64,000 nucleotides of DNA, taken from Dehalococcoidia bacterium. Lineage in GTDB: Bacteria; Chloroflexota; Dehalococcoidia; UBA2979. Location of the stretch: assembly GCA_964291495.2 (NCBI GenBank), contig OZ219871.1:672001-736000 (forward strand). Reading direction: 5' to 3'. Numbering within the stretch: position 1 is the first letter of the stretch; each line of letters opens with the position of its first letter. A program made the translations under genes and the position numbers. This document shows positions 1 to 64,000 of the stretch, in pieces. A model generated the notes under the pieces. That model saw only the letters and a program-made list of their open reading frames with translations. It ran no database searches and was not told where the DNA came from.

Positions 1-973
1 GCTCGGTGAGATAGATCTTCTGGATTGAAGACTCGACGCGCAGCTTGAGCCCCGACGTGAGCTTCGAAGCCGTTATCGCCTGGAAGACCTCGCCCGCTTC
101 CATCTCGATGAAGAACTGCGCGAGCCGGTCCCGCACCCATGGGTCCTGTGCCAGCGGCCTGCCGTTCAGCGATGCGCTCCGGACGAACGCCAGCAGCTCG
201 TCGAGCAGCAGCGGGAGGTGGCCGTAGGGGATCCCGCTGGTGCGGTCGAGGTCGAGCGCCTCGCGGACGTAGTCCCAGCCCTTGTTCTCCTCACCGAGGA
301 GGTGATCCGCGGGGACCCGGACGTCGTCGTAGAAGCTGGCCGCCACGCCGCGCTCTCCCGGGCCGCCGGTCCCGGTAAACCCCGGGCGGTCGTGCTCGAC
401 GAAGAGCAGCGAGATGCCCTCGCGCAGGGGCGCGTCCGGGTCGGTGCGTACGGCGAGGTAGATGATGTTGCCCTCCTGGGGGCGGCTGAACACCTTCTGG
501 CCGTTGATCACGTACTCGTCGCCGTCTCGCACCGCCCGCGTCTGCAGGTTCGCCAGGTCGGAGCCCGTCTCGGGCTCGGTGAACCCGAGCGAGAAATCGA
601 TCTCGCCGGCGCGGATCAGGGGGAGCACCTCCTCCTTCATCCAGGGCGACCCGTACTTGATGATGAGCGGGCCCATGATGTTCACGGCGTACAGCGAGAG
701 CGGCGCCTCGATCCGCGAGCACTCGTCGCTGAGGATGAAGCGTTCCATGGGCGTGAACTTCGCGGTGCCTCCGTACTCGGCTGGCCAGCCGAGTGCGTAC
801 CAGCCGCGTTCGGCGACCTTCTGCCGGAAGCGCCTGACCGCCGCGCGCCGGGCCGGGGTCAACACTCGCCCCTGGCGCCTCGCCACGCGCACCTCGGGCG
901 GCCACGCCTCCTCGAGGAACTCGCGGATCTCTCGCCGGAATCGCTGCTCGTCCGCGCTGAAACCGAAGTCCAC
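1..973 (-). CDS. Acyl-CoA dehydrogenase family protein (3' end runs off the window)
   Basis: Read by hand from GTG at 973 after a GGGGAG RBS: MDFGFSADEQRFRREIREFL...FSLGFTEPETGSDLANLQTRA...YVINGQKVF. Confidence 0.9.
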   Translation of the reverse strand, partial: MDFGFSADEQRFRREIREFLEEAWPPEVRVARRQGRVLTPARRAAVRRFRQKVAERGWYALGWPAEYGGTAKFTPMERFILSDECSRIEAPLSLYAVNIMGPLIIKYGSPWMKEEVLPLIRAGEIDFSLGFTEPETGSDLANLQTRAVRDGDEYVINGQKVFSRPQEGNIIYLAVRTDPDAPLREGISLLFVEHDRPGFTGTGGPGERGVAASFYDDVRVPADHLLGEENKGWDYVREALDLDRTSGIPYGHLPLLLDELLAFVRSASLNGRPLAQDPWVRDRLAQFFIEMEAGEVFQAITASKLTSGLKLRVESSIQKIYLTE

Positions 974-983
974 GCCGCTCCCC

Positions 984-2048
984 CTAGGGCCCGAGGATGG
1001 CGTCGGCGATCGCCCGGCGGTGCTCGTGCGCCGTCCCGTAGGCCGTCGTCAATCCGATCCCGATGCGGTACGAGAGCTGGGCCGGGTGGTCATCGCTGTG
1101 CCCGACACCGCCGTGCACCTGGATCGCGTCGCGGGTGACGCGCGCGGCCGCGTCGCCCATATACGCCTTCGCGTAGCGGGCGGCGCGCTCGAACGGCTCC
1201 CCGGTCGCCTGCAGCCAGGCAGCCTTGTAGACGAGGTATCGCCCGACCTCGATGTCGACCACCATGTTCGCGCACTTGTGTGAGATCGCCTGGAAGGCGC
1301 CGATCAGCTTGCCGAAGGCCCGGCGCTGCTTCGCGTAATCGGAGGCGAGCTCCAGCGACCGCTCGCAGAGCCCGAGCAGGAGAAGCGCGCTGGCAACCGC
1401 GCCGTGCGCGACGACGTCCGCCTGCAGACCGTCTGCGCTGACGGCCTCGCCCATGGCCCCGTCGAGCCGCACCTCGAACAGCGGGTCGCCGCCGGAGGTC
1501 GGCAGTCGCTCGAACGTGACGCCCTCGCCCGTCACCGGCACGACCGCCATCCGCTCCTCCTCGTCGAGCGGCAGCAGGAGATGCGTGGCGAGGTTCGCCC
1601 AGGGGACGGCGCCGGAGACGCCGGACAGCGCGACCGTGCCGTTGGAGGATCCAACGGCCCTCGGGCTCTCGCCCTCGCCGTCGCTATAGAGCGCGGGGAT
1701 GACGACGGCCTCGCCGTCCGCGATCGCGGCTGCCAGGTCGGGTGCGGCCCGCACGAGCGGTAGCCCGCTCGCGATGGTCGAGTGGTGATACGGGCTCACG
1801 GCGCAGGCTCTGCCCATCTCCTCAAGGAGCAGCACGATGTCGAGGAGGCCACCGCCGGTACCGCCCAACTGCTCCGGGAACGGGGCCGAGGTCCAGCCCA
1901 GATCGAGCATGCCGCTCCAGATCCCGAGGTCGAAACCCTCATCGCTCTGGTAGATGTCGCGCATCCGGTCGATCGGGTACTCGCGCGCGAAGAAGTCGCG
2001 GCTGGCCTGCCCGAGCAGTTCCTGGATTTCGCTGAACTGGTGGTCCAT
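984..2048 (-). CDS. Acyl-CoA dehydrogenase family protein (short, beta-subunit-like partner of the adjacent ACAD)
   Basis: YAKQRRAFGKLIGAFQAISHKCA and AIQVHGGVG motifs; start moved to ATG 2048 (MDHQFSEIQELL) after GAAGGGG. Confidence 0.88.
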   Translation of the reverse strand: MDHQFSEIQELLGQASRDFFAREYPIDRMRDIYQSDEGFDLGIWSGMLDLGWTSAPFPEQLGGTGGGLLDIVLLLEEMGRACAVSPYHHSTIASGLPLVRAAPDLAAAIADGEAVVIPALYSDGEGESPRAVGSSNGTVALSGVSGAVPWANLATHLLLPLDEEERMAVVPVTGEGVTFERLPTSGGDPLFEVRLDGAMGEAVSADGLQADVVAHGAVASALLLLGLCERSLELASDYAKQRRAFGKLIGAFQAISHKCANMVVDIEVGRYLVYKAAWLQATGEPFERAARYAKAYMGDAAARVTRDAIQVHGGVGHSDDHPAQLSYRIGIGLTTAYGTAHEHRRAIADAILGP

Positions 2049-2255
2049 CAGGGCCCCTTCGAGCCTGCGCGCCGCCGCTGTGGTCTTCTCCGAGCCCGCG
2101 CACTGTGGACTATCACGTTGACTATACAGCCAGCGCGGCTCCCGGGATGCGGAGCACCGAGCCCAGTTCGCGCTGGGATCCGAACCGCAGTCGGCCCGTC
2201 CACGTGCGCACCTGCCCGAAGACGCTGACCTGTCGCGCGACCTCTCGCGCCTCGA

Positions 2256-2283
2256 TTGACGTGCATCTTTCGGGCGATAGAAT
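2256..2283 (+). promoter_or_regulatory. Sigma70-type promoter TTGACG-16-TAGAAT containing AmtR-like operator copy 1 (2267-2283)
   Basis: TTGACGTGCATCTTTCGGGCGATAGAAT upstream of the CoA-transferase at 2473; the 17-mer recurs identically six times. Confidence 0.8.
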
Positions 2284-2472
2284 GCGTTCGATCTGCCGTG
2301 AGCATGACCGTGGTGGCGGTGCCCTATCACCAGCTCGAGTGGCTCGGCCGTGGTTCGGTCTGCGGCCTCCGCTCGCTCCCGCTGCGAGTGACCCCGCGGA
2401 GCTGATCACCCGCCCGCGCGACGATCCGGGGCGAGGCGCGCGGGCTTCGCCGGCGACCCGAAGGGGGCTGCC

Positions 2473-3687
2473 TTGGCTCAGCTGCTCGAGGGCATGCGGG
2501 TGCTCGATCTGGGCCGGAACGTGGCGGCGCCATTCGCCGCCAAACTCCTCGCGGACTACGGCGCGGAGGTGCTCAAGGTCGAACCCCCTGCCGGCGACCC
2601 GGCGCGCCGCGTGGGCCCGTTCCTCCGCGACGAGCCCAACCCGGAGACCTCCGCGCTCTTCCTGCACCTCAACACCAACAAGCGAGGCATCACCCTGGAC
2701 CTCGCGACGCCCGAGGGGCAGCGCATCCTGCGGCGGCTCGCCGCCGACGCCGACGCGATCGTCGAGGACTTCGCACCCGGCCAGCTGGAGGCGTGGGGCA
2801 TCGGTTACGAGGCGCTCGCGGCCGATCATCCGGAGCTGGTCCTCGCCTCGATCACGCCGTTCGGGCAGAGCGGCCCGTACCGCGACTACCGCGGCTCGGA
2901 GATCACGCTGCAGGCGCTGGGCGGTTCGCTACACAGCAACGGATCGGCCGAGCGCTACCCGGTGAAGCTGGGCGGACACGCCGCGCACTACTACGCGGGC
3001 ACTGCAGCGGCGCTGGCGGTGATGCTCGCCTGCTACCGCGTCGATGGGGGTGAGCGTGGCGACTGGATCGACCTCGCGGTGTACGAGACGCAGGCGGGCT
3101 CGATGGACCGGCGGAGGTACTTCCTGACCGTCGCCGCCTACACCGGCTACCCGGCGCGCCGCCAATCGCCGGGCTCGCACGTGATCTCGGGCGTACGGCC
3201 GACGCCTGATGGCTACGTCAACGTCGCCGGCATGCACCGCCCGGATGCGCTGCTCCGCCTGATCGGGCGCGACGACCTGCTGGGCCCCGAGGGGATCGAA
3301 CGGTCGGCGTTCACGGAGCCGGGCGCCTTCCTCGAGGAGGTCGAGACCTCCTTCCTCGGCTGGCTGCTTCAGCGCGGCAAGCGGGAGGTCGTGGACGAGA
3401 TGCAGGAGCGGCGCATCCTCGCGGGGCTGTTGCAGACGACCGAGGACCTGCTGGAGGACGAGCACTACCGCAGCCGCGGCGTGTGGGAGACGGTGGACCA
3501 TCCCGAGACCGGGCCGATCGAGTACCCCGGCCGGCAGCTCGTCCTCAGCGAGACGCCGAAGGCGCCGGCCGTGCGCGCCCCGCTGCTCTCCGAGCACACC
3601 GCCGAGGTGCTCGTCGGCGAACTCGGCGCGGACCTCGGGCTGACGCACGCCGACCTGCCGCGACTTCGCGCCGAGGGGGTAGTCTGA
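2473..3687 (+). CDS. Family III (CaiB/BaiF) CoA-transferase lacking the catalytic Asp (BbsE-like subunit)
   Basis: LEGMRVLDL, LADYGAEVLKVEP, LNTNKRGITLDL; GHAAHYYAG has His at the Asp position. Confidence 0.9.
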   Translation: MAQLLEGMRVLDLGRNVAAPFAAKLLADYGAEVLKVEPPAGDPARRVGPFLRDEPNPETSALFLHLNTNKRGITLDLATPEGQRILRRLAADADAIVEDFAPGQLEAWGIGYEALAADHPELVLASITPFGQSGPYRDYRGSEITLQALGGSLHSNGSAERYPVKLGGHAAHYYAGTAAALAVMLACYRVDGGERGDWIDLAVYETQAGSMDRRRYFLTVAAYTGYPARRQSPGSHVISGVRPTPDGYVNVAGMHRPDALLRLIGRDDLLGPEGIERSAFTEPGAFLEEVETSFLGWLLQRGKREVVDEMQERRILAGLLQTTEDLLEDEHYRSRGVWETVDHPETGPIEYPGRQLVLSETPKAPAVRAPLLSEHTAEVLVGELGADLGLTHADLPRLRAEGVV

Positions 3688-3700
3688 TGGCCGCACCGCC
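3649..3700 (+). repeat. 52-bp imperfect direct repeat, copy 1 (CoA-transferase stop/start junction)
   Basis: 42/52 identical to 4518-4569 by manual alignment. Confidence 0.8.
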
Positions 3701-3745
3701 AAGGACTGGAGGCACGTCCGGTGCGGCGAGCGAGAGGAGCCGACG

Positions 3746-4492
3746 ATGAGCGAACGACTCAGAATCGGAGTCATGCTCCCGGCGGGGGACGGTACAGCCG
3801 AGCCGGATTTTCAGAGGCTCTTCGCGCCCTTTGGGGTCACCGTGCACAGCCACCGGCTCTGGCATGAGAGCGAACTCGAACCTCTGACCCGCTTCGACCG
3901 CATGAACTCCCAGATCGCCGAGGCGACCAGATACCTTTCGAGAGTGGACCTCGCCGCGATCGCATATTGCTGCACGGGAGGGAGCTTCTATCGAGGGTCG
4001 GGCTGGGACACCGAGATATTGCAGTTGATCGAGTCCGCCTCCGGAGGAACACCGGCGTTCGCCACCAGTCCCTCCGTCATCAAGGCGCTTCGCTCAGTGG
4101 GCGCGAAGAAGGTGTCGGCGATCACCCCGTACCCGGACTGGTTCAACGAGAGGCTACGGCTGTACCTGGAGGCGAAGGGCCTCGAAGTGCTCAATGTGGA
4201 TGCGCATCCAACGCCGGCTTCCCGCGTGATCCCCATCTACGATCATGACCCCGAGGAGATAGTCGAATTCGCACGCGAGAAATGCAGCCCGGACGCCGAC
4301 GTCCTGCTGTGTTCGTGCACCGACTGGCGTTCGCTGGAGGTCGTGAGCCGGTTGGAGGAGCAGCTTGGGATACCGGTCATCACCTCGAATCAGGCCACGA
4401 TCTGGGACATTGCGCAGAGACTCGATCTACCCGGACCCATCGATGGATACGGCAGCTTGTTCAAGGGGCTTGGTGCGGCGGTGGCCGGCTAG
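3746..4492 (+). CDS. Maleate cis-trans isomerase / Asp-Glu racemase family protein
   Basis: RIGVMLP, YCCTGGS, ITPY, CSCTDW and PVITSNQA; two catalytic Cys motifs. Confidence 0.88.
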   Translation: MSERLRIGVMLPAGDGTAEPDFQRLFAPFGVTVHSHRLWHESELEPLTRFDRMNSQIAEATRYLSRVDLAAIAYCCTGGSFYRGSGWDTEILQLIESASGGTPAFATSPSVIKALRSVGAKKVSAITPYPDWFNERLRLYLEAKGLEVLNVDAHPTPASRVIPIYDHDPEEIVEFAREKCSPDADVLLCSCTDWRSLEVVSRLEEQLGIPVITSNQATIWDIAQRLDLPGPIDGYGSLFKGLGAAVAG

Positions 4493-4517
4493 TGCTTGAC
4501 CAGGTCGCAGCAAGCGC

Positions 4518-4569
4518 GCCGACCTGTCGCGGCTCCGCGAGCACGGGGTAAGCTGATGGCCGCGCCGCC
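4518..4569 (+). repeat. 52-bp imperfect direct repeat, copy 2
   Basis: Encodes the remnant ADLSRLREHGVS* overlapping the ATG of the next gene, mirroring ADLPRLRAEGVV* at 3649-3687. Confidence 0.8.
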
Positions 4570-5911
4570 GCCCCCTGGGAACACGCCGCGACGCCTCCCC
4601 CTCGAGGGCGTTCGCGTGGCCACGATCACGGTCTTCTGGGCGGGACCGCACGTCACGCAGTTGTTGGCGGAGTGGGGCGCCGACGTCGTCCGCGTCGAGC
4701 CGATCAACGTCGTGCAGCCGGGCACGCGGTTCGCCGAGCACGTCGCCACGCCCGAGCAGGCCCGGGAGCTGGCGGAGCAGGGGCAGATCTTCGTCTACTA
4801 CCCCGACTTCGATCCGGGCGACGAGCCCTGGAACCGCAACTCCGAGTTCAACGCGCACTCCCGCAATCAACGGTCGATGGCCGCCGACATCATGCAACCC
4901 GAGGGCCGCGAGGCGTTGCTCCGCCTGATCGAGCAGAGCGACGTGTTCATCGAGAACAACGTCCCCGAGACAATCGAGCGGGCGAACCTCACCTACGAGG
5001 CGCTGCGCGAGGTCAACCCCCGGATCATCGTGCTGCGGATGCCAGCGTACGGCCTCGACGGCCCGTACAAGAACTACCGCGCGTGGGGCACCCACGTGGA
5101 GGGGATGATCGGCCACCACCTGATCCGCTCCTACCCGGACGAGACGCCGGACCGCATGAGCCCCGCGTTCACGGCCGACGCGCTCTCCGGCGTGACCGGC
5201 GCGTTCGCCGTGGTCGCGGCGCTTCGCCATCGCGACCGCACCGGCGAGGGCCAGCAGATCGAGATGCCGCTCGCCGAGGCGTACCTGCCGGCGCTCGGTG
5301 AGTACATCCTCGACTACACGATGAACGGCCGGATCACGCCCCAGCTCGGCAACCGGCACCACGCCCACGCGCCCCACGGCGTCTACCCGACGGCCGGCGA
5401 GGACCACTGGATCGCCATCGACGTCGGTTCCGACGAGGAGTTCGCCGCGCTCTGCGACATCCTCGAGGCCCCCGCGCTTGCCGCGGACGAGCGCTTCCAG
5501 ACGAGCCAGGGCCGCTGGATGGAGTCGGAAGCGCTCGATGCGGAGCTGGGCGCCTACACCCGTGCGCACGATCGCCACGAGCTGTTCCACGCGCTGCAGC
5601 GCGCCGGGGTCACGGCGGCGCCGGTGCACGACGAGCTGGACGCGTTGGCCTCGGAGCAGCTGGCCGCGCGCGAGTGGTTCGAGGAGACCGAGTATCCCGG
5701 CGTCGGGACGCACCGCTACCCGGGACTGCTCTTCAGGATGGCGAACACGCCGAATCGCGTGCCCACGCCACCGCCGCGGCTGGGCGAGCACAGTCGCGAC
5801 ATCTACCTCGAGTTGCTCGGCTACAGCGCCGAGGAGTACGAGGCGCTCGAGGCTCGCGGGCTGGTCGGCGAGGGCTATGCGCCCGGTGTCGTGCAGTGGC
5901 CCTCGGACTGA
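4556..5911 (+). CDS. Family III CoA-transferase with catalytic Asp (BbsF-like subunit)
   Basis: PLEGVRV, WAGP, LAEWGADVVRVE and FTADALSG; start at ATG 4556. Confidence 0.9.
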   Translation: MAAPPPPGNTPRRLPLEGVRVATITVFWAGPHVTQLLAEWGADVVRVEPINVVQPGTRFAEHVATPEQARELAEQGQIFVYYPDFDPGDEPWNRNSEFNAHSRNQRSMAADIMQPEGREALLRLIEQSDVFIENNVPETIERANLTYEALREVNPRIIVLRMPAYGLDGPYKNYRAWGTHVEGMIGHHLIRSYPDETPDRMSPAFTADALSGVTGAFAVVAALRHRDRTGEGQQIEMPLAEAYLPALGEYILDYTMNGRITPQLGNRHHAHAPHGVYPTAGEDHWIAIDVGSDEEFAALCDILEAPALAADERFQTSQGRWMESEALDAELGAYTRAHDRHELFHALQRAGVTAAPVHDELDALASEQLAAREWFEETEYPGVGTHRYPGLLFRMANTPNRVPTPPPRLGEHSRDIYLELLGYSAEEYEALEARGLVGEGYAPGVVQWPSD

Positions 5912-5921
5912 TGGCGCCTGG

Positions 5922-6827
5922 CTAGCGGTTGCGCACGTAGGGGCTCGTCGCCTCGACGATCGCGTCGGCCAGGAAGTTCAGCGCGACGAGCAGGAGCGCG
6001 AGCGCCGCGGTAGGCGCCAGCACATACCACCAGATGCCGCGCGTCAGGAACTGCCTGGACGAGTCCAGCAGCAGCCCGAGCGTCGGCGTCGGGGGTGACG
6101 CGCCCAGCCCGAGGAAGCTCAGCGCCGCCTCCCCGACGATCGAGAACGCGACGACGAGCGCCGCCTGGACCAGGAGCGGCGGCAAGGTGTTGATCGCGAT
6201 GTGGCGCATGATGATCCGGATCGGTCCGGCGCCCAGCGTGCGCGCCGCCAGCACGTAGTCGCGCTCCTTCTCCTGCAGCACCTGCCCGCGCGCGAGTCGC
6301 GCGAAGTTGGGGATCGCCCCGATGCCGAGCGTGATCGCGACCTCGCGCGTGCCGGTCCCGAGGACGGTCAGGACGACGAGCGCCATGATGATCCCGGGGA
6401 ACGCCAGCATCGTGTCGATGAGCCGCATCAGGATCGCGTCGGCCCAGCGGCCGGCGTACCCGGCGCAATAGCCCACGGGGACGCCGATCGACATCCCGAT
6501 GGCGAGTGCGCCCGCGCCGACGAAGAGCGAGATCCGGATGCCGTAGAGCACGCGGCTGAACAGGTCGCGGCTCAGGTCATCGGTGCCGAAGAGGTGATCC
6601 CAGGAGGGCGCCAGGAGGCGAGTGCCCCGGATCTGATCCGCGAAGTGGTGCGGGGCGATCCACGGCGCCAGCAGGGCGGACAGCCCGAACACGCCGAGGA
6701 TCACCAGCGCGATCTGACCCCGGCGCTCGCGGGCCACGCGATACAGGGCGTCGAACCACTGTGACTGCTGACGCCACGTCTGCACGCGCCCCCGGACGAG
6801 GAACTCCCGCTGCTGCCCGACGGCCAT
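5922..6827 (-). CDS. Peptide/nickel ABC transporter permease (OppC/DppC-like)
   Basis: HLFGTDDLSRDLFSRVLYG, DYVLAARTLGA (EAA loop), EAALSFLGLG. Confidence 0.93.
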   Translation of the reverse strand: MAVGQQREFLVRGRVQTWRQQSQWFDALYRVARERRGQIALVILGVFGLSALLAPWIAPHHFADQIRGTRLLAPSWDHLFGTDDLSRDLFSRVLYGIRISLFVGAGALAIGMSIGVPVGYCAGYAGRWADAILMRLIDTMLAFPGIIMALVVLTVLGTGTREVAITLGIGAIPNFARLARGQVLQEKERDYVLAARTLGAGPIRIIMRHIAINTLPPLLVQAALVVAFSIVGEAALSFLGLGASPPTPTLGLLLDSSRQFLTRGIWWYVLAPTAALALLLVALNFLADAIVEATSPYVRNR

Positions 6828-7771
6828 CAGGACACGCGGATTCGAGGATCAACGAAGCCGTAGGCGATGTCGGCCACGACGTTCGCCGTCACGAAGACCG
6901 TGACCAGCACCACGAGCATGCCCTGGATGAGCTGGTAGTCCCGGAACTGGACACCGCTGATGATCAGGGTCCCGAAGCCGGGTCGCACGAACACGATCTC
7001 GACGATCACCGCGCCGGAGATCAGCCAGCCGACCTCCAGGGCGATGACGGTGATCACCGGGATCAACGCGTTGCGCATCGCATGGCGCAGCACGACCGTC
7101 CGCTCTCGCAACCCCTTCGCGCGCGCCGTCCGCACGTAGTCCTGGTTCAACGCTTCCATGAGTGAGCTGCGCACGAAGCGGGCAAGGATGGCCGCAGGGC
7201 CGACGCCGATCGCGATCGTCGGCATGATCAGGAACTTGAGCGCCTCGATCGGATTCTCGTTGATGGGCACCCGTCCGGTGATTGGAAGCAGGTCGAAGTG
7301 GACCGCGAGCACCCAGATCAGGAGGAGCCCGAAGACGAAGTTCGGGATGCCAAGCGTGAGCATGGTGAATCCGGTCGCGACGTAGTCGGGGAACCCGCCG
7401 GGTTTGAGGCCGGCGAAGATCCCCAGCGGGACGCCAACGACCACCATGAACAGGAAGCCGGCCGTCGCAAGCTCGGCGCTCGGGAGGAGGGCGGCCCTCA
7501 GCAGGGCGCCCACCTCGACGGTACGGCTAAACGACCGCCCGAAGTCGCCCCGCACCGCGCCGGTCAACCAGGTGACGTACTGCTCCCACGCCGGGCGGTC
7601 CAGCCCGATCTGACGTCGTACCTTCTCGACCTGCTCGGGTGTCGCGTCCCTTCCCGCCAGCACTTGAGCCGGGTCGCCCGGGATCAGGCGCAGAACCGAG
7701 AAGATCAGGAGGGACGCCAGCAGCATCACGATCAGGCCCTGACCGATGCGGCTGACCAAGAACGGCAACAT
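6827..7771 (-). CDS. Peptide/nickel ABC transporter permease (OppB/DppB-like)
   Basis: PGDPAQ, GDFGRS, QDYVRTARAKGL, HAMRNA, DPRIR; start at ATG 7771. Confidence 0.93.
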   Translation of the reverse strand: MLPFLVSRIGQGLIVMLLASLLIFSVLRLIPGDPAQVLAGRDATPEQVEKVRRQIGLDRPAWEQYVTWLTGAVRGDFGRSFSRTVEVGALLRAALLPSAELATAGFLFMVVVGVPLGIFAGLKPGGFPDYVATGFTMLTLGIPNFVFGLLLIWVLAVHFDLLPITGRVPINENPIEALKFLIMPTIAIGVGPAAILARFVRSSLMEALNQDYVRTARAKGLRERTVVLRHAMRNALIPVITVIALEVGWLISGAVIVEIVFVRPGFGTLIISGVQFRDYQLIQGMLVVLVTVFVTANVVADIAYGFVDPRIRVS

Positions 7772-7842
7772 GTGCGGCGCTCCCCCTGGCGAACGATAGC
7801 AGCGCGCCCAGCCGGACGGCGGATCGACCGTCCGCACGGGCG

Positions 7843-7898
7843 CATACGACGACCGCTCGCCTCACATCATCGGATGTGAGACGAGCGGCCGTCGTGTG
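7843..7898 (-). terminator. 26-bp-arm stem-loop between the SBP and permease genes (mRNA stabiliser or partial terminator)
   Basis: Arms CATACGACGACCGCTCGCCTCACATC and GATGTGAGACGAGCGGCCGTCGTGTG with a 4-nt loop; two of three mismatches are G-U pairs on the minus-strand transcript. Confidence 0.65.
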
Positions 7899-7926
7899 TT
7901 CCGGGAAGCGGAAGTCCGATCCTCGG

Positions 7927-9732
7927 TTACGCGTCGCTGATGTAGACCTCGTTCCAGAAGTACTGGTTGCGCACGCTCGCCGGGGAGCCGTTGATGCGGT
8001 TGTTGATCGCCCAGGTGTCCTCACCGCCCACGACCGGGATCAGGTGCGGGCGCTCCGCGAAGCGGTCGGTGTACTGCTTGATCAGCGCCGCGCGCTCGTC
8101 GGGCGTCGGTTGGTTCTTGAAGGCCTCGAGGAGGTCGATGTAGTCCTGCGAGATCTCCGCCACCGGGTTACGCAGCTCTCCTTCGGCGGTCTTCGAGATC
8201 CGGACCTGGTAGTTGGTGTTCAGGAACGTCTCGATGTTCATCCAGTGGAAGCCGAAGCCCGTGGTGTACCAACCCTCGAAGTTGCCGGCGAGGAACCCGC
8301 CCCAGAACGTTCCGCCATCGACGATCTCGATCGTGACGTTGATTCCAATCTCCCGCATGTCCGCCTGGATGGCCTCCGGGAAGGAGTCGGGGAACTCGCC
8401 CGGCAGGACGAAGAGGGTGATCTCCGTGCCGACGAGGCCGGCCTCCTCCAGCAGCGCCCTGGCGCCGTCCGGGTCGTACTGGACGTTGTTCGCCGGGTCG
8501 TAGGCGGGCGAGTTCTCGAGGAAGAACTGGCTCCTGACGGAGACGATGCCTTCGAAGACCTCGTCCCGGATGCTCTCCCGGTCGAGCCCCATGCTGACCG
8601 CGCGCAGGAAGCGCGGGTCGTCGTTCGCCGGGTGGCCGCCGCCGAGCAGCGTCCGCACCGGACCGATGACGAACATGCCGGTGGTGGCGCCCGTCTCGAT
8701 CCTGAGGTGGTCCTGCTCCTGCAGGCGGAAGTACTGAGCGGGCTCGATGTTCGCCAGGTCGATCTCACCGCTCTCGAGGGCCAGCGCCCGGACGTCCGCA
8801 TCCGCGATGACGCGGTACTCGATCGCGTCGAGATAGACCGGCATCGGGTAGTTGTCGTGCCGCACGACCGTGTAGCCCTCGCCCGGCCTCCAGCTGTCGA
8901 GGTCGAGCTTCATGGGGCCGCTGCCGTTGACCTCCTTCATCTCGTAGAAGTCCGGCAGGTTGTCGGCGTCATGGATCGGCGCGAGGGTCAGCAGGTCGTA
9001 GATGATCGGCCCAGGCCACTTCGAGTGGTTGAAGCGCACGGTGCGCTTGTCGACAACCTCGATCGAATCGAGGTACGTGGTTGCAAGCGTTCCGGTCTGG
9101 TTGGCCGCCGTCCCCTCCGCGCTCATCGACTCGTAGCTCGCCTTGACGGCCGCAGCGTCGAGTGGCTTGCCGTTGTGGAACGTGAGGTCGGGATGCAGCG
9201 TGACCGCCGTGACGGTGCCGGGGCCATTCTGCGCCCACGACGCCGCGAGCCGCGGCTCGGGATCCAGCGTGTGCCTGCGCGCCATCAGGAAGTCCCAGAT
9301 GCCGGAGTGCTCCGCGGAGGTCGGCTGGCCGGCGAACAGGGCGAACGGCCCTCCCTGCGCAGCGCCGTACGCCTCGATGGTGTACGGATCGGAGGCGACC
9401 ACCGTGCCGCCCGGCGTCGGGCCGGACGGCGCTTCGGTCGGCGTGGGGGTCGGCTCAGGCGTGGCCGTCACGGTCGGAAGCGCGCGCACCGCGGTCGGTG
9501 TCGGCGTCGGAGTCGCAGCCGGCGCCTCGGTTGGCGTGGCGGTTGGCGCCTCGGTCGGTGCTGCGGTCGGCGCGGCAGTTGGCGCCGCGGTCGGCGCAGG
9601 AGCCTCGTCGTCGTCATCGTCGCCCGTGCATCCGATAAGTGCCGCGGCGGCGAGGCCGGCTCCGGCAATGCCCGCTCCCCGGAGCATCGATCGGCGCGAC
9701 AGCCTGCTGTTCCAGTCCCAACGGTCGCTCAT
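7927..9732 (-). CDS. ABC substrate-binding protein family 5, Tat-lipoprotein with Pro/Thr/Ala linker
   Basis: SRRSMLRG Tat motif, LIGC lipobox, PTAA repeats, FHNGKPLDAAAV, NGSGPM, RALALESGEID. Confidence 0.9.
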   Translation of the reverse strand: MSDRWDWNSRLSRRSMLRGAGIAGAGLAAAALIGCTGDDDDDEAPAPTAAPTAAPTAAPTEAPTATPTEAPAATPTPTPTAVRALPTVTATPEPTPTPTEAPSGPTPGGTVVASDPYTIEAYGAAQGGPFALFAGQPTSAEHSGIWDFLMARRHTLDPEPRLAASWAQNGPGTVTAVTLHPDLTFHNGKPLDAAAVKASYESMSAEGTAANQTGTLATTYLDSIEVVDKRTVRFNHSKWPGPIIYDLLTLAPIHDADNLPDFYEMKEVNGSGPMKLDLDSWRPGEGYTVVRHDNYPMPVYLDAIEYRVIADADVRALALESGEIDLANIEPAQYFRLQEQDHLRIETGATTGMFVIGPVRTLLGGGHPANDDPRFLRAVSMGLDRESIRDEVFEGIVSVRSQFFLENSPAYDPANNVQYDPDGARALLEEAGLVGTEITLFVLPGEFPDSFPEAIQADMREIGINVTIEIVDGGTFWGGFLAGNFEGWYTTGFGFHWMNIETFLNTNYQVRISKTAEGELRNPVAEISQDYIDLLEAFKNQPTPDERAALIKQYTDRFAERPHLIPVVGGEDTWAINNRINGSPASVRNQYFWNEVYISDA

Positions 9733-9771
9733 GGGGAATCCTCCTGCCTGAACCGCCTTCCGGGTGGTTCT

Positions 9772-9812
9772 TTTCTATCGCTCGATTTAACCTGTCCCGA
9801 ACACGCTGTCAA
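9772..9812 (-). promoter_or_regulatory. Putative SBP promoter (TTGACA-16-TTAAAT) with a degenerate AmtR-like site overlapping and downstream of -10
   Basis: Minus strand reads TTGACAGCGTGTTCGGGACAGGTTAAATCGAGCGATAGAAA; 12/17 match to the operator. Confidence 0.45.
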
Positions 9813-9930
9813 GCCCGAACACGTCCCGGCGCGCGGCTCCCGTCTTCCCTCGAGGGCTGCCGGCTGAGACGGGGGCTATGCTGCGACAGTTCGCGCGACA
9901 ACCAGGACAGGCTCGGGAAGGAGCGCACGC

Positions 9931-10344
9931 TTGGCCGAGTACAACAAGCCCATCCCCGACCCGGATCCAACCAACCAGGTCTTCTTCGACGGCGCGCGGG
10001 AGGGCAAGCTGATGCTCCCGCGCTGCACGACGTGCAACAAGGCGCACTTCTACCCCCGGATCATCTGCCCCTACTGCCACTCCAGCCAGATCGAGTGGTT
10101 CGAGGCCTCCGGCACCGGCTTCATCCACACCTACGCCGTCCAGCACATCGCCTTCGGCGGCTGGGCGGACGAGGCGCCCTACGTCACCGCCTACATCGAC
10201 CTCACCGAGGGCGACCGCATCTTCACGGTGCTCCGTGGCGTCGACCCGGAGAAGCCCGAGGAGATCGAGATCGGCGCCAGGGTCCAGGTGGAGTTCGACC
10301 AGGCGAGCGACGAGATCGCGATCCCGTTCTGGCGGGTCCTCTAG
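9931..10344 (+). CDS. DUF35 / ChsH2-C-like Zn-ribbon OB-fold protein
   Basis: CTTC...YPRIICPYC, ASGTGFIHTY; adjacent to a thiolase-fold gene. Confidence 0.92.
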   Translation: MAEYNKPIPDPDPTNQVFFDGAREGKLMLPRCTTCNKAHFYPRIICPYCHSSQIEWFEASGTGFIHTYAVQHIAFGGWADEAPYVTAYIDLTEGDRIFTVLRGVDPEKPEEIEIGARVQVEFDQASDEIAIPFWRVL

Positions 10345-10374
10345 CCCCGGGCAACGACCACACAGGAGAGACGA

Positions 10375-11586
10375 ATGCCTTTCGACCCATCCATGGAGGC
10401 TGCGATCGTCGGCGCGGCCGAGTCCGACGAGATCGGGTACATCGAACGCCCGGTCACGGCGATGCAGCTGCACATCGAAGCGATCCGCAACGTCTGCGCC
10501 CAGGCCGGCGTCAAGCCCTCGGAGATCGAGGGCGTCGCGGCCCCGTTCGTCGCCGACGGGGTCGCGGAGTACCTCGGCATCCACCCAAAGTGGATCGACA
10601 CGACGGCGGTCGGTGGCTGCTCGTACGAGATGCACGTGCACCACATGCTGTGCGCCATCGCGGCGGGCGTGATCGACCTCGGAGTGATCTCGCACGGACA
10701 GATCGGCTGGTCGCAGCGCAAGACCGGCGGCAAGGGGATCGGGCGGCGGCGGACCGACGACCCGTGGTCGCCGGAGTCACAGTTCGTGGAGCCGTACGGC
10801 AGCTGGGGCGCCCCCTTCGAGTACGCGCACGCGATGCGGCGGCACATGCACGAGTGGGGGACGACCAAGGAGGACTTCGCGCAGATCGCCGTCACCACGC
10901 GCGAGTGGGCCACGCTCAACCCGCGCGCCATCATGCACTCGAAGGAGACGAATCCGTTCGGCGGTCCGATCACGATCGACGACGTGCTCAACTCGCGCTG
11001 GATCACGTGGCCGCTCAATCTGCTCGACGTCTGCCTGGTGACGGACCACGGCGGCGCGGTGCTGCTCGCCTCGCGGGAGCGGGCGGAGAGCATGCCCACG
11101 ACGCCGGTCTGGATCGCCGGCGCCGGCGAGAACATGAGCCACCAGTTGATGCTGGAGATGGGCGACTTCACCGCCACCTCCGCGCTCGCCTCGGGCCAGG
11201 CCGCCTACCGCATGGCCGGCATGGGCGCGGACGAGATGGAGCTGGCGATGCTCTACGACTCGTTCACGATCACCGCCGCGATCACCGCCGAGATGCTCGC
11301 GCTCGCCCCTCGCGGGCAGGGGCCGAGCCTCTGGGAGGGCGGTAAGGCAGGCCCCGGCGGTTCCGGCATCCCGGTCAACACCAACGGCGGCGGCCTCTCC
11401 TTCAATCACAGCGGGATGTACGGCATGCAGCTCCTGATCGAGGCCTACCGCCAGCTCTCCGGCACGGCCGAGGACGGCGTGCACGGGCTCCCGGGCAAGC
11501 AGACCGGCGCCCGGACCTGCGTCGTCAACGGCACGGGCGGCGACCTCTCGGTCACCGGTACCCTCGTGCTGGTGGCCGACGAGTAG
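10375..11586 (+). CDS. Thiolase-fold protein (SCP2/Ltp2-like)
   Basis: AAIVGAAE, VGGCS, CLVTDHGGA, LYDSFT, VNTNGGGLSFNH, VNGTGG. Confidence 0.9.
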   Translation: MPFDPSMEAAIVGAAESDEIGYIERPVTAMQLHIEAIRNVCAQAGVKPSEIEGVAAPFVADGVAEYLGIHPKWIDTTAVGGCSYEMHVHHMLCAIAAGVIDLGVISHGQIGWSQRKTGGKGIGRRRTDDPWSPESQFVEPYGSWGAPFEYAHAMRRHMHEWGTTKEDFAQIAVTTREWATLNPRAIMHSKETNPFGGPITIDDVLNSRWITWPLNLLDVCLVTDHGGAVLLASRERAESMPTTPVWIAGAGENMSHQLMLEMGDFTATSALASGQAAYRMAGMGADEMELAMLYDSFTITAAITAEMLALAPRGQGPSLWEGGKAGPGGSGIPVNTNGGGLSFNHSGMYGMQLLIEAYRQLSGTAEDGVHGLPGKQTGARTCVVNGTGGDLSVTGTLVLVADE

Positions 11587-11612
11587 CCTCGGGAGGGGAG
11601 ACGAGCACCGCT

Positions 11613-13262
11613 ATGTTGGACCTGCTGCTTCGCGGGGGTCTGGTGATCGACGGGACCGGGTCCGCCGGCTTCAAGGCCGACATCGGTATCAGCGGCGAGC
11701 GCGTCTCCATCCACCGAGGCGACACGACTCACCTCGAGGCCGGTCGCGTCATCGATGTCTCCGGGCTGGTCGTGTGTCCGGGCTTTATCGACCTGCACTC
11801 CCACGGCGGCCTGACGATCTTCGGGAGTCCGAAGCACGAGCCGAGCGTGCGCCAGGGCGTCACCACCGAGCTGATCGGGATCGACGGAATCTCGCACGCC
11901 CCGTTCAAGACCGTCGAGGAGCTCCAGCGCTTCATCTGGCTGGACTCGGGCCTGAACGGCTACCCGCCCGAACCCGCGGACTGGCTGACCGTGGCCGACC
12001 TGCTGGGTCGCTACGACGGGGCCGTCTCGGTGAACATCGCCTACATCCTCGGCAACGCTCCGGTACGCATCTGGTCGGTCGGGTGGCGCGACGAACCGGC
12101 CTCGAGCGCACAGATCGCCGACATGCGCGCGGTCGTGCGCGAAGCGATGGAGGAGGGCGCGTACGGACTGTCGACGGGGCTCGACTATCCCCCCGGCTCG
12201 TTCGCGTCGACCGACGAGCTGATTGCGCTCTCCGAGGCGGCGCAGCGGCTCGGCGGGATGTACCACACCCACGCCCGTCACAAGCTGTCCCTCGCCGGTC
12301 ACCCGCTCGCGCCATTCGAAGAGGCAGTCGAGATCGGCGAGCGCAGCGGAGCGCCGATCCATCTCACGCACTACGCCAGCGTTGCCTGGCCCGACCTCGG
12401 AGCCGAGCCATACCTCAGGCTGATCGAGGACGCGAGGTCGCGAGGCCTCGACGTGACGTTTGATTGCTATCCGTACGCGAACGCGTCGAGCACGTCGGCG
12501 ACGTTCTTTCTTCCGTCCTGGGCGAAGGAGGACGGGCCCGAGGGACTGATCGCGGCGCTGCGGAACCCCGACGACCGCGCGCGGATCCGTGCGCAGTTCG
12601 AGGACGAGAGCCCGGCTCCCGATCTTGAGCGCGAGATCGAGCGCAGGCGTCTCCGCAGGCTGTTCGCGGACGATCGTCCAGGCCCCGACTCCCACCTCAC
12701 CAACTTCACGCAGGACGGGAACCTGGCGTACGAGGGCAAGACGATCCACGAGATTGCAGCGTTGCGCCAGGAAGACGCGCTTGACGTGTACCTGGACCTC
12801 CTCGTCGAGGAGTCAATCGGGCTCTCCATCGTGGGAGAAGGCGCTTCGGAGGAGATGCTCCCGGCGTTCGTCGCCCATCCGCTCGGGATGTTCGGGTCCG
12901 ACGCCTTGCACCTCGGCGAGTTCCCGAGTCCCCGGACCTACGGGACCATGCCGCGGGTGCTGGGTCACTTCTCTCGCCTGGGCGGCTACGCGTCCCTCGA
13001 GGAGATGATCCGGAAGCTGACGTCGTTCACGGCGCAGCGGCTCGGTCTCCCCGATCGAGGAATCCTGCGGGACGGGTTCAAGGCCGACGTGGTGGCCTTC
13101 GATCCCGAGACCGTTGGGAGCGCCGCAACGCTCAGGAATCCTCGCGTCTTCCCCACCGGAATCGAGCAGGTCCTCGTGAACGGGCAACTCGTGATCGAGG
13201 ATGGCGAGCACACCGGCGCGCTGCCGGGACGTGCGCTGCGACGCGGTCGAGCCGAAACGTAG
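11613..13262 (+). CDS. N-acyl-D-amino-acid deacylase (D-aminoacylase) family amidohydrolase
   Basis: PGFIDLHSH, GLSTGLDYPPG, YHTH, FGSD, PRTYGT. Confidence 0.9.
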   Translation: MLDLLLRGGLVIDGTGSAGFKADIGISGERVSIHRGDTTHLEAGRVIDVSGLVVCPGFIDLHSHGGLTIFGSPKHEPSVRQGVTTELIGIDGISHAPFKTVEELQRFIWLDSGLNGYPPEPADWLTVADLLGRYDGAVSVNIAYILGNAPVRIWSVGWRDEPASSAQIADMRAVVREAMEEGAYGLSTGLDYPPGSFASTDELIALSEAAQRLGGMYHTHARHKLSLAGHPLAPFEEAVEIGERSGAPIHLTHYASVAWPDLGAEPYLRLIEDARSRGLDVTFDCYPYANASSTSATFFLPSWAKEDGPEGLIAALRNPDDRARIRAQFEDESPAPDLEREIERRRLRRLFADDRPGPDSHLTNFTQDGNLAYEGKTIHEIAALRQEDALDVYLDLLVEESIGLSIVGEGASEEMLPAFVAHPLGMFGSDALHLGEFPSPRTYGTMPRVLGHFSRLGGYASLEEMIRKLTSFTAQRLGLPDRGILRDGFKADVVAFDPETVGSAATLRNPRVFPTGIEQVLVNGQLVIEDGEHTGALPGRALRRGRAET

Positions 13263-13325
13263 CCGGGGAACAGGCAGAGTCGTCGGCCGAACCGCGGGCG
13301 GCGACCTCGGGGGAGAGGTGTTTTC

Positions 13326-14168
13326 GTGATCATCGATTTTCGCGTGACGCTTCCCACATCGGGCCGGTACCAGGAGGGTGGCGACGAGGAGCGGAGCTAC
13401 CTGACCAACTACGGCCGGATCTACGCGAGCGAGCTCGGCGGTGGCTCCGACCCGGCGGCCCTGATCGCCGCGATGGAGGCGGCCGGTGTCGACCATGCCG
13501 TGCTGCAGGCGGAGTGGGACGCCGGCGACTACCGGGCGATGAATGACGACGTCGTCCGCATCGTCCAGGAGTATCCCGAGCGGCTCACCGGCTACTGCAC
13601 CGTGAACCCCGGAGTGGACGACGACATGGCCGCCGTCGTCGAGCGCGAGGTCTGCGAACGAGGCATGCGCGGGGTGAACCTGCAGCCCTTCGCCTACCGG
13701 GTGATGGCCAACGACAAGCGCTTCTACCCGCTGTACCAGAAGTGCCAGGAGCTGGGCGTGCCGGTCACGATCCACGCCTCGATCAACTTCTCGAACAACA
13801 GGCCGATCGGGTTCGGGCGCCCGCTGGCGCTCTGCGAGATCGCCTGCGACTTCCCGGAGCTGACCATCGTCGCGAACCACGGCGGTTGGCCCTGGGTGGC
13901 CGAGCTCGTCGCGATCGCGTGGAAGCACAGCAACGTCTACATCGAGATCGGAGCGGTGGCGCCGAAGTACCTCGCGACTCCCGGCTCGGGCTGGGAGACG
14001 CTGCTGCAGTTCGGCAACTCGCTGCTGCAGAACCAGGTGCTGTTCGCCACCGACAGCATGATCCCGTTCGAGCGGGCCGTCAGGGAGCTGCGCGAGCTGC
14101 CGCTCAAGCCCGAGGTCACCGAGAAGTGGCTCGGAGGGAACGCTGCGGAACTGCTGCGGCTCGCCTGA
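13326..14168 (+). CDS. Amidohydrolase_2 family protein
   Basis: MIIDF, YPLYQKCQELGVPVTIH, ANHGGWPW, VLFATD. Confidence 0.9.
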   Translation: MIIDFRVTLPTSGRYQEGGDEERSYLTNYGRIYASELGGGSDPAALIAAMEAAGVDHAVLQAEWDAGDYRAMNDDVVRIVQEYPERLTGYCTVNPGVDDDMAAVVEREVCERGMRGVNLQPFAYRVMANDKRFYPLYQKCQELGVPVTIHASINFSNNRPIGFGRPLALCEIACDFPELTIVANHGGWPWVAELVAIAWKHSNVYIEIGAVAPKYLATPGSGWETLLQFGNSLLQNQVLFATDSMIPFERAVRELRELPLKPEVTEKWLGGNAAELLRLA

Positions 14169-14205
14169 GCGCGCGCGAGCGCAGCGAACGCGGGCCTCGA
14201 GGAGC

Positions 14206-15090
14206 CTAGCCCTGAGCCTCGGGGCCGAAGTCGTTGGTCAGCAGCGCGCCCAGCGTCCGCGGGAAGATCTCGAACATCTCGTCGATGGTCCAGCTCTCGC
14301 CTCGCGCGAAGGCCCGGGCCTCCACCTCCGGAATCGTGTAGAGCCCGACCTCGTTCCGCTCGATCTCGAAGTCCCGGCCGTTCACGTTCTGGGCCTCATC
14401 CGACGCCAGGTAGACCACCAGCGGACCGATCGCGCCGGGGTCGCCTCGCGCGACCTCCGGCTCCGCCCCGGGCTCGGCGTCGGGAGGCATCGTGAGGCGC
14501 GTGTCGGCGGAGGGGCGCAGCGCGTTGCAGGTCACGCCGTAGCGACCGAGGTCCATCGCCACGGTCCGCGTCAGTCCCACGATCCCTTCCTTGGCGGCGG
14601 CGTAGTTCGTCTGCCCGACGAAGCCGAGCCCGGAGATGGAACTGGTGTTGATGATCCGGCCGGAGCGCTGCTGGCGCATGACCACCGCGGCATGCCTGAT
14701 CGTGTTGAACGTGCCCGTGAGATGGACCGCGATGACCTGGTCCCACTCCTCGCGGGTCATGTTGAACACCATCCGGTCCCGCAGGATGCCGGCGTTGTTG
14801 ACCAGAATGTCCAGACGGCCGAACTCGTCCAGCGCTTGCTGGACCATCGCGCCGGCGGCCTCGAAGTCCGCGACGTTGCCGAAGTTCGCGACCGCGCGGC
14901 CGCCGGCCGCCGTGATCTCGTCCGCGACCTGCTGCGCCGGCGCGGAGTCCGACCCCTCGCCGGCGGTGCTCCCGCCGAGGTCGTTGACCACCACGGCTGC
15001 GCCTTCGCTTGCCAGCGCGAGCGCCTCCCCGCGGCCGATGCCCCGGCCGGCCCCGGTGACGATCGCAACCTTGCCGTCCAGCCGCCCCAC
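14206..15090 (-). CDS. Short-chain dehydrogenase/reductase (3-hydroxyacyl-CoA dehydrogenase-like)
   Basis: TGAGRGIG, NNAGILRD, GQTNYAAAK; start at GTG 15090. Confidence 0.92.
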   Translation of the reverse strand: MGRLDGKVAIVTGAGRGIGRGEALALASEGAAVVVNDLGGSTAGEGSDSAPAQQVADEITAAGGRAVANFGNVADFEAAGAMVQQALDEFGRLDILVNNAGILRDRMVFNMTREEWDQVIAVHLTGTFNTIRHAAVVMRQQRSGRIINTSSISGLGFVGQTNYAAAKEGIVGLTRTVAMDLGRYGVTCNALRPSADTRLTMPPDAEPGAEPEVARGDPGAIGPLVVYLASDEAQNVNGRDFEIERNEVGLYTIPEVEARAFARGESWTIDEMFEIFPRTLGALLTNDFGPEAQG

Positions 15091-15273
15091 AGCGCCTCGA
15101 TCCTCGCGCTGCGCCGCCCGAGGCGGGGACCCGCCTCTTCCCCCGGCGCGCAGCGGGCAGGATGGTAGCGGCGCGTTTGGCGCGCTGGCAATCGCTCGAA
15201 CCTCGCTGTTGACAGGCCGCGTACCGTCTCGCGTGAGCACGCGGCGCCGGGGGCGCACGGGAGGCTACGGACC

Positions 15274-16419
15274 ATGAGCTTGCGAGGACGGACCGCGATC
15301 GTCGGGTTCCATGAGCTGCCCACGAGGCGAGCGTATCCCGGTCGCAACACCTTCAGCGTGCTGGCGGAGGCCGCACGCGGCGCCATCAGCGACGCAGGCC
15401 TCAGGAAGGACGACATCGACGGGCTGATCTGCTCGGAGATCATGCCGATGACGCTCGCCGAGCACCTCAAGCTCAAGCTGCGCTTCACGGAATCGATGAC
15501 CGTGCAGGGCGCGAGCGGGGCGAACTCGATCGCAACCGCGGCGGCCGCGGTCCACGCGGGGCTGGCGAACTACGTGCTCTGCGTCTTCGGCGAGTCGATG
15601 CAGGGCGCGTTCCCCGCCTCCGTGCGTCCGACGGTCGTCGAGTGGGAGGACCCGTACGGGCCCGTGGTCGCGGCCAACGGGCCCTACGGGCTGATCAAAC
15701 AGCGCTACATGTTCGAGTTCGGCACGACGCAGGAACAGTTCGCGAAGTGCTCCGTGGACGAGCGGTTCAACGCCGCGGCGAACGAGAACGCGGTCTGGGC
15801 CGGGCAGCCGATCACCATCGAGGACGTGCTCAACTCGCGCTTCACGAACGACCCCCTGCACCTGCTGGAGAGCGTGATGCCCTGCTCCGGCGCGAACGCG
15901 GTGATCGTCACGTCGGCGGAGCGGGCGAAGGCGCTCCCGAACCCGCCCGTCTACATCCTCGGCGCGGGCGGCCCGGCCACCTCGCACTACGAGATCTGGC
16001 AAGAGGACCACATGACGACCAGCCCGGCGACGGTGTCCGCCCCGACGGCGCTGGACATGGCGCAGTGCAGCATCCGTGACGTCGAGTTCGCGCAGTTCTA
16101 CGACTGCTACACGATCCTGGTGATGATGACCCTCGAGGACGCCGGGATCTGCCCGAAGGGCGAGATCGGCGACTTCTACCAGGGGACGGACACCACGTTC
16201 AAGGGTGAGTTCCCGATCAACACGGACGGCGGTCAGATCGGAGCGGGGCAGCCCGGCGACGCCGGCGGCTTCCGCCACATCGTCGAGGCGACCCGCCAGA
16301 TCATGGGCCGCGCCGGCGAGCGCCAGGTGGAGCGCAGCGACCTCTGCCTGGTCAACGGCTGAGGGGGCTACGCAAGCGTCATGACGACGCTGGTGTTCGG
16401 TTCGAGCGCCACCCTCTAG
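15274..16419 (+). CDS. Thiolase-fold protein with in-frame UGA at 16360-16362 (candidate selenoprotein; conventional ORF would end at 16362)
   Basis: Colinear with paralogue 40048-41190; after UGA the frame continues GGYASVMTTLVFGSSATL-TAG versus GGFASVQATLVLGSSATL in the paralogue. Confidence 0.85.
16375..16411 (+). promoter_or_regulatory. Candidate bacterial SECIS-like hairpins downstream of the in-frame UGA
   Basis: AGCGUC-AUGAC-GACGCU (16375-16391) and UGGUGUUCG-GUU-CGAGCGCCA (16391-16411). Confidence 0.4.
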
Positions 16420-16581
16420 CTCCCACAAGCCAACTCCCGCCCGGGAACAACAAGCATCGAGGACGAGGATGAATGGGCGCCCGCCACTCCCCTCTGGTCC
16501 CCCCGCCCCGAGGGTGAAGGAGGGCCCGACCCCCGAAGTTCCGTTGCGCCATCGGAGCGTTCGGAGGTGGGCGGAAGTCCT

Positions 16582-16616
16582 CTCCTCACCCCCGCCCTCT
16601 CCCCAGGGAGAGGGTG
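16582..16616. repeat. REP-like palindromic element (CCTCACCCCCGCCCTCTCCC...GGGAGAGGG family)
   Basis: Same motif recurs at about 31502, 31601, 38310, 50000-50275 and 55581. Confidence 0.7.
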
Positions 16617-16635
16617 CCGGACAGGGAGGGCACCT

Positions 16636-17346
16636 GTGCATGTGATCGTGACGGGAGCGGCGCAGGGGATTGGCGAGGGCGTCGCGCGACACCTCGCCGC
16701 GGAAGGCCATCGCCTCGTGCTCGCCGACATCCAGGCCGCTGCCGTGGCTGCGGTGGCGCGTGACCTCGGGGCATCGAGCGTCGAGGTCGACATCGCAAGC
16801 CCCGAGAGCGCGCGCGAGATGGCGCGCCGCGCGATCGACACGCTCGGTCACGTGGACGCCATCGTCAACGTCGCAGGGCTCGACGCCCCGCCGGGCACCG
16901 CGCTGACAACCGACGATGAGCTGTGGCGGCAGGTGGTGGACGTCGACCTCTCGGGACCGTGGTGGTGCACGAAGGCGCTGCTCGAACACTTCGTCGAGCG
17001 AGGAGGCGGCCGCGTCGTGATCATCAGCTCCGTCGCCGCCTGGCGCGGGCACGACCGGATCACTCCCGCCTACCACGCCGCCAAGGCGGGGCTCCACGGC
17101 CTCGTGCTGGCCCTCGCGCACCAGCTGGAGCGCTCCGGCATCCTGGTCAACGCGATCGCTCCGGGCGCCACGGGCACCGGGGCGTTTACCGACTGGCCCG
17201 AAGCCGAGCTCGAGCGAAACGCACCGCTCGGGCTGGGCGGCGCCGAGCCGATCGCGCGCATGGTGGCGCACCTGCTGGGCCCCGGCGGCGATTGGATCAG
17301 CGGAGCGGTCCTGAACGTCAGCGGCGGCAACGTCAAGGGTCACTAG
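16636..17346 (+). CDS. Short-chain dehydrogenase/reductase
   Basis: TGAAQGIG, VNVAG, YHAAK, VNAIAPG; start at GTG 16636 after GGAGG. Confidence 0.9.
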   Translation: MHVIVTGAAQGIGEGVARHLAAEGHRLVLADIQAAAVAAVARDLGASSVEVDIASPESAREMARRAIDTLGHVDAIVNVAGLDAPPGTALTTDDELWRQVVDVDLSGPWWCTKALLEHFVERGGGRVVIISSVAAWRGHDRITPAYHAAKAGLHGLVLALAHQLERSGILVNAIAPGATGTGAFTDWPEAELERNAPLGLGGAEPIARMVAHLLGPGGDWISGAVLNVSGGNVKGH

Positions 17347-17399
17347 CGAGGGCCGCGCTGGCGAGCGCCTCTCACCCTCGCGAGTTCGGCAACCTCAGT

Positions 17400-18128
17400 T
17401 CAGGATGCGACGGGTGCGGCCGGCTGGACGACGGCGGGCGCCAGCTCCGGCACCTGCGCCGCGAGTTCCATGCCTTCCTCGATGATCTCGGTGAGGCGCT
17501 GCAGGTCGATCAGCCCGCAGAGCAGCACGGAGCGAGCGGTGACCCTCGCCACGATCAGCCGATCGTGTTTTCTTGCATCGAACCAGGCGACCGGGCTTCC
17601 GACGACCCCGAACACGAACTCCGTCATGAGTTCGAGGTTATCGACCCTCACGGTTCCTTCCTCGCTGGCGAGGTTGAGGTAGCGCCCGTACCAGCCCTGA
17701 AGCTCGCGGCGCTTCTCCCAGAACCCCTTGAAGCGTGGGCGCTGGGCGTCAGGGAGGCGGGCGAGCAGCGCGAGGTTGTACGGCCCCGAGCAGTAGTTGC
17801 GGACATCGAGGTAGGTCAGCGCCCAGAGTCGGGCCGCCCCACTCGCACCAGCGACGTCGAGCAAGCGCGCTACTTGCAATGGAGCGTCGACGGTGCGATC
17901 GAGCAGCTCCGCGAGGATGTCGTCCTTGCGCGCGAAGTAGTGATAGAGCGAGCCCTGGCGCAACCCCGCCGCCTCGGCGATCTCGCGGGTGGTGGTCCCA
18001 CGGAAGCCGTGCTCGGTGAACAGTCGCCCTGCCTCGAGCAGGATGTGCTCCGCCGGCTCGATGTCGAGTGTGCTCTCGACGGCTCGAGGGCGCCCGATAC
18101 GTCGACCGCTCGGCTCGCTGCCGCTCAT
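17400..18128 (-). CDS. amtR: TetR-family repressor, AmtR-like
   Basis: IGRPR N-terminus, GLRQGSLYHYF helix-turn-helix and RLWAL...NLALLARLP C-domain parallel the Corynebacterium glutamicum AmtR sequence as I recall it (VGRPR, GIRQASLYYHF, RLWAI...NVGRLYQLP). Confidence 0.8.
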   Translation of the reverse strand: MSGSEPSGRRIGRPRAVESTLDIEPAEHILLEAGRLFTEHGFRGTTTREIAEAAGLRQGSLYHYFARKDDILAELLDRTVDAPLQVARLLDVAGASGAARLWALTYLDVRNYCSGPYNLALLARLPDAQRPRFKGFWEKRRELQGWYGRYLNLASEEGTVRVDNLELMTEFVFGVVGSPVAWFDARKHDRLIVARVTARSVLLCGLIDLQRLTEIIEEGMELAAQVPELAPAVVQPAAPVAS

Positions 18129-18376
18129 CGCCCCTCAACCACTACGGCAGGCGCGTCCGATCGCCGCCGGGGGGGCGTGCATGCGCCGTAGGCTTCGAGT
18201 TCGTTCATCTGCGTCTCGATGCGCCGAGGAGGCCAAGTCCCACATCCATTCCGTGGGCCATCGTCACCTCGCGCGCTCGTCATCGTATCAGAGCCTCGCG
18301 AAGGTGCGGATTCTCGTCCACTGCGGCCGGACCGCGATTGCGCGCGTGATCCGATGCTCATCGAGCGCGGGCCGAT

Positions 18377-18404
18377 TTGACAGGCATCTTTCGGGCGATA
18401 GAAT
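18377..18404 (+). promoter_or_regulatory. Promoter TTGACA-16-TAGAAT containing AmtR-like operator copy 2 (18388-18404)
   Basis: TTGACAGGCATCTTTCGGGCGATAGAAT between the divergent TetR and DUF1800 genes. Confidence 0.82.
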
Positions 18405-18465
18405 GAGCACCACGCGCATCGCCGAGGCGCTGTCGAGTGAGGTTCGAATAGGGGGAGGGGACGGC

Positions 18466-19869
18466 ATGGCCACGCAGACCGAGGTGCGCACCGACGCCGC
18501 GCTGCTTGCCCATCTCTACCGGCGGGCGGGGTTCGGGGCGACGCGCGATCAGATCGACCGCCTCGCCACGCGTGACTATTCCGAGGCAGTCGAGTTCCTG
18601 CTCAATCCCACGCCCGAGACGGGCGTGGCGGACGACCTGGTCGCGCGCTATCTCGGAGGCGAGACGCCACAGGCCTACCTGGCCGCGTGGTTGTTCCGGA
18701 TGATCAACTCGGAGAACCAGCTGCAGGAGAAGATGGCGCTGTTCTGGCACCACGTCTTCGCCACGGGCCTCACCAAGAACGAGCACGCGCTGGCCGCGTC
18801 GACCCAGATCGAGCTGTTCCGGCGCAACGGACTGTCCGACATGCGGACGATCCTGCTCGACCTCTCGCGCGACCCGGCGATGATCTTCTGGCTGGACAAC
18901 AACGAAAACCACCTCGGCGAACCGAACGAGAACTACGGGCGCGAGCTGCTGGAGCTGTTCTCGCTCGGCGTGGGCAACTACAGCGAGATCGACATCAAGC
19001 ACGCCTCTCGCGCGTTCACCGGGTGGACCTTCGAGCAGCCGCTCCCGCTCTACCCGTACGGCTTCTACGACGCCGAGTTCCGCTTCAACCCGGACGACCA
19101 CGACAACGACGAGAAGACGTTCCTCGGCCACACGGGCAACCTCGACGGTGGCGATGTGATCGACATCATCGTCGAGCAGCCCGCCTGCGCCCGGTTCATC
19201 TCGCGGCACCTGTACAACTTCTTCGTCGCCGACGAGGTGCAGGTGCCGAGCTGGAACGACGTTCCGCCGCGCGATCCCGAGCTGATCGAGGCGATGGAGG
19301 CCGCGTTCACGGAGTCGGGCGGCGAGATCAAGCCCGTGCTGCGCGTGATGTTCAACTCCGACTCGTTCAAGAACGCTCGCTTCCAGAAGGTGAAGAGCCC
19401 GATCGAGCTGGTCGCCGGCATGCTCAAGCTGGCCGGGAACGACCAGGACTTCCGGCCCGACCTCTCCGTGTACGTCGCCGTACCGATGGGCGGAGCGGCA
19501 ATGACGACCGTCGCGATGGGCCAGAAGCTCCTCGATCCCCCCACCGTCGAGGGCTGGCACACCGGCAAGGAGTGGATCGACGGCGGGATGCTGGTCGAGC
19601 GCGTGAACTTCGCGGTGGAGGAGATCGGCGACGGCTCCGATCCCGGCATCGCTCGCCTCATCGAGCGGCTCATCGAGAGCGGCGCGCTCGCCACGCCGGA
19701 GGGGCTCGTCGACGGCGCCCTCGATGCGCTGGGCCCGATCGCGGTCGACGAGACCACGCGCGAGGGGCTCCTCAGCTTCGCCGCGGACTCGGCGAGCGAC
19801 GACGACCGCACGCGCGTCCTGCGCATGCTGCGGCTGATCGCCTCCACGCCCGACTTCCAGTTCGCCTAG
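18466..19869 (+). CDS. DUF1800 family protein
   Basis: AHLYRRAGFG, LQEKMALFWHHVFAT, DPAMIFWLDN, PNENYGRELLELFSLG, PPTVEGW; start at ATG 18466. Confidence 0.92.
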   Translation: MATQTEVRTDAALLAHLYRRAGFGATRDQIDRLATRDYSEAVEFLLNPTPETGVADDLVARYLGGETPQAYLAAWLFRMINSENQLQEKMALFWHHVFATGLTKNEHALAASTQIELFRRNGLSDMRTILLDLSRDPAMIFWLDNNENHLGEPNENYGRELLELFSLGVGNYSEIDIKHASRAFTGWTFEQPLPLYPYGFYDAEFRFNPDDHDNDEKTFLGHTGNLDGGDVIDIIVEQPACARFISRHLYNFFVADEVQVPSWNDVPPRDPELIEAMEAAFTESGGEIKPVLRVMFNSDSFKNARFQKVKSPIELVAGMLKLAGNDQDFRPDLSVYVAVPMGGAAMTTVAMGQKLLDPPTVEGWHTGKEWIDGGMLVERVNFAVEEIGDGSDPGIARLIERLIESGALATPEGLVDGALDALGPIAVDETTREGLLSFAADSASDDDRTRVLRMLRLIASTPDFQFA

Positions 19870-19896
19870 GCTCCCTGCGACGAAAGGAGCGGCTCA

Positions 19897-21051
19897 GTGA
19901 CGAGCAACGGAAACGGCATCAACGGCAAGGACCCGGTGCTGGTCGTCGTGCAGCTCACGGGCGGCAACGACTTCATGAACACGCTCGTGCCCTACTCCTG
20001 GGGGAGGTACTACGACTACCGCGAGGCCGTACGCATCGAAGAGAACCAGGTCCTGAAGTTCAGCGACGAGCTGGGGTTCCACCCGGCGGCGGCGCCCCTG
20101 AAGGAGCTCTTCGACGCCGGCGACGTGGCGATCGTGCAGGGCATCGGGTACGAGAACTCCAACCGCTCGCACTTCCGCGCGATGGACATCATGCACACGG
20201 CCGAGCCGCACAAGATCTCCACGGAGGGCTGGCTCGCGAAGGCGATCCGCGAACTCGACCCGGAGGGCGAGAACGTGCTGACGGGCGTCAGCTTCGGCCG
20301 CGGGCTGCCCCGCGCGATGGCCGCCCCGGGCGTGCGCGTGACCTCCGTCGGCGACCTCGACAGCTACGGCCTCATGACCTCGGTCGAGATCGAGCAGCAG
20401 CGCGCCCAGGAGCTCGACATCTTCCAGCGCGTCTACACGCCGGCGATCGGCACCGGCGCGACGATGAGCTACATCAGGCAGACCGGCATCGACGTCCTCG
20501 CCGGCATCGACAAGCTGCAATCGATCGCGGGCCAGTACGAATCGTCGGTTGAGTACGCGAGCAACCCGATCGCGCAGAGCCTGCGCGACGTGGCGCGGAC
20601 GCACATCGCGGGCCTCGGCACCCGCGTCTTCTACGTGCGGCACGCCGGCTACGACCACCACGCCGTCGAGCTGCCGCTGCACGAGCGGCTGCTGACCGAA
20701 CTGAGCGGCGCGCTGCGCGACTTCTTCGCCGACCTGCGCGATCACGACGCCTCGGAGGAGGTCGTGGTCTACGTCTTCACCGAGTTCGGCCGGCGCGTGC
20801 CGGACAACGGCAGCGGCACCGACCACGGCTCCGGCGGCGGCGCCTTCATCCTCGGCGACCGCGTCAAGGGTGGGCTGTACGCCGAATACCCGTCGCTCGA
20901 CCCGTCGACCTTTGCGAACGGCGAGGACCTCGCGCACACGTTCGATTTCCGCGGCGTCTACGCCACGCTGCTTGAGCAGTGGCTGAGCGTGGACTCGCAG
21001 GACATCGTGGGCGGCCAGTACGAGCAGCTGCGGCCATTCGTGGCCGCCTAG
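19897..21051 (+). CDS. DUF1501 family protein
   Basis: LVVVQLTGGNDFMNT, NRSHFRAMD, GYDHH, TEFGRR, GTDHG. Confidence 0.92.
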   Translation: MTSNGNGINGKDPVLVVVQLTGGNDFMNTLVPYSWGRYYDYREAVRIEENQVLKFSDELGFHPAAAPLKELFDAGDVAIVQGIGYENSNRSHFRAMDIMHTAEPHKISTEGWLAKAIRELDPEGENVLTGVSFGRGLPRAMAAPGVRVTSVGDLDSYGLMTSVEIEQQRAQELDIFQRVYTPAIGTGATMSYIRQTGIDVLAGIDKLQSIAGQYESSVEYASNPIAQSLRDVARTHIAGLGTRVFYVRHAGYDHHAVELPLHERLLTELSGALRDFFADLRDHDASEEVVVYVFTEFGRRVPDNGSGTDHGSGGGAFILGDRVKGGLYAEYPSLDPSTFANGEDLAHTFDFRGVYATLLEQWLSVDSQDIVGGQYEQLRPFVAA

Positions 21052-21083
21052 CACGGCCGCGCAGGAGCATGGGAGAACGAGCA

Positions 21084-22112
21084 ATGGGTCGGCCCTACGG
21101 ACTGCTGCGAGCAGGCTTCCCTTACGTCAAGTCGCTCGGGATGTACCGGATCACCAACTTCCCGGTCAGTCTCGCGAACAGCAACGGGCGGCTCTACATC
21201 CTGTGCCGGCAGGACAAGGCGTTCGCCGGCGTGCTGGACGCCGTGCGCGTCTACTCGGTGGGCGACGAGGAGCCCGGTATCTCCTTCGGCCCCCTCGGCG
21301 AGGACGAAGGTTCGTTCCGCTGGCCGGTCTCGATCGCGGTGGACCAGGACGAGCGGATCTACATCAGCGACGAGGCGCTCGACCGCATCTCCGTCTTCGA
21401 CCGCGAGGGCGAGTTCCTGCACTGCTGGGGCACGCCCGGCTCGGGCGCGGGCGAGATCCGGCGGCCGGCCGGGCTGGCGTTCGACGCCGAGGACCGGCTC
21501 TACGTGGTCGACTCGATGAACCATCGCGTCCAGAGGTTCACGAAGGACGGGCAGCTCATCGACGGCTGGGGCAGCCACGGCGACGGCGAGGGCCAGTTCG
21601 ACATGCCCTGGGGGATCACGGTGGACGAGCTGGGTGACGTCTACGTGGCCGACTGGCGCAACGATCGCGTGCAGAAGTTCACGAGCGACGGCGAGTTCGT
21701 CCTCGCCTTCGGCCGCTCCGGATGCGGCGACGGCGAGTTCAACCGCCCGACCGACGTGGCGGTCGACCGCGACGGCGACATCTACGTCTGCGACCGCGGC
21801 AACAACCGCGTGCAGCAGTTCAACGAGGAGACTCGCTACATCGACAAGATGCTCGGCGCCGGCACGCTCTCAAAGGCGGCGCGCGAGTACATGCTGTCGC
21901 AAGCCGGCCCGAATCGCATCCGCGACGGGGCGCGCATCGAGACGGAACGCCTGCTGCGACAGCCTCAGGGCATCCTCGTCGACGACGAAGACCGGCTCTG
22001 CATCGCGGACACCGACTCCTATCGCATCCAGGTCTACCAGAAGGAGGTCATCCGGCTGGAGCCGCATCAGATCCTCCCACCGATGCGGTCGGTGACCCTC
22101 CTCTCGGAGTAG
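21084..22112 (+). CDS. NHL-repeat beta-propeller protein
   Basis: Repeated G-[EQS]-F-x-x-P...YVxD..N.R[VI]Q.F blades. Confidence 0.88.
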   Translation: MGRPYGLLRAGFPYVKSLGMYRITNFPVSLANSNGRLYILCRQDKAFAGVLDAVRVYSVGDEEPGISFGPLGEDEGSFRWPVSIAVDQDERIYISDEALDRISVFDREGEFLHCWGTPGSGAGEIRRPAGLAFDAEDRLYVVDSMNHRVQRFTKDGQLIDGWGSHGDGEGQFDMPWGITVDELGDVYVADWRNDRVQKFTSDGEFVLAFGRSGCGDGEFNRPTDVAVDRDGDIYVCDRGNNRVQQFNEETRYIDKMLGAGTLSKAAREYMLSQAGPNRIRDGARIETERLLRQPQGILVDDEDRLCIADTDSYRIQVYQKEVIRLEPHQILPPMRSVTLLSE

Positions 22113-22134
22113 CGGCAGCACTCCCGGAGGCCTG

Positions 22135-22473
22135 ATGCCGATCATCATCGGTTTCGCCCAGCAGCGACGGCAGTTGCTCGAGTCCGAGATCGCGCGGATC
22201 GCGGGCGAGCTGCCCAGGCTCGGCGTGCTGCGCGCCTGGGTCACCGGAGAGTTCGGGCGAGGGCAGGTTCGCCCCGATACGCCGCTCGAGCTGGTCGTCG
22301 TGCACGACAACCCACAGCCTCCGCGTCGGCGCTCGGACTTCTTCGTCGATCACCTGCGCCCCCGGCTCGCCACCCACTTCACCGTCTACACCCCCGAGGA
22401 AGCCGAGTCGCTCGAGGAACGTGACCGTGTGCTCGTCGAGGCGATCCGGCTCGCCGAGCCGATCGTCGGATGA
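22135..22473 (+). CDS. Minimal nucleotidyltransferase (MNT)-fold protein with degenerate active site
   Basis: AWVTGEFGRGQVRPDTPLELVVV aligns with LFGSxARG...SDxDLLVV; VYTPEE motif; directly upstream of a HEPN gene. Confidence 0.7.
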   Translation: MPIIIGFAQQRRQLLESEIARIAGELPRLGVLRAWVTGEFGRGQVRPDTPLELVVVHDNPQPPRRRSDFFVDHLRPRLATHFTVYTPEEAESLEERDRVLVEAIRLAEPIVG

Positions 22474-22485
22474 GGGGTGGGTACG

Positions 22486-22902
22486 ATGCCTGACAGCGAC
22501 GCGGCCGCGCACGAGACGGCGCGCTGGCTCGCGCAGGCGCGCATCGACCTCGGCGACGCTCGTGGCTCCGCCGAGGCGAACCGCCACGCGCTCGCCTGCT
22601 TCCTCTGCCACCAGGCGGCCGAGAAGGCCGTGACGGCCTTCCTCTACTCGCGCGGTGTCGAGCTGATCTGGGGGCACGCGCTCGCCGATCTCTGCGAGGA
22701 CGCGATGGCGCTCGACCCCTCGTTCGACCTGCTCAAGTCGAGCGCGGCGCTGCTCGACAAGCACTACCTCGGCGCGCGCTACCCCTCGACACTGCCGGGC
22801 GGCGTCCCGGGCGAGGTCTACGACGCCGAGGACTCCCGGCGCGCGCTCGAGATCGCGGCCGATGCGCTCGAGTTCGTGACGATGCGCCTCGACGAGGGCT
22901 AG
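22486..22902 (+). CDS. HEPN domain protein (sacsin-like HEPN)
   Basis: WLAQARIDL, ACFLCHQAAEKA, HALADL, LDKHYLGARYP. Confidence 0.88.
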   Translation: MPDSDAAAHETARWLAQARIDLGDARGSAEANRHALACFLCHQAAEKAVTAFLYSRGVELIWGHALADLCEDAMALDPSFDLLKSSAALLDKHYLGARYPSTLPGGVPGEVYDAEDSRRALEIAADALEFVTMRLDEG

Positions 22903-24104
22903 CTAAGCTCCTCGTCCGCCTGCGCCAGCGCCGCATCGACGACGCGCCGGGCGGCGCGCGCGTAGCGAGCGACCGCCTCCGCGTCGACGGCAATGTCGAA
23001 GGTGTCGTCGGGCGTGTGGAAGTAGCGGTGATAGCCGAGGAAGGAGGCGTAGCGTCCGCCGGCCTCGTGGATGTTTCGCGCCTCGCCACCCGGCTCCCCT
23101 GGTGTCATCGGCGTTACTGCTGCCAGGTCGATGCCCTCCGCGTCGATCGCGTCGCGCATCACGTCCTGCCAGGCGGCGTTGCTGGCCCCGTACTCCGGCT
23201 CCGGGTAGCGCGCCCCGATCGAGGCGCCGAGGTGCAGCGTCAGCACGGCCCGGCGCACGAGCGCCGTGCGCGAGCGCAACCAGTGCTCGAGTCCCTGGTG
23301 ATGCAGCTCGTGGCCGGAGCTGGCCAGCAGTTGCACCTCGCGGCGTGGCACAACGCGCGCGAAGTGCTCGGCGAGGGCGAGCCAGACCGCGATCCCGCCG
23401 CCGCGCTCGGCAGCGCAGGTGAACCAGCCGGACTTCGGGGTGATCACCAGCAGCGGCGCCGCCCCGGGGTCCGTACCCGCGATGCTGGCGACGACGTTGG
23501 TCGCGGTCGACTGCCGTCGCTCGCCGTCGATCTCGAGTACGCCCGCGACGCCGGCGGCGATCGAAGCCGCGAGGTCGCGGATATCGTCGGGCGCCACCTG
23601 GAGGACCGGCAGCGAGAAGGGCCGGTCGATGTACTCAGCGTTCCGCAGGCGGATCGAGGAGCCCTCGCCGGTGGGGACCACGGCGCCCACGGCCCCCGCG
23701 CCGGCCAGCTCGCCGAACGTCTCGCGCGCACCCGTGGGCGGATTGCCCGCCGGGCCGCGAGCCGCCGCCGAGACGAGCACCACGATCTTGCCGCGGGGGT
23801 CGCGGTCCTCGTCGCTCACGAGCTCGCCCTCGATGCCACCGGCGGGGGTGAAGCCGCCGTCGTACATCGGCACGCCGTCGGCATGGTCCCGAGGGCCGGC
23901 GCCCCAGCTGAGGCGTGCGCGACGGGTCTCGACGCGGGGGAAGGTGAAGCGCTCGGTGTCGGCCGCGACGCCGAGGCGGCCCAGCTCCTCGACGAGCCAC
24001 TCGCTCGTCGCGGCATCGCCCGGCCAGCCGCTGCGGTGAATCCCGAAGCGCTCGTAGGCGCGGATTCGCGCCTCGATCGCCGCCGGGTCGAAGCCGTCCG
24101 TCAC
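22899..24104 (-). CDS. PA-domain / M28-peptidase-fold protein with atypical metal ligands
   Basis: HRSGW, GKIVV (PA-like insert), ATNVVASIAG, SSGHEL, YFHTPDD. Confidence 0.6.
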   Translation of the reverse strand: MTDGFDPAAIEARIRAYERFGIHRSGWPGDAATSEWLVEELGRLGVAADTERFTFPRVETRRARLSWGAGPRDHADGVPMYDGGFTPAGGIEGELVSDEDRDPRGKIVVLVSAAARGPAGNPPTGARETFGELAGAGAVGAVVPTGEGSSIRLRNAEYIDRPFSLPVLQVAPDDIRDLAASIAAGVAGVLEIDGERRQSTATNVVASIAGTDPGAAPLLVITPKSGWFTCAAERGGGIAVWLALAEHFARVVPRREVQLLASSGHELHHQGLEHWLRSRTALVRRAVLTLHLGASIGARYPEPEYGASNAAWQDVMRDAIDAEGIDLAAVTPMTPGEPGGEARNIHEAGGRYASFLGYHRYFHTPDDTFDIAVDAEAVARYARAARRVVDAALAQADEELS

Positions 24105-24126
24105 GATGCCCCCTCGGCAGGCGCAG

Positions 24127-25710
24127 TCAGGTCGATGTGCGGCCGCGACGCAGCGCGCGTCCCGGCAACGCTCCCGTGTTCGCGCCCTGGTCGATCACGA
24201 TCGCGCCGTTGACGATCACGTAGTCGATGCCGGTCGGGTACTGCTTCGGTTCGGCCCTCGTCGCCGGCGCCTTCACCTCGTTGGCGTCGAAGACGACGAT
24301 GTCGGCCTTGAGCCCGTCGCGCAGCAGTCCGCGGTCCGGGAGGCCGAGCCGCTGCGCGGGGAACGAGGTCATCTTGCGGATCGCCTCGGGCAGCTGCAGG
24401 TGCCTCTCGGCGCGGACGAACTCGGCGAGGACGACGGGGAAGCAGCCGTAGGTGCGGGGGCTGGGGAACTCGCCGAGGAGGATCGCGTCGCTCGCGATCA
24501 TGCCGTACGGGTGCGAGACGAAGGCGTACAGCGTCGCCTCGTTGGTCCCGAGGCCGACGTAGGAGACGCCCAGCTCCTCGTCGAGGAGCAGGTCGAGCAG
24601 CGCGTCGACGGGATCCTGGTTCCGCAGCTCCGCGATCTGGGCGACCGAGCGCCCCTCGTACTGCGCGTTCGCCGGCTTGCGGAACCAGGTGAGCCAGGTG
24701 CTCTCCCAGGGACCGAAGGGCGGGGCCTCCACCTCGCGCTTGATGCGGGCGCGATCCTCGGGGTCGCGGAGCGCCTGCATCAGGCGCTCGGGGCCGCCGC
24801 TCATCGCCCACTTCGGGAGGATGATCGTGGCCGTCGTCCCGGAGTAGGGGTACGTGTAGCAATCGAACGTGACGTCGAGGCCCTCGGCGCGCCCATCCTC
24901 GACGAGCCCGATGTAGTCGTGATGGCTCCCCACGCCCTGCGCCGTCTGGCGATAGTGCGTGAGGTGGACGGCCGCGCCGCTCTTGCGGCCGATCTCCAGC
25001 GCCTCCTCCCACGGCGCCAGCAGCCCGAGCGAGCGCAGCGAGGCGCGCGTGTGCGTGTGGTAGAACCCGCCGTACTCGGCGGAGGCGCCGGTGATCGCGA
25101 TCAGCTCCTCCGTCGAGGCGTACGAGCCCGGCGGATAGTCGAGGCCTGTCGAGAGCCCCCACGCCCCCTCCTGCATCGCCTCCCGCGTGACGGCGCGCAT
25201 GTCCTCGATCTCCGCCGGGGTCGCCGGGCGATCCTCCCAACCGGCGCTCCAGATGCGCACCGGCGAGTTGCCGAGGATGAACGCGACGTTGATCGCCACC
25301 CGGTTGTCGTACTGCGAGAGCTGCTCGGCGACCGTCAGCCAGTCCGCCTCCTGCGGCGGGTAGCCGTTGAGCCCGGAGTCGAGCCAGATGTAGCGGCGCC
25401 GCTCGTCGTGTGTTTTGAAGGGCGCATGGGAGATCCCGTCGACGCCCACCAGCTCGGTCGTGACGCCCTGGCGCACCTTTGGGTCGTGGTGCGGCTCGCC
25501 GAGGATCGTGAGCCCGGCGTGCGAGTGCAGATCGATGAACCCGGGGCAGACGACCTTGCCCGTGGCGTCGATCTCGCGCCGCGCCGTGAGCGCCGAGTCG
25601 TCGCCGCGGTGGATCGTGACCCGCTCGTTCTCGACGGCCACGGTGGCGTAGAAGCCCGCGCTCCCGCTGCCGTCGATCACGAGCCCGTGTCGTATGAGCA
25701 GATCAGCCAT
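24127..25710 (-). CDS. D-aminoacylase family amidohydrolase (paralogue of 11613-13262)
   Basis: PGFIDLHSH, GLSTGLDYPPG, IASD, PSPRTYG; start at ATG 25710. Confidence 0.9.
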   Translation of the reverse strand: MADLLIRHGLVIDGSGSAGFYATVAVENERVTIHRGDDSALTARREIDATGKVVCPGFIDLHSHAGLTILGEPHHDPKVRQGVTTELVGVDGISHAPFKTHDERRRYIWLDSGLNGYPPQEADWLTVAEQLSQYDNRVAINVAFILGNSPVRIWSAGWEDRPATPAEIEDMRAVTREAMQEGAWGLSTGLDYPPGSYASTEELIAITGASAEYGGFYHTHTRASLRSLGLLAPWEEALEIGRKSGAAVHLTHYRQTAQGVGSHHDYIGLVEDGRAEGLDVTFDCYTYPYSGTTATIILPKWAMSGGPERLMQALRDPEDRARIKREVEAPPFGPWESTWLTWFRKPANAQYEGRSVAQIAELRNQDPVDALLDLLLDEELGVSYVGLGTNEATLYAFVSHPYGMIASDAILLGEFPSPRTYGCFPVVLAEFVRAERHLQLPEAIRKMTSFPAQRLGLPDRGLLRDGLKADIVVFDANEVKAPATRAEPKQYPTGIDYVIVNGAIVIDQGANTGALPGRALRRGRTST

Positions 25711-25758
25711 GCGCCCGGCCACGCTTACGCATCAGTCGTTCCTCGCGCCGACGCAACG

Positions 25759-26985
25759 CTAGAACGCGCCCGCCCTGTCCAGTCGCTCGATCTCGGGCCA
25801 GTCGTATCCGAGTTCGAGGAGCAGCTCCTCCCGGTGCTGCCCGAGTTCCGGAGAGCCATCGAGCACCAGCGGCACGCCCCGCAGCTGGAATGGCGGCGCG
25901 ACCACGTCGATCTCGCGACCGCTGCGGTGCGTTCGCCTGACGATGAACCCGTTGGCGCGGGCCTGCTCATCGATCGCGAGGTCGTCGATCGTGCTGATCG
26001 GCGCCCACGGGATGTCGGCCTCGTCGAGCAGGGGGGCGACCTCCTCGAGGGTATAGCCGGACAGCGTCTCCGCGATCTCGCGTCGTGCGTCTTCGGCGTG
26101 CTCGAGGATGCTCTCCAGGTCCCGGAAGCGCGGATCCCCGGCGAGGTCGCCGCGACCGATAGCCTCGCAGAGCTGCGCCCAGTAGCGAGGAGCCTGGAAC
26201 ATCGCGAACTGCAGCCAGCGACCGTCGCCGCAGCGGTAGCTGTTGTTCAGCGGGTTGCGCCGCTGCCCCAGCCCGGGCCGCAACTCCTCGGTCTGACCGA
26301 GCAGCGAGAGCTGCAGCTCCCAGCCGTTCGTCCACATCCCCGCTCCGAGCAACGAGGCGTCGACGATCACGCCTCCCTGGCCGCGCTCCCGTGCGAACAG
26401 CGCCATCATGATTCCCGCCACGAGCGTCATTCCCGATGGGAGGTCGCCCATCGCACCCGTCTGCTGAACCGGCGCTTCGTCGCCGGGGGCCAGCGCCTTG
26501 CCGATCCCGCTGCGTGACCAGTACGCAAGCGAGTCGAATGCGGCGCGATCGACCTCGGCGCCCTCACGGCCGTAGCCCGTCGCGCTGGCGATGACGAGGC
26601 TCGGGTAGCGCTCGTGCAGCGTCTCCGGCAGCAGTCCGGTGCGTTCAAGAGACGCCGGTCGCAGGTTCGTCAGGAACACATCGGCGCCGGCGATGAAGCG
26701 TTCGAGCACCTCGCGTCCGGCGTCGTTCGCGAGGTCCAGCGTGATTCCCCGCTTCCCGGAGTTCGAGAGCTCGAAGGTGGGCTCAATCGTCGTGCCATCG
26801 ACCTCGACGGTGTACGCGCGGATGGGATCCGAGCCTCCGCTCGGCTCGACCTTCACGACGTCCGCGCCGTACGACGCGAGGATGGCGCCGGCCGACGGGG
26901 CCATCACCCAGCTCGAGATCTCGACCACACGGATCCCGGTCAGCGGAAGCCGGTCTCCCGGCTCCGGGTTCCCACCGTCGACCAT
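25759..26985 (-). CDS. Family III CoA-transferase
   Basis: PLTGIRVVE, GADVVKVEP, NSGKRGITLDL, GAMGD. Confidence 0.9.
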   Translation of the reverse strand: MVDGGNPEPGDRLPLTGIRVVEISSWVMAPSAGAILASYGADVVKVEPSGGSDPIRAYTVEVDGTTIEPTFELSNSGKRGITLDLANDAGREVLERFIAGADVFLTNLRPASLERTGLLPETLHERYPSLVIASATGYGREGAEVDRAAFDSLAYWSRSGIGKALAPGDEAPVQQTGAMGDLPSGMTLVAGIMMALFARERGQGGVIVDASLLGAGMWTNGWELQLSLLGQTEELRPGLGQRRNPLNNSYRCGDGRWLQFAMFQAPRYWAQLCEAIGRGDLAGDPRFRDLESILEHAEDARREIAETLSGYTLEEVAPLLDEADIPWAPISTIDDLAIDEQARANGFIVRRTHRSGREIDVVAPPFQLRGVPLVLDGSPELGQHREELLLELGYDWPEIERLDRAGAF

Positions 26986-27168
26986 CGCGACCTCGTTTCC
27001 TGCCGACCGCGGTCATCGCCGTTGACGCCACTGCCTTGCGCTAGTGTAGAGCGAGCTTGCTCGCGAGCGCCGCCTGAGCGCAGCATCCGCCGATTCAGGT
27101 TCGAACAGGGGAAGCGCCGGCAGGCGCCGCCGCGCGAGCGTCCAACCGCCGGAGAGGGGGAGCGAATC

Positions 27169-28308
27169 GTGGGACCCTTGAAGGGCATCCGGATCATCGA
27201 ACTGGGAGGCATCGGCCCCGTACCGTTCTGCGCCACACTGCTCGCCGACCTCGGGGCCGACGTCGTTCGCATCGACCGCCTCGAGCGCGCGGGCGCGGGC
27301 ACGCGGTTCGATGTCCTGACGCGCTCTCGCCCCACGATCTGCGTGGACCTCAAGACCCCCGAGGGCGGCGAGGCTGTGCTCCGGCTGGTCGAGCAGGCGG
27401 ACGCGCTGATGGAAGGGTTCCGCCCGGGGGTTGCCGAGCGGCTCGGGCTCGGACCGGACGCCTGCCTCGCCCGCAACCCGAGGCTCGTGTACGCGAGGAT
27501 GACGGGCTGGGGTCAGTCCGGTCCGCTCGCGGAGACCGCCGGACACGACATCAACTACATCGCGCTCACGGGGGCGCTCCACTCGATCCGCCGGGCCGGG
27601 CAGCGGCCGGTGCCCCCGCTCGCCCTCGTGGGAGACTACGGCGGCGGCGCGCTCTACCTCGCGGTGGGCATGCTGTCCGCCATCCTCGAGGCGCGGGACT
27701 CGGACATGGGGCAGGTCGTCGACAGCGCCATGGTCGAGGGCGCCGCGAACCTGATGAGCGACTACTACGGCCTGTACGCCGAGGGCTCGTGGACGGCGGA
27801 GCCCGGGACCAACACGGAGGACTCCGGCGCTCCCTCCTACGACGTCTACGAGACCTCGGACGGCGAGTACATCTCGGTCGGAGCGATCGAGCCGCAGTTC
27901 TACGCCGAGCTGATCGAGCGGATGGGTCTCGCCGGGGAGGAGTTGCCCGAGCAGAACGACCGGACGCAGTGGCCGCTGCTGAAGCAGCGCTTCGAGGATG
28001 TCTTCCGCAGCAAGACGCGGCAGCAGTGGTGCGAGATCATGGAGGGGAGCGACGTCTGTTTCGCGCCGGTGCTGAGCATGGAGGAGGCTCCGCACCACCC
28101 CCAGAACGTCGCGCGGAAGACCTTCATCGAACTCGACGGGGTCGTCCAGCCGGCGCCCGCACCGCGCTTCAGCCGGACCGTCCCGGAGCTGCCGCAGCCG
28201 CCAGCAAGGGCGGGCGCCGGCAGCGAGGGAGCGCTCCGCTCCTGGGGCTTCTCCGGCGAGGAGATCGACCGTCTGATCGAGGCGAACGCCATCGGTTCGA
28301 CTCGCTAG
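27169..28308 (+). CDS. CaiB/BaiF family, alpha-methylacyl-CoA racemase-like
   Basis: GIGPVPF, EGFRPGVAERLGLGP, AGHDINY, VGDYGGG, QPAPAPRFSRT; start at GTG 27169. Confidence 0.9.
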   Translation: MGPLKGIRIIELGGIGPVPFCATLLADLGADVVRIDRLERAGAGTRFDVLTRSRPTICVDLKTPEGGEAVLRLVEQADALMEGFRPGVAERLGLGPDACLARNPRLVYARMTGWGQSGPLAETAGHDINYIALTGALHSIRRAGQRPVPPLALVGDYGGGALYLAVGMLSAILEARDSDMGQVVDSAMVEGAANLMSDYYGLYAEGSWTAEPGTNTEDSGAPSYDVYETSDGEYISVGAIEPQFYAELIERMGLAGEELPEQNDRTQWPLLKQRFEDVFRSKTRQQWCEIMEGSDVCFAPVLSMEEAPHHPQNVARKTFIELDGVVQPAPAPRFSRTVPELPQPPARAGAGSEGALRSWGFSGEEIDRLIEANAIGSTR

Positions 28309-28329
28309 GCCCTCGATCGCTGCGTCTTG

Positions 28330-28391
28330 TTGACGCCGCCCATGCCCGGACCTAGGATCCGGCCCGGCAACCTCATTCTATCGCCCGAAAG
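28330..28391 (+). promoter_or_regulatory. Promoter TTGACG-17-TAGGAT (28330-28358) followed by AmtR-like operator copy 3 (28375-28391)
   Basis: ATTCTATCGCCCGAAAG lies 16 bp downstream of -10 and upstream of the CoA-transferase at 28470. Confidence 0.8.
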
Positions 28392-28469
28392 ATGGGATCA
28401 CCTCAGAGGTCCGGGAGGCGACCGCACGGAGCGGTATCCTCGCAACACGAGCGCTGAGGGAACACGAAC

Positions 28470-29675
28470 ATGAGCGAACCAGGTCCGCTTGCGGGAGTCA
28501 CCGTCGTCGAGCTGGCGAGCTGGATGATGACGCCCGCGAGCGGCAGCATCCTGGCCAGCTTCGGCGCGGACGTGATCAAGATCGAGCCGGCCGGCTCCGC
28601 CGACCCGATGCGGCGGCTCAACGAGGTCGGCGCCAGCGTCGGCGCGCTCGAGGCGGGCTTCGAGCTGGTGAACAACGGCAAGCGCAGCATGCAGCTCGAT
28701 ATCAAGTCCGCAGCCGGGCGGGACGTGATGCAGCGGCTGCTCGAGCGCGCCGACATCTTCCTGACCAACGTCCGCGCGCCGTCACTCGAGCGCGCCGGGC
28801 TGGACCCGGAGACGCTGCATCAGCGCCACCCGCAGCTGATCGTCGCGCACGGCACCGGCCACGGGAGGTTCGGCAGCGATGCCGACCGCCCCACCTTCGA
28901 TGAGCTCGCGTACTGGTCGCGAGGCGGGATGGCCACCGCGCTTCGCGTCGAGGGCGCCCCGCCGGTGTCGCTGAACGGCGCGATGGGCGACCTGCCGACG
29001 GCGGTCACCCTCGTAGCGGGCATGCTCATGGCTCTCTATCGCCGGGAGCGGGAGGGGCAGGGGGCGATCGTCGACGTCTCGCTGTACCAGTGCGGGATGT
29101 GGGCCAACGGGCTGGTCATCGCGGCGGCACTGGCGGGGCAGCCGAGGCACCCCCGGCTGGGCCGGCAGCACGCATTCAGTCCCCTCGACACCTCGTACCA
29201 GTGCGCGGACGGCGCCTGGGTGCAGTTCGCGATGCTCCAGGTGATGCGTTACTGGCGGCCGCTCTGCGAGGTGGTGGAGCGCCCCGAGCTGGCCGACGAC
29301 CCCCGCTTCGACACCCTCGAGCGGCTCCTGGAGAACAGCGCCGAGGCGATCGCGGAGCTCGAGCAGGCGATCGGGCTCCTCACGCGCAACGAGCTCGGGC
29401 GCCGCCTCAATAGCCACGGCCTGCCCTGGTCCCCGATCTTCGAGGTCGAGGAGGTCATCGAGGACGAGCAGGCGCGCGTGAACAACTACATCGTGAAGAA
29501 GCAGCACCGCTCCGGCGCGGAGATGGAGACGCTTGCGCCCCCGTTCGCCCTGCGTGACGAGGAGCTGCGGCTTGAGCCCTCGCCGGAGGCCGGTCAGCAC
29601 ACCGAGCAGGTGCTGCTGGAACTGGGCTACAGCTGGGACGAGATCGGAGCGCTTCGCGAGCAAGGGGCGTTCTGA
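28470..29675 (+). CDS. Family III CoA-transferase
   Basis: GPLAGVTVVE, GADVIKIEP, NNGKRS, GAMGD. Confidence 0.9.
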   Translation: MSEPGPLAGVTVVELASWMMTPASGSILASFGADVIKIEPAGSADPMRRLNEVGASVGALEAGFELVNNGKRSMQLDIKSAAGRDVMQRLLERADIFLTNVRAPSLERAGLDPETLHQRHPQLIVAHGTGHGRFGSDADRPTFDELAYWSRGGMATALRVEGAPPVSLNGAMGDLPTAVTLVAGMLMALYRREREGQGAIVDVSLYQCGMWANGLVIAAALAGQPRHPRLGRQHAFSPLDTSYQCADGAWVQFAMLQVMRYWRPLCEVVERPELADDPRFDTLERLLENSAEAIAELEQAIGLLTRNELGRRLNSHGLPWSPIFEVEEVIEDEQARVNNYIVKKQHRSGAEMETLAPPFALRDEELRLEPSPEAGQHTEQVLLELGYSWDEIGALREQGAF

Positions 29676-29787
29676 CCGGCGGTGCGTCGGCCGCGAGCGT
29701 CCTCGGAAGGCCCGCTGGCGCGCCACGGAGCGTTGAGCGAGGCCCGGTGTCTGCGAGTTGCGTAGTCCCTCAAGGGAGGAGCCAGTC

Positions 29788-31440
29788 ATGGCAAAGGTGA
29801 CGGGGAACAGGATTCTGGCGCAGGCCCTCAAGAACGAAGGGGTATCCGCCCTGTTCTTCCTCTCGGGCGGCCCGATGGACGACTTCTACGACGAGGCCGA
29901 CCAGATCGGGATCCGGCTCATCGACGCCCGCCACGAGCAGGGCGCGGCGATGATGGCGCACGGCTGGAGCAGGGTCACGGGCGAGGTCGGTGTCTGCGCC
30001 GCCTGCTCGGGCCCGGGCACGACCAACCTCGTCACGGGCATCGTCACGGCCATGGCCGACGCCTGCCCAATCATCGCGCTCGGCGGTTCCAGCGCCTCGG
30101 ACCTCACGCACTGGGATGACTTCCAGGAGGTCGACCAGGTGAGCCTCATGCGGCCGATCACGAAATGGTCCGCCCAGGTCAACTACGCCACGAGGATCCC
30201 GGAACTGGTCAGCATGGCCTTCCGCAAGTGCTGGGGCAGCCGGCCGGGTCCCGTCTACCTCGATCTGCCGGGCGACGTCCTCTATCAGGAAGCGGAAGAG
30301 GACGAGGTCCAGTACCCCGCCAACTCCCGCACCGACGCCCGGTCGATGGGCGACCCGGAGCTGGTGAAGCGGGCGATCGAGATGCTGGCCGAGGCCGAGC
30401 GCCCGCTGGTGCTGACCGGCACCGGCGTGTTCTGGTCCCGGGCGTGGAACGAGCTGCGGGAGTTCGTCGAGGCCACCGGCGTCCCCTTCTACACCACGCC
30501 CCAGGGCAGAGGGGTGATCCCGGAGGACCACGAGCTCTCGTTCCCGGCCGCCCGATCGATGGCCTTCCGCGAGGCTGATCTGGCCGTGTCCATCGGCACA
30601 CGGAACAACTGGATCTGGCAGTTCATGCAGGCCCCCCGCTTCTCGCCCGATCTGAAGTTCATCCAGGTCAACACGGACCGCGAGGAGATCGGTCACAACA
30701 GACCCGCGGACCTCGGGATCGTCGGCGATGCGAGGATGGTGCTCGAGCAGCTGACCGAGGAGGCGAAGGAGCAGGGGTTCGCGAACAAGCAGGGCTCGGC
30801 CTGGGTGGGGCAACTCCGAGCCCGGGAGGCGACGAACGCCGAACGCAACGAGCCGCTCCTCAACTCGGACGCGGTGCCGATCCACCCGCTGAGGATGATG
30901 AAAGAGATCAGGGACTTCCTGCCCGAGGACGCGATCGTGGCGGTGGACGGTCACGACACGCTGAACTTCGCGCGCCAGTCCATCCCCGTGTACCAGCCCG
31001 GACACAGGCTCAACTCCGGCGGGTCCGGCTGCATGGGAGTCGGGCTGCCCTTCGGCATCGGCGCGCAGGCCGCGATGCCGGACAAGAAGGTGATCGTCGT
31101 GCACGGCGACGGTTCCTTCGGGATCAACGCCATCAACCTCGACACGGCCGTGAGGCACAACCTGCCCGTGGTCACCGTGATCAACGTCAACGGAGGTTGG
31201 ACGGCCACGCCCGAGGCACGACGCCTCACGCCGGGGATCGCCATCGGCACGGAGCAGCGCTACGACAAGCTCGGCGAGGCGCTGGGCGCTCACGGCGAAT
31301 ACGTCGACAGGCCAGAGCAGCTCCGCCCGGCCCTGGAGCGAGCCTTCGCGTCCGGGAAGCCGGCCGTGATCAACGTCGTCACCGATCCGGAGGCCAACTC
31401 GACCACGCAATCCTTCGGCGTGTACGCGGACCGGGGGTGA
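29788..31440 (+). CDS. ThDP-dependent enzyme, oxalyl-CoA decarboxylase / 2-hydroxyacyl-CoA lyase-like
   Basis: RHEQ, SGPG, RPGPVYLDLP, GCMGVGLP, GDGSFG...N; start at ATG 29788. Confidence 0.88.
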   Translation: MAKVTGNRILAQALKNEGVSALFFLSGGPMDDFYDEADQIGIRLIDARHEQGAAMMAHGWSRVTGEVGVCAACSGPGTTNLVTGIVTAMADACPIIALGGSSASDLTHWDDFQEVDQVSLMRPITKWSAQVNYATRIPELVSMAFRKCWGSRPGPVYLDLPGDVLYQEAEEDEVQYPANSRTDARSMGDPELVKRAIEMLAEAERPLVLTGTGVFWSRAWNELREFVEATGVPFYTTPQGRGVIPEDHELSFPAARSMAFREADLAVSIGTRNNWIWQFMQAPRFSPDLKFIQVNTDREEIGHNRPADLGIVGDARMVLEQLTEEAKEQGFANKQGSAWVGQLRAREATNAERNEPLLNSDAVPIHPLRMMKEIRDFLPEDAIVAVDGHDTLNFARQSIPVYQPGHRLNSGGSGCMGVGLPFGIGAQAAMPDKKVIVVHGDGSFGINAINLDTAVRHNLPVVTVINVNGGWTATPEARRLTPGIAIGTEQRYDKLGEALGAHGEYVDRPEQLRPALERAFASGKPAVINVVTDPEANSTTQSFGVYADRG

Positions 31441-31501
31441 TCGGCACTCCGGCCCCCTCTCCCCCTGGAGGCCCTTGCGAACTCCCACAAGCCCGATCCG
31501 G

Positions 31502-31635
31502 CTCCCTCTCCCTGGGGAGAGGGCGGGGTGAGGGGGGGGAAGACCCCCGCGCGCCTCCGAACGCCCCGATGGCGCGCCGCGATTCCGGAGGGTGGACCCT
31601 CCCTCACCCTAACCCTCTCCCTCGGAGCGAGGGGA
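31502..31635. repeat. Pair of REP-like palindromes in inverted orientation
   Basis: CTCCCTCTCCCTGGGGAGAGGGCGGGGTGAGGG and CCCTCACCCTAACCCTCTCCCTCGGAGCGAGGG. Confidence 0.7.
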
Positions 31636-31674
31636 CCGGAAGGGATGCCCTCGAAGGGCCGGGCTTCCGTGATG

Positions 31675-31703
31675 TGCTATAACCTCATTCTGTTGGCCGA
31701 AAG
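31675..31703 (+). promoter_or_regulatory. Extended -10 (TGcTATAAC) followed by a degenerate AmtR-like operator (31687-31703)
   Basis: ATTCTGTTGGCCGAAAG matches 14/17 and shares the AACCTC flank with copy 3. Confidence 0.6.
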
Positions 31704-31784
31704 GCCACAGGGCACCCGGCAGGACGGGCCCGTCTGGCTACGAGGACGGTCCCGGGGCGTGGCACTCCAGGAGAGTCTCCGAGC

Positions 31785-32759
31785 ATGACCGACGCGACCC
31801 GCACCACGCTCAACTACCTCGGCGAGTCCGACGCCCGCACGTTCATGGGCGTGCCCGCGCTCGCCAATGTCGCCGACCTGGCCGCCGACATCGCCGTGTT
31901 CGGCGCCCCCTGCTGCTCGCCCTACCTGATCGCGGACGAGTATGCGAACGCGAACCTCGGCGGCCCGACCGCGATCCGCCAGGCCCTCGCCACGTGGGCC
32001 TGGGCGCACGACCGCTTCGACTGGGACCAGGAGGACTGCGTCTACGAGGACATGGCCGAGCGCGTCGTCGATCTCGGCGACCTGCCGGTCGAGCTGGACA
32101 ACCCCGCGGGCAACCGCCAGCTGATCCGGGACACCTGCGCGACCATCGTCGCGACGGGCGCGGTCCCGCTCGCCCTCGGCGGCGACGACTCCATCCCGTT
32201 CCCCGTGCTCTGGTCGCTCAAGGAGCTCGGCGAGGACGTGACCGTCGTGCACGTCGACTCGCATATCGACTGGCGCCACGAGGTGCACGGCGAGCTGTAC
32301 GGACTTTCGAGCGGGATGCGGCGCGCTTCCGAGCTGCCCTTCGTGAAAGACATGATCCAGCTCGGCATGCGCGGCCTCAGCTCCGCAGGCCGGCAGGACG
32401 TCGAGGACGCGAGGGCGCGGGGCGTGCAGATCGTCCCGGCGCGGGCGGTGCATGCGCAGGGCATCGAGTCGATCCTCGATCGCATCGAGCCGGGCGCGAA
32501 CGTCTTCCTCACCATCGACCTCGACGGGCTCGACCCCTCGATCATGCCGGCGGTGTACGTGCCGGCGCCCGGCGGCCTGCTCTACTGGCAGCTGGTCGAG
32601 CTGATCGAGGGCATCGTCGCGAAGGCGCGGCTCCGGGCGTTCGTGATGGTTGAGCTGGTGCCCGCGAGGGACCCGGAGGGCCTCGGCGCACTCACGGCGG
32701 GCCGGATAGCGAGCAACGCGATCGCGGCGCTGCTCGGCGCGAACCGGCCGAATCGATGA
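31785..32759 (+). CDS. Ureohydrolase (agmatinase/arginase family)
   Basis: GPTAIR, DLGD, LGGDDSI, HVDSHID, TIDLDGLDP, VELVP. Confidence 0.9.
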   Translation: MTDATRTTLNYLGESDARTFMGVPALANVADLAADIAVFGAPCCSPYLIADEYANANLGGPTAIRQALATWAWAHDRFDWDQEDCVYEDMAERVVDLGDLPVELDNPAGNRQLIRDTCATIVATGAVPLALGGDDSIPFPVLWSLKELGEDVTVVHVDSHIDWRHEVHGELYGLSSGMRRASELPFVKDMIQLGMRGLSSAGRQDVEDARARGVQIVPARAVHAQGIESILDRIEPGANVFLTIDLDGLDPSIMPAVYVPAPGGLLYWQLVELIEGIVAKARLRAFVMVELVPARDPEGLGALTAGRIASNAIAALLGANRPNR

Positions 32760-32857
32760 TCCATCAGCGGATCGCCTCGCTGCTACAGTACCCGCGGGCA
32801 GCAGCGGTGAGTTGATGTTAGTTCGAGGCGGAACCAGAGCAGCCTAGGGAGGGCGCC

Positions 32858-33733
32858 ATGACCGAGCCTGCGATCAACAACTGGGGCCGCTGGGGCGAAG
32901 ACGATCAGCTCGGAGCGCTGAACCTGCAGTCGCCCGAGAGCGTGCTTCGCGCGCTGCAGCTCGTCCGCAAGGGCAAGATCTACAACCTCGCAGTGCCGCT
33001 CGAGTCCGACGGGCCGCAGGCGCCGGCGTTCCACAAGACGTGGCAGACGACGTACATCACCACCAATGCCGACCCTGACGCCGTTCAGTTCGTCGATGAC
33101 CTCGTCATCATGGAGTCCCACTCGGGGACGCACCTGGACGCGCTGGGACACGTCTGGACCGACGGTGTGCTTTGGAACGGCGTCGACGACGGCGAGGCCG
33201 CCCACGGGCGGACGCTCGACTGGGGCGGCATCGACAACGTATCGGCGTTCTTCTGTCGCGGCGTGATGCTGGACATTGCGAAGTTCAAGGGCGTGGAGCA
33301 CCTCGGCCTGGGCGAGGTGGTGACGGCCGAGGACATGCAGGCGTGCGCCGACGCGCAGGGCGTCGAGATTCAGTCCGGCGACGTCCTGCTGGTGCGGACG
33401 GGCTGGCGCCGCGTCTTCGATAACGACTACGAGCTGTGGCAGCGCGGGGGGCCCGGCCCCGACATCACCTGCGCCGCGTGGCTGTACGAGAAGGACGTCA
33501 TGGCCGTGGGCGCCGACAACGTAGCGGTGGAAGCGAACGTCCGAGGCGTCCCCACGCCGAGGAGCATGCGCCTTCACATCGCCGCGCTTCGCGACATGGG
33601 CATCTACCTGATCGAGCTGATGGATCTCGATGGGCTGGCGGCGGACGACGTCCATGAGTTCCTGTTCGTCGCCGCGCCGCTGCGCCTGACCAAGGCCACC
33701 GGCTCGCCGTGGACGCCGATCGCGGTCGTGTAG
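32858..33733 (+). CDS. Cyclase family (kynurenine formamidase-like) metallohydrolase
   Basis: NWGRWGEDDQLG, HSGTHLDALGH, GDVLLVRTG, ADN, YLIE, TGSP. Confidence 0.9.
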   Translation: MTEPAINNWGRWGEDDQLGALNLQSPESVLRALQLVRKGKIYNLAVPLESDGPQAPAFHKTWQTTYITTNADPDAVQFVDDLVIMESHSGTHLDALGHVWTDGVLWNGVDDGEAAHGRTLDWGGIDNVSAFFCRGVMLDIAKFKGVEHLGLGEVVTAEDMQACADAQGVEIQSGDVLLVRTGWRRVFDNDYELWQRGGPGPDITCAAWLYEKDVMAVGADNVAVEANVRGVPTPRSMRLHIAALRDMGIYLIELMDLDGLAADDVHEFLFVAAPLRLTKATGSPWTPIAVV

Positions 33734-33810
33734 GAGCGAGTCTGCTCGCGAGCGCGCGGCTCGGCGGCGCTCGCTAGTTCGGGCGACGGAAACGGACACG
33801 GGGGACAGCC

Positions 33811-35070
33811 ATGAAGATCGAGATGTTCCACCTGCACCCCTATCGCGATCTGCCCGAGGACTTCGCCGAGCGCTACCGCAGCGTGTGGGTGGACGTGCCC
33901 ACCGAGCTCTTCGACCCGGCGAAGGCGCACCAGATGTACAACGACACGCTCGATGAGCTGGAGTACGGGGCCAGCCTCGGCTTCGATGGCATCTGCGTGA
34001 ACGAGCACCACCAGAACGCCTACGGCATGATGCCGGCGCCGAGCATCATGGCGGGCACGCTCGCGCGCCGCACCCGGGACGTGGCGATCATCGTGCTGGG
34101 CAACTCGATCACCCTCTACGACCCGCCCATCCGCGTCGCCGAGGAGATGGCGATGCTCGACTGCATCTCCGGCGGGCGCATGATCTCCGGTTTCCCGGTG
34201 GGCTCGACGATGGACACGAACTACGCCTACGGCTCGAACCCGGCGACGCTGCGCGACAAGTACCGCGAGGCGACGGACCTGATCCTGCGCTCCTGGACCG
34301 ACCCCGAGGTCTTCTCGTGGGACGGCCGCTTTTTCCAGCTCCGTTACGTCAACCCCTGGCCGCGCCCGATCCAGCAGCCCCACCCCCCGATCTGGGTCCC
34401 GGGCGTGGGCTCGATCGAGACCTGGGAGTGGTGCCTCGAGCGGCAGTACATGTACTCCTACCTCTCCTACTTCGGCTTCATTCGCGGCAAGCAGGTGATG
34501 GACGGCTTCTGGGCCAAGGCCGACGAGATGGGGGTCGAGCGCAACCCCTACCAGGCCGGCTTCATGCAGCTCGTCGTCACCGCCGACTCCGAGCAGGAGT
34601 GCGAGGAGCGCTACGGGGCGCACGCGGAGTACTTCTTCAACAAGATGCTCCACGTCTACCCCGGCTTCGACGCACCCGGCTACCGAACGCTCGACAGCAT
34701 CCGTGCCGGGCTCGAGAGCGATCCGATTATTCTCCCCGGGCTCGAGTCGGGTCGCTCCGGCGGCTACGAGAGCAACGCCACCTGGGCGGAGTTGAAAGAG
34801 ACCGGGAACATCATCTCGGGCACGCCTGCGCAGGTGACCGAGCAGCTCGAGCAGGTTGCAAAGGACCTCTTCATCGGCCACCTCCTGCTGCTCTGCCAGA
34901 TCGGCTCCATGCCGCACGACCTCGCGATGTACAACATCGAGCGCATCGCCAGGGATGTCGCGCCGAACCTGCGCCATCTCCATTCGGAGTACGAGGACCA
35001 CTGGTGGCCGCAGCCGCTGACCGACCGCGTCCAGCAACAGCCAATGTTCGCGCCCGGGGGCGAGCGATGA
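33811..35070 (+). CDS. LLM-class (luciferase-like) flavin-dependent monooxygenase
   Basis: GFDGICVNEHH, PIRVAEEMAMLD, PRPIQQPHPPIW. Confidence 0.92.
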   Translation: MKIEMFHLHPYRDLPEDFAERYRSVWVDVPTELFDPAKAHQMYNDTLDELEYGASLGFDGICVNEHHQNAYGMMPAPSIMAGTLARRTRDVAIIVLGNSITLYDPPIRVAEEMAMLDCISGGRMISGFPVGSTMDTNYAYGSNPATLRDKYREATDLILRSWTDPEVFSWDGRFFQLRYVNPWPRPIQQPHPPIWVPGVGSIETWEWCLERQYMYSYLSYFGFIRGKQVMDGFWAKADEMGVERNPYQAGFMQLVVTADSEQECEERYGAHAEYFFNKMLHVYPGFDAPGYRTLDSIRAGLESDPIILPGLESGRSGGYESNATWAELKETGNIISGTPAQVTEQLEQVAKDLFIGHLLLLCQIGSMPHDLAMYNIERIARDVAPNLRHLHSEYEDHWWPQPLTDRVQQQPMFAPGGER

Positions 35071-35879
35071 GCGAGTCGCAGATCGCGGTTGCCGGCGGCC
35101 GCTTCAGCATCGCGGTGCGCGAGGAGGGCAGCGGCCCGCCGCTGCTCTTCCTGCACGGCATCTCCGGGCTGCACTGGAACGCCGTGCTCGACGACCTCGC
35201 CACGCGTCATCGCGTGATCGCGCCGCGGCATCCCGGCTTCGGCGACGCGAGCCAGGTCGAGCTCGACGACATCGGCGACCTCGTCTACGCCTACCTCGAC
35301 CTGCTCGACGCCCTCGCCCTCGAGGGCGTGCCGGTGGTCGGGCACTCGCTCGGCGGCATGATCGCGGCCGAGCTGGCGGCGGCGCAGCCGCGGCGCTTCT
35401 CGAGGCTCGTGCTGCTGGCGCCGCTGGGGCTGTGGGACGGCTCGCGGCCGATCTTCGACTTCTTCGCCTGCACCCCGTGGGAGATGGCCGACGCCTTCTT
35501 CGCCGACCCTGAGAGCGAGGCCGCGCTGAACGCCGGTGAGACCGGGCTCGCGCGCATGGTCGAGCTCGAGATCGGCAGCGACGAGCACGGCGCGCTTGTC
35601 GAGAGTTACGTGGAGCGCCGGAAGGCCCTGGCCACGGCCGCGAAGTACCTCTGGCCGATCCCGAACCGCGCGCTGAGCAAGCGCATCCACCGCATCGCCG
35701 CGCCCACGCGGCTGATCTGGGGTTCGCAGGACCACGTCGTGCCGCCCTCGTACGCCGACGACTTCGCGGCCGCCATCGCCGGAGCCGAGATCCGCATGAT
35801 CGAAAACGCCGGCCACGAGCTGCTGCTCGAGCAGCCCGGGTCGGTCGCCGAGGCGATCGAGGAGTTCACCGGCGCGTAG
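35067..35879 (+). CDS. Alpha/beta hydrolase
   Basis: FLHG, PGFG, GHSLGG nucleophile elbow, WGSQD, AGH; ATGA overlap with the LLM gene. Confidence 0.9.
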   Translation: MSESQIAVAGGRFSIAVREEGSGPPLLFLHGISGLHWNAVLDDLATRHRVIAPRHPGFGDASQVELDDIGDLVYAYLDLLDALALEGVPVVGHSLGGMIAAELAAAQPRRFSRLVLLAPLGLWDGSRPIFDFFACTPWEMADAFFADPESEAALNAGETGLARMVELEIGSDEHGALVESYVERRKALATAAKYLWPIPNRALSKRIHRIAAPTRLIWGSQDHVVPPSYADDFAAAIAGAEIRMIENAGHELLLEQPGSVAEAIEEFTGA

Positions 35880-35959
35880 CCGCCCGCCGGGGCGTGCGGG
35901 GCGCCGCGCGAGAGACGCACGTTCCGGGCACATCCAGGGCCGGCCGCAAGGAGCACCCC

Positions 35960-36832
35960 ATGACTGAGCCTGCCATCCACAACTGGGGCCGCTGGGGCGA
36001 AGACGACCAGCTGGGGACGCTCAACCTGCAGTCGCCGGAGAGCGTGCTGCGCGCGCTGCAACTCGTCCGCCGCGGCAAGGTCTACAACCTCTCCGTGCCG
36101 CTCGCGGAGCACGGCCCGCAGGCCCCGATGTTTCACAAGACGTGGCAGACGACCTCTCTCTACACGAGCCCCGAGCCCGACGCCGTCGACTTCGCAGGTG
36201 ACGTGGTCACCATGGTGACGCAGTCGGGCACGCACCTCTGTGGGCTGTCGCACTGCTGGACCGACAACACGCTCTGGAACGGCGTCGGCCACGACAGGAT
36301 CACCAGCTACGGCTCCGCATGGGCGGGTGTCGAGAACATCCCGGCGTTCGTCTCCCGCGGGGTGATGCTCGACATCGCGAAGTTCAAGGGCGTGGAGCAC
36401 CTCGGTCTGGGCGAGGTGGTGACGGCCGAGGACATGGAAGCGTGCGCCGCCGCGCAGGGCACGGCGGTTGAACCCGGCGACGTGCTGCTGGTGCGCACGG
36501 GCTGGCTCAAGCTCTTCGAGAGCGACCGCGAGCGGTGGGAGCAGGGCTGCCCCGGTCCCGACGCCTCGTGTACGGCGTGGCTGCGCGAGAAGGACGTGAT
36601 GGCCATCGGCGCCGACAACCTCGCCGTGGAAGCGGACGTGCGCGCGAACCCCTTCCCCACGCGCCTGAAGTTGCACCTCACCGCGATGCGCGATCTGGGC
36701 GTGTACATGATCGCGACCCTCGACCTGGAAGCGCTGGCGGCGGACGAGGTCCATGAGTTCCTGTTCATCGCCGCGCCGCTGCGCATGCCCGGGGCCACCG
36801 CCTCGCCGCTGACGCCGCTCGCGCTGGCGTAG
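35960..36832 (+). CDS. Cyclase family protein with altered metal ligands (paralogue of 32858-33733)
   Basis: Near-identical N-terminus; QSGTHLCGLSH in place of HSGTHLDALGH. Confidence 0.88.
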   Translation: MTEPAIHNWGRWGEDDQLGTLNLQSPESVLRALQLVRRGKVYNLSVPLAEHGPQAPMFHKTWQTTSLYTSPEPDAVDFAGDVVTMVTQSGTHLCGLSHCWTDNTLWNGVGHDRITSYGSAWAGVENIPAFVSRGVMLDIAKFKGVEHLGLGEVVTAEDMEACAAAQGTAVEPGDVLLVRTGWLKLFESDRERWEQGCPGPDASCTAWLREKDVMAIGADNLAVEADVRANPFPTRLKLHLTAMRDLGVYMIATLDLEALAADEVHEFLFIAAPLRMPGATASPLTPLALA

Positions 36833-36843
36833 GGGTCCGTGTC

Positions 36844-38289
36844 GTGAGCGCTCCCCGCGCCAGCACCCTGATCCGAGGCGGCACGGTCGTCACCGCGGAA
36901 TCGAGCCACGTCGCGGACGTAGCGATTGCGGACGGCACGATCACGGCCGTCGGGCCGCCCTCGGCGATGCCGGAGGCGGACGAGACGATCGACGCCACGG
37001 GGAAGCTGATCTTCCCCGGCGCGATCGATCCACACTTGCACCTCGGCTTTGGTGAGGACTGGCGGCTGATCTCGAAGATGGCCGCGCGGTCCGGCATCAC
37101 CACGATCATCCCGTTCATCGAGCTTGAGCGCGGCGCGGACGGCATCGAGTCGATCCCGGAGGCGATACGACGGTCGAAAGGCGAGTTCTCCGGCCAGCTC
37201 GTCACGGACGCTTCGATGCACGTGATCGTCCCCGGAGCGGCGGAAGGGTTCCCGGGCGCGTTCGAGGCGCTCGACACCGGCATCCCGGAAGCGGTCGCGC
37301 TGGGCGTCAGCTCCTTCAAGTTCTTCATGACGTACAGCCTCGCCGGATACATGGCGTCGGACGGGTACCTCCTGCGCGCGATGGAGGTCGCCGGTCGCTC
37401 GGGCGGTGTGATTCAGCTGCACTGCGAGAACGGCGCCGTCCTCGACTACCTGCGGGACGAGGCGATCCAGGCGGGCAGGACGAAGCCCAGCGACTATCCG
37501 CCGACGTGCCCTCCGTGGGCGGAGGCCGACGCCGTCAGTCGCGCGATCCTTATGGCCCGCGCCGCCGGCTGCGCGATCTACGTCGTCCACCTCTCGACCG
37601 GGGACGGCCTGTCCCGGATCAGCGAGGCCCAGGCGGCCGGCCAGCCGGTGTGGACGGAGACGTGCCCGCAGTATGTCGTGCTCGACGACAGCGAGATGGA
37701 GCGCCTGGGGCCCTTCGCGAAGATCGGCCCGCCGCTGCGATCACGAGCGGAGGGGCACCAGGACGCGCTCTGGCAGGGGCTCCGGGACGGCCGAATCTCG
37801 ACGGTCGGCAGCGATCACGCGCCAGAGGAATCGGCCGCCAGGGAACACGGCTGGGAGAACATCTTCCTCCAGCCCGACGGAACGTCGGTGCCCTTCGGAT
37901 CGCCCTCGATCGAGACGATGGTCGCCATCACCTACCACGAGGGCGTCGTCGAGCGCGGCCTGTCGCCGTCGTGGTTCGCACGGGTGATGGCCGAGAACAG
38001 CGCCCGGCTCTTCGGCCTGTACCCGCGGAAGGGCGCGATCCGGGTCGGCTCCGACGCGGACTTGCTGATCCTCGATCCGGACGCGAGCTGGACGATCCGG
38101 GCCGAGGACCTGCTGTGTCCCGCCGGGTACACCCCGTACGAGGGCCGCGAGGTGCGCGGCCGCCCGTGGATGACCTTCCTCCGTGGTCGCGCGGTGCTGC
38201 GCGACGGCGAGGTGGCAGTTGGCCCGGGCTCGGGCGAGTTCGTCCCCGCGGGGGGCCGCACCGCGCCTCTGGGGTTCGGGTCGGCGTAA
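36844..38289 (+). CDS. Dihydropyrimidinase/hydantoinase/allantoinase-family cyclic amidohydrolase
   Basis: IDPHLH, SFKFFM, LHCEN, VVHLS, ETCPQY, GSDH, KGAIRVGSDAD. Confidence 0.9.
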   Translation: MSAPRASTLIRGGTVVTAESSHVADVAIADGTITAVGPPSAMPEADETIDATGKLIFPGAIDPHLHLGFGEDWRLISKMAARSGITTIIPFIELERGADGIESIPEAIRRSKGEFSGQLVTDASMHVIVPGAAEGFPGAFEALDTGIPEAVALGVSSFKFFMTYSLAGYMASDGYLLRAMEVAGRSGGVIQLHCENGAVLDYLRDEAIQAGRTKPSDYPPTCPPWAEADAVSRAILMARAAGCAIYVVHLSTGDGLSRISEAQAAGQPVWTETCPQYVVLDDSEMERLGPFAKIGPPLRSRAEGHQDALWQGLRDGRISTVGSDHAPEESAAREHGWENIFLQPDGTSVPFGSPSIETMVAITYHEGVVERGLSPSWFARVMAENSARLFGLYPRKGAIRVGSDADLLILDPDASWTIRAEDLLCPAGYTPYEGREVRGRPWMTFLRGRAVLRDGEVAVGPGSGEFVPAGGRTAPLGFGSA

Positions 38290-38309
38290 CCGGGTCGGGG
38301 CAGCGAACC

Positions 38310-38458
38310 CACCCCCGCCCTCTCCCCCAGGAGAGGGGGCCGGAGGCGCGTCCTCGGGGCCGTCCCCTCCCCGTCATTCCGGCGAGAGCCGGAATCCAGG
38401 CACGCCGACCACCGCGCCGCGGAGGGAACCCTCTCCCCGGGGAGAGGGGCCGGAGGGG
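38310..38458. repeat. Composite intergenic repeat: REP-like palindromes plus GTCATTCCGGCGAGAGCCGGAATCCAG
   Basis: 38310-38346 is the reverse complement of 55581-55617; 38372-38400 matches 43847-43875 and the reverse complement of 50156-50184. Confidence 0.75.
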
Positions 38459-38480
38459 AGCGGAGCCGTGGGAAGGACAG

Positions 38481-38933
38481 CTAGCCCGGTACGCGGATCG
38501 GCCGGTCGCGGGTCGGCAGGACGACGGTCGCCGTGCCCGGCGTCGTCACCTCGTCCGGCCCCTTCTCGACCCAGACCTCGATGTCGGCGAGATGGGTTCC
38601 GTCCTCTTCGCGCAGGGCCGTGATCCGGCCGCGGCCGGTGAGCGTCTCGCCGAGCACCGCAACCTGCCGATGCGAGAACGAGATCTTCCGCAGCCAGCCC
38701 GTCGTGCCCAGCCAGCGCTGCAGCATCTGCACCAGCATCTCGGTCTGAAACGGCCCCTGGATCACTCGCTCCTCGTGGCCCTCGTGCTGCGCCCAGGCGA
38801 GGTCGAAGTGGATGCGATGCGAGTTCCACGTGACGGCAGCCAGCTGGAACATCGCCACCGCCGACGCCTCCACCGTGTGGGAGGGGATCTCCTGTCCCAC
38901 CTCGAGGTCTTCCCAGTACGCGGCGTCGGTCAC
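38481..38933 (-). CDS. MaoC-family hotdog-fold dehydratase
   Basis: YWEDLEVG, WNSHRIHFD...AQHEG...VIQG hydratase-2-like motif; start at GTG 38933. Confidence 0.85.
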   Translation of the reverse strand: MTDAAYWEDLEVGQEIPSHTVEASAVAMFQLAAVTWNSHRIHFDLAWAQHEGHEERVIQGPFQTEMLVQMLQRWLGTTGWLRKISFSHRQVAVLGETLTGRGRITALREEDGTHLADIEVWVEKGPDEVTTPGTATVVLPTRDRPIRVPG

Positions 38934-38944
38934 GGTCGCTCCCC

Positions 38945-39451
38945 CTAGAGCAGGATGGTGGTCGATCGCACCGTCAGCACCAGCTCCCCGCTGGTGTCGT
39001 AGTACGTCAGCTCGGTCTCGACGAAGACGAGCGGGCCGCTGCGACCGCGCCGCTCCTCGATGCTGCTGATGCGCGAGCGCCGCGTCAGCACGTCGCCGGG
39101 CCGGATCGGCCGCACGTAGTCGACCTCCTGCCCGCCGAACAGGTCCCGAGGCAGGGGGACCGGTGGTTTCAGCTCGGCGTCCTCGTTCGGGAGGCCGTCC
39201 TCCTGCAAGTCTTCGTGCCGGAGCGGCTGGATGAAGGGGATCGGGTAGAACAGGAACGGCGCGATGATGCCGCTGAACGGGCTCGCCTGCGCCGTTTCCT
39301 CGTCGAGAAAGAGGGGGCTGTGGTTGTCGACGGCATGCGCGTAGCGCTCGATGTCGCGCTGCGTCACCTCCGCCGTCACGACCGGCCCCTCGCGACCAAT
39401 CCACGAGAGAATCTCGTCGGTGAGGACCGGTTCGTACTCGTCGTCGGCCAT
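38945..39451 (-). CDS. MaoC dehydratase N-terminal-type (FAS1-like) hotdog protein
   Basis: IERYAHAVDNHSPLFLDE, IIAP, RPIRPGD, GRSGPLVFV; start at ATG 39451. Confidence 0.85.
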   Translation of the reverse strand: MADDEYEPVLTDEILSWIGREGPVVTAEVTQRDIERYAHAVDNHSPLFLDEETAQASPFSGIIAPFLFYPIPFIQPLRHEDLQEDGLPNEDAELKPPVPLPRDLFGGQEVDYVRPIRPGDVLTRRSRISSIEERRGRSGPLVFVETELTYYDTSGELVLTVRSTTILL

Positions 39452-39596
39452 CGCGCCCCCGCTCGGCTCGCCGATCATAGGGTCGCGCCGAGGGCGTGTC
39501 GACGCGCGGCGAGTCCGCCTCGCGGGTGCCGGGTCGAGCGCCACGCGCTAGGCTACGGGCAGTCCAGCCGCCCACCGCGCAGACGGGGATCTGCCG

Positions 39597-40019
39597 ATGA
39601 CCAGCGAGTACGCCAAGCCCCTGCCGGTCCAATCGGACGAGGAGCTGACCGCGCCCTTTTGGGAGGCCGCGAAGCGCCACGAGTTGCTGATCCCGCGCTG
39701 CGCGCGCTGCGACGCCTACTTCTGGTATCCGCGGCCCGCCTGCCCGAATTGCCTGCGTGAGGGCTGGGAGTGGACGCCCGTGAGCGGCAAGGCGCGGCTC
39801 CACACGTTCACCATCGTGCGGCAGCCCGCCGACCCCAGCTTCGCCGAGGAGACGCCGTACGTGTACGCGGTGGTGCAGCTCGAAGAGGGCCCGCGCATGA
39901 TCTCGAACGTGATCGACGCCGATCCGCTCACCGAGGTCGAGGTCGACATGCACCTCGAGGTGACGTTCGACGACGTCACCGACGAGTGGACGCTCGTGAA
40001 GTGGCGGCCGGCCAGCTGA
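39597..40019 (+). CDS. DUF35 Zn-ribbon OB-fold protein
   Basis: PFWEAA, CARC...YPRPACPNC, VQLEEGPRMISN. Confidence 0.92.
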   Translation: MTSEYAKPLPVQSDEELTAPFWEAAKRHELLIPRCARCDAYFWYPRPACPNCLREGWEWTPVSGKARLHTFTIVRQPADPSFAEETPYVYAVVQLEEGPRMISNVIDADPLTEVEVDMHLEVTFDDVTDEWTLVKWRPAS

Positions 40020-40047
40020 GCGCGGCGAGGCGGATGGGAGCCACGCC

Positions 40048-41190
40048 GTGAGCTTGCGGGGACGGACGGCGATCGCCGGGTACTGCGAACTGCCCACGAG
40101 GCGCACGTACCCCGGTCGCAACACCTTCAGCCTGCTGGCGGAGGCGGCGCGCGGCGCGATCACGGACGCTGGACTCCGGCAAGCCGACATCGACGGCCTG
40201 ATCTGCTCGGGGGTCATGCCGATGTCGCTCGCGGAGCACTTCCGGCTCAAGCTGCGCTTCACGGAATCGATGACCGTGCAGGGCGCCGGTCCCGCGGGTT
40301 CGATCGTGACGGCGGCGGCCGCGATCCACGCAGGGCTGGCGAACTACGTGCTCTGCGTCTTCGGCGAGTCGCTCCAGGACGTCCCATGGCCCGTGCGCGC
40401 AACGACCGCCGAGTGGGAGGCCCCGTTCGGCCCGGTGATCGCCGCCAACGGCGACTACGGACTGATCAAGCAGCGCTACATGTTCGAGTTCGGCACGACG
40501 CAAGAGCAGTTCGCCAAGTGCGCCGTGGACGAGCGCTTCAACGCCGCCGACAACGAGCACGCGGTCTGGGCCGGGCAGCCGATCAGCATCGAGGACGTCC
40601 TCAACTCGCGCTTCACGAACGACCCGCTGCACCTGCTGGAGAGCGTGATGCCCTGCTCCGGCGCGGCGGCGGTGATCGTGACCTCGGCCGACCGCGCTCG
40701 CTCGCTGCGGAACCCGCCCGTCCACATCCTCGGGGCGGCCGGGCCGGCCACCTCGCACCACTCGATCTGGCAGGAGGACGAGATCACGACGACTCCGGTG
40801 GTGCTGTCCGCCCCGACTGCGCTGGAGATGGCGCAGTACAGCGTGCGCGACGTGGAGTTCGCGCAGTTCTACGACCCCTACACGATCCTCGTGATGATGA
40901 CGCTGGAGGACGCCGGCATCTGCCCAAAGGGCGAGATCGGCGCCTTCTACGAGGAGACCGACACGACCTACAAGGGCGAGTTCCCGATCAACACGGACGG
41001 CGGCCAGATCGGAGCCGGGCAGCCCGGCGACGCAGGCGGCCTCCGCCACGTCGTCGAGGCCGCGCGCCAGATCATGGGGCGCGCCGGCGTGCGGCAGGTG
41101 GAGCGCAACGACCTCTGCCTGGTCAACGGAAACGGCGGCTTCGCAAGCGTCCAGGCCACGCTGGTGCTCGGTTCGAGCGCCACCCTTTGA
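40048..41190 (+). CDS. Thiolase-fold protein (SCP2/Ltp2-like), uninterrupted paralogue of 15274-16419
   Basis: QFYDPYT, INTDGGQIGAGQPG, CLVNGNGG. Confidence 0.9.
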   Translation: MSLRGRTAIAGYCELPTRRTYPGRNTFSLLAEAARGAITDAGLRQADIDGLICSGVMPMSLAEHFRLKLRFTESMTVQGAGPAGSIVTAAAAIHAGLANYVLCVFGESLQDVPWPVRATTAEWEAPFGPVIAANGDYGLIKQRYMFEFGTTQEQFAKCAVDERFNAADNEHAVWAGQPISIEDVLNSRFTNDPLHLLESVMPCSGAAAVIVTSADRARSLRNPPVHILGAAGPATSHHSIWQEDEITTTPVVLSAPTALEMAQYSVRDVEFAQFYDPYTILVMMTLEDAGICPKGEIGAFYEETDTTYKGEFPINTDGGQIGAGQPGDAGGLRHVVEAARQIMGRAGVRQVERNDLCLVNGNGGFASVQATLVLGSSATL

Positions 41191-41214
41191 CAGTCACCTT
41201 TCGGGCGATAGAAT
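41187..41214 (+). promoter_or_regulatory. Promoter TTGACA-16-TAGAAT containing AmtR-like operator copy 4 (41198-41214)
   Basis: TTGACAGTCACCTTTCGGGCGATAGAAT; the -35 box overlaps the thiolase TGA stop codon. Confidence 0.82.
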
Positions 41215-41262
41215 CCCCGTTGACCCGACCGGCGACGAGCAGCGGCGGACGAGGGAACCTCG

Positions 41263-42486
41263 ATGGACTGGCTGGATACGCCCGAGCAGGCCGAGTTCCG
41301 TGCCGAGGTGCAGGCGCTGCTGCGTGACCACCTCCCGGACTTCTACCGCCGCGCCAGCGAGGAGGAGATCGGCGAGGAACGCGGGGGCGGCTGGGTCGCG
41401 GACCGCAGGTCCGAGGATCCGGAGCGACGTGGGGCGGCCGACGCCTGGGCAGACGCGATCTCCGCACGGGGCTGGTTCGCGCCTCACTGGCCCGTCGAGT
41501 ACGGCGGCGCCGGGCTCGGCCCGGACGAGCAGTTCATCTTCCGACAGGAGCTGGCGCGCGCCGGCGCGCCGCTCGTGGGCGCCGGCGGCGTCCGACTGCT
41601 CGGCCCCACCCTGATCGTCTACGGCACCGAGGAGCAACGCGCGCGCTACATGCCGGAGATCCTCTCCGGCGAGGTGGTGTGGGCGCAGTGCTACTCGGAG
41701 CCGGGCGCCGGCTCCGACCTCGCCTCGCTGCAGACGCGAGCGGAGCTCGAGGGCGACGAGTGGGTGATCAACGGACACAAGGTCTGGACCACGAACGCCC
41801 AGCACGCCGACGCGCTGGTCCTCCTCACACGCACCGACCCGACCGCGCCACGACACCGCGGCATCTCGTTCCAGCTGATCGACGACATCCACACCGAGGG
41901 GCTCTCGGTCCGCCCCCTGATCAACATGGCGTGGGGCCACGAGTTCAACGAGGTCCACTTCGAGAACGTGCGCACGCCCGCCTCGCACGTGGTCGGCGAG
42001 GTCAACCGCGGGTGGTATCCCGCCCTCTCGATGCTCGACTTCGAGCGATCGGACATCAACGTCGTCGTCCACCTCGAGCGCGCACTCGATCGGCTCGTCG
42101 CGTACCTCGAGACCGAGGCCGGCGCCCGGCAGGCGCGCCTGACGCCGACGGTGCGGCACGAGATCGCGGATCGCTTCCTGGAGGTGGCGGTCGCCCAGAA
42201 CTTCTCGCTCTGGATGCTGTCGATGCAGAACGACGGTGTGATTCCGAACTACGAGGCGTCGATGACGAAGCTGTTCATCTCGGAGTGCAATCAGCTGCTT
42301 GCCCAGACCGGCACCCGCATCTTCGGGCTGTACTCGAACATCTGGGACGCGAGCGAGCGGGCTCCGCTGAACGGCGGGTTCACCCGTCACTACGTCCTGA
42401 CCGTCCCCGACACGATTGAGGGCGGCACCTCGGAGATCCAGCGCAACATCATCGCCACGCGCGGGCTGGGGCTGCCGCGCAGCTAG
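41263..42486 (+). CDS. Acyl-CoA dehydrogenase
   Basis: YSEPGAGSDLASL, INGHKVWT, FNEVHF, TIEGGTSEIQRNII. Confidence 0.93.
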   Translation: MDWLDTPEQAEFRAEVQALLRDHLPDFYRRASEEEIGEERGGGWVADRRSEDPERRGAADAWADAISARGWFAPHWPVEYGGAGLGPDEQFIFRQELARAGAPLVGAGGVRLLGPTLIVYGTEEQRARYMPEILSGEVVWAQCYSEPGAGSDLASLQTRAELEGDEWVINGHKVWTTNAQHADALVLLTRTDPTAPRHRGISFQLIDDIHTEGLSVRPLINMAWGHEFNEVHFENVRTPASHVVGEVNRGWYPALSMLDFERSDINVVVHLERALDRLVAYLETEAGARQARLTPTVRHEIADRFLEVAVAQNFSLWMLSMQNDGVIPNYEASMTKLFISECNQLLAQTGTRIFGLYSNIWDASERAPLNGGFTRHYVLTVPDTIEGGTSEIQRNIIATRGLGLPRS

Positions 42487-42588
42487 CTGCGCGCCGCCGC
42501 GTCGCGGCCCTGCCCGGACCGTTGCCCGGTCGCCTGAGGGGTCGCGCATACGCTGTACGTGTAACCGAGCGCCTGAGGAGGCAGACAG

Positions 42589-43794
42589 ATGAGCGAGCAG
42601 GGGCCGCTGGCCGGAATCAGCGTCGTCGAGCTGGCGAGCTGGATGATGACGCCGGCGAGCGGCAGCATCCTCGCCAGCTTCGGCGCGGACGTAATCAAGA
42701 TCGAGCCCGCGGGCTCGGCCGACCCGATCCGGCGGCTCAACGAGGTCGGCGTGGGCGCGGGCGGGCTCGAGCCGAGCTTCGAACTCGCGAACAACGGCAA
42801 GCGCAGCATGCAGCTCGACATCCGGTCCGGGGCGGGGCGCGAGGTCGTGCACCGCCTGCTCGAGGGTGCGGACATCTTCCTCACCAACGTGCGCGCACAG
42901 GCGCTCGAGCGCGCCGGGCTGGGCCTTGAGGCGCTGCACGAGCGCTACCCCCGGCTGATCGTGGCGCACGGCAGTAGTTACGGGAGGGTTGGCCCCGTCG
43001 CCCACCATCCGTCCTTCGACGAGCTCGCGTACTGGTCGCGCGGCGGCATGGCGACCGCGCTCCAGGACGAGGGCGCGCTTCCGGTTGCGATCAACGGGGC
43101 GATGGGCGACCTGCCCACGGCCGTCACCCTCGCCGCGGGGATGCTCCTCGCGCTCTACCGCCGGGAGCGAGAGGGGGTCGGCGCGATCGTCGACGTCTCG
43201 CTCTACCAGTGCGGGCTCTGGGCGAACGGGACGGTCCTCGCCGCGGCCCTGGCGGGCGTGCAGTTCCGCCCGAGGATCGGCCGGCATCACCCGTTCAATC
43301 CGCTGGACACCTCGTACCAGTGCGCCGACGGCTCCTGGGTGCAGTTCGCGATGTTGCAGCCGACCCGCTACTGGGGGCTGCTCTGCGAGGCGCTGGACCG
43401 TCCGGACCTGGCCGACGACCCCCGCTTCGATACGATGGAGCACCTGTTCGAGCATGTGCCCGAGGCGACCGCCGAGCTGGAGCGGGCGGTCGGCGTCTTC
43501 ACGCGCGAAGAGCTGGGCCGACGCCTCGAGAGCCGCGACCTTCCCTGGGCGCCGCTGTTCGACGCCGGGGACATCGTGAGCGACGAGCAGGCGCGCGCGA
43601 ACAACTACTTCGTCACGAAGCAGCACCGTTCCGGCGTCGAGATGGAGACGCTCGCGCCCCCGTTCGGTCTGCGCGACGAGGAACCGCAGATGGAGCCCGC
43701 GCCGGAGGCCGGCCAGCACACGGAGGAGGTGCTGCTGGAGCTGGGCTACGGCTGGGACGAGATCGGGGAGCTGCGGGAGCGCGGCGCGTTCTAG
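42589..43794 (+). CDS. Family III CoA-transferase (close paralogue of 28470-29675)
   Basis: Same length (401 aa) with long identical blocks; GAMGD. Confidence 0.9.
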   Translation: MSEQGPLAGISVVELASWMMTPASGSILASFGADVIKIEPAGSADPIRRLNEVGVGAGGLEPSFELANNGKRSMQLDIRSGAGREVVHRLLEGADIFLTNVRAQALERAGLGLEALHERYPRLIVAHGSSYGRVGPVAHHPSFDELAYWSRGGMATALQDEGALPVAINGAMGDLPTAVTLAAGMLLALYRREREGVGAIVDVSLYQCGLWANGTVLAAALAGVQFRPRIGRHHPFNPLDTSYQCADGSWVQFAMLQPTRYWGLLCEALDRPDLADDPRFDTMEHLFEHVPEATAELERAVGVFTREELGRRLESRDLPWAPLFDAGDIVSDEQARANNYFVTKQHRSGVEMETLAPPFGLRDEEPQMEPAPEAGQHTEEVLLELGYGWDEIGELRERGAF

Positions 43795-43801
43795 CCAGGC
43801 C

Positions 43802-43875
43802 GAGACCCTCGTGAAAGCCCTTCAGGGCAGGGAGCGCACCCCCTCCCGTCATTCCGGCGAAAGCCGGAATCCAGG
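43802..43875. repeat. GAGACCCT...GTCATTCCGGCGAAAGCCGGAATCCAGG palindromic element
   Basis: ATTCCGGC-GAAA-GCCGGAAT hairpin between convergent genes; copies at 38372 and 50156. Confidence 0.7.
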
Positions 43876-43908
43876 CGCGCCAACCGAACCGCGGCGGGTC
43901 AGGGCAGC

Positions 43909-45195
43909 CTAGCGGGTGGAGCCCTCGCGAACGCGGACTGCCGCCTGCGACTCGAACAGCACCTTCTCCGCCATGAGATCCTCGACCGCCGCCTCGTCCA
44001 TCCCGAGGTACTCGCCGACGATCTCGCGGGTGTGCTCGCCCATCTCCGGCGCGCGGCCGCGGACGTAGGCCTGCGCGTCGGAGAACCTGAAGGGCGGCTC
44101 GACCACTCCGACCGTTCCGAGGCCGGGGTAGTCGACCTCGCCGAAGCTGCCGCGCTGGACGAACCACGGGTGCGTGAGCATCTCCTCCTGGGAGAGGACG
44201 GGGCCGGCGGTGATCCGTTCCTCCGCGAGCAAGGCGAGGGCCTCCTCGCGGCTGTCGAGTGAGCAGAGCCAGCCCTCGACGATCTCGACGACCTCCTCCG
44301 TGCGTTGCAGCCGGGCCTGGTCGGTGCGGAAGTCCGGATGTTCGACGAGGTCCTCGCGGCCCATCAGCGCGCAGAGGCGCGCCCAGAGGCTCAGCTCGCC
44401 CGACCCGTGCGCCTGGATGGAGATGTAGCCGCCGGTGGCCTTGAACGTACCCATCGGGAACGTGTAGCTCTGGTTCTGACCGTTGCGGTAGGGAGCGGCT
44501 GCCTGGCTGCCGAACATCGCCACTGCCGGAGCGACCAGGCAGTCGACGAACAGGTTGGCGTCCACCATCGAGATGTCGATGTGCTGGCCCTTGCCCGTCG
44601 CATTCAGGCCATGCATCGCCGCGAGGATACCGACCACACCGTGGACCGCGGTGATCGGGTCGCCGATACCGCCGCCCACGGCGTACGGCGGGCCATCCCT
44701 GTCGCCGGTGTTCCAGTTCATCCCGCTCATCGCCTGCGCGATCGGGTCGCTGCTCGGCCGGCCGCGGTCGCCCTCGAGCCCCTCCTGGCCGAAGCCTGTG
44801 AGCGAGCACATGATCAGGCGGGGGTTGATGTCGCTCAGCGTGACGTAGGAGAGGCCGAGGTTCTGCATGACGCGCGGCGTCATGTTCTCCACGACGATGT
44901 CCGTTTGCGGGATCAGGTCCCAGATGATCTGCACGCCGCGCGGGTCCTTGAGGTTCACGGCGAGGCTTTTCTTGCCGCCGTTGGTGTGCAGGAACAGCCG
45001 GTTGGCGGGGACCGCGTGCAGTCCCTCTTCCTCGAACCGGCTGCCCGGGCCCTCGGCGTCGTAGCCCCAGCCGGGCAGCGGGTACTCGACGTGAATCACA
45101 TCGGCGCCGAGGTCGGCGAGAATGCGGGAGCAGAACGGGCCAACCGCCGCGAGCGTGAAGTCGAGCACACGCAGGCCCGCAAGCAGATCATTCAT
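43909..45195 (-). CDS. Family III CoA-transferase
   Basis: LLAGLRVLDF, LADLGADVIHVE, NGGKKSL, GIGD; start at ATG 45195. Confidence 0.9.
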   Translation of the reverse strand: MNDLLAGLRVLDFTLAAVGPFCSRILADLGADVIHVEYPLPGWGYDAEGPGSRFEEEGLHAVPANRLFLHTNGGKKSLAVNLKDPRGVQIIWDLIPQTDIVVENMTPRVMQNLGLSYVTLSDINPRLIMCSLTGFGQEGLEGDRGRPSSDPIAQAMSGMNWNTGDRDGPPYAVGGGIGDPITAVHGVVGILAAMHGLNATGKGQHIDISMVDANLFVDCLVAPAVAMFGSQAAAPYRNGQNQSYTFPMGTFKATGGYISIQAHGSGELSLWARLCALMGREDLVEHPDFRTDQARLQRTEEVVEIVEGWLCSLDSREEALALLAEERITAGPVLSQEEMLTHPWFVQRGSFGEVDYPGLGTVGVVEPPFRFSDAQAYVRGRAPEMGEHTREIVGEYLGMDEAAVEDLMAEKVLFESQAAVRVREGSTR

Positions 45196-45379
45196 CGGAG
45201 TCCCCTTCTCTGCGAGAGTCCGCGGACGTGGCGCGCTCGGCGCCGAGGCGCGCGCACTCCCTCGAATCATGTGGAGCACGGATGGGATTCGCAACCAGCA
45301 CATTGCCCGGACCGCTGCCCGCGCGAACGCGTACCCCGGAGTCGCCTAGAATCGCCAGGAAGACCGTTGGGAGACGACG

Positions 45380-46324
45380 ATGACCAGCGCAACAGCCGTG
45401 CCGACCCTGCCGTACGAGATGCTCGCGGAGTGGGAGCGGCTCCCGGACGGCATGACGCTGCACGAGACGCCGGGCGTCTCGGTCGCGCCGGACGGGACAA
45501 TCTGGCTGCTCACGAAGAACCCCGAGAACCCGGTGATCGCCCTCGATAGCGACGGGAAGTTCCTGCAGACCTTCGGGGCCGGCTCGTTCACCGACGCCAC
45601 CCACGCGATCCTCGCGGCACACGACGGCTATCTCTACTGCGCAGACGAGGGGGCGCACACGATTACGAAGTGGACGACCGAGGGTGAGCTGCTGATGACG
45701 ATCGGCACGCCGGGCAGTCCCGCGCCGAAGTTCTCCGGGCTGCCGTTCAACAGCCCGACGGACATCGCGATCGCCGAGGACGGCACGATCTTCATCAGCG
45801 ACGGCTACGGGAACGCGCGCATCCACAAGTACTCGCCCGACGGTGAGTTGCTGTGCTCCTGGGGCGAGCCCGGCGTCGACGCCGGACAGTTCCTGTGCCC
45901 CCACAACATCGGCCTGCGTGGCGACCGCCTCTACGTCGCCGACCGCGAGGCGCTGCGCGTGCAGGTCTTCGACCTCGACGGCAACCACGTCGTCACCTGG
46001 AACAACATCCACCGCCCCTGCGCCCTGACCGTCGGCCCCGAGGGCAACATCTACATCGGCGAGCTGTGCGGCGTGCCGCTCACGGTGGACGCGCCGGGGG
46101 TCGGTCACCGGATCTCGGTGCTCAGCCCCGACGGCGAGCTGCTCGGCCGCTACGGCGCGCCCGAGTCGGGCGAAGGGCTGGGCCAGTTCATCGCGCCGCA
46201 CGGGATCGGGGTGGCGGAGAACGGGGACGTCTACGTCGGAGAGATGTCCTACACGATGCTGGGGAGCCGCCTGGACCCGCCGCGCGAGCTGAAGAGCCTC
46301 AAGAAGCTCCGCAGGACGGACTGA
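45380..46324 (+). CDS. NHL-repeat protein, peptidyl-alpha-hydroxyglycine alpha-amidating lyase family
   Basis: PFNSPTDIA, SDGYGNARIHKY, PH, YVADRE. Confidence 0.85.
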   Translation: MTSATAVPTLPYEMLAEWERLPDGMTLHETPGVSVAPDGTIWLLTKNPENPVIALDSDGKFLQTFGAGSFTDATHAILAAHDGYLYCADEGAHTITKWTTEGELLMTIGTPGSPAPKFSGLPFNSPTDIAIAEDGTIFISDGYGNARIHKYSPDGELLCSWGEPGVDAGQFLCPHNIGLRGDRLYVADREALRVQVFDLDGNHVVTWNNIHRPCALTVGPEGNIYIGELCGVPLTVDAPGVGHRISVLSPDGELLGRYGAPESGEGLGQFIAPHGIGVAENGDVYVGEMSYTMLGSRLDPPRELKSLKKLRRTD

Positions 46325-46427
46325 GCCGGGCCGGCCCTGCGCGGGCCATCCGAAGCGCGTCACGCCGCCATCCTCGCAATCGCTCGCTGCGGCGCCCGCG
46401 GCGATCGGCCGAGGGCCCGCGCCCGTG

Positions 46428-47450
46428 CTACGACAGGCCGGCCTTCAGCAGGTCGAGCGTCTCGGCCGTGGGAACCTCGGTCGTGATCGGAAGCGTCACG
46501 CCCGCATCGAGGTACGCGCCCAGTCGCTCGCGCACCTCGTCGGGCTCGCCGACACAGCCCAGCGCCGCTACCGCCTCGTCGGGGATCAGCGTCGCCGCCT
46601 CCGCGTAGTCTTCGGCGGGCGCGGGCCATCCGCCGGGCGCCATCGCGCGCACGCGCTCCGCGAGCTCCGGATCAACCCCGGACGGCGACTCGACGTGAGG
46701 CTGCTGAGCGAGGAAGCGCGCGAAGTAGACCTTCTGCCGTTGCAGCGCCGCACGCTTGTCGCGCGTGACCAGCACGCGGACAGGCATCACCCGCTCGATC
46801 TCATCCAGCGAGCGGCCGGCCGCCTCGGCGCCTTCGGCGATCCGGGCAACGGCATCGCGGATCGCCTCGACCGGATGAGCCCCGTTGAGCACAACGCCGT
46901 CCGCGATGCGACCGGCCAGGCGCAGCATCTGCGGTCCGACCGCGCCGATGAAGATCTTGACGTCGTGGCCGCCGTCGCCCGGGTGGTCGAGGTAGGCGCG
47001 GTCCAGGTGAGCGTAGGTGCCGTCGTAGCTCGCCTCCTGGTCGCGCGGGAGGAGCAGCCGAAGCGCCTCGATCACCTCGCGCATCACGCGGATGGGCGCC
47101 TTGCGCTCGACCCCGACGCGCGTCGCCAGCGGATCCCACCACGCTCCGAGGCCGATCACGATCCGGCCCGGGGCCAGCATGTCGAGCGTCGCGGCCGTCT
47201 GGGCAATAAGCGCCGGATTCCGCGTCCAGACCGGGATCACCGAGCAGCCTACGCGAAGGCGCTCGGTTCCCGCGGCGAAGACGGCCATCGGCGTGATCGC
47301 ATCGGTCTCGAGCCCGGTCTCATAGACCCAGACCGAGTCCGCGCCGGCCGCCTCCATCGCCTGTGCGTGCTCGAGGTTGAGCCTGAGGTCGTGCCCGGTG
47401 AGCGTGACCCCGAAGGGAATGGGACCGCTGGACGAGACTGAAGACGGCAC
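46428..47450 (-). CDS. LLM-class oxidoreductase (Mer-like, possibly F420-dependent)
   Basis: DSVWVYE, TRNPALIAQTAATLD, GAVGPQMLRLAGRIADG; start at GTG 47450 after GGAGG. Confidence 0.88.
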   Translation of the reverse strand: MPSSVSSSGPIPFGVTLTGHDLRLNLEHAQAMEAAGADSVWVYETGLETDAITPMAVFAAGTERLRVGCSVIPVWTRNPALIAQTAATLDMLAPGRIVIGLGAWWDPLATRVGVERKAPIRVMREVIEALRLLLPRDQEASYDGTYAHLDRAYLDHPGDGGHDVKIFIGAVGPQMLRLAGRIADGVVLNGAHPVEAIRDAVARIAEGAEAAGRSLDEIERVMPVRVLVTRDKRAALQRQKVYFARFLAQQPHVESPSGVDPELAERVRAMAPGGWPAPAEDYAEAATLIPDEAVAALGCVGEPDEVRERLGAYLDAGVTLPITTEVPTAETLDLLKAGLS

Positions 47451-47495
47451 GCTCGTTCCTCCTGCCGGGGACAACCCCCAGGCTCTCGCTCGGTC

Positions 47496-47523
47496 ATTCT
47501 ATCGCCCGAAAGACGGGAGTCAA
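47496..47523 (-). promoter_or_regulatory. Promoter TTGACT-16-TAGAAT containing AmtR-like operator copy 5 (47496-47512)
   Basis: Minus strand reads TTGACTCCCGTCTTTCGGGCGATAGAAT upstream of the LLM gene. Confidence 0.82.
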
Positions 47524-47526
47524 CGG

Positions 47527-48396
47527 TCAGGACGCGTCGCCAGCCGGGTTGCGGCGCTCGAGGATCCCCTCCATCCGCGCGCGGATGGCCGCGTCGTACG
47601 TGTCGCCGTGCGTCAGGATGTAGAACCGCTCGTCGCGCACGGCCTCGACGACCTGCGCCGCGACGTCGGCAGGGTCCATGAACTCGATCTCGGGGACCGT
47701 CTCGCCGGCCGCGCCCCGCCGAACCAGCGGCGGACGAAGCGCTTCGCCTTCGCGGCCGGGGCGGTTGCGCTCGGCAACCCCGATGCGCGTGTCCACGGGG
47801 CCTGGGCAGAGCACGGACACCCCCACCGAGGCGCCCGCCAGCTGCCGGGCGAGCGTCTCCGAGAGCGCAACGACCGCGTGTTTTGTCGCCGTGTAGATCC
47901 CGTAGTGCTCACGCGTGAGGAGGCCCAGCTCCGAGCCGGTGTTGACCACGTGGCCCTCCTCCTGCTCGAGCAGGACCGGGACGAACGTGCGGATGCCATG
48001 CACGATGCCCCAGAGGTTCACGCCGAACACCCAGCTGAAGTCATCGCGGTCCTGCTCCCAGAGGCGCAGGCTGCGGCTGCCCTCGGGCGACGGTCGGTCG
48101 GAGTTGGCGATGACGCCGGCGTTGTTGCAGACGAGGTGGATCGCTCCGTACGCCTCGAGCGCCTCGTCGCGCAGTCGCTCGACTGCTGCCGCGTCGCTGA
48201 CGTCGGTGACGATGCCGATGGCGTCGCGTCCCTGTTCGAGCAGCTCGCGTACGGCGACATCGAGGGCCGGCGCCTCGACATCGGCGAGGACGACCCGCAT
48301 ACCCTCGACGGCACAGCGCCCGGCGAGGGCGCGACCGATGCCGCTGGCGGCCCCGGTCACGACGGCGACGCGTCCTTCGAACTGCTGCAACGTCAC
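47527..48396 (-). CDS. Short-chain dehydrogenase/reductase
   Basis: TGAASGIG, CNNAGV, YTATKHA; start is GTG 48396 or TTG 48390. Confidence 0.9.
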   Translation of the reverse strand: MTLQQFEGRVAVVTGAASGIGRALAGRCAVEGMRVVLADVEAPALDVAVRELLEQGRDAIGIVTDVSDAAAVERLRDEALEAYGAIHLVCNNAGVIANSDRPSPEGSRSLRLWEQDRDDFSWVFGVNLWGIVHGIRTFVPVLLEQEEGHVVNTGSELGLLTREHYGIYTATKHAVVALSETLARQLAGASVGVSVLCPGPVDTRIGVAERNRPGREGEALRPPLVRRGAAGETVPEIEFMDPADVAAQVVEAVRDERFYILTHGDTYDAAIRARMEGILERRNPAGDAS

Positions 48397-48579
48397 CCTC
48401 CGTCCCCTGCCGTCGCGCGCGAATCGCTGGCCGCGCGCGAGCATGGCCCTGCCGCTGCGCCGACGTGGGGCACGCCGGCGGGGCCACCTTCGACCTATCA
48501 TGGCGGGGCCTCAACGGGTTGTCATTTCCAACCGTGCGAGGGGCGTCGGCCCCGGAGCGGCCGAGGCGGGAGCACGAGC

Positions 48580-49986
48580 GTGGACGGCAACCTCGTGGGC
48601 CTGACCATCGCCGAGGCCAGCCGCCGCATCGACGACGGCGCGCTCTCGCCGAGCGAGCTGACCGAGGCCGCCTTCGCCCGCATCGAGGCAACCGACGGCG
48701 GCGAGCGCGGCATCAACGCCTTCGTACGCCTCATGCGCGCCTCGGCGGAAGCCGAGGCAGCCGCCGCCAGCGAGCGCGCCGCCGCCGGCAAGCGCCTTGG
48801 GCCGCTGGACGGCATTCCGCTGGCGGTGAAGGATGTCTTCGACACCGCGGGCGTGGTCACCAACGCCGGTTCCGGCGCCTTCCTCGACCGCGTGCCGGCG
48901 CGGGATGCGACTGCGGTCGCGCGGTTGCGCGAGGCGGGCGCGGTGCTGCTCGGCAAGACGAACACGGACGAGTTCGCGATGGGCGGGACCTGCAACAACT
49001 ACTGGCACGGCCCGACTCGCAACCCCTGGAACCTCGACCGCGTGCCCGGCGGATCATCGGGTGGCACGGCCGCCGCGATCGCGGGCGGACAGGCGCGGGG
49101 CGGGCTCGGCACGGACAGCGGCGGCTCGATTCGCATCCCCGCCGCGTTCTGCGGCGTCAGCGGCTACAAGCCGACCTACGGGCTCGTGGGGCGCGGTGGC
49201 ATCGCGCCGATCCCGGCCAGCATCGACCACGCCGGCCCGCTCGCCCGGACCGCCGAGGACTGCGCCTTGCTGCTCAACGTGCTGCAGGGCGCCGACCCCC
49301 GTGACCTCGACTCCGTCGCCCGTCCCGCGGAGGACTTCACCGCCGACCTCGGCGCGGGCGTCGCGGGCCTCACGCTCGGCGTGATCCCCTCGCTGCTCGA
49401 GGGGTCGCAGGATGCCGTGCTGGAGAACTTCGCGGCGTCCCTCGAGGTGCTGCGTGACCTCGGCGCCACGATCGTCCAGGTCGAGCCGCTGGAAGACGAG
49501 GACGACTGGCGCGGCCTGGCATACTCGATCTTCCGCCCCGAACTGGCTAGCGGCCTCGAGCAGATCGTGCGCGAGCGCCCCGAGGCCGTGTCCGAGCCGA
49601 TGCGCTCGCGGCTCCTCGCCGGCCTCGAGACGCCGGCGATCGCGTTGGTGCGGGCGCTTGAGCAGCGCAAGCTCGTCGAGGCGCGCTTCGAGGCCGCCCT
49701 CGACGGCATCGACGCCTACCTCGGCCCCACCTCGCCGCTGGTGGCCGAGCCGATCGGTGACGACCCGCAGGTGGTCACCGAGAACGCCGACCTCAAGTTC
49801 CGCAACGCACTCACCTTCGACCTGTCGCACCAACCCTCGATCAGTGTGCCCAACGGGCGCGATGCCGAGGGCCTGCCCACCGGCCTGATGATCAGCGGCG
49901 CACTCTTCGCGGATGCGCTCGTGCTGCGCATCGCGCACGCCTACCAGCGCGCGACCGACTTCCACGAGCAGACCCCCGCGCTGTAA
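48580..49986 (+). CDS. Amidase signature family enzyme
   Basis: GIPLAVKD, GGSSGG, GTDSGGSIRIPA (Lys-cisSer-Ser triad); start at GTG 48580. Confidence 0.93.
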   Translation: MDGNLVGLTIAEASRRIDDGALSPSELTEAAFARIEATDGGERGINAFVRLMRASAEAEAAAASERAAAGKRLGPLDGIPLAVKDVFDTAGVVTNAGSGAFLDRVPARDATAVARLREAGAVLLGKTNTDEFAMGGTCNNYWHGPTRNPWNLDRVPGGSSGGTAAAIAGGQARGGLGTDSGGSIRIPAAFCGVSGYKPTYGLVGRGGIAPIPASIDHAGPLARTAEDCALLLNVLQGADPRDLDSVARPAEDFTADLGAGVAGLTLGVIPSLLEGSQDAVLENFAASLEVLRDLGATIVQVEPLEDEDDWRGLAYSIFRPELASGLEQIVRERPEAVSEPMRSRLLAGLETPAIALVRALEQRKLVEARFEAALDGIDAYLGPTSPLVAEPIGDDPQVVTENADLKFRNALTFDLSHQPSISVPNGRDAEGLPTGLMISGALFADALVLRIAHAYQRATDFHEQTPAL

Positions 49987-49995
49987 GCAGCGCGT

Positions 49996-50275
49996 TCCCT
50001 CTCCCCTCGCGGGAGAGGGGATCAGAGGGAGGGCCCGTCCGGTCCCCTCTCCCCGCGGGAGAGGGCGGAGGGTGAGGGAGCCGCCGGGCGACGTTGCGCC
50101 AGCGGGGCCTGTTGCGCCAGCGGCGCTCTCGGGGGCTCGGCGGTGGGTCGGTGTGCCTGGATTCCGGCTTTCGCCGGAATGACGGTTCTGCAAGGGTCTC
50201 CCGAGGGAGAGGACGGACGGCGAGGGGGAATCCGGCTCCCTCTCCCCTCGCGGGAGAGGGCGGGGGGTGAGGGGG
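49996..50275. repeat. Cluster of REP-like palindromes and an inverted GTCATTCCGGCGAAAGCCGGAATCCAGG element
   Basis: Three CCCTCTCCC...GGGAGAGGG hairpins plus CCTGGATTCCGGCTTTCGCCGGAATGACGGTTCTGCAAGGGTCTC. Confidence 0.75.
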
Positions 50276-50360
50276 CCGCCGCGCCGGGGCGCGGCGTTCG
50301 AGCGCACGCGAGAGTTCCGAGGGCGCGCGCGACCGTGACGAACGGTCCGGCCCGGCGGTA

Positions 50361-51590
50361 TTAGCTGCGCGGCAGTCCGAGTCCCCGAGTGGCGATGATG
50401 TTGCGCTGGATCTCCGAGGTGCCACCGCCGATGGTCGCCACGACCGTCTGCAGGTAGCGCCGCGGGAAGACCGCCTGCATCGGTGCGCGATCGTGCTCGG
50501 CATCCCAGATGTTGGAGTAGAGACCGAACACCTTCATGCCCGTGCGCGCGAGCCGCTGCAGGCTCTCCGAGATGAACATCTTGGCCACCGAGGCCTCGTA
50601 GTTCGGGATCTGGTCCGCGTTCTGCAGCGTGATGATGCGCCGCGAGAAGTTCACCCCGACCTCAGCCTCGAGACACCGCTCGGCGATGTCGTGCCGCGCG
50701 GCCGGAGTCAGCTTCGCCTGTTGCCGGCTCCGCTCCGAGCCTGCGTACGCGATCAGGCGCTGGAGGTCGCGCTGCAGCGCGACCGCGCCGCTGATGTTGG
50801 AGCGCTCGAAGTCGAGCAGCGTGACGCCCACGTACCAGCCACGGTTGACCTCGCCGACGACGTTGGACGCAGGCGTGCGCACGTCCTCGAAGAACGTCTC
50901 GTTCACGCCGTGCTGCCACGCCATGTCGATCAGCGGGCGCACCGAGAGGCCGGGCGTGTTGATGTCGTCGACCAGCAGGAACGAGATCCCGCGGTGCTTC
51001 GGCGCCTCGGGGTCGGTGCGCACGAGCACGAAGATTGCGTCGGCGTGGTGGGCGTTCGTGGTCCAGATCTTCTGCCCGCTGATCACCCACTCGTCGCCAT
51101 CGCGCACGGCGCGCGTCTGCAGCGAGGCGAGGTCGGACCCCGCCCCCGGCTCCGAGTAGCCCTGCACCCACGCCGTCTCGCCGGAGAGGATCTTCGGCAG
51201 GTACTTCGCCCGCTGCTCCTCGGTGCCGTAGACGATGATCGTCGGGCCAAGGTAGGCCGTGCCGTCGCCGCCGAGGTCCAGGGGGGTCCCCGCCAGCGCC
51301 ATCTCCTGCTTGAGGATGAACTGCTCGTTCGGTGAGAGCCCGGCGCCCCCGTACTTCCGAGGCCAGTGCGGCGCGAACCAGCCCCGCTCCGCGACCGCCT
51401 CGCCCCAGGCATCGGCTGCCTCGCGACGCTCGGGGTCGTCGGAGTTGCGGTCGGCGACCCAGCCGTGGTGGTAGGTGACGGCGCGGTCGTCCTCGGCCAG
51501 CCGCCGGTAGTAGTCGGGGAGCCGATCACGCAGCAATTCGCGTACCTGCTCGCGGAACCCGGCCTGCTCGGCCGTGTCATCCCAGTCCAT
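50361..51590 (-). CDS. Acyl-CoA dehydrogenase (paralogue of 41263-42486)
   Basis: YSEPGAGSDLASL, GQKIWT, TIGGGTSEIQRNII. Confidence 0.93.
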   Translation of the reverse strand: MDWDDTAEQAGFREQVRELLRDRLPDYYRRLAEDDRAVTYHHGWVADRNSDDPERREAADAWGEAVAERGWFAPHWPRKYGGAGLSPNEQFILKQEMALAGTPLDLGGDGTAYLGPTIIVYGTEEQRAKYLPKILSGETAWVQGYSEPGAGSDLASLQTRAVRDGDEWVISGQKIWTTNAHHADAIFVLVRTDPEAPKHRGISFLLVDDINTPGLSVRPLIDMAWQHGVNETFFEDVRTPASNVVGEVNRGWYVGVTLLDFERSNISGAVALQRDLQRLIAYAGSERSRQQAKLTPAARHDIAERCLEAEVGVNFSRRIITLQNADQIPNYEASVAKMFISESLQRLARTGMKVFGLYSNIWDAEHDRAPMQAVFPRRYLQTVVATIGGGTSEIQRNIIATRGLGLPRS

Positions 51591-51675
51591 CGGCTACTCT
51601 CCCTGCGGTCGCGCCGCAGCCGGCGACAGCGAGACCGATCCCGTGTGGAGGACCGGCTCGCGGCTTACTGATCGA

Positions 51676-52521
51676 TCAGGTGAGCCCCAGCAGCTGCGCG
51701 GCGTTTCCGCCAAGCCACTTCTCGGTGACCTCGGGCTTGAGCGGAAGCTCGCGCAACTCACCGACCGCCCGATCGAACGGGACCATGCTGTTGGTCGCAA
51801 ACAGTACCTGGTTCTGCAGCAACGAATTGCCGAACTGCAGCAGCGTCTCCCAGCCCGAGCCGGGAGTCCCAATGTACTTCGGCGCCACCGCCCCGATCTC
51901 GATGTAGACGGTGCTGTGCTTCCATGCGATCGCGACCAGCTCGTTCACCCACGGCCATCCTCCGTGGTTCGCGACGATCGTCAGCTCCGGGAAGTCGCAG
52001 GCGATCTCGCACAGGTAGAGCGGCCGCCCGAACTCGATCGACCGGTTGTTCGAGAAGTTGATCGAGGCGTGGATCGTGACCGGCACGCCGAGTTCCTGGC
52101 ACTTCTGGTACAGCGGGTAGAAGCGCTTGTCGTTGGCCTTCAGGCGGTACGCGAAGGGCTGCAGGTTCACGCCCCGCATGCCTCGTTCGGTGATTTCGCG
52201 CTCCACGACGGCGACCATGTCGTCGTCCGTGCCGGGATTGACGGTGCAGTAGCCCGTGAAGCGCTCGGGATACTCGCGGACGACGTCGACCACCTCGTTG
52301 TTGAGCGCCCGATAGTCGCCCGAGGACCACTCCGCCTGCAGCACCGCATGGTCGACACCCGCCGCATCCATCGCGGCCACCAGGGCCTCCGGGGTGGAGC
52401 CACCTCCCAGATCGCTCGCGTAGACACGACGGTAGGTGGTCAGGTAGCTCCTGTCCTCGTCGTCTTCGCCCTCAGGTCGCCGCGCCAGCGACGGAGCGTC
52501 CACGCGAAAGTCGATGATCAC
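51676..52521 (-). CDS. Amidohydrolase_2 family protein (close paralogue of 13326-14168)
   Basis: Near-identical C-terminal two-thirds; VLFATN in place of VLFATD. Confidence 0.9.
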   Translation of the reverse strand: MIIDFRVDAPSLARRPEGEDDEDRSYLTTYRRVYASDLGGGSTPEALVAAMDAAGVDHAVLQAEWSSGDYRALNNEVVDVVREYPERFTGYCTVNPGTDDDMVAVVEREITERGMRGVNLQPFAYRLKANDKRFYPLYQKCQELGVPVTIHASINFSNNRSIEFGRPLYLCEIACDFPELTIVANHGGWPWVNELVAIAWKHSTVYIEIGAVAPKYIGTPGSGWETLLQFGNSLLQNQVLFATNSMVPFDRAVGELRELPLKPEVTEKWLGGNAAQLLGLT

Positions 52522-52603
52522 CCGGCCACCCTCCCCAAGATTCGTCGCCTGGACGCGGCGGGCCAGCCACGCACGTAGCCGGGACGCTCTTGCAGGCGGT
52601 CTG

Positions 52604-52631
52604 ATTCTATCGCCCGAAAGATCGGCGTCAA
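52604..52631 (-). promoter_or_regulatory. Promoter TTGACG-16-TAGAAT containing AmtR-like operator copy 6 (52604-52620)
   Basis: Minus strand reads TTGACGCCGATCTTTCGGGCGATAGAAT upstream of the amidohydrolase gene. Confidence 0.82.
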
Positions 52632-52681
52632 TCCTGTCGCCACCGGTGCCGCGGTCCGAAGTCCGGCCGGCCCAGGGCGCT

Positions 52682-53620
52682 CTAGCCGACCGGCGGCAGC
52701 CCCTCGCCGAGCCGCACCTCGTTGATGGTCTCCAGCACGCGCTGGCGGAACGGAGCGTACTGGAGCTCGAACTCCTCGATGAGGCGCGAGTTGTCCACCA
52801 GGTAGATGCCAGACTGCTCGCGTCCGCCTTCGTCCGCGCCGAACGTGATCTCCGCCTCGGGCAGGAACTCGCGCACGACAGCCGCGAGGTCGCCGATGCT
52901 CATCGAGTGCCCGCCCGAGTTGTAGATGGAGTGGGCCGTCTCCTCGGCGAGCGTCACGCGCAGGAACGCCTCGGCCATGTCCTCGACGTGGAGCGGCAGC
53001 GTCATCGTGTCGCGGTAGGGGAAGTGGACGGGCTCGTTGCGCGCCGGCAGCACCTGGCAGAGCACATGATTCGTCGAGCCGCGCACCTTGTCGGGGCCGG
53101 TGATGTTCGCCGGGCGCACGCCGGTGATCGCCATGTCGTACGCGCGGTTGTACCAGTCCGCCTGGTGCTCGTTGAAGATCTTGGAGACGGCGTAAAGCCT
53201 GGTTCCGAGCCGCTGGTCATCCTCGTTCACAACGCGCTCGCCGTACATCCGCTGCGGGCCGTAGACCGCGATCGAGCTCGCGTAGACCACCCGCCGGATG
53301 CCGAGGATGCGCGCGGCCTCGAAGCAGTTGTCCATCCCGAGGACGTTGACGCGAACCTGCGGGTGCGGGTCGTCCTCCGTCGCGCCGAGGATGTAGGCAA
53401 GGTTGAGGATGCGGTCGGGCTTGCTGAGCGCGAGCACCTCGATGACGTCGTCCATCAGCGTGATGTCGCCGCGCGTGATCGTGACCCGGTCGCGCAGCGG
53501 GTCGAGCGAGGGCGCCTCGGGGGCGATGTCCATGCAGTGGACCTCGTGCCCGTGCTCGACGAGCTTGCGCATCACGCGCGGCCCGATGAAGCCGCTTCCG
53601 CCCAGTACCGCAACACGCAT
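52682..53620 (-). CDS. NAD-dependent epimerase/dehydratase (extended SDR)
   Basis: GGSGFIG, ASSIAVYG, YAVSK. Confidence 0.9.
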   Translation of the reverse strand: MRVAVLGGSGFIGPRVMRKLVEHGHEVHCMDIAPEAPSLDPLRDRVTITRGDITLMDDVIEVLALSKPDRILNLAYILGATEDDPHPQVRVNVLGMDNCFEAARILGIRRVVYASSIAVYGPQRMYGERVVNEDDQRLGTRLYAVSKIFNEHQADWYNRAYDMAITGVRPANITGPDKVRGSTNHVLCQVLPARNEPVHFPYRDTMTLPLHVEDMAEAFLRVTLAEETAHSIYNSGGHSMSIGDLAAVVREFLPEAEITFGADEGGREQSGIYLVDNSRLIEEFELQYAPFRQRVLETINEVRLGEGLPPVG

Positions 53621-53760
53621 TCCGCCCGCACCTTCCGCTTCGTGGCGGCTCGCCGCCGCTAATCTAGCGCCTCCGGCCGATCCGCTGCGAGGGACGCGGC
53701 TCCCCCTGGCCCCGAGGGTTTACCCTCACGCCGCAGACCGACGAACCGAAGGAGCGGACG

Positions 53761-54804
53761 ATGCCCCGCCTGCAAGCTGACCGGATTGAGAAGATCGCCG
53801 CCGACCTGCTGCACGGGGCGGGCGCACCCGCCGAGGAGGCCGCGATCGTCGCGAGGCACAGCGTGGCGGCGAACCTCGCCGGTCACGACAGCCACGGCAT
53901 CATCCAGATCCCGACCTACATCGGCCGGATCGAGCAGGGCCACATCGTGCCGGGCGCTCCGATCGACATCGTCTCCGAGACCGCGACCACGACGGTGATC
54001 GACGGCAACTGGGGCTTCGGCTACGTCGTCAGCGAGGAGGCGATGAAGCGCACGATCGCAAAGGCCGAGGAGCACAACGTCGCGGCGGCCACCGTCTACC
54101 GGCAGGGCCACGTCGGACGGGTGGCGGACTATCCGTTGATGGCTGCGGCGCAGGGGATGATCGGCCTGATGACCGCGGACTCCGGTCGCGGACCGAAGGC
54201 GGTCGCGCCCTTCGGCGGACGGGTCGCCCGCCTCGGCACGAACCCGATCTCGATCGCGGTGCCCTCGGACCTCGAGGGACCGCTCTACTTCGACATGGCC
54301 ACCGCGGCGGCGGCGGGCGGGAAGATCAGGCTCGCCCGGGCGCGCGAGCAGCAGGTGCCGCCCGGCTGGCTGATCGACGCCGAGGGACGCGCGACGACGG
54401 ACCCGGCCGCGCTCGATCAGGGCGGCGCGCTGCTGCCGCTCGGCGCGGACGTCGGCTTCAAGGGCACCGCCCTCTCGGTCATGGTCGAGATCCTCTCGGC
54501 GCTGCTGACCGGCCTCGGCTTCGGCGTCGAGCCGACGGGCAGGCACAACGACGGCTGCTTCATCGCGGTCTTCAAGGTCGCCGCGTTCCGCGATCTGCCC
54601 ACCTTCAGGCGCGAGGTGGCCGAGTTCGCGCAATACCTCAAGGAGACGCCTCCCGCGGAGGGGTTCAGCGAGGTGTTCTATCCGGGTGAGTTGGAGCACC
54701 TGCGCCGTGTCGAGCGTTTGCGCGACGGCGTCGACGTGGAGGACGCCACGTGGTCACGGCTGCTCGCGCTGGGCGAGAAGTACGGGGTGCACGTCGCCGC
54801 CTGA
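53761..54804 (+). CDS. Ldh2/Mdh2 family oxidoreductase (AllD/ComC-like)
   Basis: GHDSHG, IDGNWGFG, GHVGR, LGTNPI, DMAT, YPGE. Confidence 0.9.
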   Translation: MPRLQADRIEKIAADLLHGAGAPAEEAAIVARHSVAANLAGHDSHGIIQIPTYIGRIEQGHIVPGAPIDIVSETATTTVIDGNWGFGYVVSEEAMKRTIAKAEEHNVAAATVYRQGHVGRVADYPLMAAAQGMIGLMTADSGRGPKAVAPFGGRVARLGTNPISIAVPSDLEGPLYFDMATAAAAGGKIRLARAREQQVPPGWLIDAEGRATTDPAALDQGGALLPLGADVGFKGTALSVMVEILSALLTGLGFGVEPTGRHNDGCFIAVFKVAAFRDLPTFRREVAEFAQYLKETPPAEGFSEVFYPGELEHLRRVERLRDGVDVEDATWSRLLALGEKYGVHVAA

Positions 54805-54841
54805 CGGCGGCGCACGGCAGCGACGAAGGGCAGCCCTCGCA

Positions 54842-55561
54842 ATGTCCGACCAGGCCAGAGCCGAACTCGCGCCCGGCGGCGTGCTGCGCGCGGGGATCAA
54901 CATGGCGAACGCGCTCCTCGTCACCGGCCGCACCGAGGACGGAGACCCCGACGGCGTCTCGCCCGACGTGGCCCGCGCCATTGCCGAGCGCCTCGGCGTG
55001 CCGCTGCAGCTCGTCCCGTTCGACTCGCCCGGTGAGCTCGCCGACGCCGTCGGCGCTGATGCCTGGGACATCGGCCTGATCGGCGCCGAGCCGCAGCGCG
55101 CGGAGAAGATCGAGTTCACGGCGGCGTACGCGGAGATCGAGGCGACGTACCTCGTCCCCGCCGGCTCGCCGATCACGACGATCGAGGAGGTCGATCGGCC
55201 GGGCGTGCGCATCGCCGCTCCGGGACGGAGCGCCTACGGCCTGTGGCTGGATCGCAACATCGAGCACGCCACCCTGGTCCGCTCGGCCAGCGGGCCGGAC
55301 GCGTTCGAGCGGTTCGTCGCCGAGCAGCTGGACGCGCTGGCCGGACTTCGCTCCGGCCTCGTCGAGCTCGCGGATGAGCTTCCCGGCGCGCGCGTCCTCG
55401 ATGGCCGCTTTGCCACCGTGCAGCAGGCCGTCGGCACGGCGAAGGCCAATCGCGCCGGCGCGGCCTTCCTGCAGAGCTTCGTCGAGGAAGCCCGGGCATC
55501 CGGCCTCGTCACGACCCTGATCGCCAAACACAACGTCGAGGACAAACTCAGCGCGGCATGA
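54842..55561 (+). CDS. Family 3 (polar amino acid type) substrate-binding-domain protein, no signal peptide visible
   Basis: ELAPGGVLRAGIN, GVSPD, EVDRPGVRIA; start at ATG 54842. Confidence 0.8.
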   Translation: MSDQARAELAPGGVLRAGINMANALLVTGRTEDGDPDGVSPDVARAIAERLGVPLQLVPFDSPGELADAVGADAWDIGLIGAEPQRAEKIEFTAAYAEIEATYLVPAGSPITTIEEVDRPGVRIAAPGRSAYGLWLDRNIEHATLVRSASGPDAFERFVAEQLDALAGLRSGLVELADELPGARVLDGRFATVQQAVGTAKANRAGAAFLQSFVEEARASGLVTTLIAKHNVEDKLSAA

Positions 55562-55580
55562 CCGCGCGCGTCCGGCCCTC

Positions 55581-55623
55581 CCTCCGGCCCCCTCTCCTGG
55601 GGGAGAGGGCGGGGGTGAGGGGG
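55581..55623. repeat. REP-like palindromic element
   Basis: 55581-55617 is the reverse complement of 38310-38346. Confidence 0.75.
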
Positions 55624-55821
55624 CTCGCCGGCCTGAGTACCAGCTCGATTGATTGGTGCGCCCTCGAAAGCCCCAAGCGGGGGTGCCGGGCGCAGCCCCC
55701 CACGGAGGGCGGATGAGTGGGCCGGACTGCCCTCGGAGTCGGGCGGCGTCCGCAGTGTGAGATGCTGCGGTCCGCTCAACGCGTAGGCTTGAGGCCGAAG
55801 TCGCCGGGACGGAGGTAACGC

Positions 55822-56793
55822 ATGTCGATGGTGCAGACGATCCGTGGTCCCATCCCCAGCTCCGAACTCGGACGCACGCTGTCGCACGAGCATCTGACCA
55901 ACGGCACGGCCGGGATGGAGCGCGTCCCCGGGTTGCTCGACCGGGCGGAGATGATCGACCGCTGCCTCGAGGCGCTGCAGGTGGCCCACGACGCCGGGAT
56001 CGACTCGCTCATCGACCTCACGCCCTTCGACCTCGGCCGCCAGGTCTGGCTGTTCGAGGCCGTCGCCGAGCGCTCGGCGCTCAACATCGTCTGCGCGACC
56101 GGCGTCTACCGCTGGGTGCCCGTCATCTACAACGGCTGGGACGAGGACGAGATCGCGGCGCACTTCGCGCGCGAGATCGAGGAAGGGATCGAGGGCAGCC
56201 AGATCCGCGCCGGCGCGATCAAGCTCGCCTGGGACATCGAGTACCGGCTCGGGCAAGCGGACGGACCGAACTCCCCGCGCGTCATGCTGGAGCGGACGGC
56301 CCGCGCCGCGGCCCGCGCCTCGAAGGCGACGGGCGTGCCCATCTCCTGCCACACGCGCGCGGTCGACGAGCTCGGCACACCGCTGCTCGACCTCTTCGAG
56401 GACGAGGGCCTCGACCTGCGCGCCGTGACCATCGGCCATTCCAACGACACGCAGGACCTCGACTACCTGCGCGGCCTCGCGGCCCGGGGCGCGACGGTTG
56501 GCCTCGACCGCTTCTTCTCCACGGAGGACGACTACGTGGCCGAGCGGTCCGCGATCGCGCTCGAGTTGGCCCGCGCGGGGTACGCCGAGCAGGTCTGCCT
56601 CGGTCACGACGGCTCACCGGCCGGCCTCTGGGGCCGCTGGGTGGAAGCGCGCCGCAGCGACTGCTGGACTCGCGTCTCCCGCTACGAGGTGCCGTGGCTG
56701 CTCGCCAACGGCGCGACCGAGGACGACGTGGACGCGATGCTGCGGCGCTCGATCGCCGCGACCTTCGAGGCCGCCGCGGCACAGTCGCCGTAG
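55822..56793 (+). CDS. Phosphotriesterase-family (PLL/PHP) metallohydrolase
   Basis: VQTIRGPI, TLSHEH, IKLA, CHT, IGHS, GHD. Confidence 0.9.
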   Translation: MSMVQTIRGPIPSSELGRTLSHEHLTNGTAGMERVPGLLDRAEMIDRCLEALQVAHDAGIDSLIDLTPFDLGRQVWLFEAVAERSALNIVCATGVYRWVPVIYNGWDEDEIAAHFAREIEEGIEGSQIRAGAIKLAWDIEYRLGQADGPNSPRVMLERTARAAARASKATGVPISCHTRAVDELGTPLLDLFEDEGLDLRAVTIGHSNDTQDLDYLRGLAARGATVGLDRFFSTEDDYVAERSAIALELARAGYAEQVCLGHDGSPAGLWGRWVEARRSDCWTRVSRYEVPWLLANGATEDDVDAMLRRSIAATFEAAAAQSP

Positions 56794-56853
56794 CCGCGCG
56801 ACGGGGCGCGGGCGCGACGTTGCCGGGGGTTCGGCGCGGGGCCTGCGTCCGGG

Positions 56854-57246
56854 CTAGCGCTCGACCTGCTGGATCAACTCGATCCTGACATCGTCCGGGG
56901 CTCGCATCCAGCAGACGCGAATGGCGCCGAAGTCGAGCGGCCCCTCCAGCAGCTCCGCGCCGAGCGCTTCGAGCCGCTCGATGTCCGTTTCGAGGTCCGC
57001 CGAGTCGAGCCCGAAGTGCTCCAACCCCTCGTGCACACCCGCGTCGCCGGGACCGAGCGTCTCGTTGGTGCGCGGGCCGGAGATGTTGACCGTGATGCCG
57101 TTCTCGCTGCGCGTAGCCACGAAGCGGTCACCGACCCCGCGGACGAAGTCATTCACGATCTCGAAGTTGAATGCCTCGACCCACCACTCCGCGCTCTTGC
57201 GCGGGTCGTGGGACTTGATGTGAATGTGGTTGATCGCGAAGGTCAT
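56854..57246 (-). CDS. VOC/glyoxalase family protein
   Basis: INHIHI, GLEHFGL, APDDVRIELI. Confidence 0.88.
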   Translation of the reverse strand: MTFAINHIHIKSHDPRKSAEWWVEAFNFEIVNDFVRGVGDRFVATRSENGITVNISGPRTNETLGPGDAGVHEGLEHFGLDSADLETDIERLEALGAELLEGPLDFGAIRVCWMRAPDDVRIELIQQVER

Positions 57247-57299
57247 CAGCAGCTCCTCCTGCTCGCTCATCATCGCACGATCGGGTCGCGGCGACGGGC

Positions 57300-59564
57300 T
57301 CAGCCGGCCTTGACGCTGCGGCGGTTTCGGAAGAGGGCCGGTTCCACGTAGGCGCTCGGCGAGGAGAGGGCGTCGTCGATGATCTCCAGCACCGCGGCCA
57401 GGGCCGGTTCAGCCAGCATGCTGTCCTGCTTCTCGCGGGTGTCGGCCAGGGGGACGTAACCGGACACCTCGGCGCTCTGCTCGTCCACGATCGCGGCCGC
57501 CTTCCTGACCGCGTCCTCGATGTCGTCCTGGCTGATCACGCCGTGCAGCCTCCAGTTGGCGAGGATCGCGCCGTCGATGCGCTCGGTGGCGCGGTCCTTC
57601 ATCTCTTCGATCTGGTCGAAGTCGGGCACCCCGCTGCAGCCAACGCCGCGCCGCACCCACGGCTCCACGTACGCCACCATGCTGTGGGCGTAGCGAAGGA
57701 CGGCGCGCTCCCTGACCCCGGAGGCGTCCAGCTTGCCCTCCCCCAACAGGGGGAACGCGAGGAGGGCGGCGCGGGGCACCGGGTCGGCGGCCGTGTCGAG
57801 CATGACCCGCTGCACCTCGTCGACGTCCACCATGTGGTAGTGCATCGAGTGCAGGTCGCTGGGGTAGGGGGCAGGCACCCAGGCCGTGTTACCGCCGCTG
57901 CGGGGATGGTCGATCTTGCGCTGCATCATCTCGGCCATCGCCCGGTTCCTGACCTGCATCCCCTTGCCCACCTTGCCGTGGCGGTGGAGCCCGGCGCGCA
58001 GGCCCACATCCACGTTGTCGAGCTCATAGCTCGTGTTGAACGTTGCCCGGGTCAGGTCGTCCCGCAGGTCGACGGGCCCGGCGTACATCTGCACGCGAAG
58101 CTGAGACCCGGTGCGGTCGAGGAAGCCGGTGTTGGTGAAGAAGACCCGGTTGCGGGCGGCCCGCAGCGCCTCGGGCAACTGCAGGGTCATGCCGAGCTCT
58201 TCGTTCATGATGCCGATGAGCATGGTCCCGGCGGGCAGCCCCAGGCCGCGCTCCACCGCCTCGAAGAACCGCATCTGCTCGGCGACCTCCTCGGCCGTGT
58301 GGAGCTTGGGAGTCACCTGGTAGACGAAGCCGCGGCCGCTGTTCGGACCGCGGACCGGCATGACGCCCTCGCCGTCCGCTCGGGGCTCCCCGTTGGAGCC
58401 CCGGTCGTGGGCGCTGGCGATGAGGGTGGTCAGCAGCACGCCGACGATGCGCTCCGGGACTTCCTCGCCGCCGAGCGTGACGGCGTCGGTGTACATGTGG
58501 ATCGAGACGTTTCGCACCGACATCAGGCTGGTCGCCTTGAGCGTCCGCTCCTCGCCGTTGACGTCGCGGTACGTCCTGTCGGAGTTGAGCTGCTTCAGGT
58601 TGCCCCGGGAGCCGTAGCCCTCGAGGCTGCCCCGGATCAGCCCGAGGTAGTTGCGCAACCCGTCCACCAGGTCGTCGGCGTCGACCACGGAGACCGCGTC
58701 CTCGAAGTCGATGATGTTGGTCAGGGCGGACTCGACGATCAGGTCCCTGAACTGGCCGTTGACCGGGTCGACGCTTCCGCCTTCGTAGAGCTGGAACAGG
58801 ATCCGGAGCCCGTTGTCCTCGAGGACGAACTCCGCGAGTTCCCCCTCGCCGTCCAGGTTGAACCCGATGAACTTGTCCGGGTGTTCCAGCCTGACGCCGG
58901 CGCCGTCCGAGGTCCGGCCCACCAGCTCATACGCGCCGTCGTCCTTGCGGCCGACCGAGTAGGCCGTGATCGAGTCGAAGCCGACCCCGCCCTGCCAGGC
59001 GCTGACGTGCTCATCGAGGAAGGCGTTGATCTCCTCCACGACCATCCGGAGCCGGGCGGGACGCTGCTCCTCGGCGTCGATCTCGGGGTGAATGTCGCTC
59101 AGGAAGTAGGCGTCGTAGAGACTGCCCCAGCGAGCGTTGGCCCCTCCGACGGCCATGCTGGCGTTGGTGACGGGGGTGACGAGTTCGGGGCCGTTCTGGT
59201 CCATCTCGGGATCGAGTCGCGGGGTGGCCACCTCGAAGTCCACCGGCCGCCCGGCCTCGAGGTAACCGATCTCCACGAGGAAGCTCTCGAGCTCCTCCGC
59301 GTCCCGGGCGGCCGACTCTTCGGACGGCGCCCAGCCGTTGCGGCGCTTCTCCCGGTAGTAGTCGTCGACCTGCCGTTGGACATCGGCCCGCCGGGCCAGG
59401 AGCTCGCGGTTGGGAGGCCCGAACTCCTCGACGAGCTCAGCGAGGACCTCGAAGACTCCATCGGCGGTCCAGGCGGTGCCCGCGACGGCCTCGTCCCTCA
59501 CGAAGTTGTAGAGGGTGTCATGAACCTCAAGGGTGTTGCCTGAGGGCAGCCGGACCGTTGCCAT
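57300..59564 (-). CDS. glcB: Malate synthase G (divergent)
   Basis: ANARWGSLYDA, IDFEDAV, VRNV, PKLH, NTGFLDRTG, AWVP, DRAT. Confidence 0.8.
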   Translation of the reverse strand: MATVRLPSGNTLEVHDTLYNFVRDEAVAGTAWTADGVFEVLAELVEEFGPPNRELLARRADVQRQVDDYYREKRRNGWAPSEESAARDAEELESFLVEIGYLEAGRPVDFEVATPRLDPEMDQNGPELVTPVTNASMAVGGANARWGSLYDAYFLSDIHPEIDAEEQRPARLRMVVEEINAFLDEHVSAWQGGVGFDSITAYSVGRKDDGAYELVGRTSDGAGVRLEHPDKFIGFNLDGEGELAEFVLEDNGLRILFQLYEGGSVDPVNGQFRDLIVESALTNIIDFEDAVSVVDADDLVDGLRNYLGLIRGSLEGYGSRGNLKQLNSDRTYRDVNGEERTLKATSLMSVRNVSIHMYTDAVTLGGEEVPERIVGVLLTTLIASAHDRGSNGEPRADGEGVMPVRGPNSGRGFVYQVTPKLHTAEEVAEQMRFFEAVERGLGLPAGTMLIGIMNEELGMTLQLPEALRAARNRVFFTNTGFLDRTGSQLRVQMYAGPVDLRDDLTRATFNTSYELDNVDVGLRAGLHRHGKVGKGMQVRNRAMAEMMQRKIDHPRSGGNTAWVPAPYPSDLHSMHYHMVDVDEVQRVMLDTAADPVPRAALLAFPLLGEGKLDASGVRERAVLRYAHSMVAYVEPWVRRGVGCSGVPDFDQIEEMKDRATERIDGAILANWRLHGVISQDDIEDAVRKAAAIVDEQSAEVSGYVPLADTREKQDSMLAEPALAAVLEIIDDALSSPSAYVEPALFRNRRSVKAG

Positions 59565-59771
59565 GAATCGTCAACTCCCGAGTTGCGCAGCGTTATCCAT
59601 CGTGAGGCGGCGCCTCCGACGGCGAGCGAACTGATCGGGTACCACGCTGCCACATCGTACGGCTTCGGGCGTGCGCACTGCGCAACGGTATCCCGATTGA
59701 GCCTGACGGCGTACCGTCAGGGCTCGCCATGGCCTCGCTGCGTGGAACGACAAGGTCGAGCGCGTCGCTGC

Positions 59772-60746
59772 CTACTGCCGCCTCCCGATGAGCGTGAGGT
59801 AGGCCTCCTCCAGCGACGAGGTGCGCGTCGTCATGTGGTCGACGTGCTCCGCCCCGATGTGGGCGACGATCTGGCCGGCATCCTGGTCCGAGGGGATGTG
59901 TACGCGAACCGTCTGGAGCATGCCCTCGCTGCGGCTCTCCACGTGTTGGACCTGCGGCAGCTCGCTCAGGGACGCCTGGAGTCCCTCCCGCGGTTCGCGC
60001 AGCGAGACCTCAACGACGGTCGCGCTGCCGAACTGCCTCTTGAGCGCTTCGGGGCTGCCCTGGGCAACCACGACGCCCTGGTCGATCACGATCAGCTCGT
60101 CGCAGAGTTCGTCCGCCTCGAGCATGAAGTGGGTCGTCAGCAAGATCGTGCGGCCCCGCTCCTTCAGGTCGGCGACCCGCTGCCGGAATTCGAAGGCCCC
60201 GAGCGGGTCCAGGCCCGCCGTGGGCTCGTCCAGGAAGAGGACGTCGGGGTCGGTGAGCAGGGCGCGCGCGAGGTGGAGCCGCTGCTTCATTCCGCGCGAG
60301 TACTCGAACACTTTCGAGCGCCGCCGCTCTCCGAGCCCCACCAACTCCAACAGCTCGTCGGCGCGGCGTTTCGCGTGGCGCGGCGAAAGATGGTTGATGG
60401 CGGCGAAGTACTCGAGGTTCTGCTCTGCCGTGAGCCGGCCAAAGAGACCCCGGTCGCCGCCAAGTGCGAGGCCCGTGCGCCGACGAACTTCGCGCGGCTG
60501 CGATGCGATGTCGAAGCCGGCTACGCGAGCGCTGCCCGAAGTCGGGAGGAGCAGGGTCGAGAGCATCCGCACCGTGGTCGTCTTCCCGGCCCCGTTTGGC
60601 CCGAGCAGACCGAAGATCGTTCCCGGCTGGACGACGAACGAGATGTCGCTGACCGCAACGATCTCGCTCCCCCTCCGCAGGGGACCGCCTCGCTGGAACG
60701 TCCGCCGCAGATTGTGGCACTCGATCATCGGAGCGTTCATCGTCAT
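59772..60746 (-). CDS. ABC-2 type exporter ATP-binding protein
   Basis: GPNGAGKTT, YSRGMKQR, LFLDEPT, TTH. Confidence 0.93.
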   Translation of the reverse strand: MTMNAPMIECHNLRRTFQRGGPLRRGSEIVAVSDISFVVQPGTIFGLLGPNGAGKTTTVRMLSTLLLPTSGSARVAGFDIASQPREVRRRTGLALGGDRGLFGRLTAEQNLEYFAAINHLSPRHAKRRADELLELVGLGERRRSKVFEYSRGMKQRLHLARALLTDPDVLFLDEPTAGLDPLGAFEFRQRVADLKERGRTILLTTHFMLEADELCDELIVIDQGVVVAQGSPEALKRQFGSATVVEVSLREPREGLQASLSELPQVQHVESRSEGMLQTVRVHIPSDQDAGQIVAHIGAEHVDHMTTRTSSLEEAYLTLIGRRQ

Positions 60747-61534
60747 TCCTCACCCCCTGCGAGGATTCCGCGCCGCCGGGCGGCCCGGTCGATGAGTACG
60801 AACACGACCAGTCCCAGGGCGGCGTAGCCGCCGGCGACCGCAAGTTCGAGCAAGAGGTCCGAGGACACGGCCGCCACCGAGTCACCGGCGAAGGCCCCTC
60901 GCAGCGCGCGCAGGCCGTGCGTGATGGGGAGCGCCTGCGCGACGCCCTCGAGCACCCGGGGAAGGCGGTCGACAGGGATGATCACGCCCGTCAGTCCAAG
61001 CAGCGCACCCAGCGCCACCGAAAAGAAGATCTGCCAGTCCCTGTAGAGCGCTGCGAAGTTTCCGAGGAGCAGGGAGAACATCAGGATGCCGATCGAAACC
61101 ACGGCGATCGCAACTGCGTACGTGAGGTAGTTCAGATCGCCCGCGTTCAGGTCGATCACGAGGACGGCGAGCAGGGTCGTGCTGATGGCGGCCACGGGAC
61201 CGTTGTAGAAGTGCCCGGCCCCGCGCGCGAAGTAGGCGGATGCCCGGTTCGCCGGGGATGCGAACAGCAGGTGCAGCGTTCCGCCGGACCGGTCGTTCGA
61301 GAACGACTGCGTCACACCGGCAACGTAGATCCAGACGATCGCGTAGACGATCATCCCGATGCCGAACCGGTCGACGTCCCCCACCTGCGCGAAGCGACCG
61401 ATCAGGACGAAGTTGAGCAGCATGAGGAACGGCGCGAGGACGAGATTGCTGAAGTAGGGGAACGGCGTGAGCCAGTGGAAGAGGCCTCGGTACGAGAGGT
61501 ACGCCTGCAGGTAGAAGTTCCGGACGCTGTCCAC
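60743..61534 (-). CDS. ABC-2 type exporter permease
   Basis: About six hydrophobic segments; DRSGGTL and PVDRLP motifs. Confidence 0.85.
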   Translation of the reverse strand: MDSVRNFYLQAYLSYRGLFHWLTPFPYFSNLVLAPFLMLLNFVLIGRFAQVGDVDRFGIGMIVYAIVWIYVAGVTQSFSNDRSGGTLHLLFASPANRASAYFARGAGHFYNGPVAAISTTLLAVLVIDLNAGDLNYLTYAVAIAVVSIGILMFSLLLGNFAALYRDWQIFFSVALGALLGLTGVIIPVDRLPRVLEGVAQALPITHGLRALRGAFAGDSVAAVSSDLLLELAVAGGYAALGLVVFVLIDRAARRRGILAGGEE

Positions 61535-61537
61535 GAT

Positions 61538-62317
61538 CTACCCCTCCGTCAGACCACCGAAGAGGCGGGCGCGCCGCTCCGCCTGGACGAACAGCACCAC
61601 CTCGACAACGGCGACGAGCACCACCAGGCCCACTGCCGGCGCCCAGTTGAGGGCGATCCGGCCGATGTCCTCCTTCCCGTTGATGGACCAGACCAACGCC
61701 TCCATGGCCCAGGCGGTTGGCAGCAGGCGGGCCAGCCACTCCAACCAGTCGGGGAGCAGGGCGACGGGATAGAAGAAGCCGCTCAGCACGACACCCAGAG
61801 GCCTGATCGCATTGAAGAACCCACCCTGCGCGCCCACAAGGAAGCCGAGCGGCGCGAAGATGAACTGGAGGGAGACGACGGCGAGCACGACGAGTGCGAG
61901 CGACAGAGCGAAGCTCGCGGGGCGCTCGATGCCGGCGATCTCCGTCGCAACGAGCAGGGCGGCCGCGAAGGACAGCAGCCCAATCAGCCCGAAGAATGCA
62001 ACGAAGGCGAGCGACTTCCCCAGCATCACGAGCGCGAGCGGCGAACGGGACAGCAGATTCAGTTCGAGCGTGCCCGCCCAGCGCTCGCCGAGGAGGGACC
62101 AGCCGGTCTGAAAGACCGCGACGTTCCAGATGACGACGAACGTCGCGCCGACGGCTATTGCCAGCGAAACGCCCTGCTCCACGCTCGAGCGCGCGATCCA
62201 GGCCGCGGCGACCGCCGTGGGCACCTGGCCGAGGGAGACGAGAAGGACCTGGTAGGGGGTCGCCGTGTCGCGCCACTGCTGCAGGAAGGCTCCCCGGAGT
62301 GCGTACAGATGACCCAT
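61538..62317 (-). CDS. ABC-2 type exporter permease
   Basis: ERWAGTLE and SGFFYPVALLPDWL motifs. Confidence 0.87.
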   Translation of the reverse strand: MGHLYALRGAFLQQWRDTATPYQVLLVSLGQVPTAVAAAWIARSSVEQGVSLAIAVGATFVVIWNVAVFQTGWSLLGERWAGTLELNLLSRSPLALVMLGKSLAFVAFFGLIGLLSFAAALLVATEIAGIERPASFALSLALVVLAVVSLQFIFAPLGFLVGAQGGFFNAIRPLGVVLSGFFYPVALLPDWLEWLARLLPTAWAMEALVWSINGKEDIGRIALNWAPAVGLVVLVAVVEVVLFVQAERRARLFGGLTEG

Positions 62318-62483
62318 GACGGCGCTCCTGTCGCCAGTCCAGACTCCGCCGCCGATCTACCGCACTCTACGCACAAGCCCTTGCGCCAGAGACGAGCGAT
62401 GGTGGACCCGTGCAGGTAGAGAGTATGGCCGATGCGACCAGAGCCCGTCGGCACGCCATCGGGGCCCCGTGCCCCGCGGCTGG

Positions 62484-62540
62484 TTGACCTATATATCGTC
62501 TATCGCTACATTGACTGCCGGTACATCGTCAGGCGGCATA
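62484..62540 (+). promoter_or_regulatory. Promoter TTGACC-17-TACATT with two tandem imperfect palindromes (candidate PadR operators)
   Basis: TATATCG-N5-CGCTACA (62492-62510) and TACATCG-N5-CGGCATA (62522-62540). Confidence 0.6.
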
Positions 62541-62598
62541 CTCCATGGCGGTCCTGAACACCGCTGCCGGATCCCGCCGTCAGCCGGGTCAGGTGGGC

Positions 62599-62964
62599 AT
62601 GCCGAACCGAACGCCTTTGGATTTGCTTCCGCTACCGGTATCGCAGTTGCACATCGTGCTCGCGCTGGCTAATGGCGACAGGCACGGCTACGCGATCATG
62701 AAGGAGATCGAAGCGTTTACCGGTGGAACGGTCGTAATGGGCGCAGGGACGCTGTACGGAGCCATCAAGCAGATGTTGAAGACCGGGTTGATCGAAGAGA
62801 GCTCCGAGCGCCCGGACCCCGATCTCGATGACGAGCGCCGGCGCTACTACCGTCTCACGGATCTCGGGCGAGACACGCTCGACGCCGAGGTGATCCGGAT
62901 GGAGCTGCTCACCCACACCGCCAGGACGAGACTGGCGGAGGTCATGCATGCGCGAGGGACCTAA
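62599..62964 (+). CDS. PadR-family transcriptional regulator
   Basis: HGYAIMK, GAGTLYGAI, RRRYYRLTDLG; start at 62599 or 62545. Confidence 0.93.
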   Translation: MPNRTPLDLLPLPVSQLHIVLALANGDRHGYAIMKEIEAFTGGTVVMGAGTLYGAIKQMLKTGLIEESSERPDPDLDDERRRYYRLTDLGRDTLDAEVIRMELLTHTARTRLAEVMHARGT

Positions 62965-62966
62965 CC

Positions 62967-64000
62967 ATGTTCTCGGAGCGGGTGTACCGCGCGCTCCTCG
63001 TCGCCTACCCGAGGGAGTTTCGACGCGAGTACGGGGATCTGATGGCCCAGTTCGTACGGGACCGAATGCGCCACGACGGCGGGGGTGTCCGGGGGCTGAC
63101 GATCTGGATGCACGTGCTCTTCGATCTCGCGGCTTCCGCCCTGAGAGAGCACCTGAGGGGAGCTGGCATGGGGCGCAGTAGACCCGTCATCGAGACCGAT
63201 TCACTCACGAAGATCTACGGGGACATCGTCGCCGTCGATGGCCTCTCGATGTCCGTTCCGAGCGGACACGCCTTCGGGTTGCTCGGTCCGAACGGGTCCG
63301 GCAAGACGACCACCATGGGTATGCTGCTCGGTCTCGTGCGGCCCACGTCCGGGAGCTTCAGTCTCTTCGGCTCCTCCGAAGGCCTCGAGGCATCCCTGCG
63401 CCGCGTTGGAGCGATCATCGAGTATCCATCCTTCTACCCCTATCTCACCGGCCGGGAGAACCTCGCCTACTTCCAGGGCATCTTCGGGCGGGGCTCGCCG
63501 GGCGACATCGACGGCCTGCTCGAACGTGTGGGCCTGGCAGACAGCGGAGACTACCGCTTCAGCACGTACTCCCTCGGCATGAAGCAGCGCCTGGGGCTGG
63601 CCTTCGCGCTTCTCGGCGATCCGGAGGTCCTCTTCCTGGACGAGCCGACGAACGGGATGGATCCGGCGGGCATGGCCGAGGTTCGCGAGCTCGTCCGCCA
63701 ACTCTGTGCGGACGGGAGAACCGTGCTGCTGGCCAGCCACCTGTTGAACGAGGTCGAGCAGATGTGCGACAGCGTCCTGATCATGTCCAATGGAACGCTG
63801 ATCACGCAGGGCGACGTCCCGGACATCCTCCGCGCCCGCGATCAGCTCCGGCTCAAGACCACGGACGATGCAAAGGCCGTGTCCACCCTCTCCGCACTGA
63901 AGTGGGTTCGCGACGTGGGGATGGACGGCGACGACGTTGTCGTTTCAGCCCCGAGCGAACGGTCCGCGGAGATCTCCACGGTCCTCGGACGTGCCGGTGT
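62967..64000 (+). CDS. ABC ATP-binding protein with N-terminal PadR-associated prefix domain (3' end runs off the window)
   Basis: Read by hand in one frame: MFSERVYRALLVAYPREFRREYGDLM...GPNGSGKTT...YSLGMKQR...LDEPT...SH. Confidence 0.88.
   Translation, partial: MFSERVYRALLVAYPREFRREYGDLMAQFVRDRMRHDGGGVRGLTIWMHVLFDLAASALREHLRGAGMGRSRPVIETDSLTKIYGDIVAVDGLSMSVPSGHAFGLLGPNGSGKTTTMGMLLGLVRPTSGSFSLFGSSEGLEASLRRVGAIIEYPSFYPYLTGRENLAYFQGIFGRGSPGDIDGLLERVGLADSGDYRFSTYSLGMKQRLGLAFALLGDPEVLFLDEPTNGMDPAGMAEVRELVRQLCADGRTVLLASHLLNEVEQMCDSVLIMSNGTLITQGDVPDILRARDQLRLKTTDDAKAVSTLSALKWVRDVGMDGDDVVVSAPSERSAEISTVLGRAG

Follow-up and report, generated by a model that had tools for sequence, protein, structure and literature searches.

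A putative promoter-operator element and an AmtR-subfamily TetR gene in a catabolic gene cluster of a Dehalococcoidia bacterium

The window analyzed here, a 64,000-nt stretch of a Dehalococcoidia genome, encodes a TetR-family regulator of the AmtR subfamily and carries six exact copies of an intergenic 17-mer, five of which are embedded in near-consensus sigma-70 promoters. Judging from the sequence, we consider it likely that this TetR binds the 17-mer box and, by obstructing RNA polymerase, keeps six or seven transcription units repressed. Because the repressor site is built into strong promoters, several operons for breakdown enzymes could probably be switched together.

A 17-mer within sigma-70-like promoters

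A scan of the window placed ATTCTATCGCCCGAAAG exactly at 2267(-), 18388(-), 28375(+), 41198(-), 47496(+), and 52604(+), the six positions listed in the earlier note, and detected one further site with three mismatches at 31687(+). With up to three mismatches allowed, these seven matches compare with a mean of 0.08 and a maximum of 1 in 100 dinucleotide-preserving shuffles, none of which reached seven. All six exact copies are intergenic on the Pfam-supported gene map, as had been claimed, and the genes that the note named beside them were correctly identified: a CoA-transferase (2473-3687), DUF1800 (18466-19869), a CoA-transferase and a ThDP enzyme (28470-29675 and 29758-31440), an acyl-CoA dehydrogenase (41263-42486), an LLM protein (46428-47474), and Amidohydro_2 (51676-52521). 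The imperfect palindrome at the core, TCTATCG-CC-CGAAAGA, is also real (6/8 positions pair), and CTAT-CGCCCG-AAAG is present in every exact copy.

The note had described a bare operator. The palindromic box stands, but the repeated unit is longer. GTCAA lies six bases past the 17-mer in five of the six window copies, so that the unit, read on the opposite strand, is TTGAC-N6-CTTTCGGGCGATAGAAT. In these five copies the sequence TTGAC-N6-CTTTCGGGCGA-TAGAAT makes up a near-consensus sigma-70 promoter aimed at the adjoining gene, in which the palindrome overlies the spacer and the -10 hexamer; the element is thus a promoter-operator composite. Part of the invariance that had been credited to the box is the -10 hexamer itself (TAGAAT), and five of six copies are oriented according to the downstream gene. 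The sixth exact copy (28375) is inverted, lacks a TTGAC of its own, and lies directly downstream of a separate promoter, at about +10 to +30. Table 1 lists the sites and the units they precede.

TABLE 1 Regulator gene, promoter-operator sites, and predicted target units in the window (L numbers are orthologous copies in related loci)
Feature	Coordinates	Strand	Details and basis
AmtR-subfamily TetR repressor gene (242 aa, P0001)	17400..18128	-	Pfam, PDB sequence matches, family profile, fold search
Promoter-operator 1	2256..2283	+	TTGACG-N16-TAGAAT, 10/12; 17-mer 2267-2283; faces CoA-transferase at 2473; L002, L036
Predicted target unit 1: family III CoA-transferase, Amdase/EutA-like protein, family III CoA-transferase	2473..5911	+	Pfam; NCBIfam below curated cut-offs
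Promoter-operator 2	18377..18404	+	TTGACA-N16-TAGAAT, 11/12; 17-mer 18388-18404; L007, L022, L015
Predicted target unit 2: DUF1800, DUF1501, NHL-repeat protein	18466..22112	+	Pfam; ribosome-binding site GGGGGAGGGG precedes ATG at 18466
Site 3	28330..28391	+	TTGACG-N17-TAGGAT (28330-28358), 9/12, then inverted 17-mer 28375-28391; whole block kept in L012, L008, L040
Predicted target unit 3: family III CoA-transferase, ThDP enzyme (oxalyl-CoA decarboxylase/2-hydroxyacyl-CoA lyase-like)	28470..31440	+	Pfam; NCBIfam below cut-offs
Variant site 7	31671..31703	+	Extended -10 TGCTATAAC, then ATTCTGTTGGCCGAAAG (3 mismatches)
Possible target unit 7: agmatinase-like, cyclase, LLM, cyclase, hydantoinase-like genes	31785..38289	+	Pfam, NCBIfam; operon extent inferred from shared strand only
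Promoter-operator 4	41187..41214	+	TTGACA-N16-TAGAAT, 11/12; 17-mer 41198-41214; L009
Predicted target unit 4: acyl-CoA dehydrogenase, family III CoA-transferase	41263..43794	+	Pfam
Promoter-operator 5	47496..47523	-	TTGACT-N16-TAGAAT, 10/12; 17-mer 47496-47512; L001, L044
Predicted target unit 5: F420-type luciferase-like oxidoreductase	46428..47474	-	Pfam Bac_luciferase E=3.6e-68; NCBIfam F420 LLM families below cut-offs
Promoter-operator 6	52604..52631	-	TTGACG-N16-TAGAAT, 10/12; 17-mer 52604-52620; L020, L014
Predicted target unit 6: Amidohydro_2 protein, acyl-CoA dehydrogenase	50361..52521	-	Pfam

Promoters were scored against TTGACA/TATAAT with hexamers 16 to 18 nt apart, and start points are those expected from the sequence. 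The five composite copies, with hexamers 16 nt apart, score 10 to 11 of 12. Ten sigma-70-like sites of this kind occur in the window; five of the best six are motif copies, with the promoter upstream of copy 3 as a sixth. Copy 2 is the sole promoter-like site in 17300-18700 (shuffle mean, 0.0), and the -35 hexamer of copy 4 includes the TGA stop codon of an upstream thiolase-like gene. TTGAC occurs at the same offset in 10 of 13 copies in related genomes as well, and every TTGAC-bearing copy is aimed at a gene that starts 40 to 325 nt downstream.

Such strong matches to consensus, oriented by the downstream gene wherever TTGAC is present, could mean that the unit is only a strong promoter module, read through its spacer by a housekeeping or specialized sigma factor, with no repressor involved. 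We think this very unlikely, given that sigma-70 does not require the fixed 11-nt spacer sequence and that the conserved part is a palindrome. Moreover, copies of the copy-3 type keep all 17 bases in four genomes though inverted, without TTGAC, and downstream of another promoter, and the copy-7 variant keeps the box beside a different, extended -10. An action of the motif in RNA, as a leader or riboswitch-like element, would suit copies 3 and 7, in which the box would be transcribed, and copy 1, which has a long GC-rich leader. That reading is scarcely credible, however: in five of six copies the box precedes the expected transcription start, the 17-mer is found in both orientations relative to the gene, and an Rfam search of the window gave no family at gathering thresholds.

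Paralogues abound in the window, which also contains other intergenic repeat families, as might be expected if the copies were left over from a short element that was mobile or duplicated (REP/MITE-like, or spread by gene duplications). We judge this origin highly improbable. Likeness among the copies stops within about 28 bp, the flanks are unrelated, and terminal repeats were not seen; paralogues such as the Amidohydro_2 gene at 13326 have no copy, and neither does the rest of two complete chromosomes, for exact matches.

The AmtR-subfamily regulator and its presumptive box

The product of 17400-18128 is an AmtR-subfamily TetR. The earlier note had proposed a resemblance to AmtR in both domains, and sequence, profile, and fold searches agree on it. 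Pfam TetR_N (PF00440) matches residues 29-75 above its cut-off (E=5.9e-16). In a single-sequence search, the top six distinct PDB sequences were all AmtR, led by the Mycobacterium smegmatis protein (5e57, 1.3e-26; 5dy1, 1.8e-18), and a family profile (A2) matched 5e57 at 2.2e-50 over nearly its full length (profile positions 20-224 of 230) and other AmtR structures at 1e-46 to 7e-43, versus 3.7e-24 for the next TetR. Among the chains listed by Foldseek for the AF2 model (pLDDT, 89.9), the top 11 were AmtR (TM-score up to 0.83, normalized to target), and M. smegmatis AmtR was again the best match. The next-best sequence and structural neighbors are acyl-CoA-sensing TetRs (KstR2 and the FadR proteins of Bacillus and Thermus), which score at least 19 orders of magnitude weaker in the profile search; the genes they repress, for CoA-dependent catabolism, resemble the predicted target set of the window protein.

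Published residues, boxes, and regulons are given below as they appear in extracts of the papers cited. Corynebacterium glutamicum AmtR (PDB 5dxz, 5dy0, 5dy1, and 5mqq) shares the TetR fold with the window protein, at about 26 to 28% identity in the fold alignment. GRPR at residues 12-15 aligns with the GRPR of that protein, and G12, R13, P14, and R15 are each at least 90% conserved across 34 family members; arginines of AmtR read the minor groove (PMC10827105). By hand count on a sequence alignment, four of the six DNA-contact residues listed for C. glutamicum AmtR (T42, Q53, S55, Y57, Y58, and H59; PMC2723105) are identical here (T42, Q53, S55, and Y57, equivalent to T47, Q58, S60, and Y62), whereas Y58 and H59, both important in C. 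glutamicum, are replaced by H63 and Y64. C. glutamicum H43 is Arg in the window protein (Arg48), as it is in M. smegmatis AmtR. In TetR, the equivalent Arg touches the G of CTATC (PMC2723105), which may be compared with Arg48 and the invariant CTATC of our motif. The CTATC half-site is common to tetO and the window, but the CTAT tetrads of tetO are 5 nt apart rather than 6 (PMC2723105), and by sequence TetR itself matches far more weakly than AmtR does (NCBIfam TetR, E=5.9e-4).

The suggestion that the motif fits the AmtR box held for half-site and spacing against both published boxes. It matches the C. glutamicum box, tttCTATN6AtAGat/aA, in which the 6-nt spacing is essential and either strand is possible (PMC2723105), at seven of eight capital positions. 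Set beside AmtRs of the M. smegmatis and Streptomyces avermitilis types, the motif, written as CTATC-GCCC-GAAAG, has the pentad-N4-pentad layout of the actinomycete consensus TAtCTGTCa-n2-cGACAGATAT (PMC8864220); variant site 7 even has CTGT. An octamer, TTCTATCG, is also shared with the primer operator of a synthetic AmtR gate, TTTCTATCGATCTATAGATAAT (PMC7058928). The invariance of the central GGGC is not accounted for by half-site reading.

The regulator is the sole TetR among the 57 ORFs scanned in the window, the only other regulator being a PadR at 62545. Its gene is divergent from copy 2, with 260 nt separating its start from the motif. The stretch between them showed neither a second box nor a clear promoter, so autoregulation is not evident; C. 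glutamicum amtR is likewise not autoregulated according to the extract of PMC2723105, unlike M. smegmatis amtR (PMC4222082).

The predicted targets differ from those of characterized AmtRs. C. glutamicum AmtR regulates nitrogen metabolism globally, with at least 35 genes under its control; release of this protein by adenylylated GlnK has been proposed and, in the extracts, no small-molecule effector is known (PMC8864220, PMC7919409); the AmtR-GlnK complex is described there as not reconstituted so far, even for C. glutamicum (PMC7919409). M. smegmatis AmtR is a local repressor with a very small regulon, and in actinobacteria the conserved targets, which are under GlnR control, comprise an amino acid permease, urea carboxylase, and amidase (PMC4222082). 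The predicted window targets are CoA-dependent catabolic genes in one island. No nitrogen-assimilation or urea genes (amt, gln, ure; permease, urea carboxylase, amidase) stand behind the six exact copies, and the agmatinase-like and hydantoinase-like genes are preceded only by variant site 7. We found no urea carboxylase in the window, its amidase gene has no box, and the scanned ORFs included no PII gene. Of the 50-kb regulon claimed earlier, the shared motif remains, but the putative regulon shrinks from the full 50 kb to the six or seven transcription units that the motif precedes.

Related genomes

The nearest genomes are labeled Dehalococcoidia, in agreement with the Chloroflexota host that had been thought probable; the host is described as a soil bacterium. 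Three of these relatives have six, four, and three exact copies, each set within one 17- to 72-kb cluster and ahead of orthologous genes with differing neighbors, which indicates that the motif goes with the downstream gene. In orthologous groups c1, c2, and c6, TTGAC and the 17-mer persist unaltered even though the upstream DNA cannot be aligned from one genome to the next. The three copies in relatives without TTGAC are all of the inverted copy-3 type. At variant site 7, the block GATGTGCTATAACCTCATTCTGTTGG(C/T)CGAAAG is shared, apart from one change, with the region ahead of the orthologue in L015, where the surrounding intergenic DNA has otherwise diverged. Given that the relatives (13 related loci) were scanned for exact 17-mers only, invariance across genomes is partly ascertainment. 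Abundance of the motif throughout the genome would have counted against a regulon, as the earlier note had recognized; the two complete chromosomes (3.22 and 3.58 Mb) have six and three exact copies, all within 50 and 17 kb, respectively.

The regulator gene adjoins a motif copy in only two of four genomes. Its adjacency to copy 2, reported earlier for the window, is found there and in one of three relatives, where an orthologue with 94% identity lies within 2 kb of the copy (L007). In the other two (CBDCPB01 and OZ252046), the copy at the DUF1800 promoter has no TetR within 2 kb and is flanked by hydantoinase-like and agmatinase-like genes instead. An alternative hypothesis is that the box serves as operator for some other regulator whose gene lies outside the window (the analysis covered 64 kb of the source genome) and that the AmtR-like TetR is a bystander controlling something else, a view to which the lack of a box near the TetR's own start also lends itself. 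We consider this unlikely: the motif agrees with AmtR boxes in half-site sequence and spacing (extracts of PMC2723105 and PMC8864220), the DNA-reading residues of AmtR are largely kept, and M. smegmatis amtR is likewise apart from its targets (PMC4222082). Translations from the 13 related loci revealed no other regulator beside the copies; regions without a match to window genes were read as toxin-antitoxin modules, a reverse transcriptase, and ORFs that are either enzymes or unannotated.

Proposed regulation and its implications

In the mechanism that we favor, repression by the AmtR-subfamily TetR, a dimer would bind the pseudo-palindrome aT-CTTTC-GGGC-GATAG-AAT. Where this sequence forms the spacer and -10 of the promoter, at five sites, the bound repressor would exclude RNA polymerase. 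At copies 3 and 7, a separate promoter has the box at its start point or just past it, and repressor bound there would stop polymerase at initiation or early in elongation. Some signal would then free the repressor and turn on together six or seven units encoding family III CoA-transferases, acyl-CoA dehydrogenases, the ThDP enzyme, the F420-type oxidoreductase, the amidohydrolase, and the DUF1800/DUF1501/NHL proteins.

More tentatively, we speculate that, outside the Actinobacteria, a repressor of the AmtR family has moved from nitrogen control to intermediate-sensing control of carbon catabolism; as a whole, this reading is possible rather than probable. Instead of GlnK or nitrogen status, the protein may sense a pathway intermediate, such as an acyl-CoA, by analogy with its next-nearest relatives KstR2 and FadR. 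Through an operator fused to the -10, it would keep six or seven of the strongest promoters in the island closed, and the lack of any variation in the 17-mer would be explained by its being read jointly by sigma, by the recognition helix (with Arg48 at the CTATC pentad), and by the GRPR minor-groove arm.

A putative repressor box inside strong promoters would be a new example of an already known kind of switch. The assignment to this regulator, drawn from sequence comparison, would extend the AmtR subfamily beyond Actinobacteria and beyond nitrogen control; a full-text search, confined to AmtR in this phylum, found no paper linking AmtR with Chloroflexi or Chloroflexota. To our knowledge, little is known of regulation in uncultured, non-dehalogenating Dehalococcoidia. 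CoA-transferases, acyl-CoA dehydrogenases, and flavin/F420 oxidoreductases form large paralogue families of unassigned substrate in these bacteria. A common, invariant promoter-operator would mark which paralogues act together, and it would offer a handle on the substrate, since an intermediate of the pathway is the expected inducer. Synthetic gene circuits already use AmtR as a standard component (extract of PMC7058928), and a relative whose distinct box sits within a strong promoter could serve as an orthogonal part.

Operator copies and promoter anatomy

An exact match scan of the window returned six occurrences of ATTCTATCGCCCGAAAG, in either orientation, at the coordinates that the earlier note had given, and a seventh site with three mismatches (site 7) was also found (see the table). 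The seven matches at ≤3 mismatches compare with a shuffle mean of 0.08, and 0 of 100 shuffles reached 7; the window has a G+C content of 69.3%. To map genes, we picked 57 candidate ORFs from the ORF list with third-position G+C and scanned them with Pfam. On this Pfam-supported map the earlier note proved right in placing all copies between genes and in naming the neighboring genes. Rfam, searched over the whole window at gathering thresholds, reported 0 families, and the motif is therefore not explained by a known RNA element. A mobile-element reading of the copies was rejected because their flanks do not align.

When the six copies were aligned with about 115 nt of flank per side, GTCAA was found six bases past the 17-mer in five of them, and the remaining flank was unrelated. 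Read on the opposite strand, the unit is TTGAC-N6-CTTTCGGGCGA-TAGAAT, in which the −35 and −10 hexamers are 16 nt apart if TTGACn is taken as the hexamer. The promoter scan scored copy 2 at 11 of 12 consensus positions, as the sole promoter-like site in 17300-18700, where the shuffle mean was 0.0. With the same criteria, both strands of the whole window contain 10 sigma-70-like sites, and motif-bearing copies make up five of the six best (10-11 of 12). Copies 1, 2, 4, 5, and 6, in promoter orientation, each face the adjacent gene. Copies 4, 5, and 6 lie in very short gaps separating co-directional genes and are thus internal promoters; the −35 of promoter 4 (TTGACA) includes the TGA stop codon of the upstream thiolase-like gene, so this promoter starts within the end of the preceding gene.

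Relative to its CoA-transferase, copy 3 is inverted, and it has no TTGAC. A separate promoter (TTGACG-N17-TAGGAT, 9 of 12 positions), itself one of the 10 sites, lies 16 nt upstream of it, and copy 3 occupies roughly +10 to +30 of that promoter. Site 7 is built in the same way, with an extended −10 (TGCTATAAC), three bases, and then ATTCTGTTGGCCGAAAG.

Features of the window and of related loci (coordinates of the ORFs beside motifs in the L-numbered loci are promoter oriented)
Feature	Position	Strand	Context
Copy 1	2267	−	promoter faces CoA-transferase at 2473
Copy 2	18388	−	promoter faces DUF1800 gene at 18466
Copy 3	28375	+	CoA-transferase at 28470
Copy 4	41198	−	promoter faces ACAD gene at 41263
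Copy 5	47496	+	promoter faces LLM gene at 47474 or nearby GTG
Copy 6	52604	+	promoter faces Amidohydro_2 gene at 52521
Site 7	31687	+	precedes agmatinase-like gene at 31785
TetR gene	17400-18128	−	242-aa product
Promoter of copy 3	28330-28358		
−35 of promoter 4	41187-41192		
Stop codon of thiolase-like gene	41188-41190		
Leader of promoter 1	2284-2472		to CoA-transferase start
Five-mismatch site	9772-9788		about 45 nt upstream of solute-binding protein gene of Opp-type ABC transporter, minus strand
Palindromic repeats, first list	31497-31537, 38310-38346, 38422-38462, 50044-50089, 50239-50284, 55581-55633		
Palindromic repeats, second list	38371-38410, 43846-43885, 50146-50185		
112-aa ORF and HEPN-domain gene	22135-22902		end of DUF1800/DUF1501/NHL unit
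PadR region	59772-63998		two ABC-2 type transporter sets
padR	62545-62964		
Sigma-70-like site	62484-62512		just upstream of padR
Small ORF beside motif, L008 and L040	2466-2861		
Small ORF beside motif, L012	2015-2425		
Small ORF beside motif, L007	1698-1949		
ORF beside motif, L044	2-970		
Two-mismatch copy, L022	1662-1678		about 60 nt upstream of hydantoinase-like gene

At ≤5 mismatches, the only further site of apparent meaning in the window was site 7; in relatives there were two, its counterpart in L015 and a two-mismatch copy in L022 (copy-2-type loci of OZ252046 and CBDCPB01, respectively). The window also has a five-mismatch site, TTTCTATCGCTCGATTT, that keeps a single half-site (TTCTATCG); it may be a weak site, a decayed one, or a chance match.

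Promoter 1 is separated from its gene by a G+C-rich leader of about 190 nt, which is 90% conserved over 108 nt in L036 and absent from L002, where the gene starts about 40 nt past the motif. The leader has no Rfam match; it is predicted to fold at −89 kcal/mol over 183 nt, a raw energy without a shuffle baseline.

Conservation in related genomes

A scan of a genome collection for the exact 17-mer with 2-kb flanks returned 52 loci, 13 of them clustered in three genomes labelled Dehalococcoidia: OY839116.1 (chromosome, 3.22 Mb; six copies within 50 kb, strand pattern as in the window), CBDCPB010000004.1 (3.11 Mb; four within 72 kb), and OZ252046.1 (chromosome, 3.58 Mb; three within 17 kb). Unrelated genomes, 38 in all, account for the other 39 loci, each with a single copy except for one MAG that has two on separate short contigs; a random 17-mer would be expected about 70 times in 596 Gb counted on both strands, and these 39 are therefore consistent with chance. 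TTGAC stands at the −35 offset in 10 of the 13 Dehalococcoidia loci versus 0 of the 39 others. The three Dehalococcoidia loci that do not have it are all of the copy-3 type, whose flanks are conserved in the relatives, the upstream TTGACG...TAGGAT promoter included. The earlier note had listed genome-wide abundance of the motif, irrespective of gene starts, as a refuting result; for exact copies, the remainder of the two complete chromosomes contains none. The invariance of the motif across genomes is inflated by the exact-match-only search.

In a blastx comparison of the 13 loci with the window proteins, OY839116 had all six site types (89-98% protein identity for shared genes), CBDCPB01 those of copies 2, 3, 5, and 6, and OZ252046 those of copies 1, 2, and 3. 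The downstream gene is an orthologue at every promoter, and the upstream neighbor varies. For copy 1 this neighbor is an ACAD gene in the window; L002 has a malate-synthase-like gene there, and L036 has a cyclase. Upstream of copy 2, the window and L007 (OY839116) have TetR, L022 has a hydantoinase-like gene, and L015 has an agmatinase-like gene. Judged by these comparisons, the motif goes with the downstream gene. Alignments of orthologous sites showed that in groups 1, 2, and 6 the upstream DNA is unalignable, with TTGAC and the 17-mer as a conserved island.

Upstream of its agmatinase-like orthologue, L015 keeps GATGTGCTATAACCTCATTCTGTTGG(T)CGAAAG with a single change, and because this block is conserved within a diverged region, site 7 is probably functional. 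The two-mismatch copy in L022, ATGCTATCGCCCGAACG, is without a −35; the hydantoinase-like gene of the window directly follows a cyclase and has no counterpart of this site.

The earlier note had found the TetR gene divergent from copy 2. The two are also neighbors in OY839116 (L007), where a small inserted ORF separates them and the distance from the motif to the TetR start is about 890 nt; in the other two genomes they are not, and the DUF1800 promoter there has other neighbors. Adjacency of TetR to a motif copy in the window and OY839116 only weakens the argument from co-localization. A tblastn search of TetR against all 52 loci with their 2-kb flanks matched L007 only. The gene probably lies elsewhere on the CBDCPB01 contig; the M. 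smegmatis amtR is likewise described as remote from its targets (PMC4222082). No other regulator was recognized beside the copies among the ORFs unmatched to window genes. Judged from their translations, these ORFs would encode toxin-antitoxin modules, hydrolases, one secreted protein, and a reverse transcriptase of the group II intron type. Neither an autoregulatory box nor a clear promoter was seen between the motif and the TetR start.

Small ORFs adjoin motif copies in relatives where the window has short spacers; their translations look like a PIN-domain toxin, a Phd/YefM-type antitoxin, and a ribbon-helix-helix antitoxin. These loci also contain a group II intron-type reverse transcriptase.

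The AmtR-like protein and its fit to the box

The 242-aa protein carries a TetR_N domain (Pfam). By sequence, AmtR accounts for all six of its best matches among solved structures: M. smegmatis AmtR 5e57 (E=1.3e-26) and C. glutamicum AmtR 5dxz, 5dy0, 5dy1, 5mqq, and 6gy3 (2e-18 to 1e-16). These alignments extend to about residue 149, the C. glutamicum ones beginning at the N-terminal GRPR. A protein search found 45 relatives at E≤1e-10, the nearest 96%, 85%, and 82% identical. The query and 33 of the 45 entered the family alignment; P0005, P0016, P0021, P0032, P0034, P0038, P0039, and P0042-P0046 were excluded as partial, low-coverage, or near-duplicate. The resulting profile matched 5e57 at 2.2e-50 over nearly full length and the C. 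glutamicum AmtRs at 1e-46 to 7e-43, versus 3.7e-24 for the next TetR. The AmtR likeness proposed in the earlier note was upheld. An AlphaFold model from the same alignment (mean pLDDT 89.9, pTM 0.83) was uncertain at the N-terminal arm and C-terminal tail only; the 11 best matches listed by Foldseek against the PDB were AmtR chains, with a small fold margin over KstR2 (1e-9 versus 6e-8). The protein passed no NCBIfam model at its curated cut-off, and the name AmtR was absent from the models listed.

The C. glutamicum box, tttCTATN6AtAGat/aA, may lie on either strand, and its 6-nt spacing is essential (PMC2723105). The window motif, aTTCTAT-CGCCCG-AAAGat, agrees with it at 7 of 8 capital positions and in spacing, as the earlier note had suggested. 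Among the residues reported as important in C. glutamicum AmtR (T42, Q53, S55, Y57, Y58, and H59; PMC2723105), the sequence alignment shows T42, Q53, S55, and Y57 retained and Y58/H59 replaced by H/Y. His43 of AmtR corresponds to an Arg in TetR that contacts the G of the CTATC half-site, a base pair reported as not conserved in C. glutamicum boxes (PMC2723105). The same position is Arg48 in the window protein (at least 90% conserved in the family, and Arg in M. smegmatis AmtR), and CTATC is invariant in the window box; from these two observations we infer direct readout of the fifth pentad position, which would explain two of the six "spacer" bases.

The AmtR consensus of S. avermitilis, M. 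smegmatis, and others, TAtCTGTCa-n2-cGACAGATAT (PMC8864220), shares the pentad-N4-pentad layout and A/T-rich flanks of the window box, and its CTGT is present at site 7. A C. glutamicum operator in a synthetic gate primer, TTTCTATCGATCTATAGATAAT (PMC7058928), has the octamer TTCTATCG in common with the window motif and matches at 14 of 20 aligned positions. A published list of TetR-DNA complexes whose minor-groove bases are read by arginines includes AmtR (PMC10827105), and the conserved GRPR arm is for that reason a candidate source of the remaining base contacts. Reading of the half-sites does not account for the invariance of the central GGGC of the box.

Proposed regulation, targets, and other features of the window

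Repression through an operator laid across the −10 and spacer is a textbook arrangement, and boxes of the AmtR type are known. What is new is the phylum and target set, the invariant box fused with the strongest promoters of the island, and its retention at the orthologous genes of four rearranged genomes. No relevant paper on AmtR in Chloroflexi/Chloroflexota, Dehalococcoidia, or SAR202 was found by full-text literature search.

Most likely, the window TetR binds the box as a dimer. At five sites the bound repressor would cover a strong promoter across its spacer and −10; a block at the start point or just after it would result at copies 3 and 7, and a signal would release the repressor. A perfect palindrome would make a second TAGAAT facing the opposite way, and we speculate that this may lie behind the asymmetry of CTTTC and GATAG.

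None of the 17 target proteins matched an NCBIfam model at its cut-off, and the names given to the targets therefore go no further than the family. The conserved actinobacterial AmtR operon encodes a permease, urea carboxylase, and amidase (PMC4222082), which is not what bears the box in the window, and a nitrogen-regulator label for the window TetR is not justified. An acyl-CoA is a reasonable first guess for the effector, since acyl-CoA sensors are the closest relatives outside AmtR and the target set consists of CoA enzymes. M. smegmatis AmtR was reportedly not released by urea or amino acids (PMC4222082); for the C. glutamicum protein, adenylylated GlnK is credited with the release, in a complex reported as not yet reconstituted (PMC7919409).

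Paralogue expansion in the window is heavy: seven family III CoA-transferases, four acyl-CoA dehydrogenases, three thiolase-like proteins with two DUF35/ChsH2-type partners, five amidohydrolases (three families), two cyclases, and two luciferase-like oxidoreductases, with several pairs at 79-88% DNA identity. The promoter-operator occurs on some paralogues only; in one Amidohydro_2 pair at 87% identity, the member at 51676 has it and the member at 13326 lacks it. The intergenic DNA also contains G+C-rich palindromic repeats of two families, REP-like and unrelated to the 17-mer, one of the type CCCTCTCCCC...GGGGAGAGGG and the other with a 40-nt unit whose listed pairs are 93-95% complementary.

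A HEPN-domain gene is immediately preceded by a 112-aa ORF that matches neither Pfam nor NCBIfam, a layout typical of nucleotidyltransferase-HEPN toxin-antitoxin pairs. Near the end of the window, the PadR-family regulator between two ABC-2 type transporter sets forms a separate small regulatory unit, without the 17-mer and with its own sigma-70-like site.

Follow-up and report, generated by a model that had tools for sequence, protein, structure and literature searches.

Thiolases of the classical and SCP2 types are marked by the fingerprints CxS, NEAF/HDCF, GHP and CxG, according to the available portions of the reports that describe them (PMC3406046, PMC7682436). The closest solved relative of the protein described here, CtSal (PDB 9MYR, E = 2e-78), is a bile-acid side-chain retro-aldolase from Comamonas testosteroni; the accessible part of its description assigns Tyr302 as base, Cys304 as proven catalytic acid, and Gln161 together with the Gly391 NH as oxyanion hole (PMC12329534). 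A further solved relative is the TcLtp2-ChsH2(DUF35) complex (PDB 6OK1, E = 1.4e-39). Among selenoproteins, most of which are redox proteins, Table 1 of a 2026 review holds 119 prokaryotic families or subfamilies, mostly of the UxxC/CxxU type, and no thiolase, acetyl-CoA acetyltransferase or lipid-transfer family appears in that table (PMC13188914). Thiolase, acetyltransferase and lipid transfer were likewise absent from the main texts of this review, deep-Sep and GOS, whose supplementary tables could list such a family, and the BSepDB paper, which describes Dehalococcoidia as selenoprotein-rich, never mentions thiolase. Among the papers listed by literature searches on thiolase selenoproteins and on Sec in SAR202, none was judged relevant, and a search on prokaryotic selenoprotein families with acetyl-CoA acetyltransferase gave no paper. 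The thiolase of Clostridium kluyveri was reportedly found to contain selenium (Hartmanis and Stadtman are said to have described it in 1982), but this selenium is said to be selenomethionine, incorporated non-specifically rather than as UGA-encoded selenocysteine (Sec), and is for that reason not a precedent; a literature search for this selenium thiolase found nothing.

The gene studied here lies in a 64,000-nucleotide stretch of a Dehalococcoidia genome, hereafter the window, where an ORF on the plus strand (15274..16362) ends ...CTG GTC AAC GGC TGA, the TGA occupying 16360-16362. A sequence-only reading of this DNA had noted that the ORF halts at the TGA and that its frame stays open for 18 more codons to a TAG ending at 16419, which is the arrangement we found. 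Read through, the gene (15274..16419, +) comprises 381 sense codons, with the putative Sec as codon 363 in the motif C-L-V-N-G-U-G-G, followed by 18 codons (16363..16416; GGYASVMTTLVFGSSATL) and a TAG at 16417-16419. A ribosome-binding site, GGGAGG (15259..15264, +), can be read from the sequence 9 nt ahead of the ATG at 15274. The Pfam domain Thiolase_C_1 matched residues 234-376 of 381 (profile positions 2-143 of 144), so that a stop at 363 would remove the end of the domain, in agreement with the earlier expectation that stopping at the UGA would delete the last core beta-strand. The only RNA contig, from a metatranscriptome run (X19; 147 nt, 16198-16344), ends short of the UGA and is uninformative on read-through.

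At its catalytic positions the predicted protein departs from the thiolase fingerprints. The place of the CxS nucleophile is taken by Ala80 (of the rows with UGA at column 363, hereafter UGA363 rows, 85 have Ala here and 14 have Ser), and the His of GHP is replaced by Gln326 (GQP); lacking both catalytic residues, the protein is not a classical thiolase. The earlier proposal of a thiolase-fold Sec enzyme is supported for the fold and the selenoprotein, but not for a thiolase proper, given Ala80, Gln326 and the match to Sal/Ltp2-type enzymes. When CtSal was mapped onto the protein, Tyr302/Cys304 corresponded to Y276/C278, Gln347 to Q321, Gln352 to Q326 and Gly391 to G365. Y276 was present in 103/103 UGA363 rows; it belongs to the YDCY codons (Y276-D277-C278-Y279, 16099..16110, +), in which C278 is encoded by TGC (16105-16107). 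Of the two oxyanion-hole residues of CtSal, Gln161 has Ala134 as its equivalent and Gly391 the invariant G365, and Sec363 stands two residues ahead of the latter. The UGA column had been placed in the loop of the CxG motif, and the loop is indeed the same, but the exact residue depends on the comparison: hhalign against the genome's own classical thiolase (88% probability, over the C-terminal half only) aligned Cys358, not Sec363, with the CxG Cys, the CtSal mapping favored Sec363, and HMMER alignments to solved relatives gave other offsets for the CxG position. No YSCF/HDCF relatives bridging to MsTLP1 were found among the proteins retrieved; NCBIfam gave matches to generic thiolase models alone, each scoring under its cut-off, and none to a model specific for selenoproteins. 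By alignment, the predicted protein matches the DUF35-associated retro-aldolases of the Sal/Ltp2 type.

Codons at column 363 were compared across relatives. TGA was found in 22/31 homologue rows from relatives and in 81/82 rows covering the column in a scan of 185,579 species genomes, and is thus not private to this assembly. Those 22 rows represent 21 loci in 20 relatives, all with the TGA at query position 363, and TGA-bearing homologues span 47-100% identity. By our own count, 45 of the 150 matches listed carried an in-frame TGA, in 22/61 related genomes, and the best 80 of 602 relatives in one species-per-genome collection were almost all Sec forms. A TGA column kept across ~90 distinct sequences was judged to be more than chance. 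Entries annotated as ending in LVNG had been named as possible support, and public protein sets hold many truncated entries ending ...VNG. A recent nonsense mutation (TGG or TGC to TGA), or an assembly or sequencing error, would make this copy a pseudogene or mis-assembled; this could draw on the 82% identical Sec-less paralogue in the same window and on one relative (locus L022, genome G017) whose copy is broken, with an extra TAG. However, the TGA recurs at the same column in those ~90 sequences down to 47% identity, the codons downstream of it are still under protein-level constraint, contigs from two public runs of different studies are identical to the stretch across the TGA, and the TGA also persists in a diverged contig from a sponge metagenome. 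With relatives and independent contigs carrying it, a mutation or error is scarcely credible, and both the assembly error and the pseudogene were rejected, which disposes in practice of the alternative that the sequence-only reading had itself raised.

A second alternative is that the UGA is a genuine stop, giving a 362-residue product, and that downstream conservation belongs to a non-coding RNA feature, for instance a terminator or regulatory hairpin. Two stable hairpins do follow the UGA directly, and neither gene callers nor databases object to the truncated ORF, but the 18 codons keep their frame and their length to the stop in nearly all relatives, with synonymous variation among them. 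G364, G365, S368 and M370 were invariant in 93/93 distinct UGA363 sequences, in which L373 (91/93) and V374 (83/93) were near-invariant; L373, V374 and G376 were invariant in a 16-sequence alignment of the Sec clade. The tail also aligns with the C-terminal strand of Sec-less homologues and lies within the Pfam domain match. Finally, a second UGA in the family, at column 278, sits mid-domain and therefore cannot be a functional stop. A genuine stop at 363 is very improbable on this evidence, and the invariant residues, with a Pfam domain running to 376, indicate that the post-UGA tail is translated.

This second site is the Cys of YDCY, which had been predicted as a partner of the UGA-encoded residue and proved to be itself UGA in many relatives: of the 103 rows in the UGA363 set, 34 had TGA at column 278 and 69 had Cys, with at least 6 changes of state along the tree. 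As judged from codons and phylogeny, the Cys/Sec alternation at column 278 is a true one. The two Sec positions lie 85 residues apart, and members of the UGA363 family have one or two Sec residues, with up to several paralogues per genome. Cys homologues, which the sequence-only reading had expected as support, were thus found at column 278 but hardly at column 363 (Cys in 2/131 cluster representatives, both distant), where Sec-less relatives usually have Asn, Thr or Ser and also Val. Such near-absence of Cys homologues is unusual for a selenoprotein as predicted here.

The components of the Sec machinery, which the earlier reading had proposed to look for as selA, selB, selC and selD, were all present: the genome encodes tRNA-Sec, SelA, SelB and a SelD that has its own Sec (SCGG-U-AGK), as well as an FdhA-like gene with Sec (SCNRT-U-HAPS). 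TGA is otherwise an ordinary stop in this genome, where it closes 482/1168 long ORFs and prfB (RF2) is present. SelA was found in 21/22 TGA-bearing genomes, the exception being only 71% complete, and the forms in two genomes lacking SelA (G020 and G051; 94% and 97% complete) have Ser and Asn. These data bear on a third alternative, in which the UGA is read through without Sec, a near-cognate or suppressor tRNA inserting Trp, Cys or Gly. The lack of Cys homologues at column 363 would fit such a mechanism, but tRNA-SeC is the sole tRNA with anticodon UCA, TGA is a common stop with RF2 at hand, TGA forms go with SelA and sense codons with its absence, column 278 alternates specifically with Cys, and the hairpins past both UGAs share the register of the FdhA-like one. 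We consider read-through of this kind improbable.

In the bacterial SECIS model, a stem-loop follows closely on the 3' side of the UGA and has its apical loop ~16-37 nt away. Two hairpins past the UGA had been described from the sequence, and both are as described: H1 (16375..16391, +) has the stem AGCGUC/GACGCU (16375-16380 with 16386-16391) and the loop AUGAC, and H2 (16392..16410, +) the stem GGUGUUCG/CGAGCGCC (16392-16399 with 16403-16410) and the loop GUU. The H1 loop starts 18 nt past the UGA (nt 22-26 when the U of UGA is nt 1) and the H2 loop 37 nt past it. The UGA-to-UAG segment of 60 nt has a folding energy of -27.7 kcal/mol, versus -19.2 ± 3.3 for 200 shuffles (z = -2.6), 4 of which are as stable. 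In the same genome, the hairpin following the UGA of the FdhA-like gene has its stem at 15-21/27-33 and its loop at 22-26, and H1 is in the same register. Across the family, the hairpins after UGA363 had a minimum free energy (nt 10-36) of -10.9 ± 3.0 (n = 90), versus -5.3 ± 3.8 in 10 non-UGA forms. RNAalifold gave no single consensus structure for 86 post-UGA363 segments (-0.11 kcal/mol), because the register of H1 differs between subfamilies. Pairing past UGA363 was counted after this result, on a structure that we named ourselves: 70.3% of cells paired versus 66.3 ± 0.5 in shuffles (0/500 reached this value), double-change cells numbered 71 versus 35.4, slid controls paired at 30-48%, and both H1 and H2 showed compensatory changes.

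The hairpin past UGA278 has the loop CGUG(U/A) in 25/25 sequences, starting 17 nt away, so that this loop and that of H1 both fall within the bacterial SECIS distance range. Its cells paired at 87.2%, versus 33-48% when slid, and it is conserved but without compensatory change. Third-position entropy at codons +5 to +9 was 0.00 bits in 31 UGA278 sequences versus 1.2-1.95 bits in 61 Cys278 sequences, and the codons flanking this frozen stretch vary in the same UGA278 sequences; synonymous sites past column 278 are frozen only in TGA278-bearing forms. A search of Rfam at a permissive threshold gave no match at 16360-16419, and none above gathering score in 15200-16700. The Asn paralogue had been said to keep similar hairpins, and it does keep H2 intact, with H1 weakened; H2 alone proves nothing, since that Sec-less paralogue still has it. 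H1 is most likely the SECIS core, and H2 may either be another portion of the SECIS or play an accessory structural role.

The Sec-less paralogue (40048..41190, +; 82% identical) shows Pro at column 278 and, encoded by AAC at 41131-41133, Asn at column 363, where the thiolase-like gene at 10375 has Thr. The paralogue's C-terminus is identical to the post-UGA tail at 14/18 positions, the differences being Y/F, M/Q, T/A and F/L; the 14/18 identity, the Asn and the Thr all stand as first reported, as does the observation that the two columns co-vary, with YDCYT in the UGA copy and YDPYT in the Asn paralogue. The tree places this paralogue inside the Sec clade with a support of 100, and in genome G014 a TGA form occupies the MaoC-DUF35-X-ACAD context in which the paralogue sits here. 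The phylogeny and gene order indicate that the Sec-less state of the 40048 paralogue is derived and that its gene context is the ancestral one. Adjoining it is a DUF35 gene (39597..40019, +; PF01796, PF12172) of the ChsH2 type, with zinc ribbon and OB fold. A DUF35 gene, the customary partner of these enzymes, adjoins 93/103 UGA363 gene rows; the Sec copy is without an adjacent one, the nearest in the window being those at 39597 and 9931. The Sec copy is instead flanked by a divergent short-chain dehydrogenase gene (14206..15258, -), an SDR gene (16567-17346, +) and a TetR gene (17400-18128, -), and the same SDR/SDR/TetR flanks occur in two orthologues (L007 and L008).

Together, the conserved column, the Sec machinery, the constrained tail and the SECIS-like hairpins favor the claim that this UGA encodes Sec, and at the level of sequence they strongly support reading the TGA of this thiolase-like gene as a conserved Sec codon. 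It is very probable that 15274-16419 encodes a real 381-residue selenoprotein, a Sal/Ltp2-type thiolase-fold enzyme whose UGA is recoded via a SECIS; from these data we infer actual selenium insertion, while the substrate and chemical role given below for Sec363 are presumptive. A SECIS hairpin inside the coding sequence would recruit SelB and Sec-tRNA(Sec) to the UGA at 16360-16362, its core being H1, with the loop 18-22 nt past the UGA, and H2 possibly belonging to it. Sec363 would then be inserted and the 18 further codons translated to the UAG. The resulting Sal/Ltp2-type enzyme, with a DUF35 zinc-ribbon/OB partner, would cleave (or form) the C-C bond beside a CoA thioester. By analogy with CtSal, Tyr276 would be the base acting on a 3-hydroxyacyl-CoA, Cys278 (Sec in many relatives) the acid protonating the enolate, and Gly365 would contribute its backbone NH to the oxyanion hole. 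Given its place in the CxG-bearing loop, at a distance of two residues ahead of Gly365, Sec363 would most likely be a second active-site chalcogen working with Cys/Sec278, to which, going by the published description of CtSal, it may lie close.

How the two residues would cooperate can be read in two ways. One is that Sec363 and Cys278 form a selenenylsulfide (a diselenide in two-Sec forms) that acts as a redox switch or protection and takes no part in catalysis. Redox function is the rule among known selenoproteins (PMC13188914), both sites would lie in active-site loops, going by the accessible description of CtSal, and two nested Sec-less forms have lost both positions jointly, the window paralogue having Pro/Asn and P0002 having Asn/Val. 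Against this, the equivalent of column 278 is a proven catalytic acid in CtSal, as the available part of that report states (PMC12329534), and the family is without a thioredoxin-like motif; we regard a purely redox pair as rather unlikely. The other reading, which we advance tentatively and as a possibility, is that Sec363 and Cys/Sec278 make up the catalytic center of a non-redox C-C enzyme acting on CoA thioesters, and that this enzyme is a major reason why Dehalococcoidia/SAR202 keep the Sec machinery. If so, the selenolate might serve, for example, as a nucleophile or a proton shuttle in place of the lost thiolase cysteine (a 'selenothiolase' or 'selenoaldolase').

The family had been suspected to be undescribed, and this seems right: it is missing from the 119-family catalogue, and databases call its members "thiolase family protein". 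The UGA363 enzymes are apparently a widespread, undescribed selenoprotein family of Dehalococcoidia. A thiolase-fold C-C lyase with Sec in its active-site loops would be a new fold and a new chemistry for selenium, and in many members the predicted Sec replaces a residue shown by mutagenesis to be the catalytic acid of a solved relative, so that the Cys/Sec278 family offers a natural experiment on selenium in acid/base or nucleophilic thioester catalysis. Mis-annotation is systematic, the truncated ORFs being called "thiolase family protein" or "acetyl-CoA acetyltransferase" in public data, and the metabolism of Dehalococcoidia/SAR202 is therefore read from broken gene models. Because column 363 is without close Cys homologues, the family also exposes what selenoprotein searches based on Cys/Sec homology can miss.

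Compared with known systems, the UGA363 enzymes share with catalogued selenoprotein families an in-frame UGA, an intra-ORF SECIS hairpin, co-occurrence with SelA/B/C/D and Cys/Sec alternation at one site, and a minority of those families also has 2-3 Sec residues (PMC13188914). They differ in that the two predicted Sec residues stand at a distance of 85 residues from each other, each in a catalytic loop of its own within a C-C lyase fold. With classical and SCP2-type thiolases, as far as the available descriptions go, they share the fold (Thiolase_C_1), a YDCY loop equivalent to the NEAF/HDCF loop, and the Cbeta4-Cbeta5 loop, which carries CxG there and Sec here; unlike classical thiolases, they have Ala80 for the nucleophilic Cys and Gln for the GHP His. 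The Thermomonospora curvata steroid aldolase TcLtp2-ChsH2(DUF35) resembles them in its thiolase fold, its DUF35 partner and the Tyr of YDxF/Y, but in the accessible part of its description Ltp2 has YDHF and Tyr344 as the acid, whereas here the His corresponds to Cys278 and the Tyr to Gln326. CtSal, in the portion of its report available, likewise combines a thiolase fold lacking the nucleophilic Cys with a YDCY motif and a DUF35 partner, this partner being fused to the hydratase Shy in CtSal and encoded by a separate small DUF35 gene here. CtSal further differs in having Thr389 where Sec363 is predicted and Gln161 where the present protein has Ala134; the gene contexts found here are not steroid clusters, and some UGA363 relatives have Sec in place of the catalytic Cys.

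The thiolase-like gene (15274..16419, plus strand; hereafter the Sec gene) has a ribosome-binding site, GGGAGG, 9 nt 5′ of its ATG, as read from the sequence, and its ORF runs to the UGA (15274..16362), ending in C-L-V-N-G-TGA. Direct reading confirmed the claim of the sequence-only reading that the frame stays open past this TGA for 18 codons (GGYASVMTTLVFGSSATL), to a TAG at 16417-16419. In the read-through protein, Pfam Thiolase_C_1 spans residues 234-376, so that a stop at residue 363 would shorten the domain, in line with the predicted loss of the last core beta-strand. An assembly error, raised as an alternative, is contradicted by contigs from two public runs of independent studies, in which the Sec-gene stretch is identical (zero differences); a run labelled sponge metagenome contains a diverged contig that also retains the TGA. 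Across 15274-16600, two public runs match near-completely and about a dozen others, labelled sponge, coral-reef or marine metagenome, share 16-26% of sampled words. Runs X1, X2, X4 and X19 were aligned to the window; X4, one of the dozen, shows a diverged relative (9 differences in 316 nt), and together with the run labels it hints at a sponge-associated lineage.

The sel machinery on which a selenocysteine reading had been made to depend was found in the window's genome: a single tRNA-SeC (anticodon tca; contig C6; ARAGORN), SelA (424.9 bits), the SelB winged-helix domain (59.3 bits) and SelD (368.3 bits). Outside the window, in-frame TGAs also occur in two further selenoprotein genes, the SelD gene (SCGG-U-AGK; G000:C5:1608812-1609747, minus strand) and an FdhA-like gene (SCNRT-U-HAPS; G000:C6:620132-620695, minus strand), each with a hairpin whose loop lies ~20-26 nt 3′ of the UGA. 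Genome-wide reassignment of TGA was rejected, since TGA is common as an ordinary stop, closing 482/1168 long ORFs of high third-position GC, and prfB is present (482.9 bits). This genome holds three TGA-form genes (C5:687274, C5:1035229 and C5:178843, genome coordinates). SelA was detected in 21/22 genomes that have a TGA form, all except G052 (71% complete); two genomes without a SelA match (G020 and G051; 94% and 97% complete) have closest homologues with Ser and Asn, respectively, at column 363.

We searched the read-through protein against 61 related genomes. Among the 150 matches listed, 45 carry an in-frame TGA (22 genomes; 44-100% identity; counted from the table), and none listed below 43% identity does. 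Thirty loci were retrieved from these genomes: wherever a row carries the TGA (22 rows) it falls at query position 363, and in the remaining 9 rows that cover this position the residue is Asn (5), Thr (3) or Ser (1). A one-genome-per-species scan (185,579 species) returned 602 relatives; the best 80 of the 602 gave 79 loci, with TGA in 81/82 rows covering column 363 and Asn in one. The UGA is not unique to this assembly. Scan loci are labelled Dehalococcoidia, Chloroflexota or SAR202, with three exceptions, L083, L093 and L074, from MAGs labelled Entotheonellaceae, Actinomycetota and Rhodospirillaceae (the L074 contig is only 1.5 kb); their Sec forms could reflect transfer beyond Chloroflexota or mis-binning. 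Another homologue with UGA at column 363 (UGA363), L022 (G017, C4:339432-340235), is probably decaying: its query position 154 is an in-frame TAG and its N-terminal portion sits in a separate piece. Among 401 genomes sampled evenly from the phylum, 9 have matches at E ≤ 1e-80, and the window's genome is joined by just one other, of the same class, in having TGA forms. An exhaustive HMMER search over 1.84 billion protein cluster representatives yielded 7589 hits; column 363 is covered by 131 of the top 150 (Asn 26, Thr 15, Gln 11, Cys 2). The sequence-only reading had named database entries ending at the UGA and Cys homologues as possible support: representatives ending at position 362 exist (P0003, P0004, P0009), while Cys363 was confined to 2/131, both distant. 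Other shortened representatives end at position 277 (P0016, P0026, P0100, P0116), and one shortened cluster has named members annotated as "thiolase family protein" or "acetyl-CoA acetyltransferase".

Two hairpins described 3′ of UGA363 were recovered in place on the plus strand: H1 (16375-16380 paired with 16386-16391; loop AUGAC) and H2 (16392-16399 paired with 16403-16410; loop GUU). The UGA-to-UAG segment (60 nt) has a folding energy of -27.7 kcal/mol vs -19.2 ± 3.3 in shuffles (z = -2.6; 4/200 fold equally well). A hairpin occupies nt 10-36 after UGA363 in every subfamily (mean MFE -10.9 ± 3.0, n = 90 distinct sequences, vs -5.3 ± 3.8 in 10 non-UGA forms) and a second lies at nt 31-60 (-10.3 ± 3.0 vs -5.2 ± 2.0). 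An AUG (Met370) is present in 103/103 UGA363 rows; in Sec-less forms the residue there is Gln, Glu, Val, Ala or Thr. Scored on a structure that we specified, 70.3% of cells are paired vs 66.3 ± 0.5 in shuffles (0/500 reach 70.3%), with 71 double-sided changes vs 35.4 ± 3.8; slid controls pair 30-48%. RNAalifold gave no single consensus for the post-UGA363 segments because the H1 register shifts between subfamilies. In the Sec gene, H1 (stem 16-21/27-32, loop 22-26, nt from UGA363) has the same register as the FdhA-like hairpin (stem 15-21/27-33, loop GGUCU at 22-26). Rfam had no match to the Sec-gene region.

The YDCY Cys, at column 278, is itself TGA in 34 rows (2 in relatives, 32 in the scan's best 80 of 602) and Cys in the other 69 UGA363 rows. 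On a quick FastTree tree of 106 proteins, whose long branches make exact numbers rough, column 278 changed state at least 6 times and a clade of 87 rows (support 100) includes 84 UGA363 forms. After UGA278, a hairpin, AUCCUCGAGGC-CGUG(U/A)-GCCUCGAAGAU, occurs in 25/25 distinct sequences (87.2% of cells paired vs 33-48% in slid controls); covariation is absent among these 25 since the sequence hardly varies. Third-position entropy at codons +5 to +9 is 0.00 bits in 31 UGA278 sequences vs 1.2-1.95 bits in 61 Cys278 sequences, an informal comparison, since the sequences are mutually related; flanking codons of the same UGA278 sequences, a clear internal control, have 0.6-1.7 bits. Sec forms also occur as tandem duplicates (L019/L085, 879-2060 and 2130-3317; L068; L078): both L019/L085 genes have two Sec codons and precede one DUF35 gene, and each L068 copy has its own.

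A DUF35 gene lies within 400 nt downstream in 91/103 UGA363 gene rows and upstream in 2; in 2 rows the locus leaves no space for one, and 8 rows lack DUF35. Five of these 8 are the window's own orthologue group, placed between two SDR genes, and two more each head a tandem pair that DUF35 follows. Other neighbours are highly variable. Thiolase-like/DUF35 pairs are greatly expanded in the window's genome (tblastn hits to about 24 thiolase-like paralogues and about 28 DUF35 genes), with regions in the window at 9931-11586, 39597-41190 and 15274-16419. The window also holds five family-III CoA-transferase genes (4496, 25759, 28470, 42589, 43909), several amidohydrolase genes, and a HEPN-domain gene (22477-22902) preceded by an ORF of 112 residues (22135-22473) that matches no Pfam family; 22135-22902 could be a nucleotidyltransferase/HEPN-type toxin-antitoxin pair.

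Alignment with the paralogue at 40048 (82% identity) upheld the reported tail identity (14/18 codons), the Asn (AAC) at the TGA column, the Thr there in the gene at 10375, and the co-variation of YDCYT in the TGA copy with YDPYT in the Asn copy. This paralogue was said to keep similar hairpins, and indeed H2 is intact and H1 weakened, as expected of a recent derivative. Three Sec-less forms (the window paralogue, Pro278/Asn363; P0002, Asn278/Val363; L067, Cys278/Asn363) are derived, being nested within the UGA363 clade. A MaoC-DUF35-X-ACAD context surrounds a TGA form in G014 and the Pro/Asn paralogue in the window's genome; a duplication probably underlies this, with the Sec copy relocating and both chalcogen residues being lost from the copy that stayed in place. 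AAC (41131-41133) and TGA (16360-16362) differ at all three positions despite the 82% gene identity, with nearly the same flanking codons, and the route from Sec to Asn may have been stepwise change or gene conversion. As a proposal, an active Sec subunit, the inactive paralogue and DUF35 might possibly form a heteromer.

The thiolase fold is absent from all 119 families or subfamilies in Table 1 of a May 2026 review of prokaryotic selenoproteins (PMC13188914), whose supplement may list it. Thiolase, acetyltransferase and lipid transfer are absent from the main text of the review, deep-Sep and GOS papers, as are "thiolase", "acetyltransferase" and "lipid" from the BSepDB paper; full-text literature searches gave nothing relevant on a thiolase-fold selenoprotein, though supplementary files may hold one. 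We consider the Sec gene a genuine member of an apparently undescribed selenoprotein family.

NCBIfam returned only generic thiolase or lipid-transfer models, every score below cut-off. A classical or SCP2 thiolase was rejected, since Ala80 replaces the nucleophilic Cys and Gln326 the GHP His. An hhalign comparison with the genome's own classical thiolase (probability 88%) aligned Cys358 with classical Cys378, and the MsTLP1 study equates CxG with an NGG motif by structure-based alignment (PMC3406046); Cys358 and Sec363 are both candidates for the equivalent of Cys378. Among solved structures the best match is 9MYR (E = 2e-78), ahead of 4U4E and the aldolase Ltp2 (6OK1). Its description (PMC12329534) identifies 9MYR as the Comamonas testosteroni retro-aldolase CtSal bound to DUF35, uses mutagenesis to show that, within YDCY, Tyr302 acts as base and Cys304 as acid, and proposes Gln347 and Gln352 as thiolate stabilisers and Gln161 with the Gly391 NH as oxyanion hole. 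Mapped by HMMER alignment (chain index minus 24), Tyr302, Cys304, Gln347, Gln352 and Gly391 correspond to Y276, C278, Q321, Q326 and G365, whereas Gln161 becomes Ala134 and Thr389 becomes Sec363. The alignment of C278 with Cys304 would place the second Sec site at the position of the catalytic acid proven in CtSal, and the predicted Sec363 would precede the oxyanion-hole glycine by two residues, within the loop bearing the CxG of classical thiolases. The recoding mechanism is standard; the novelty lies in the fold and in where the Sec residues are placed.
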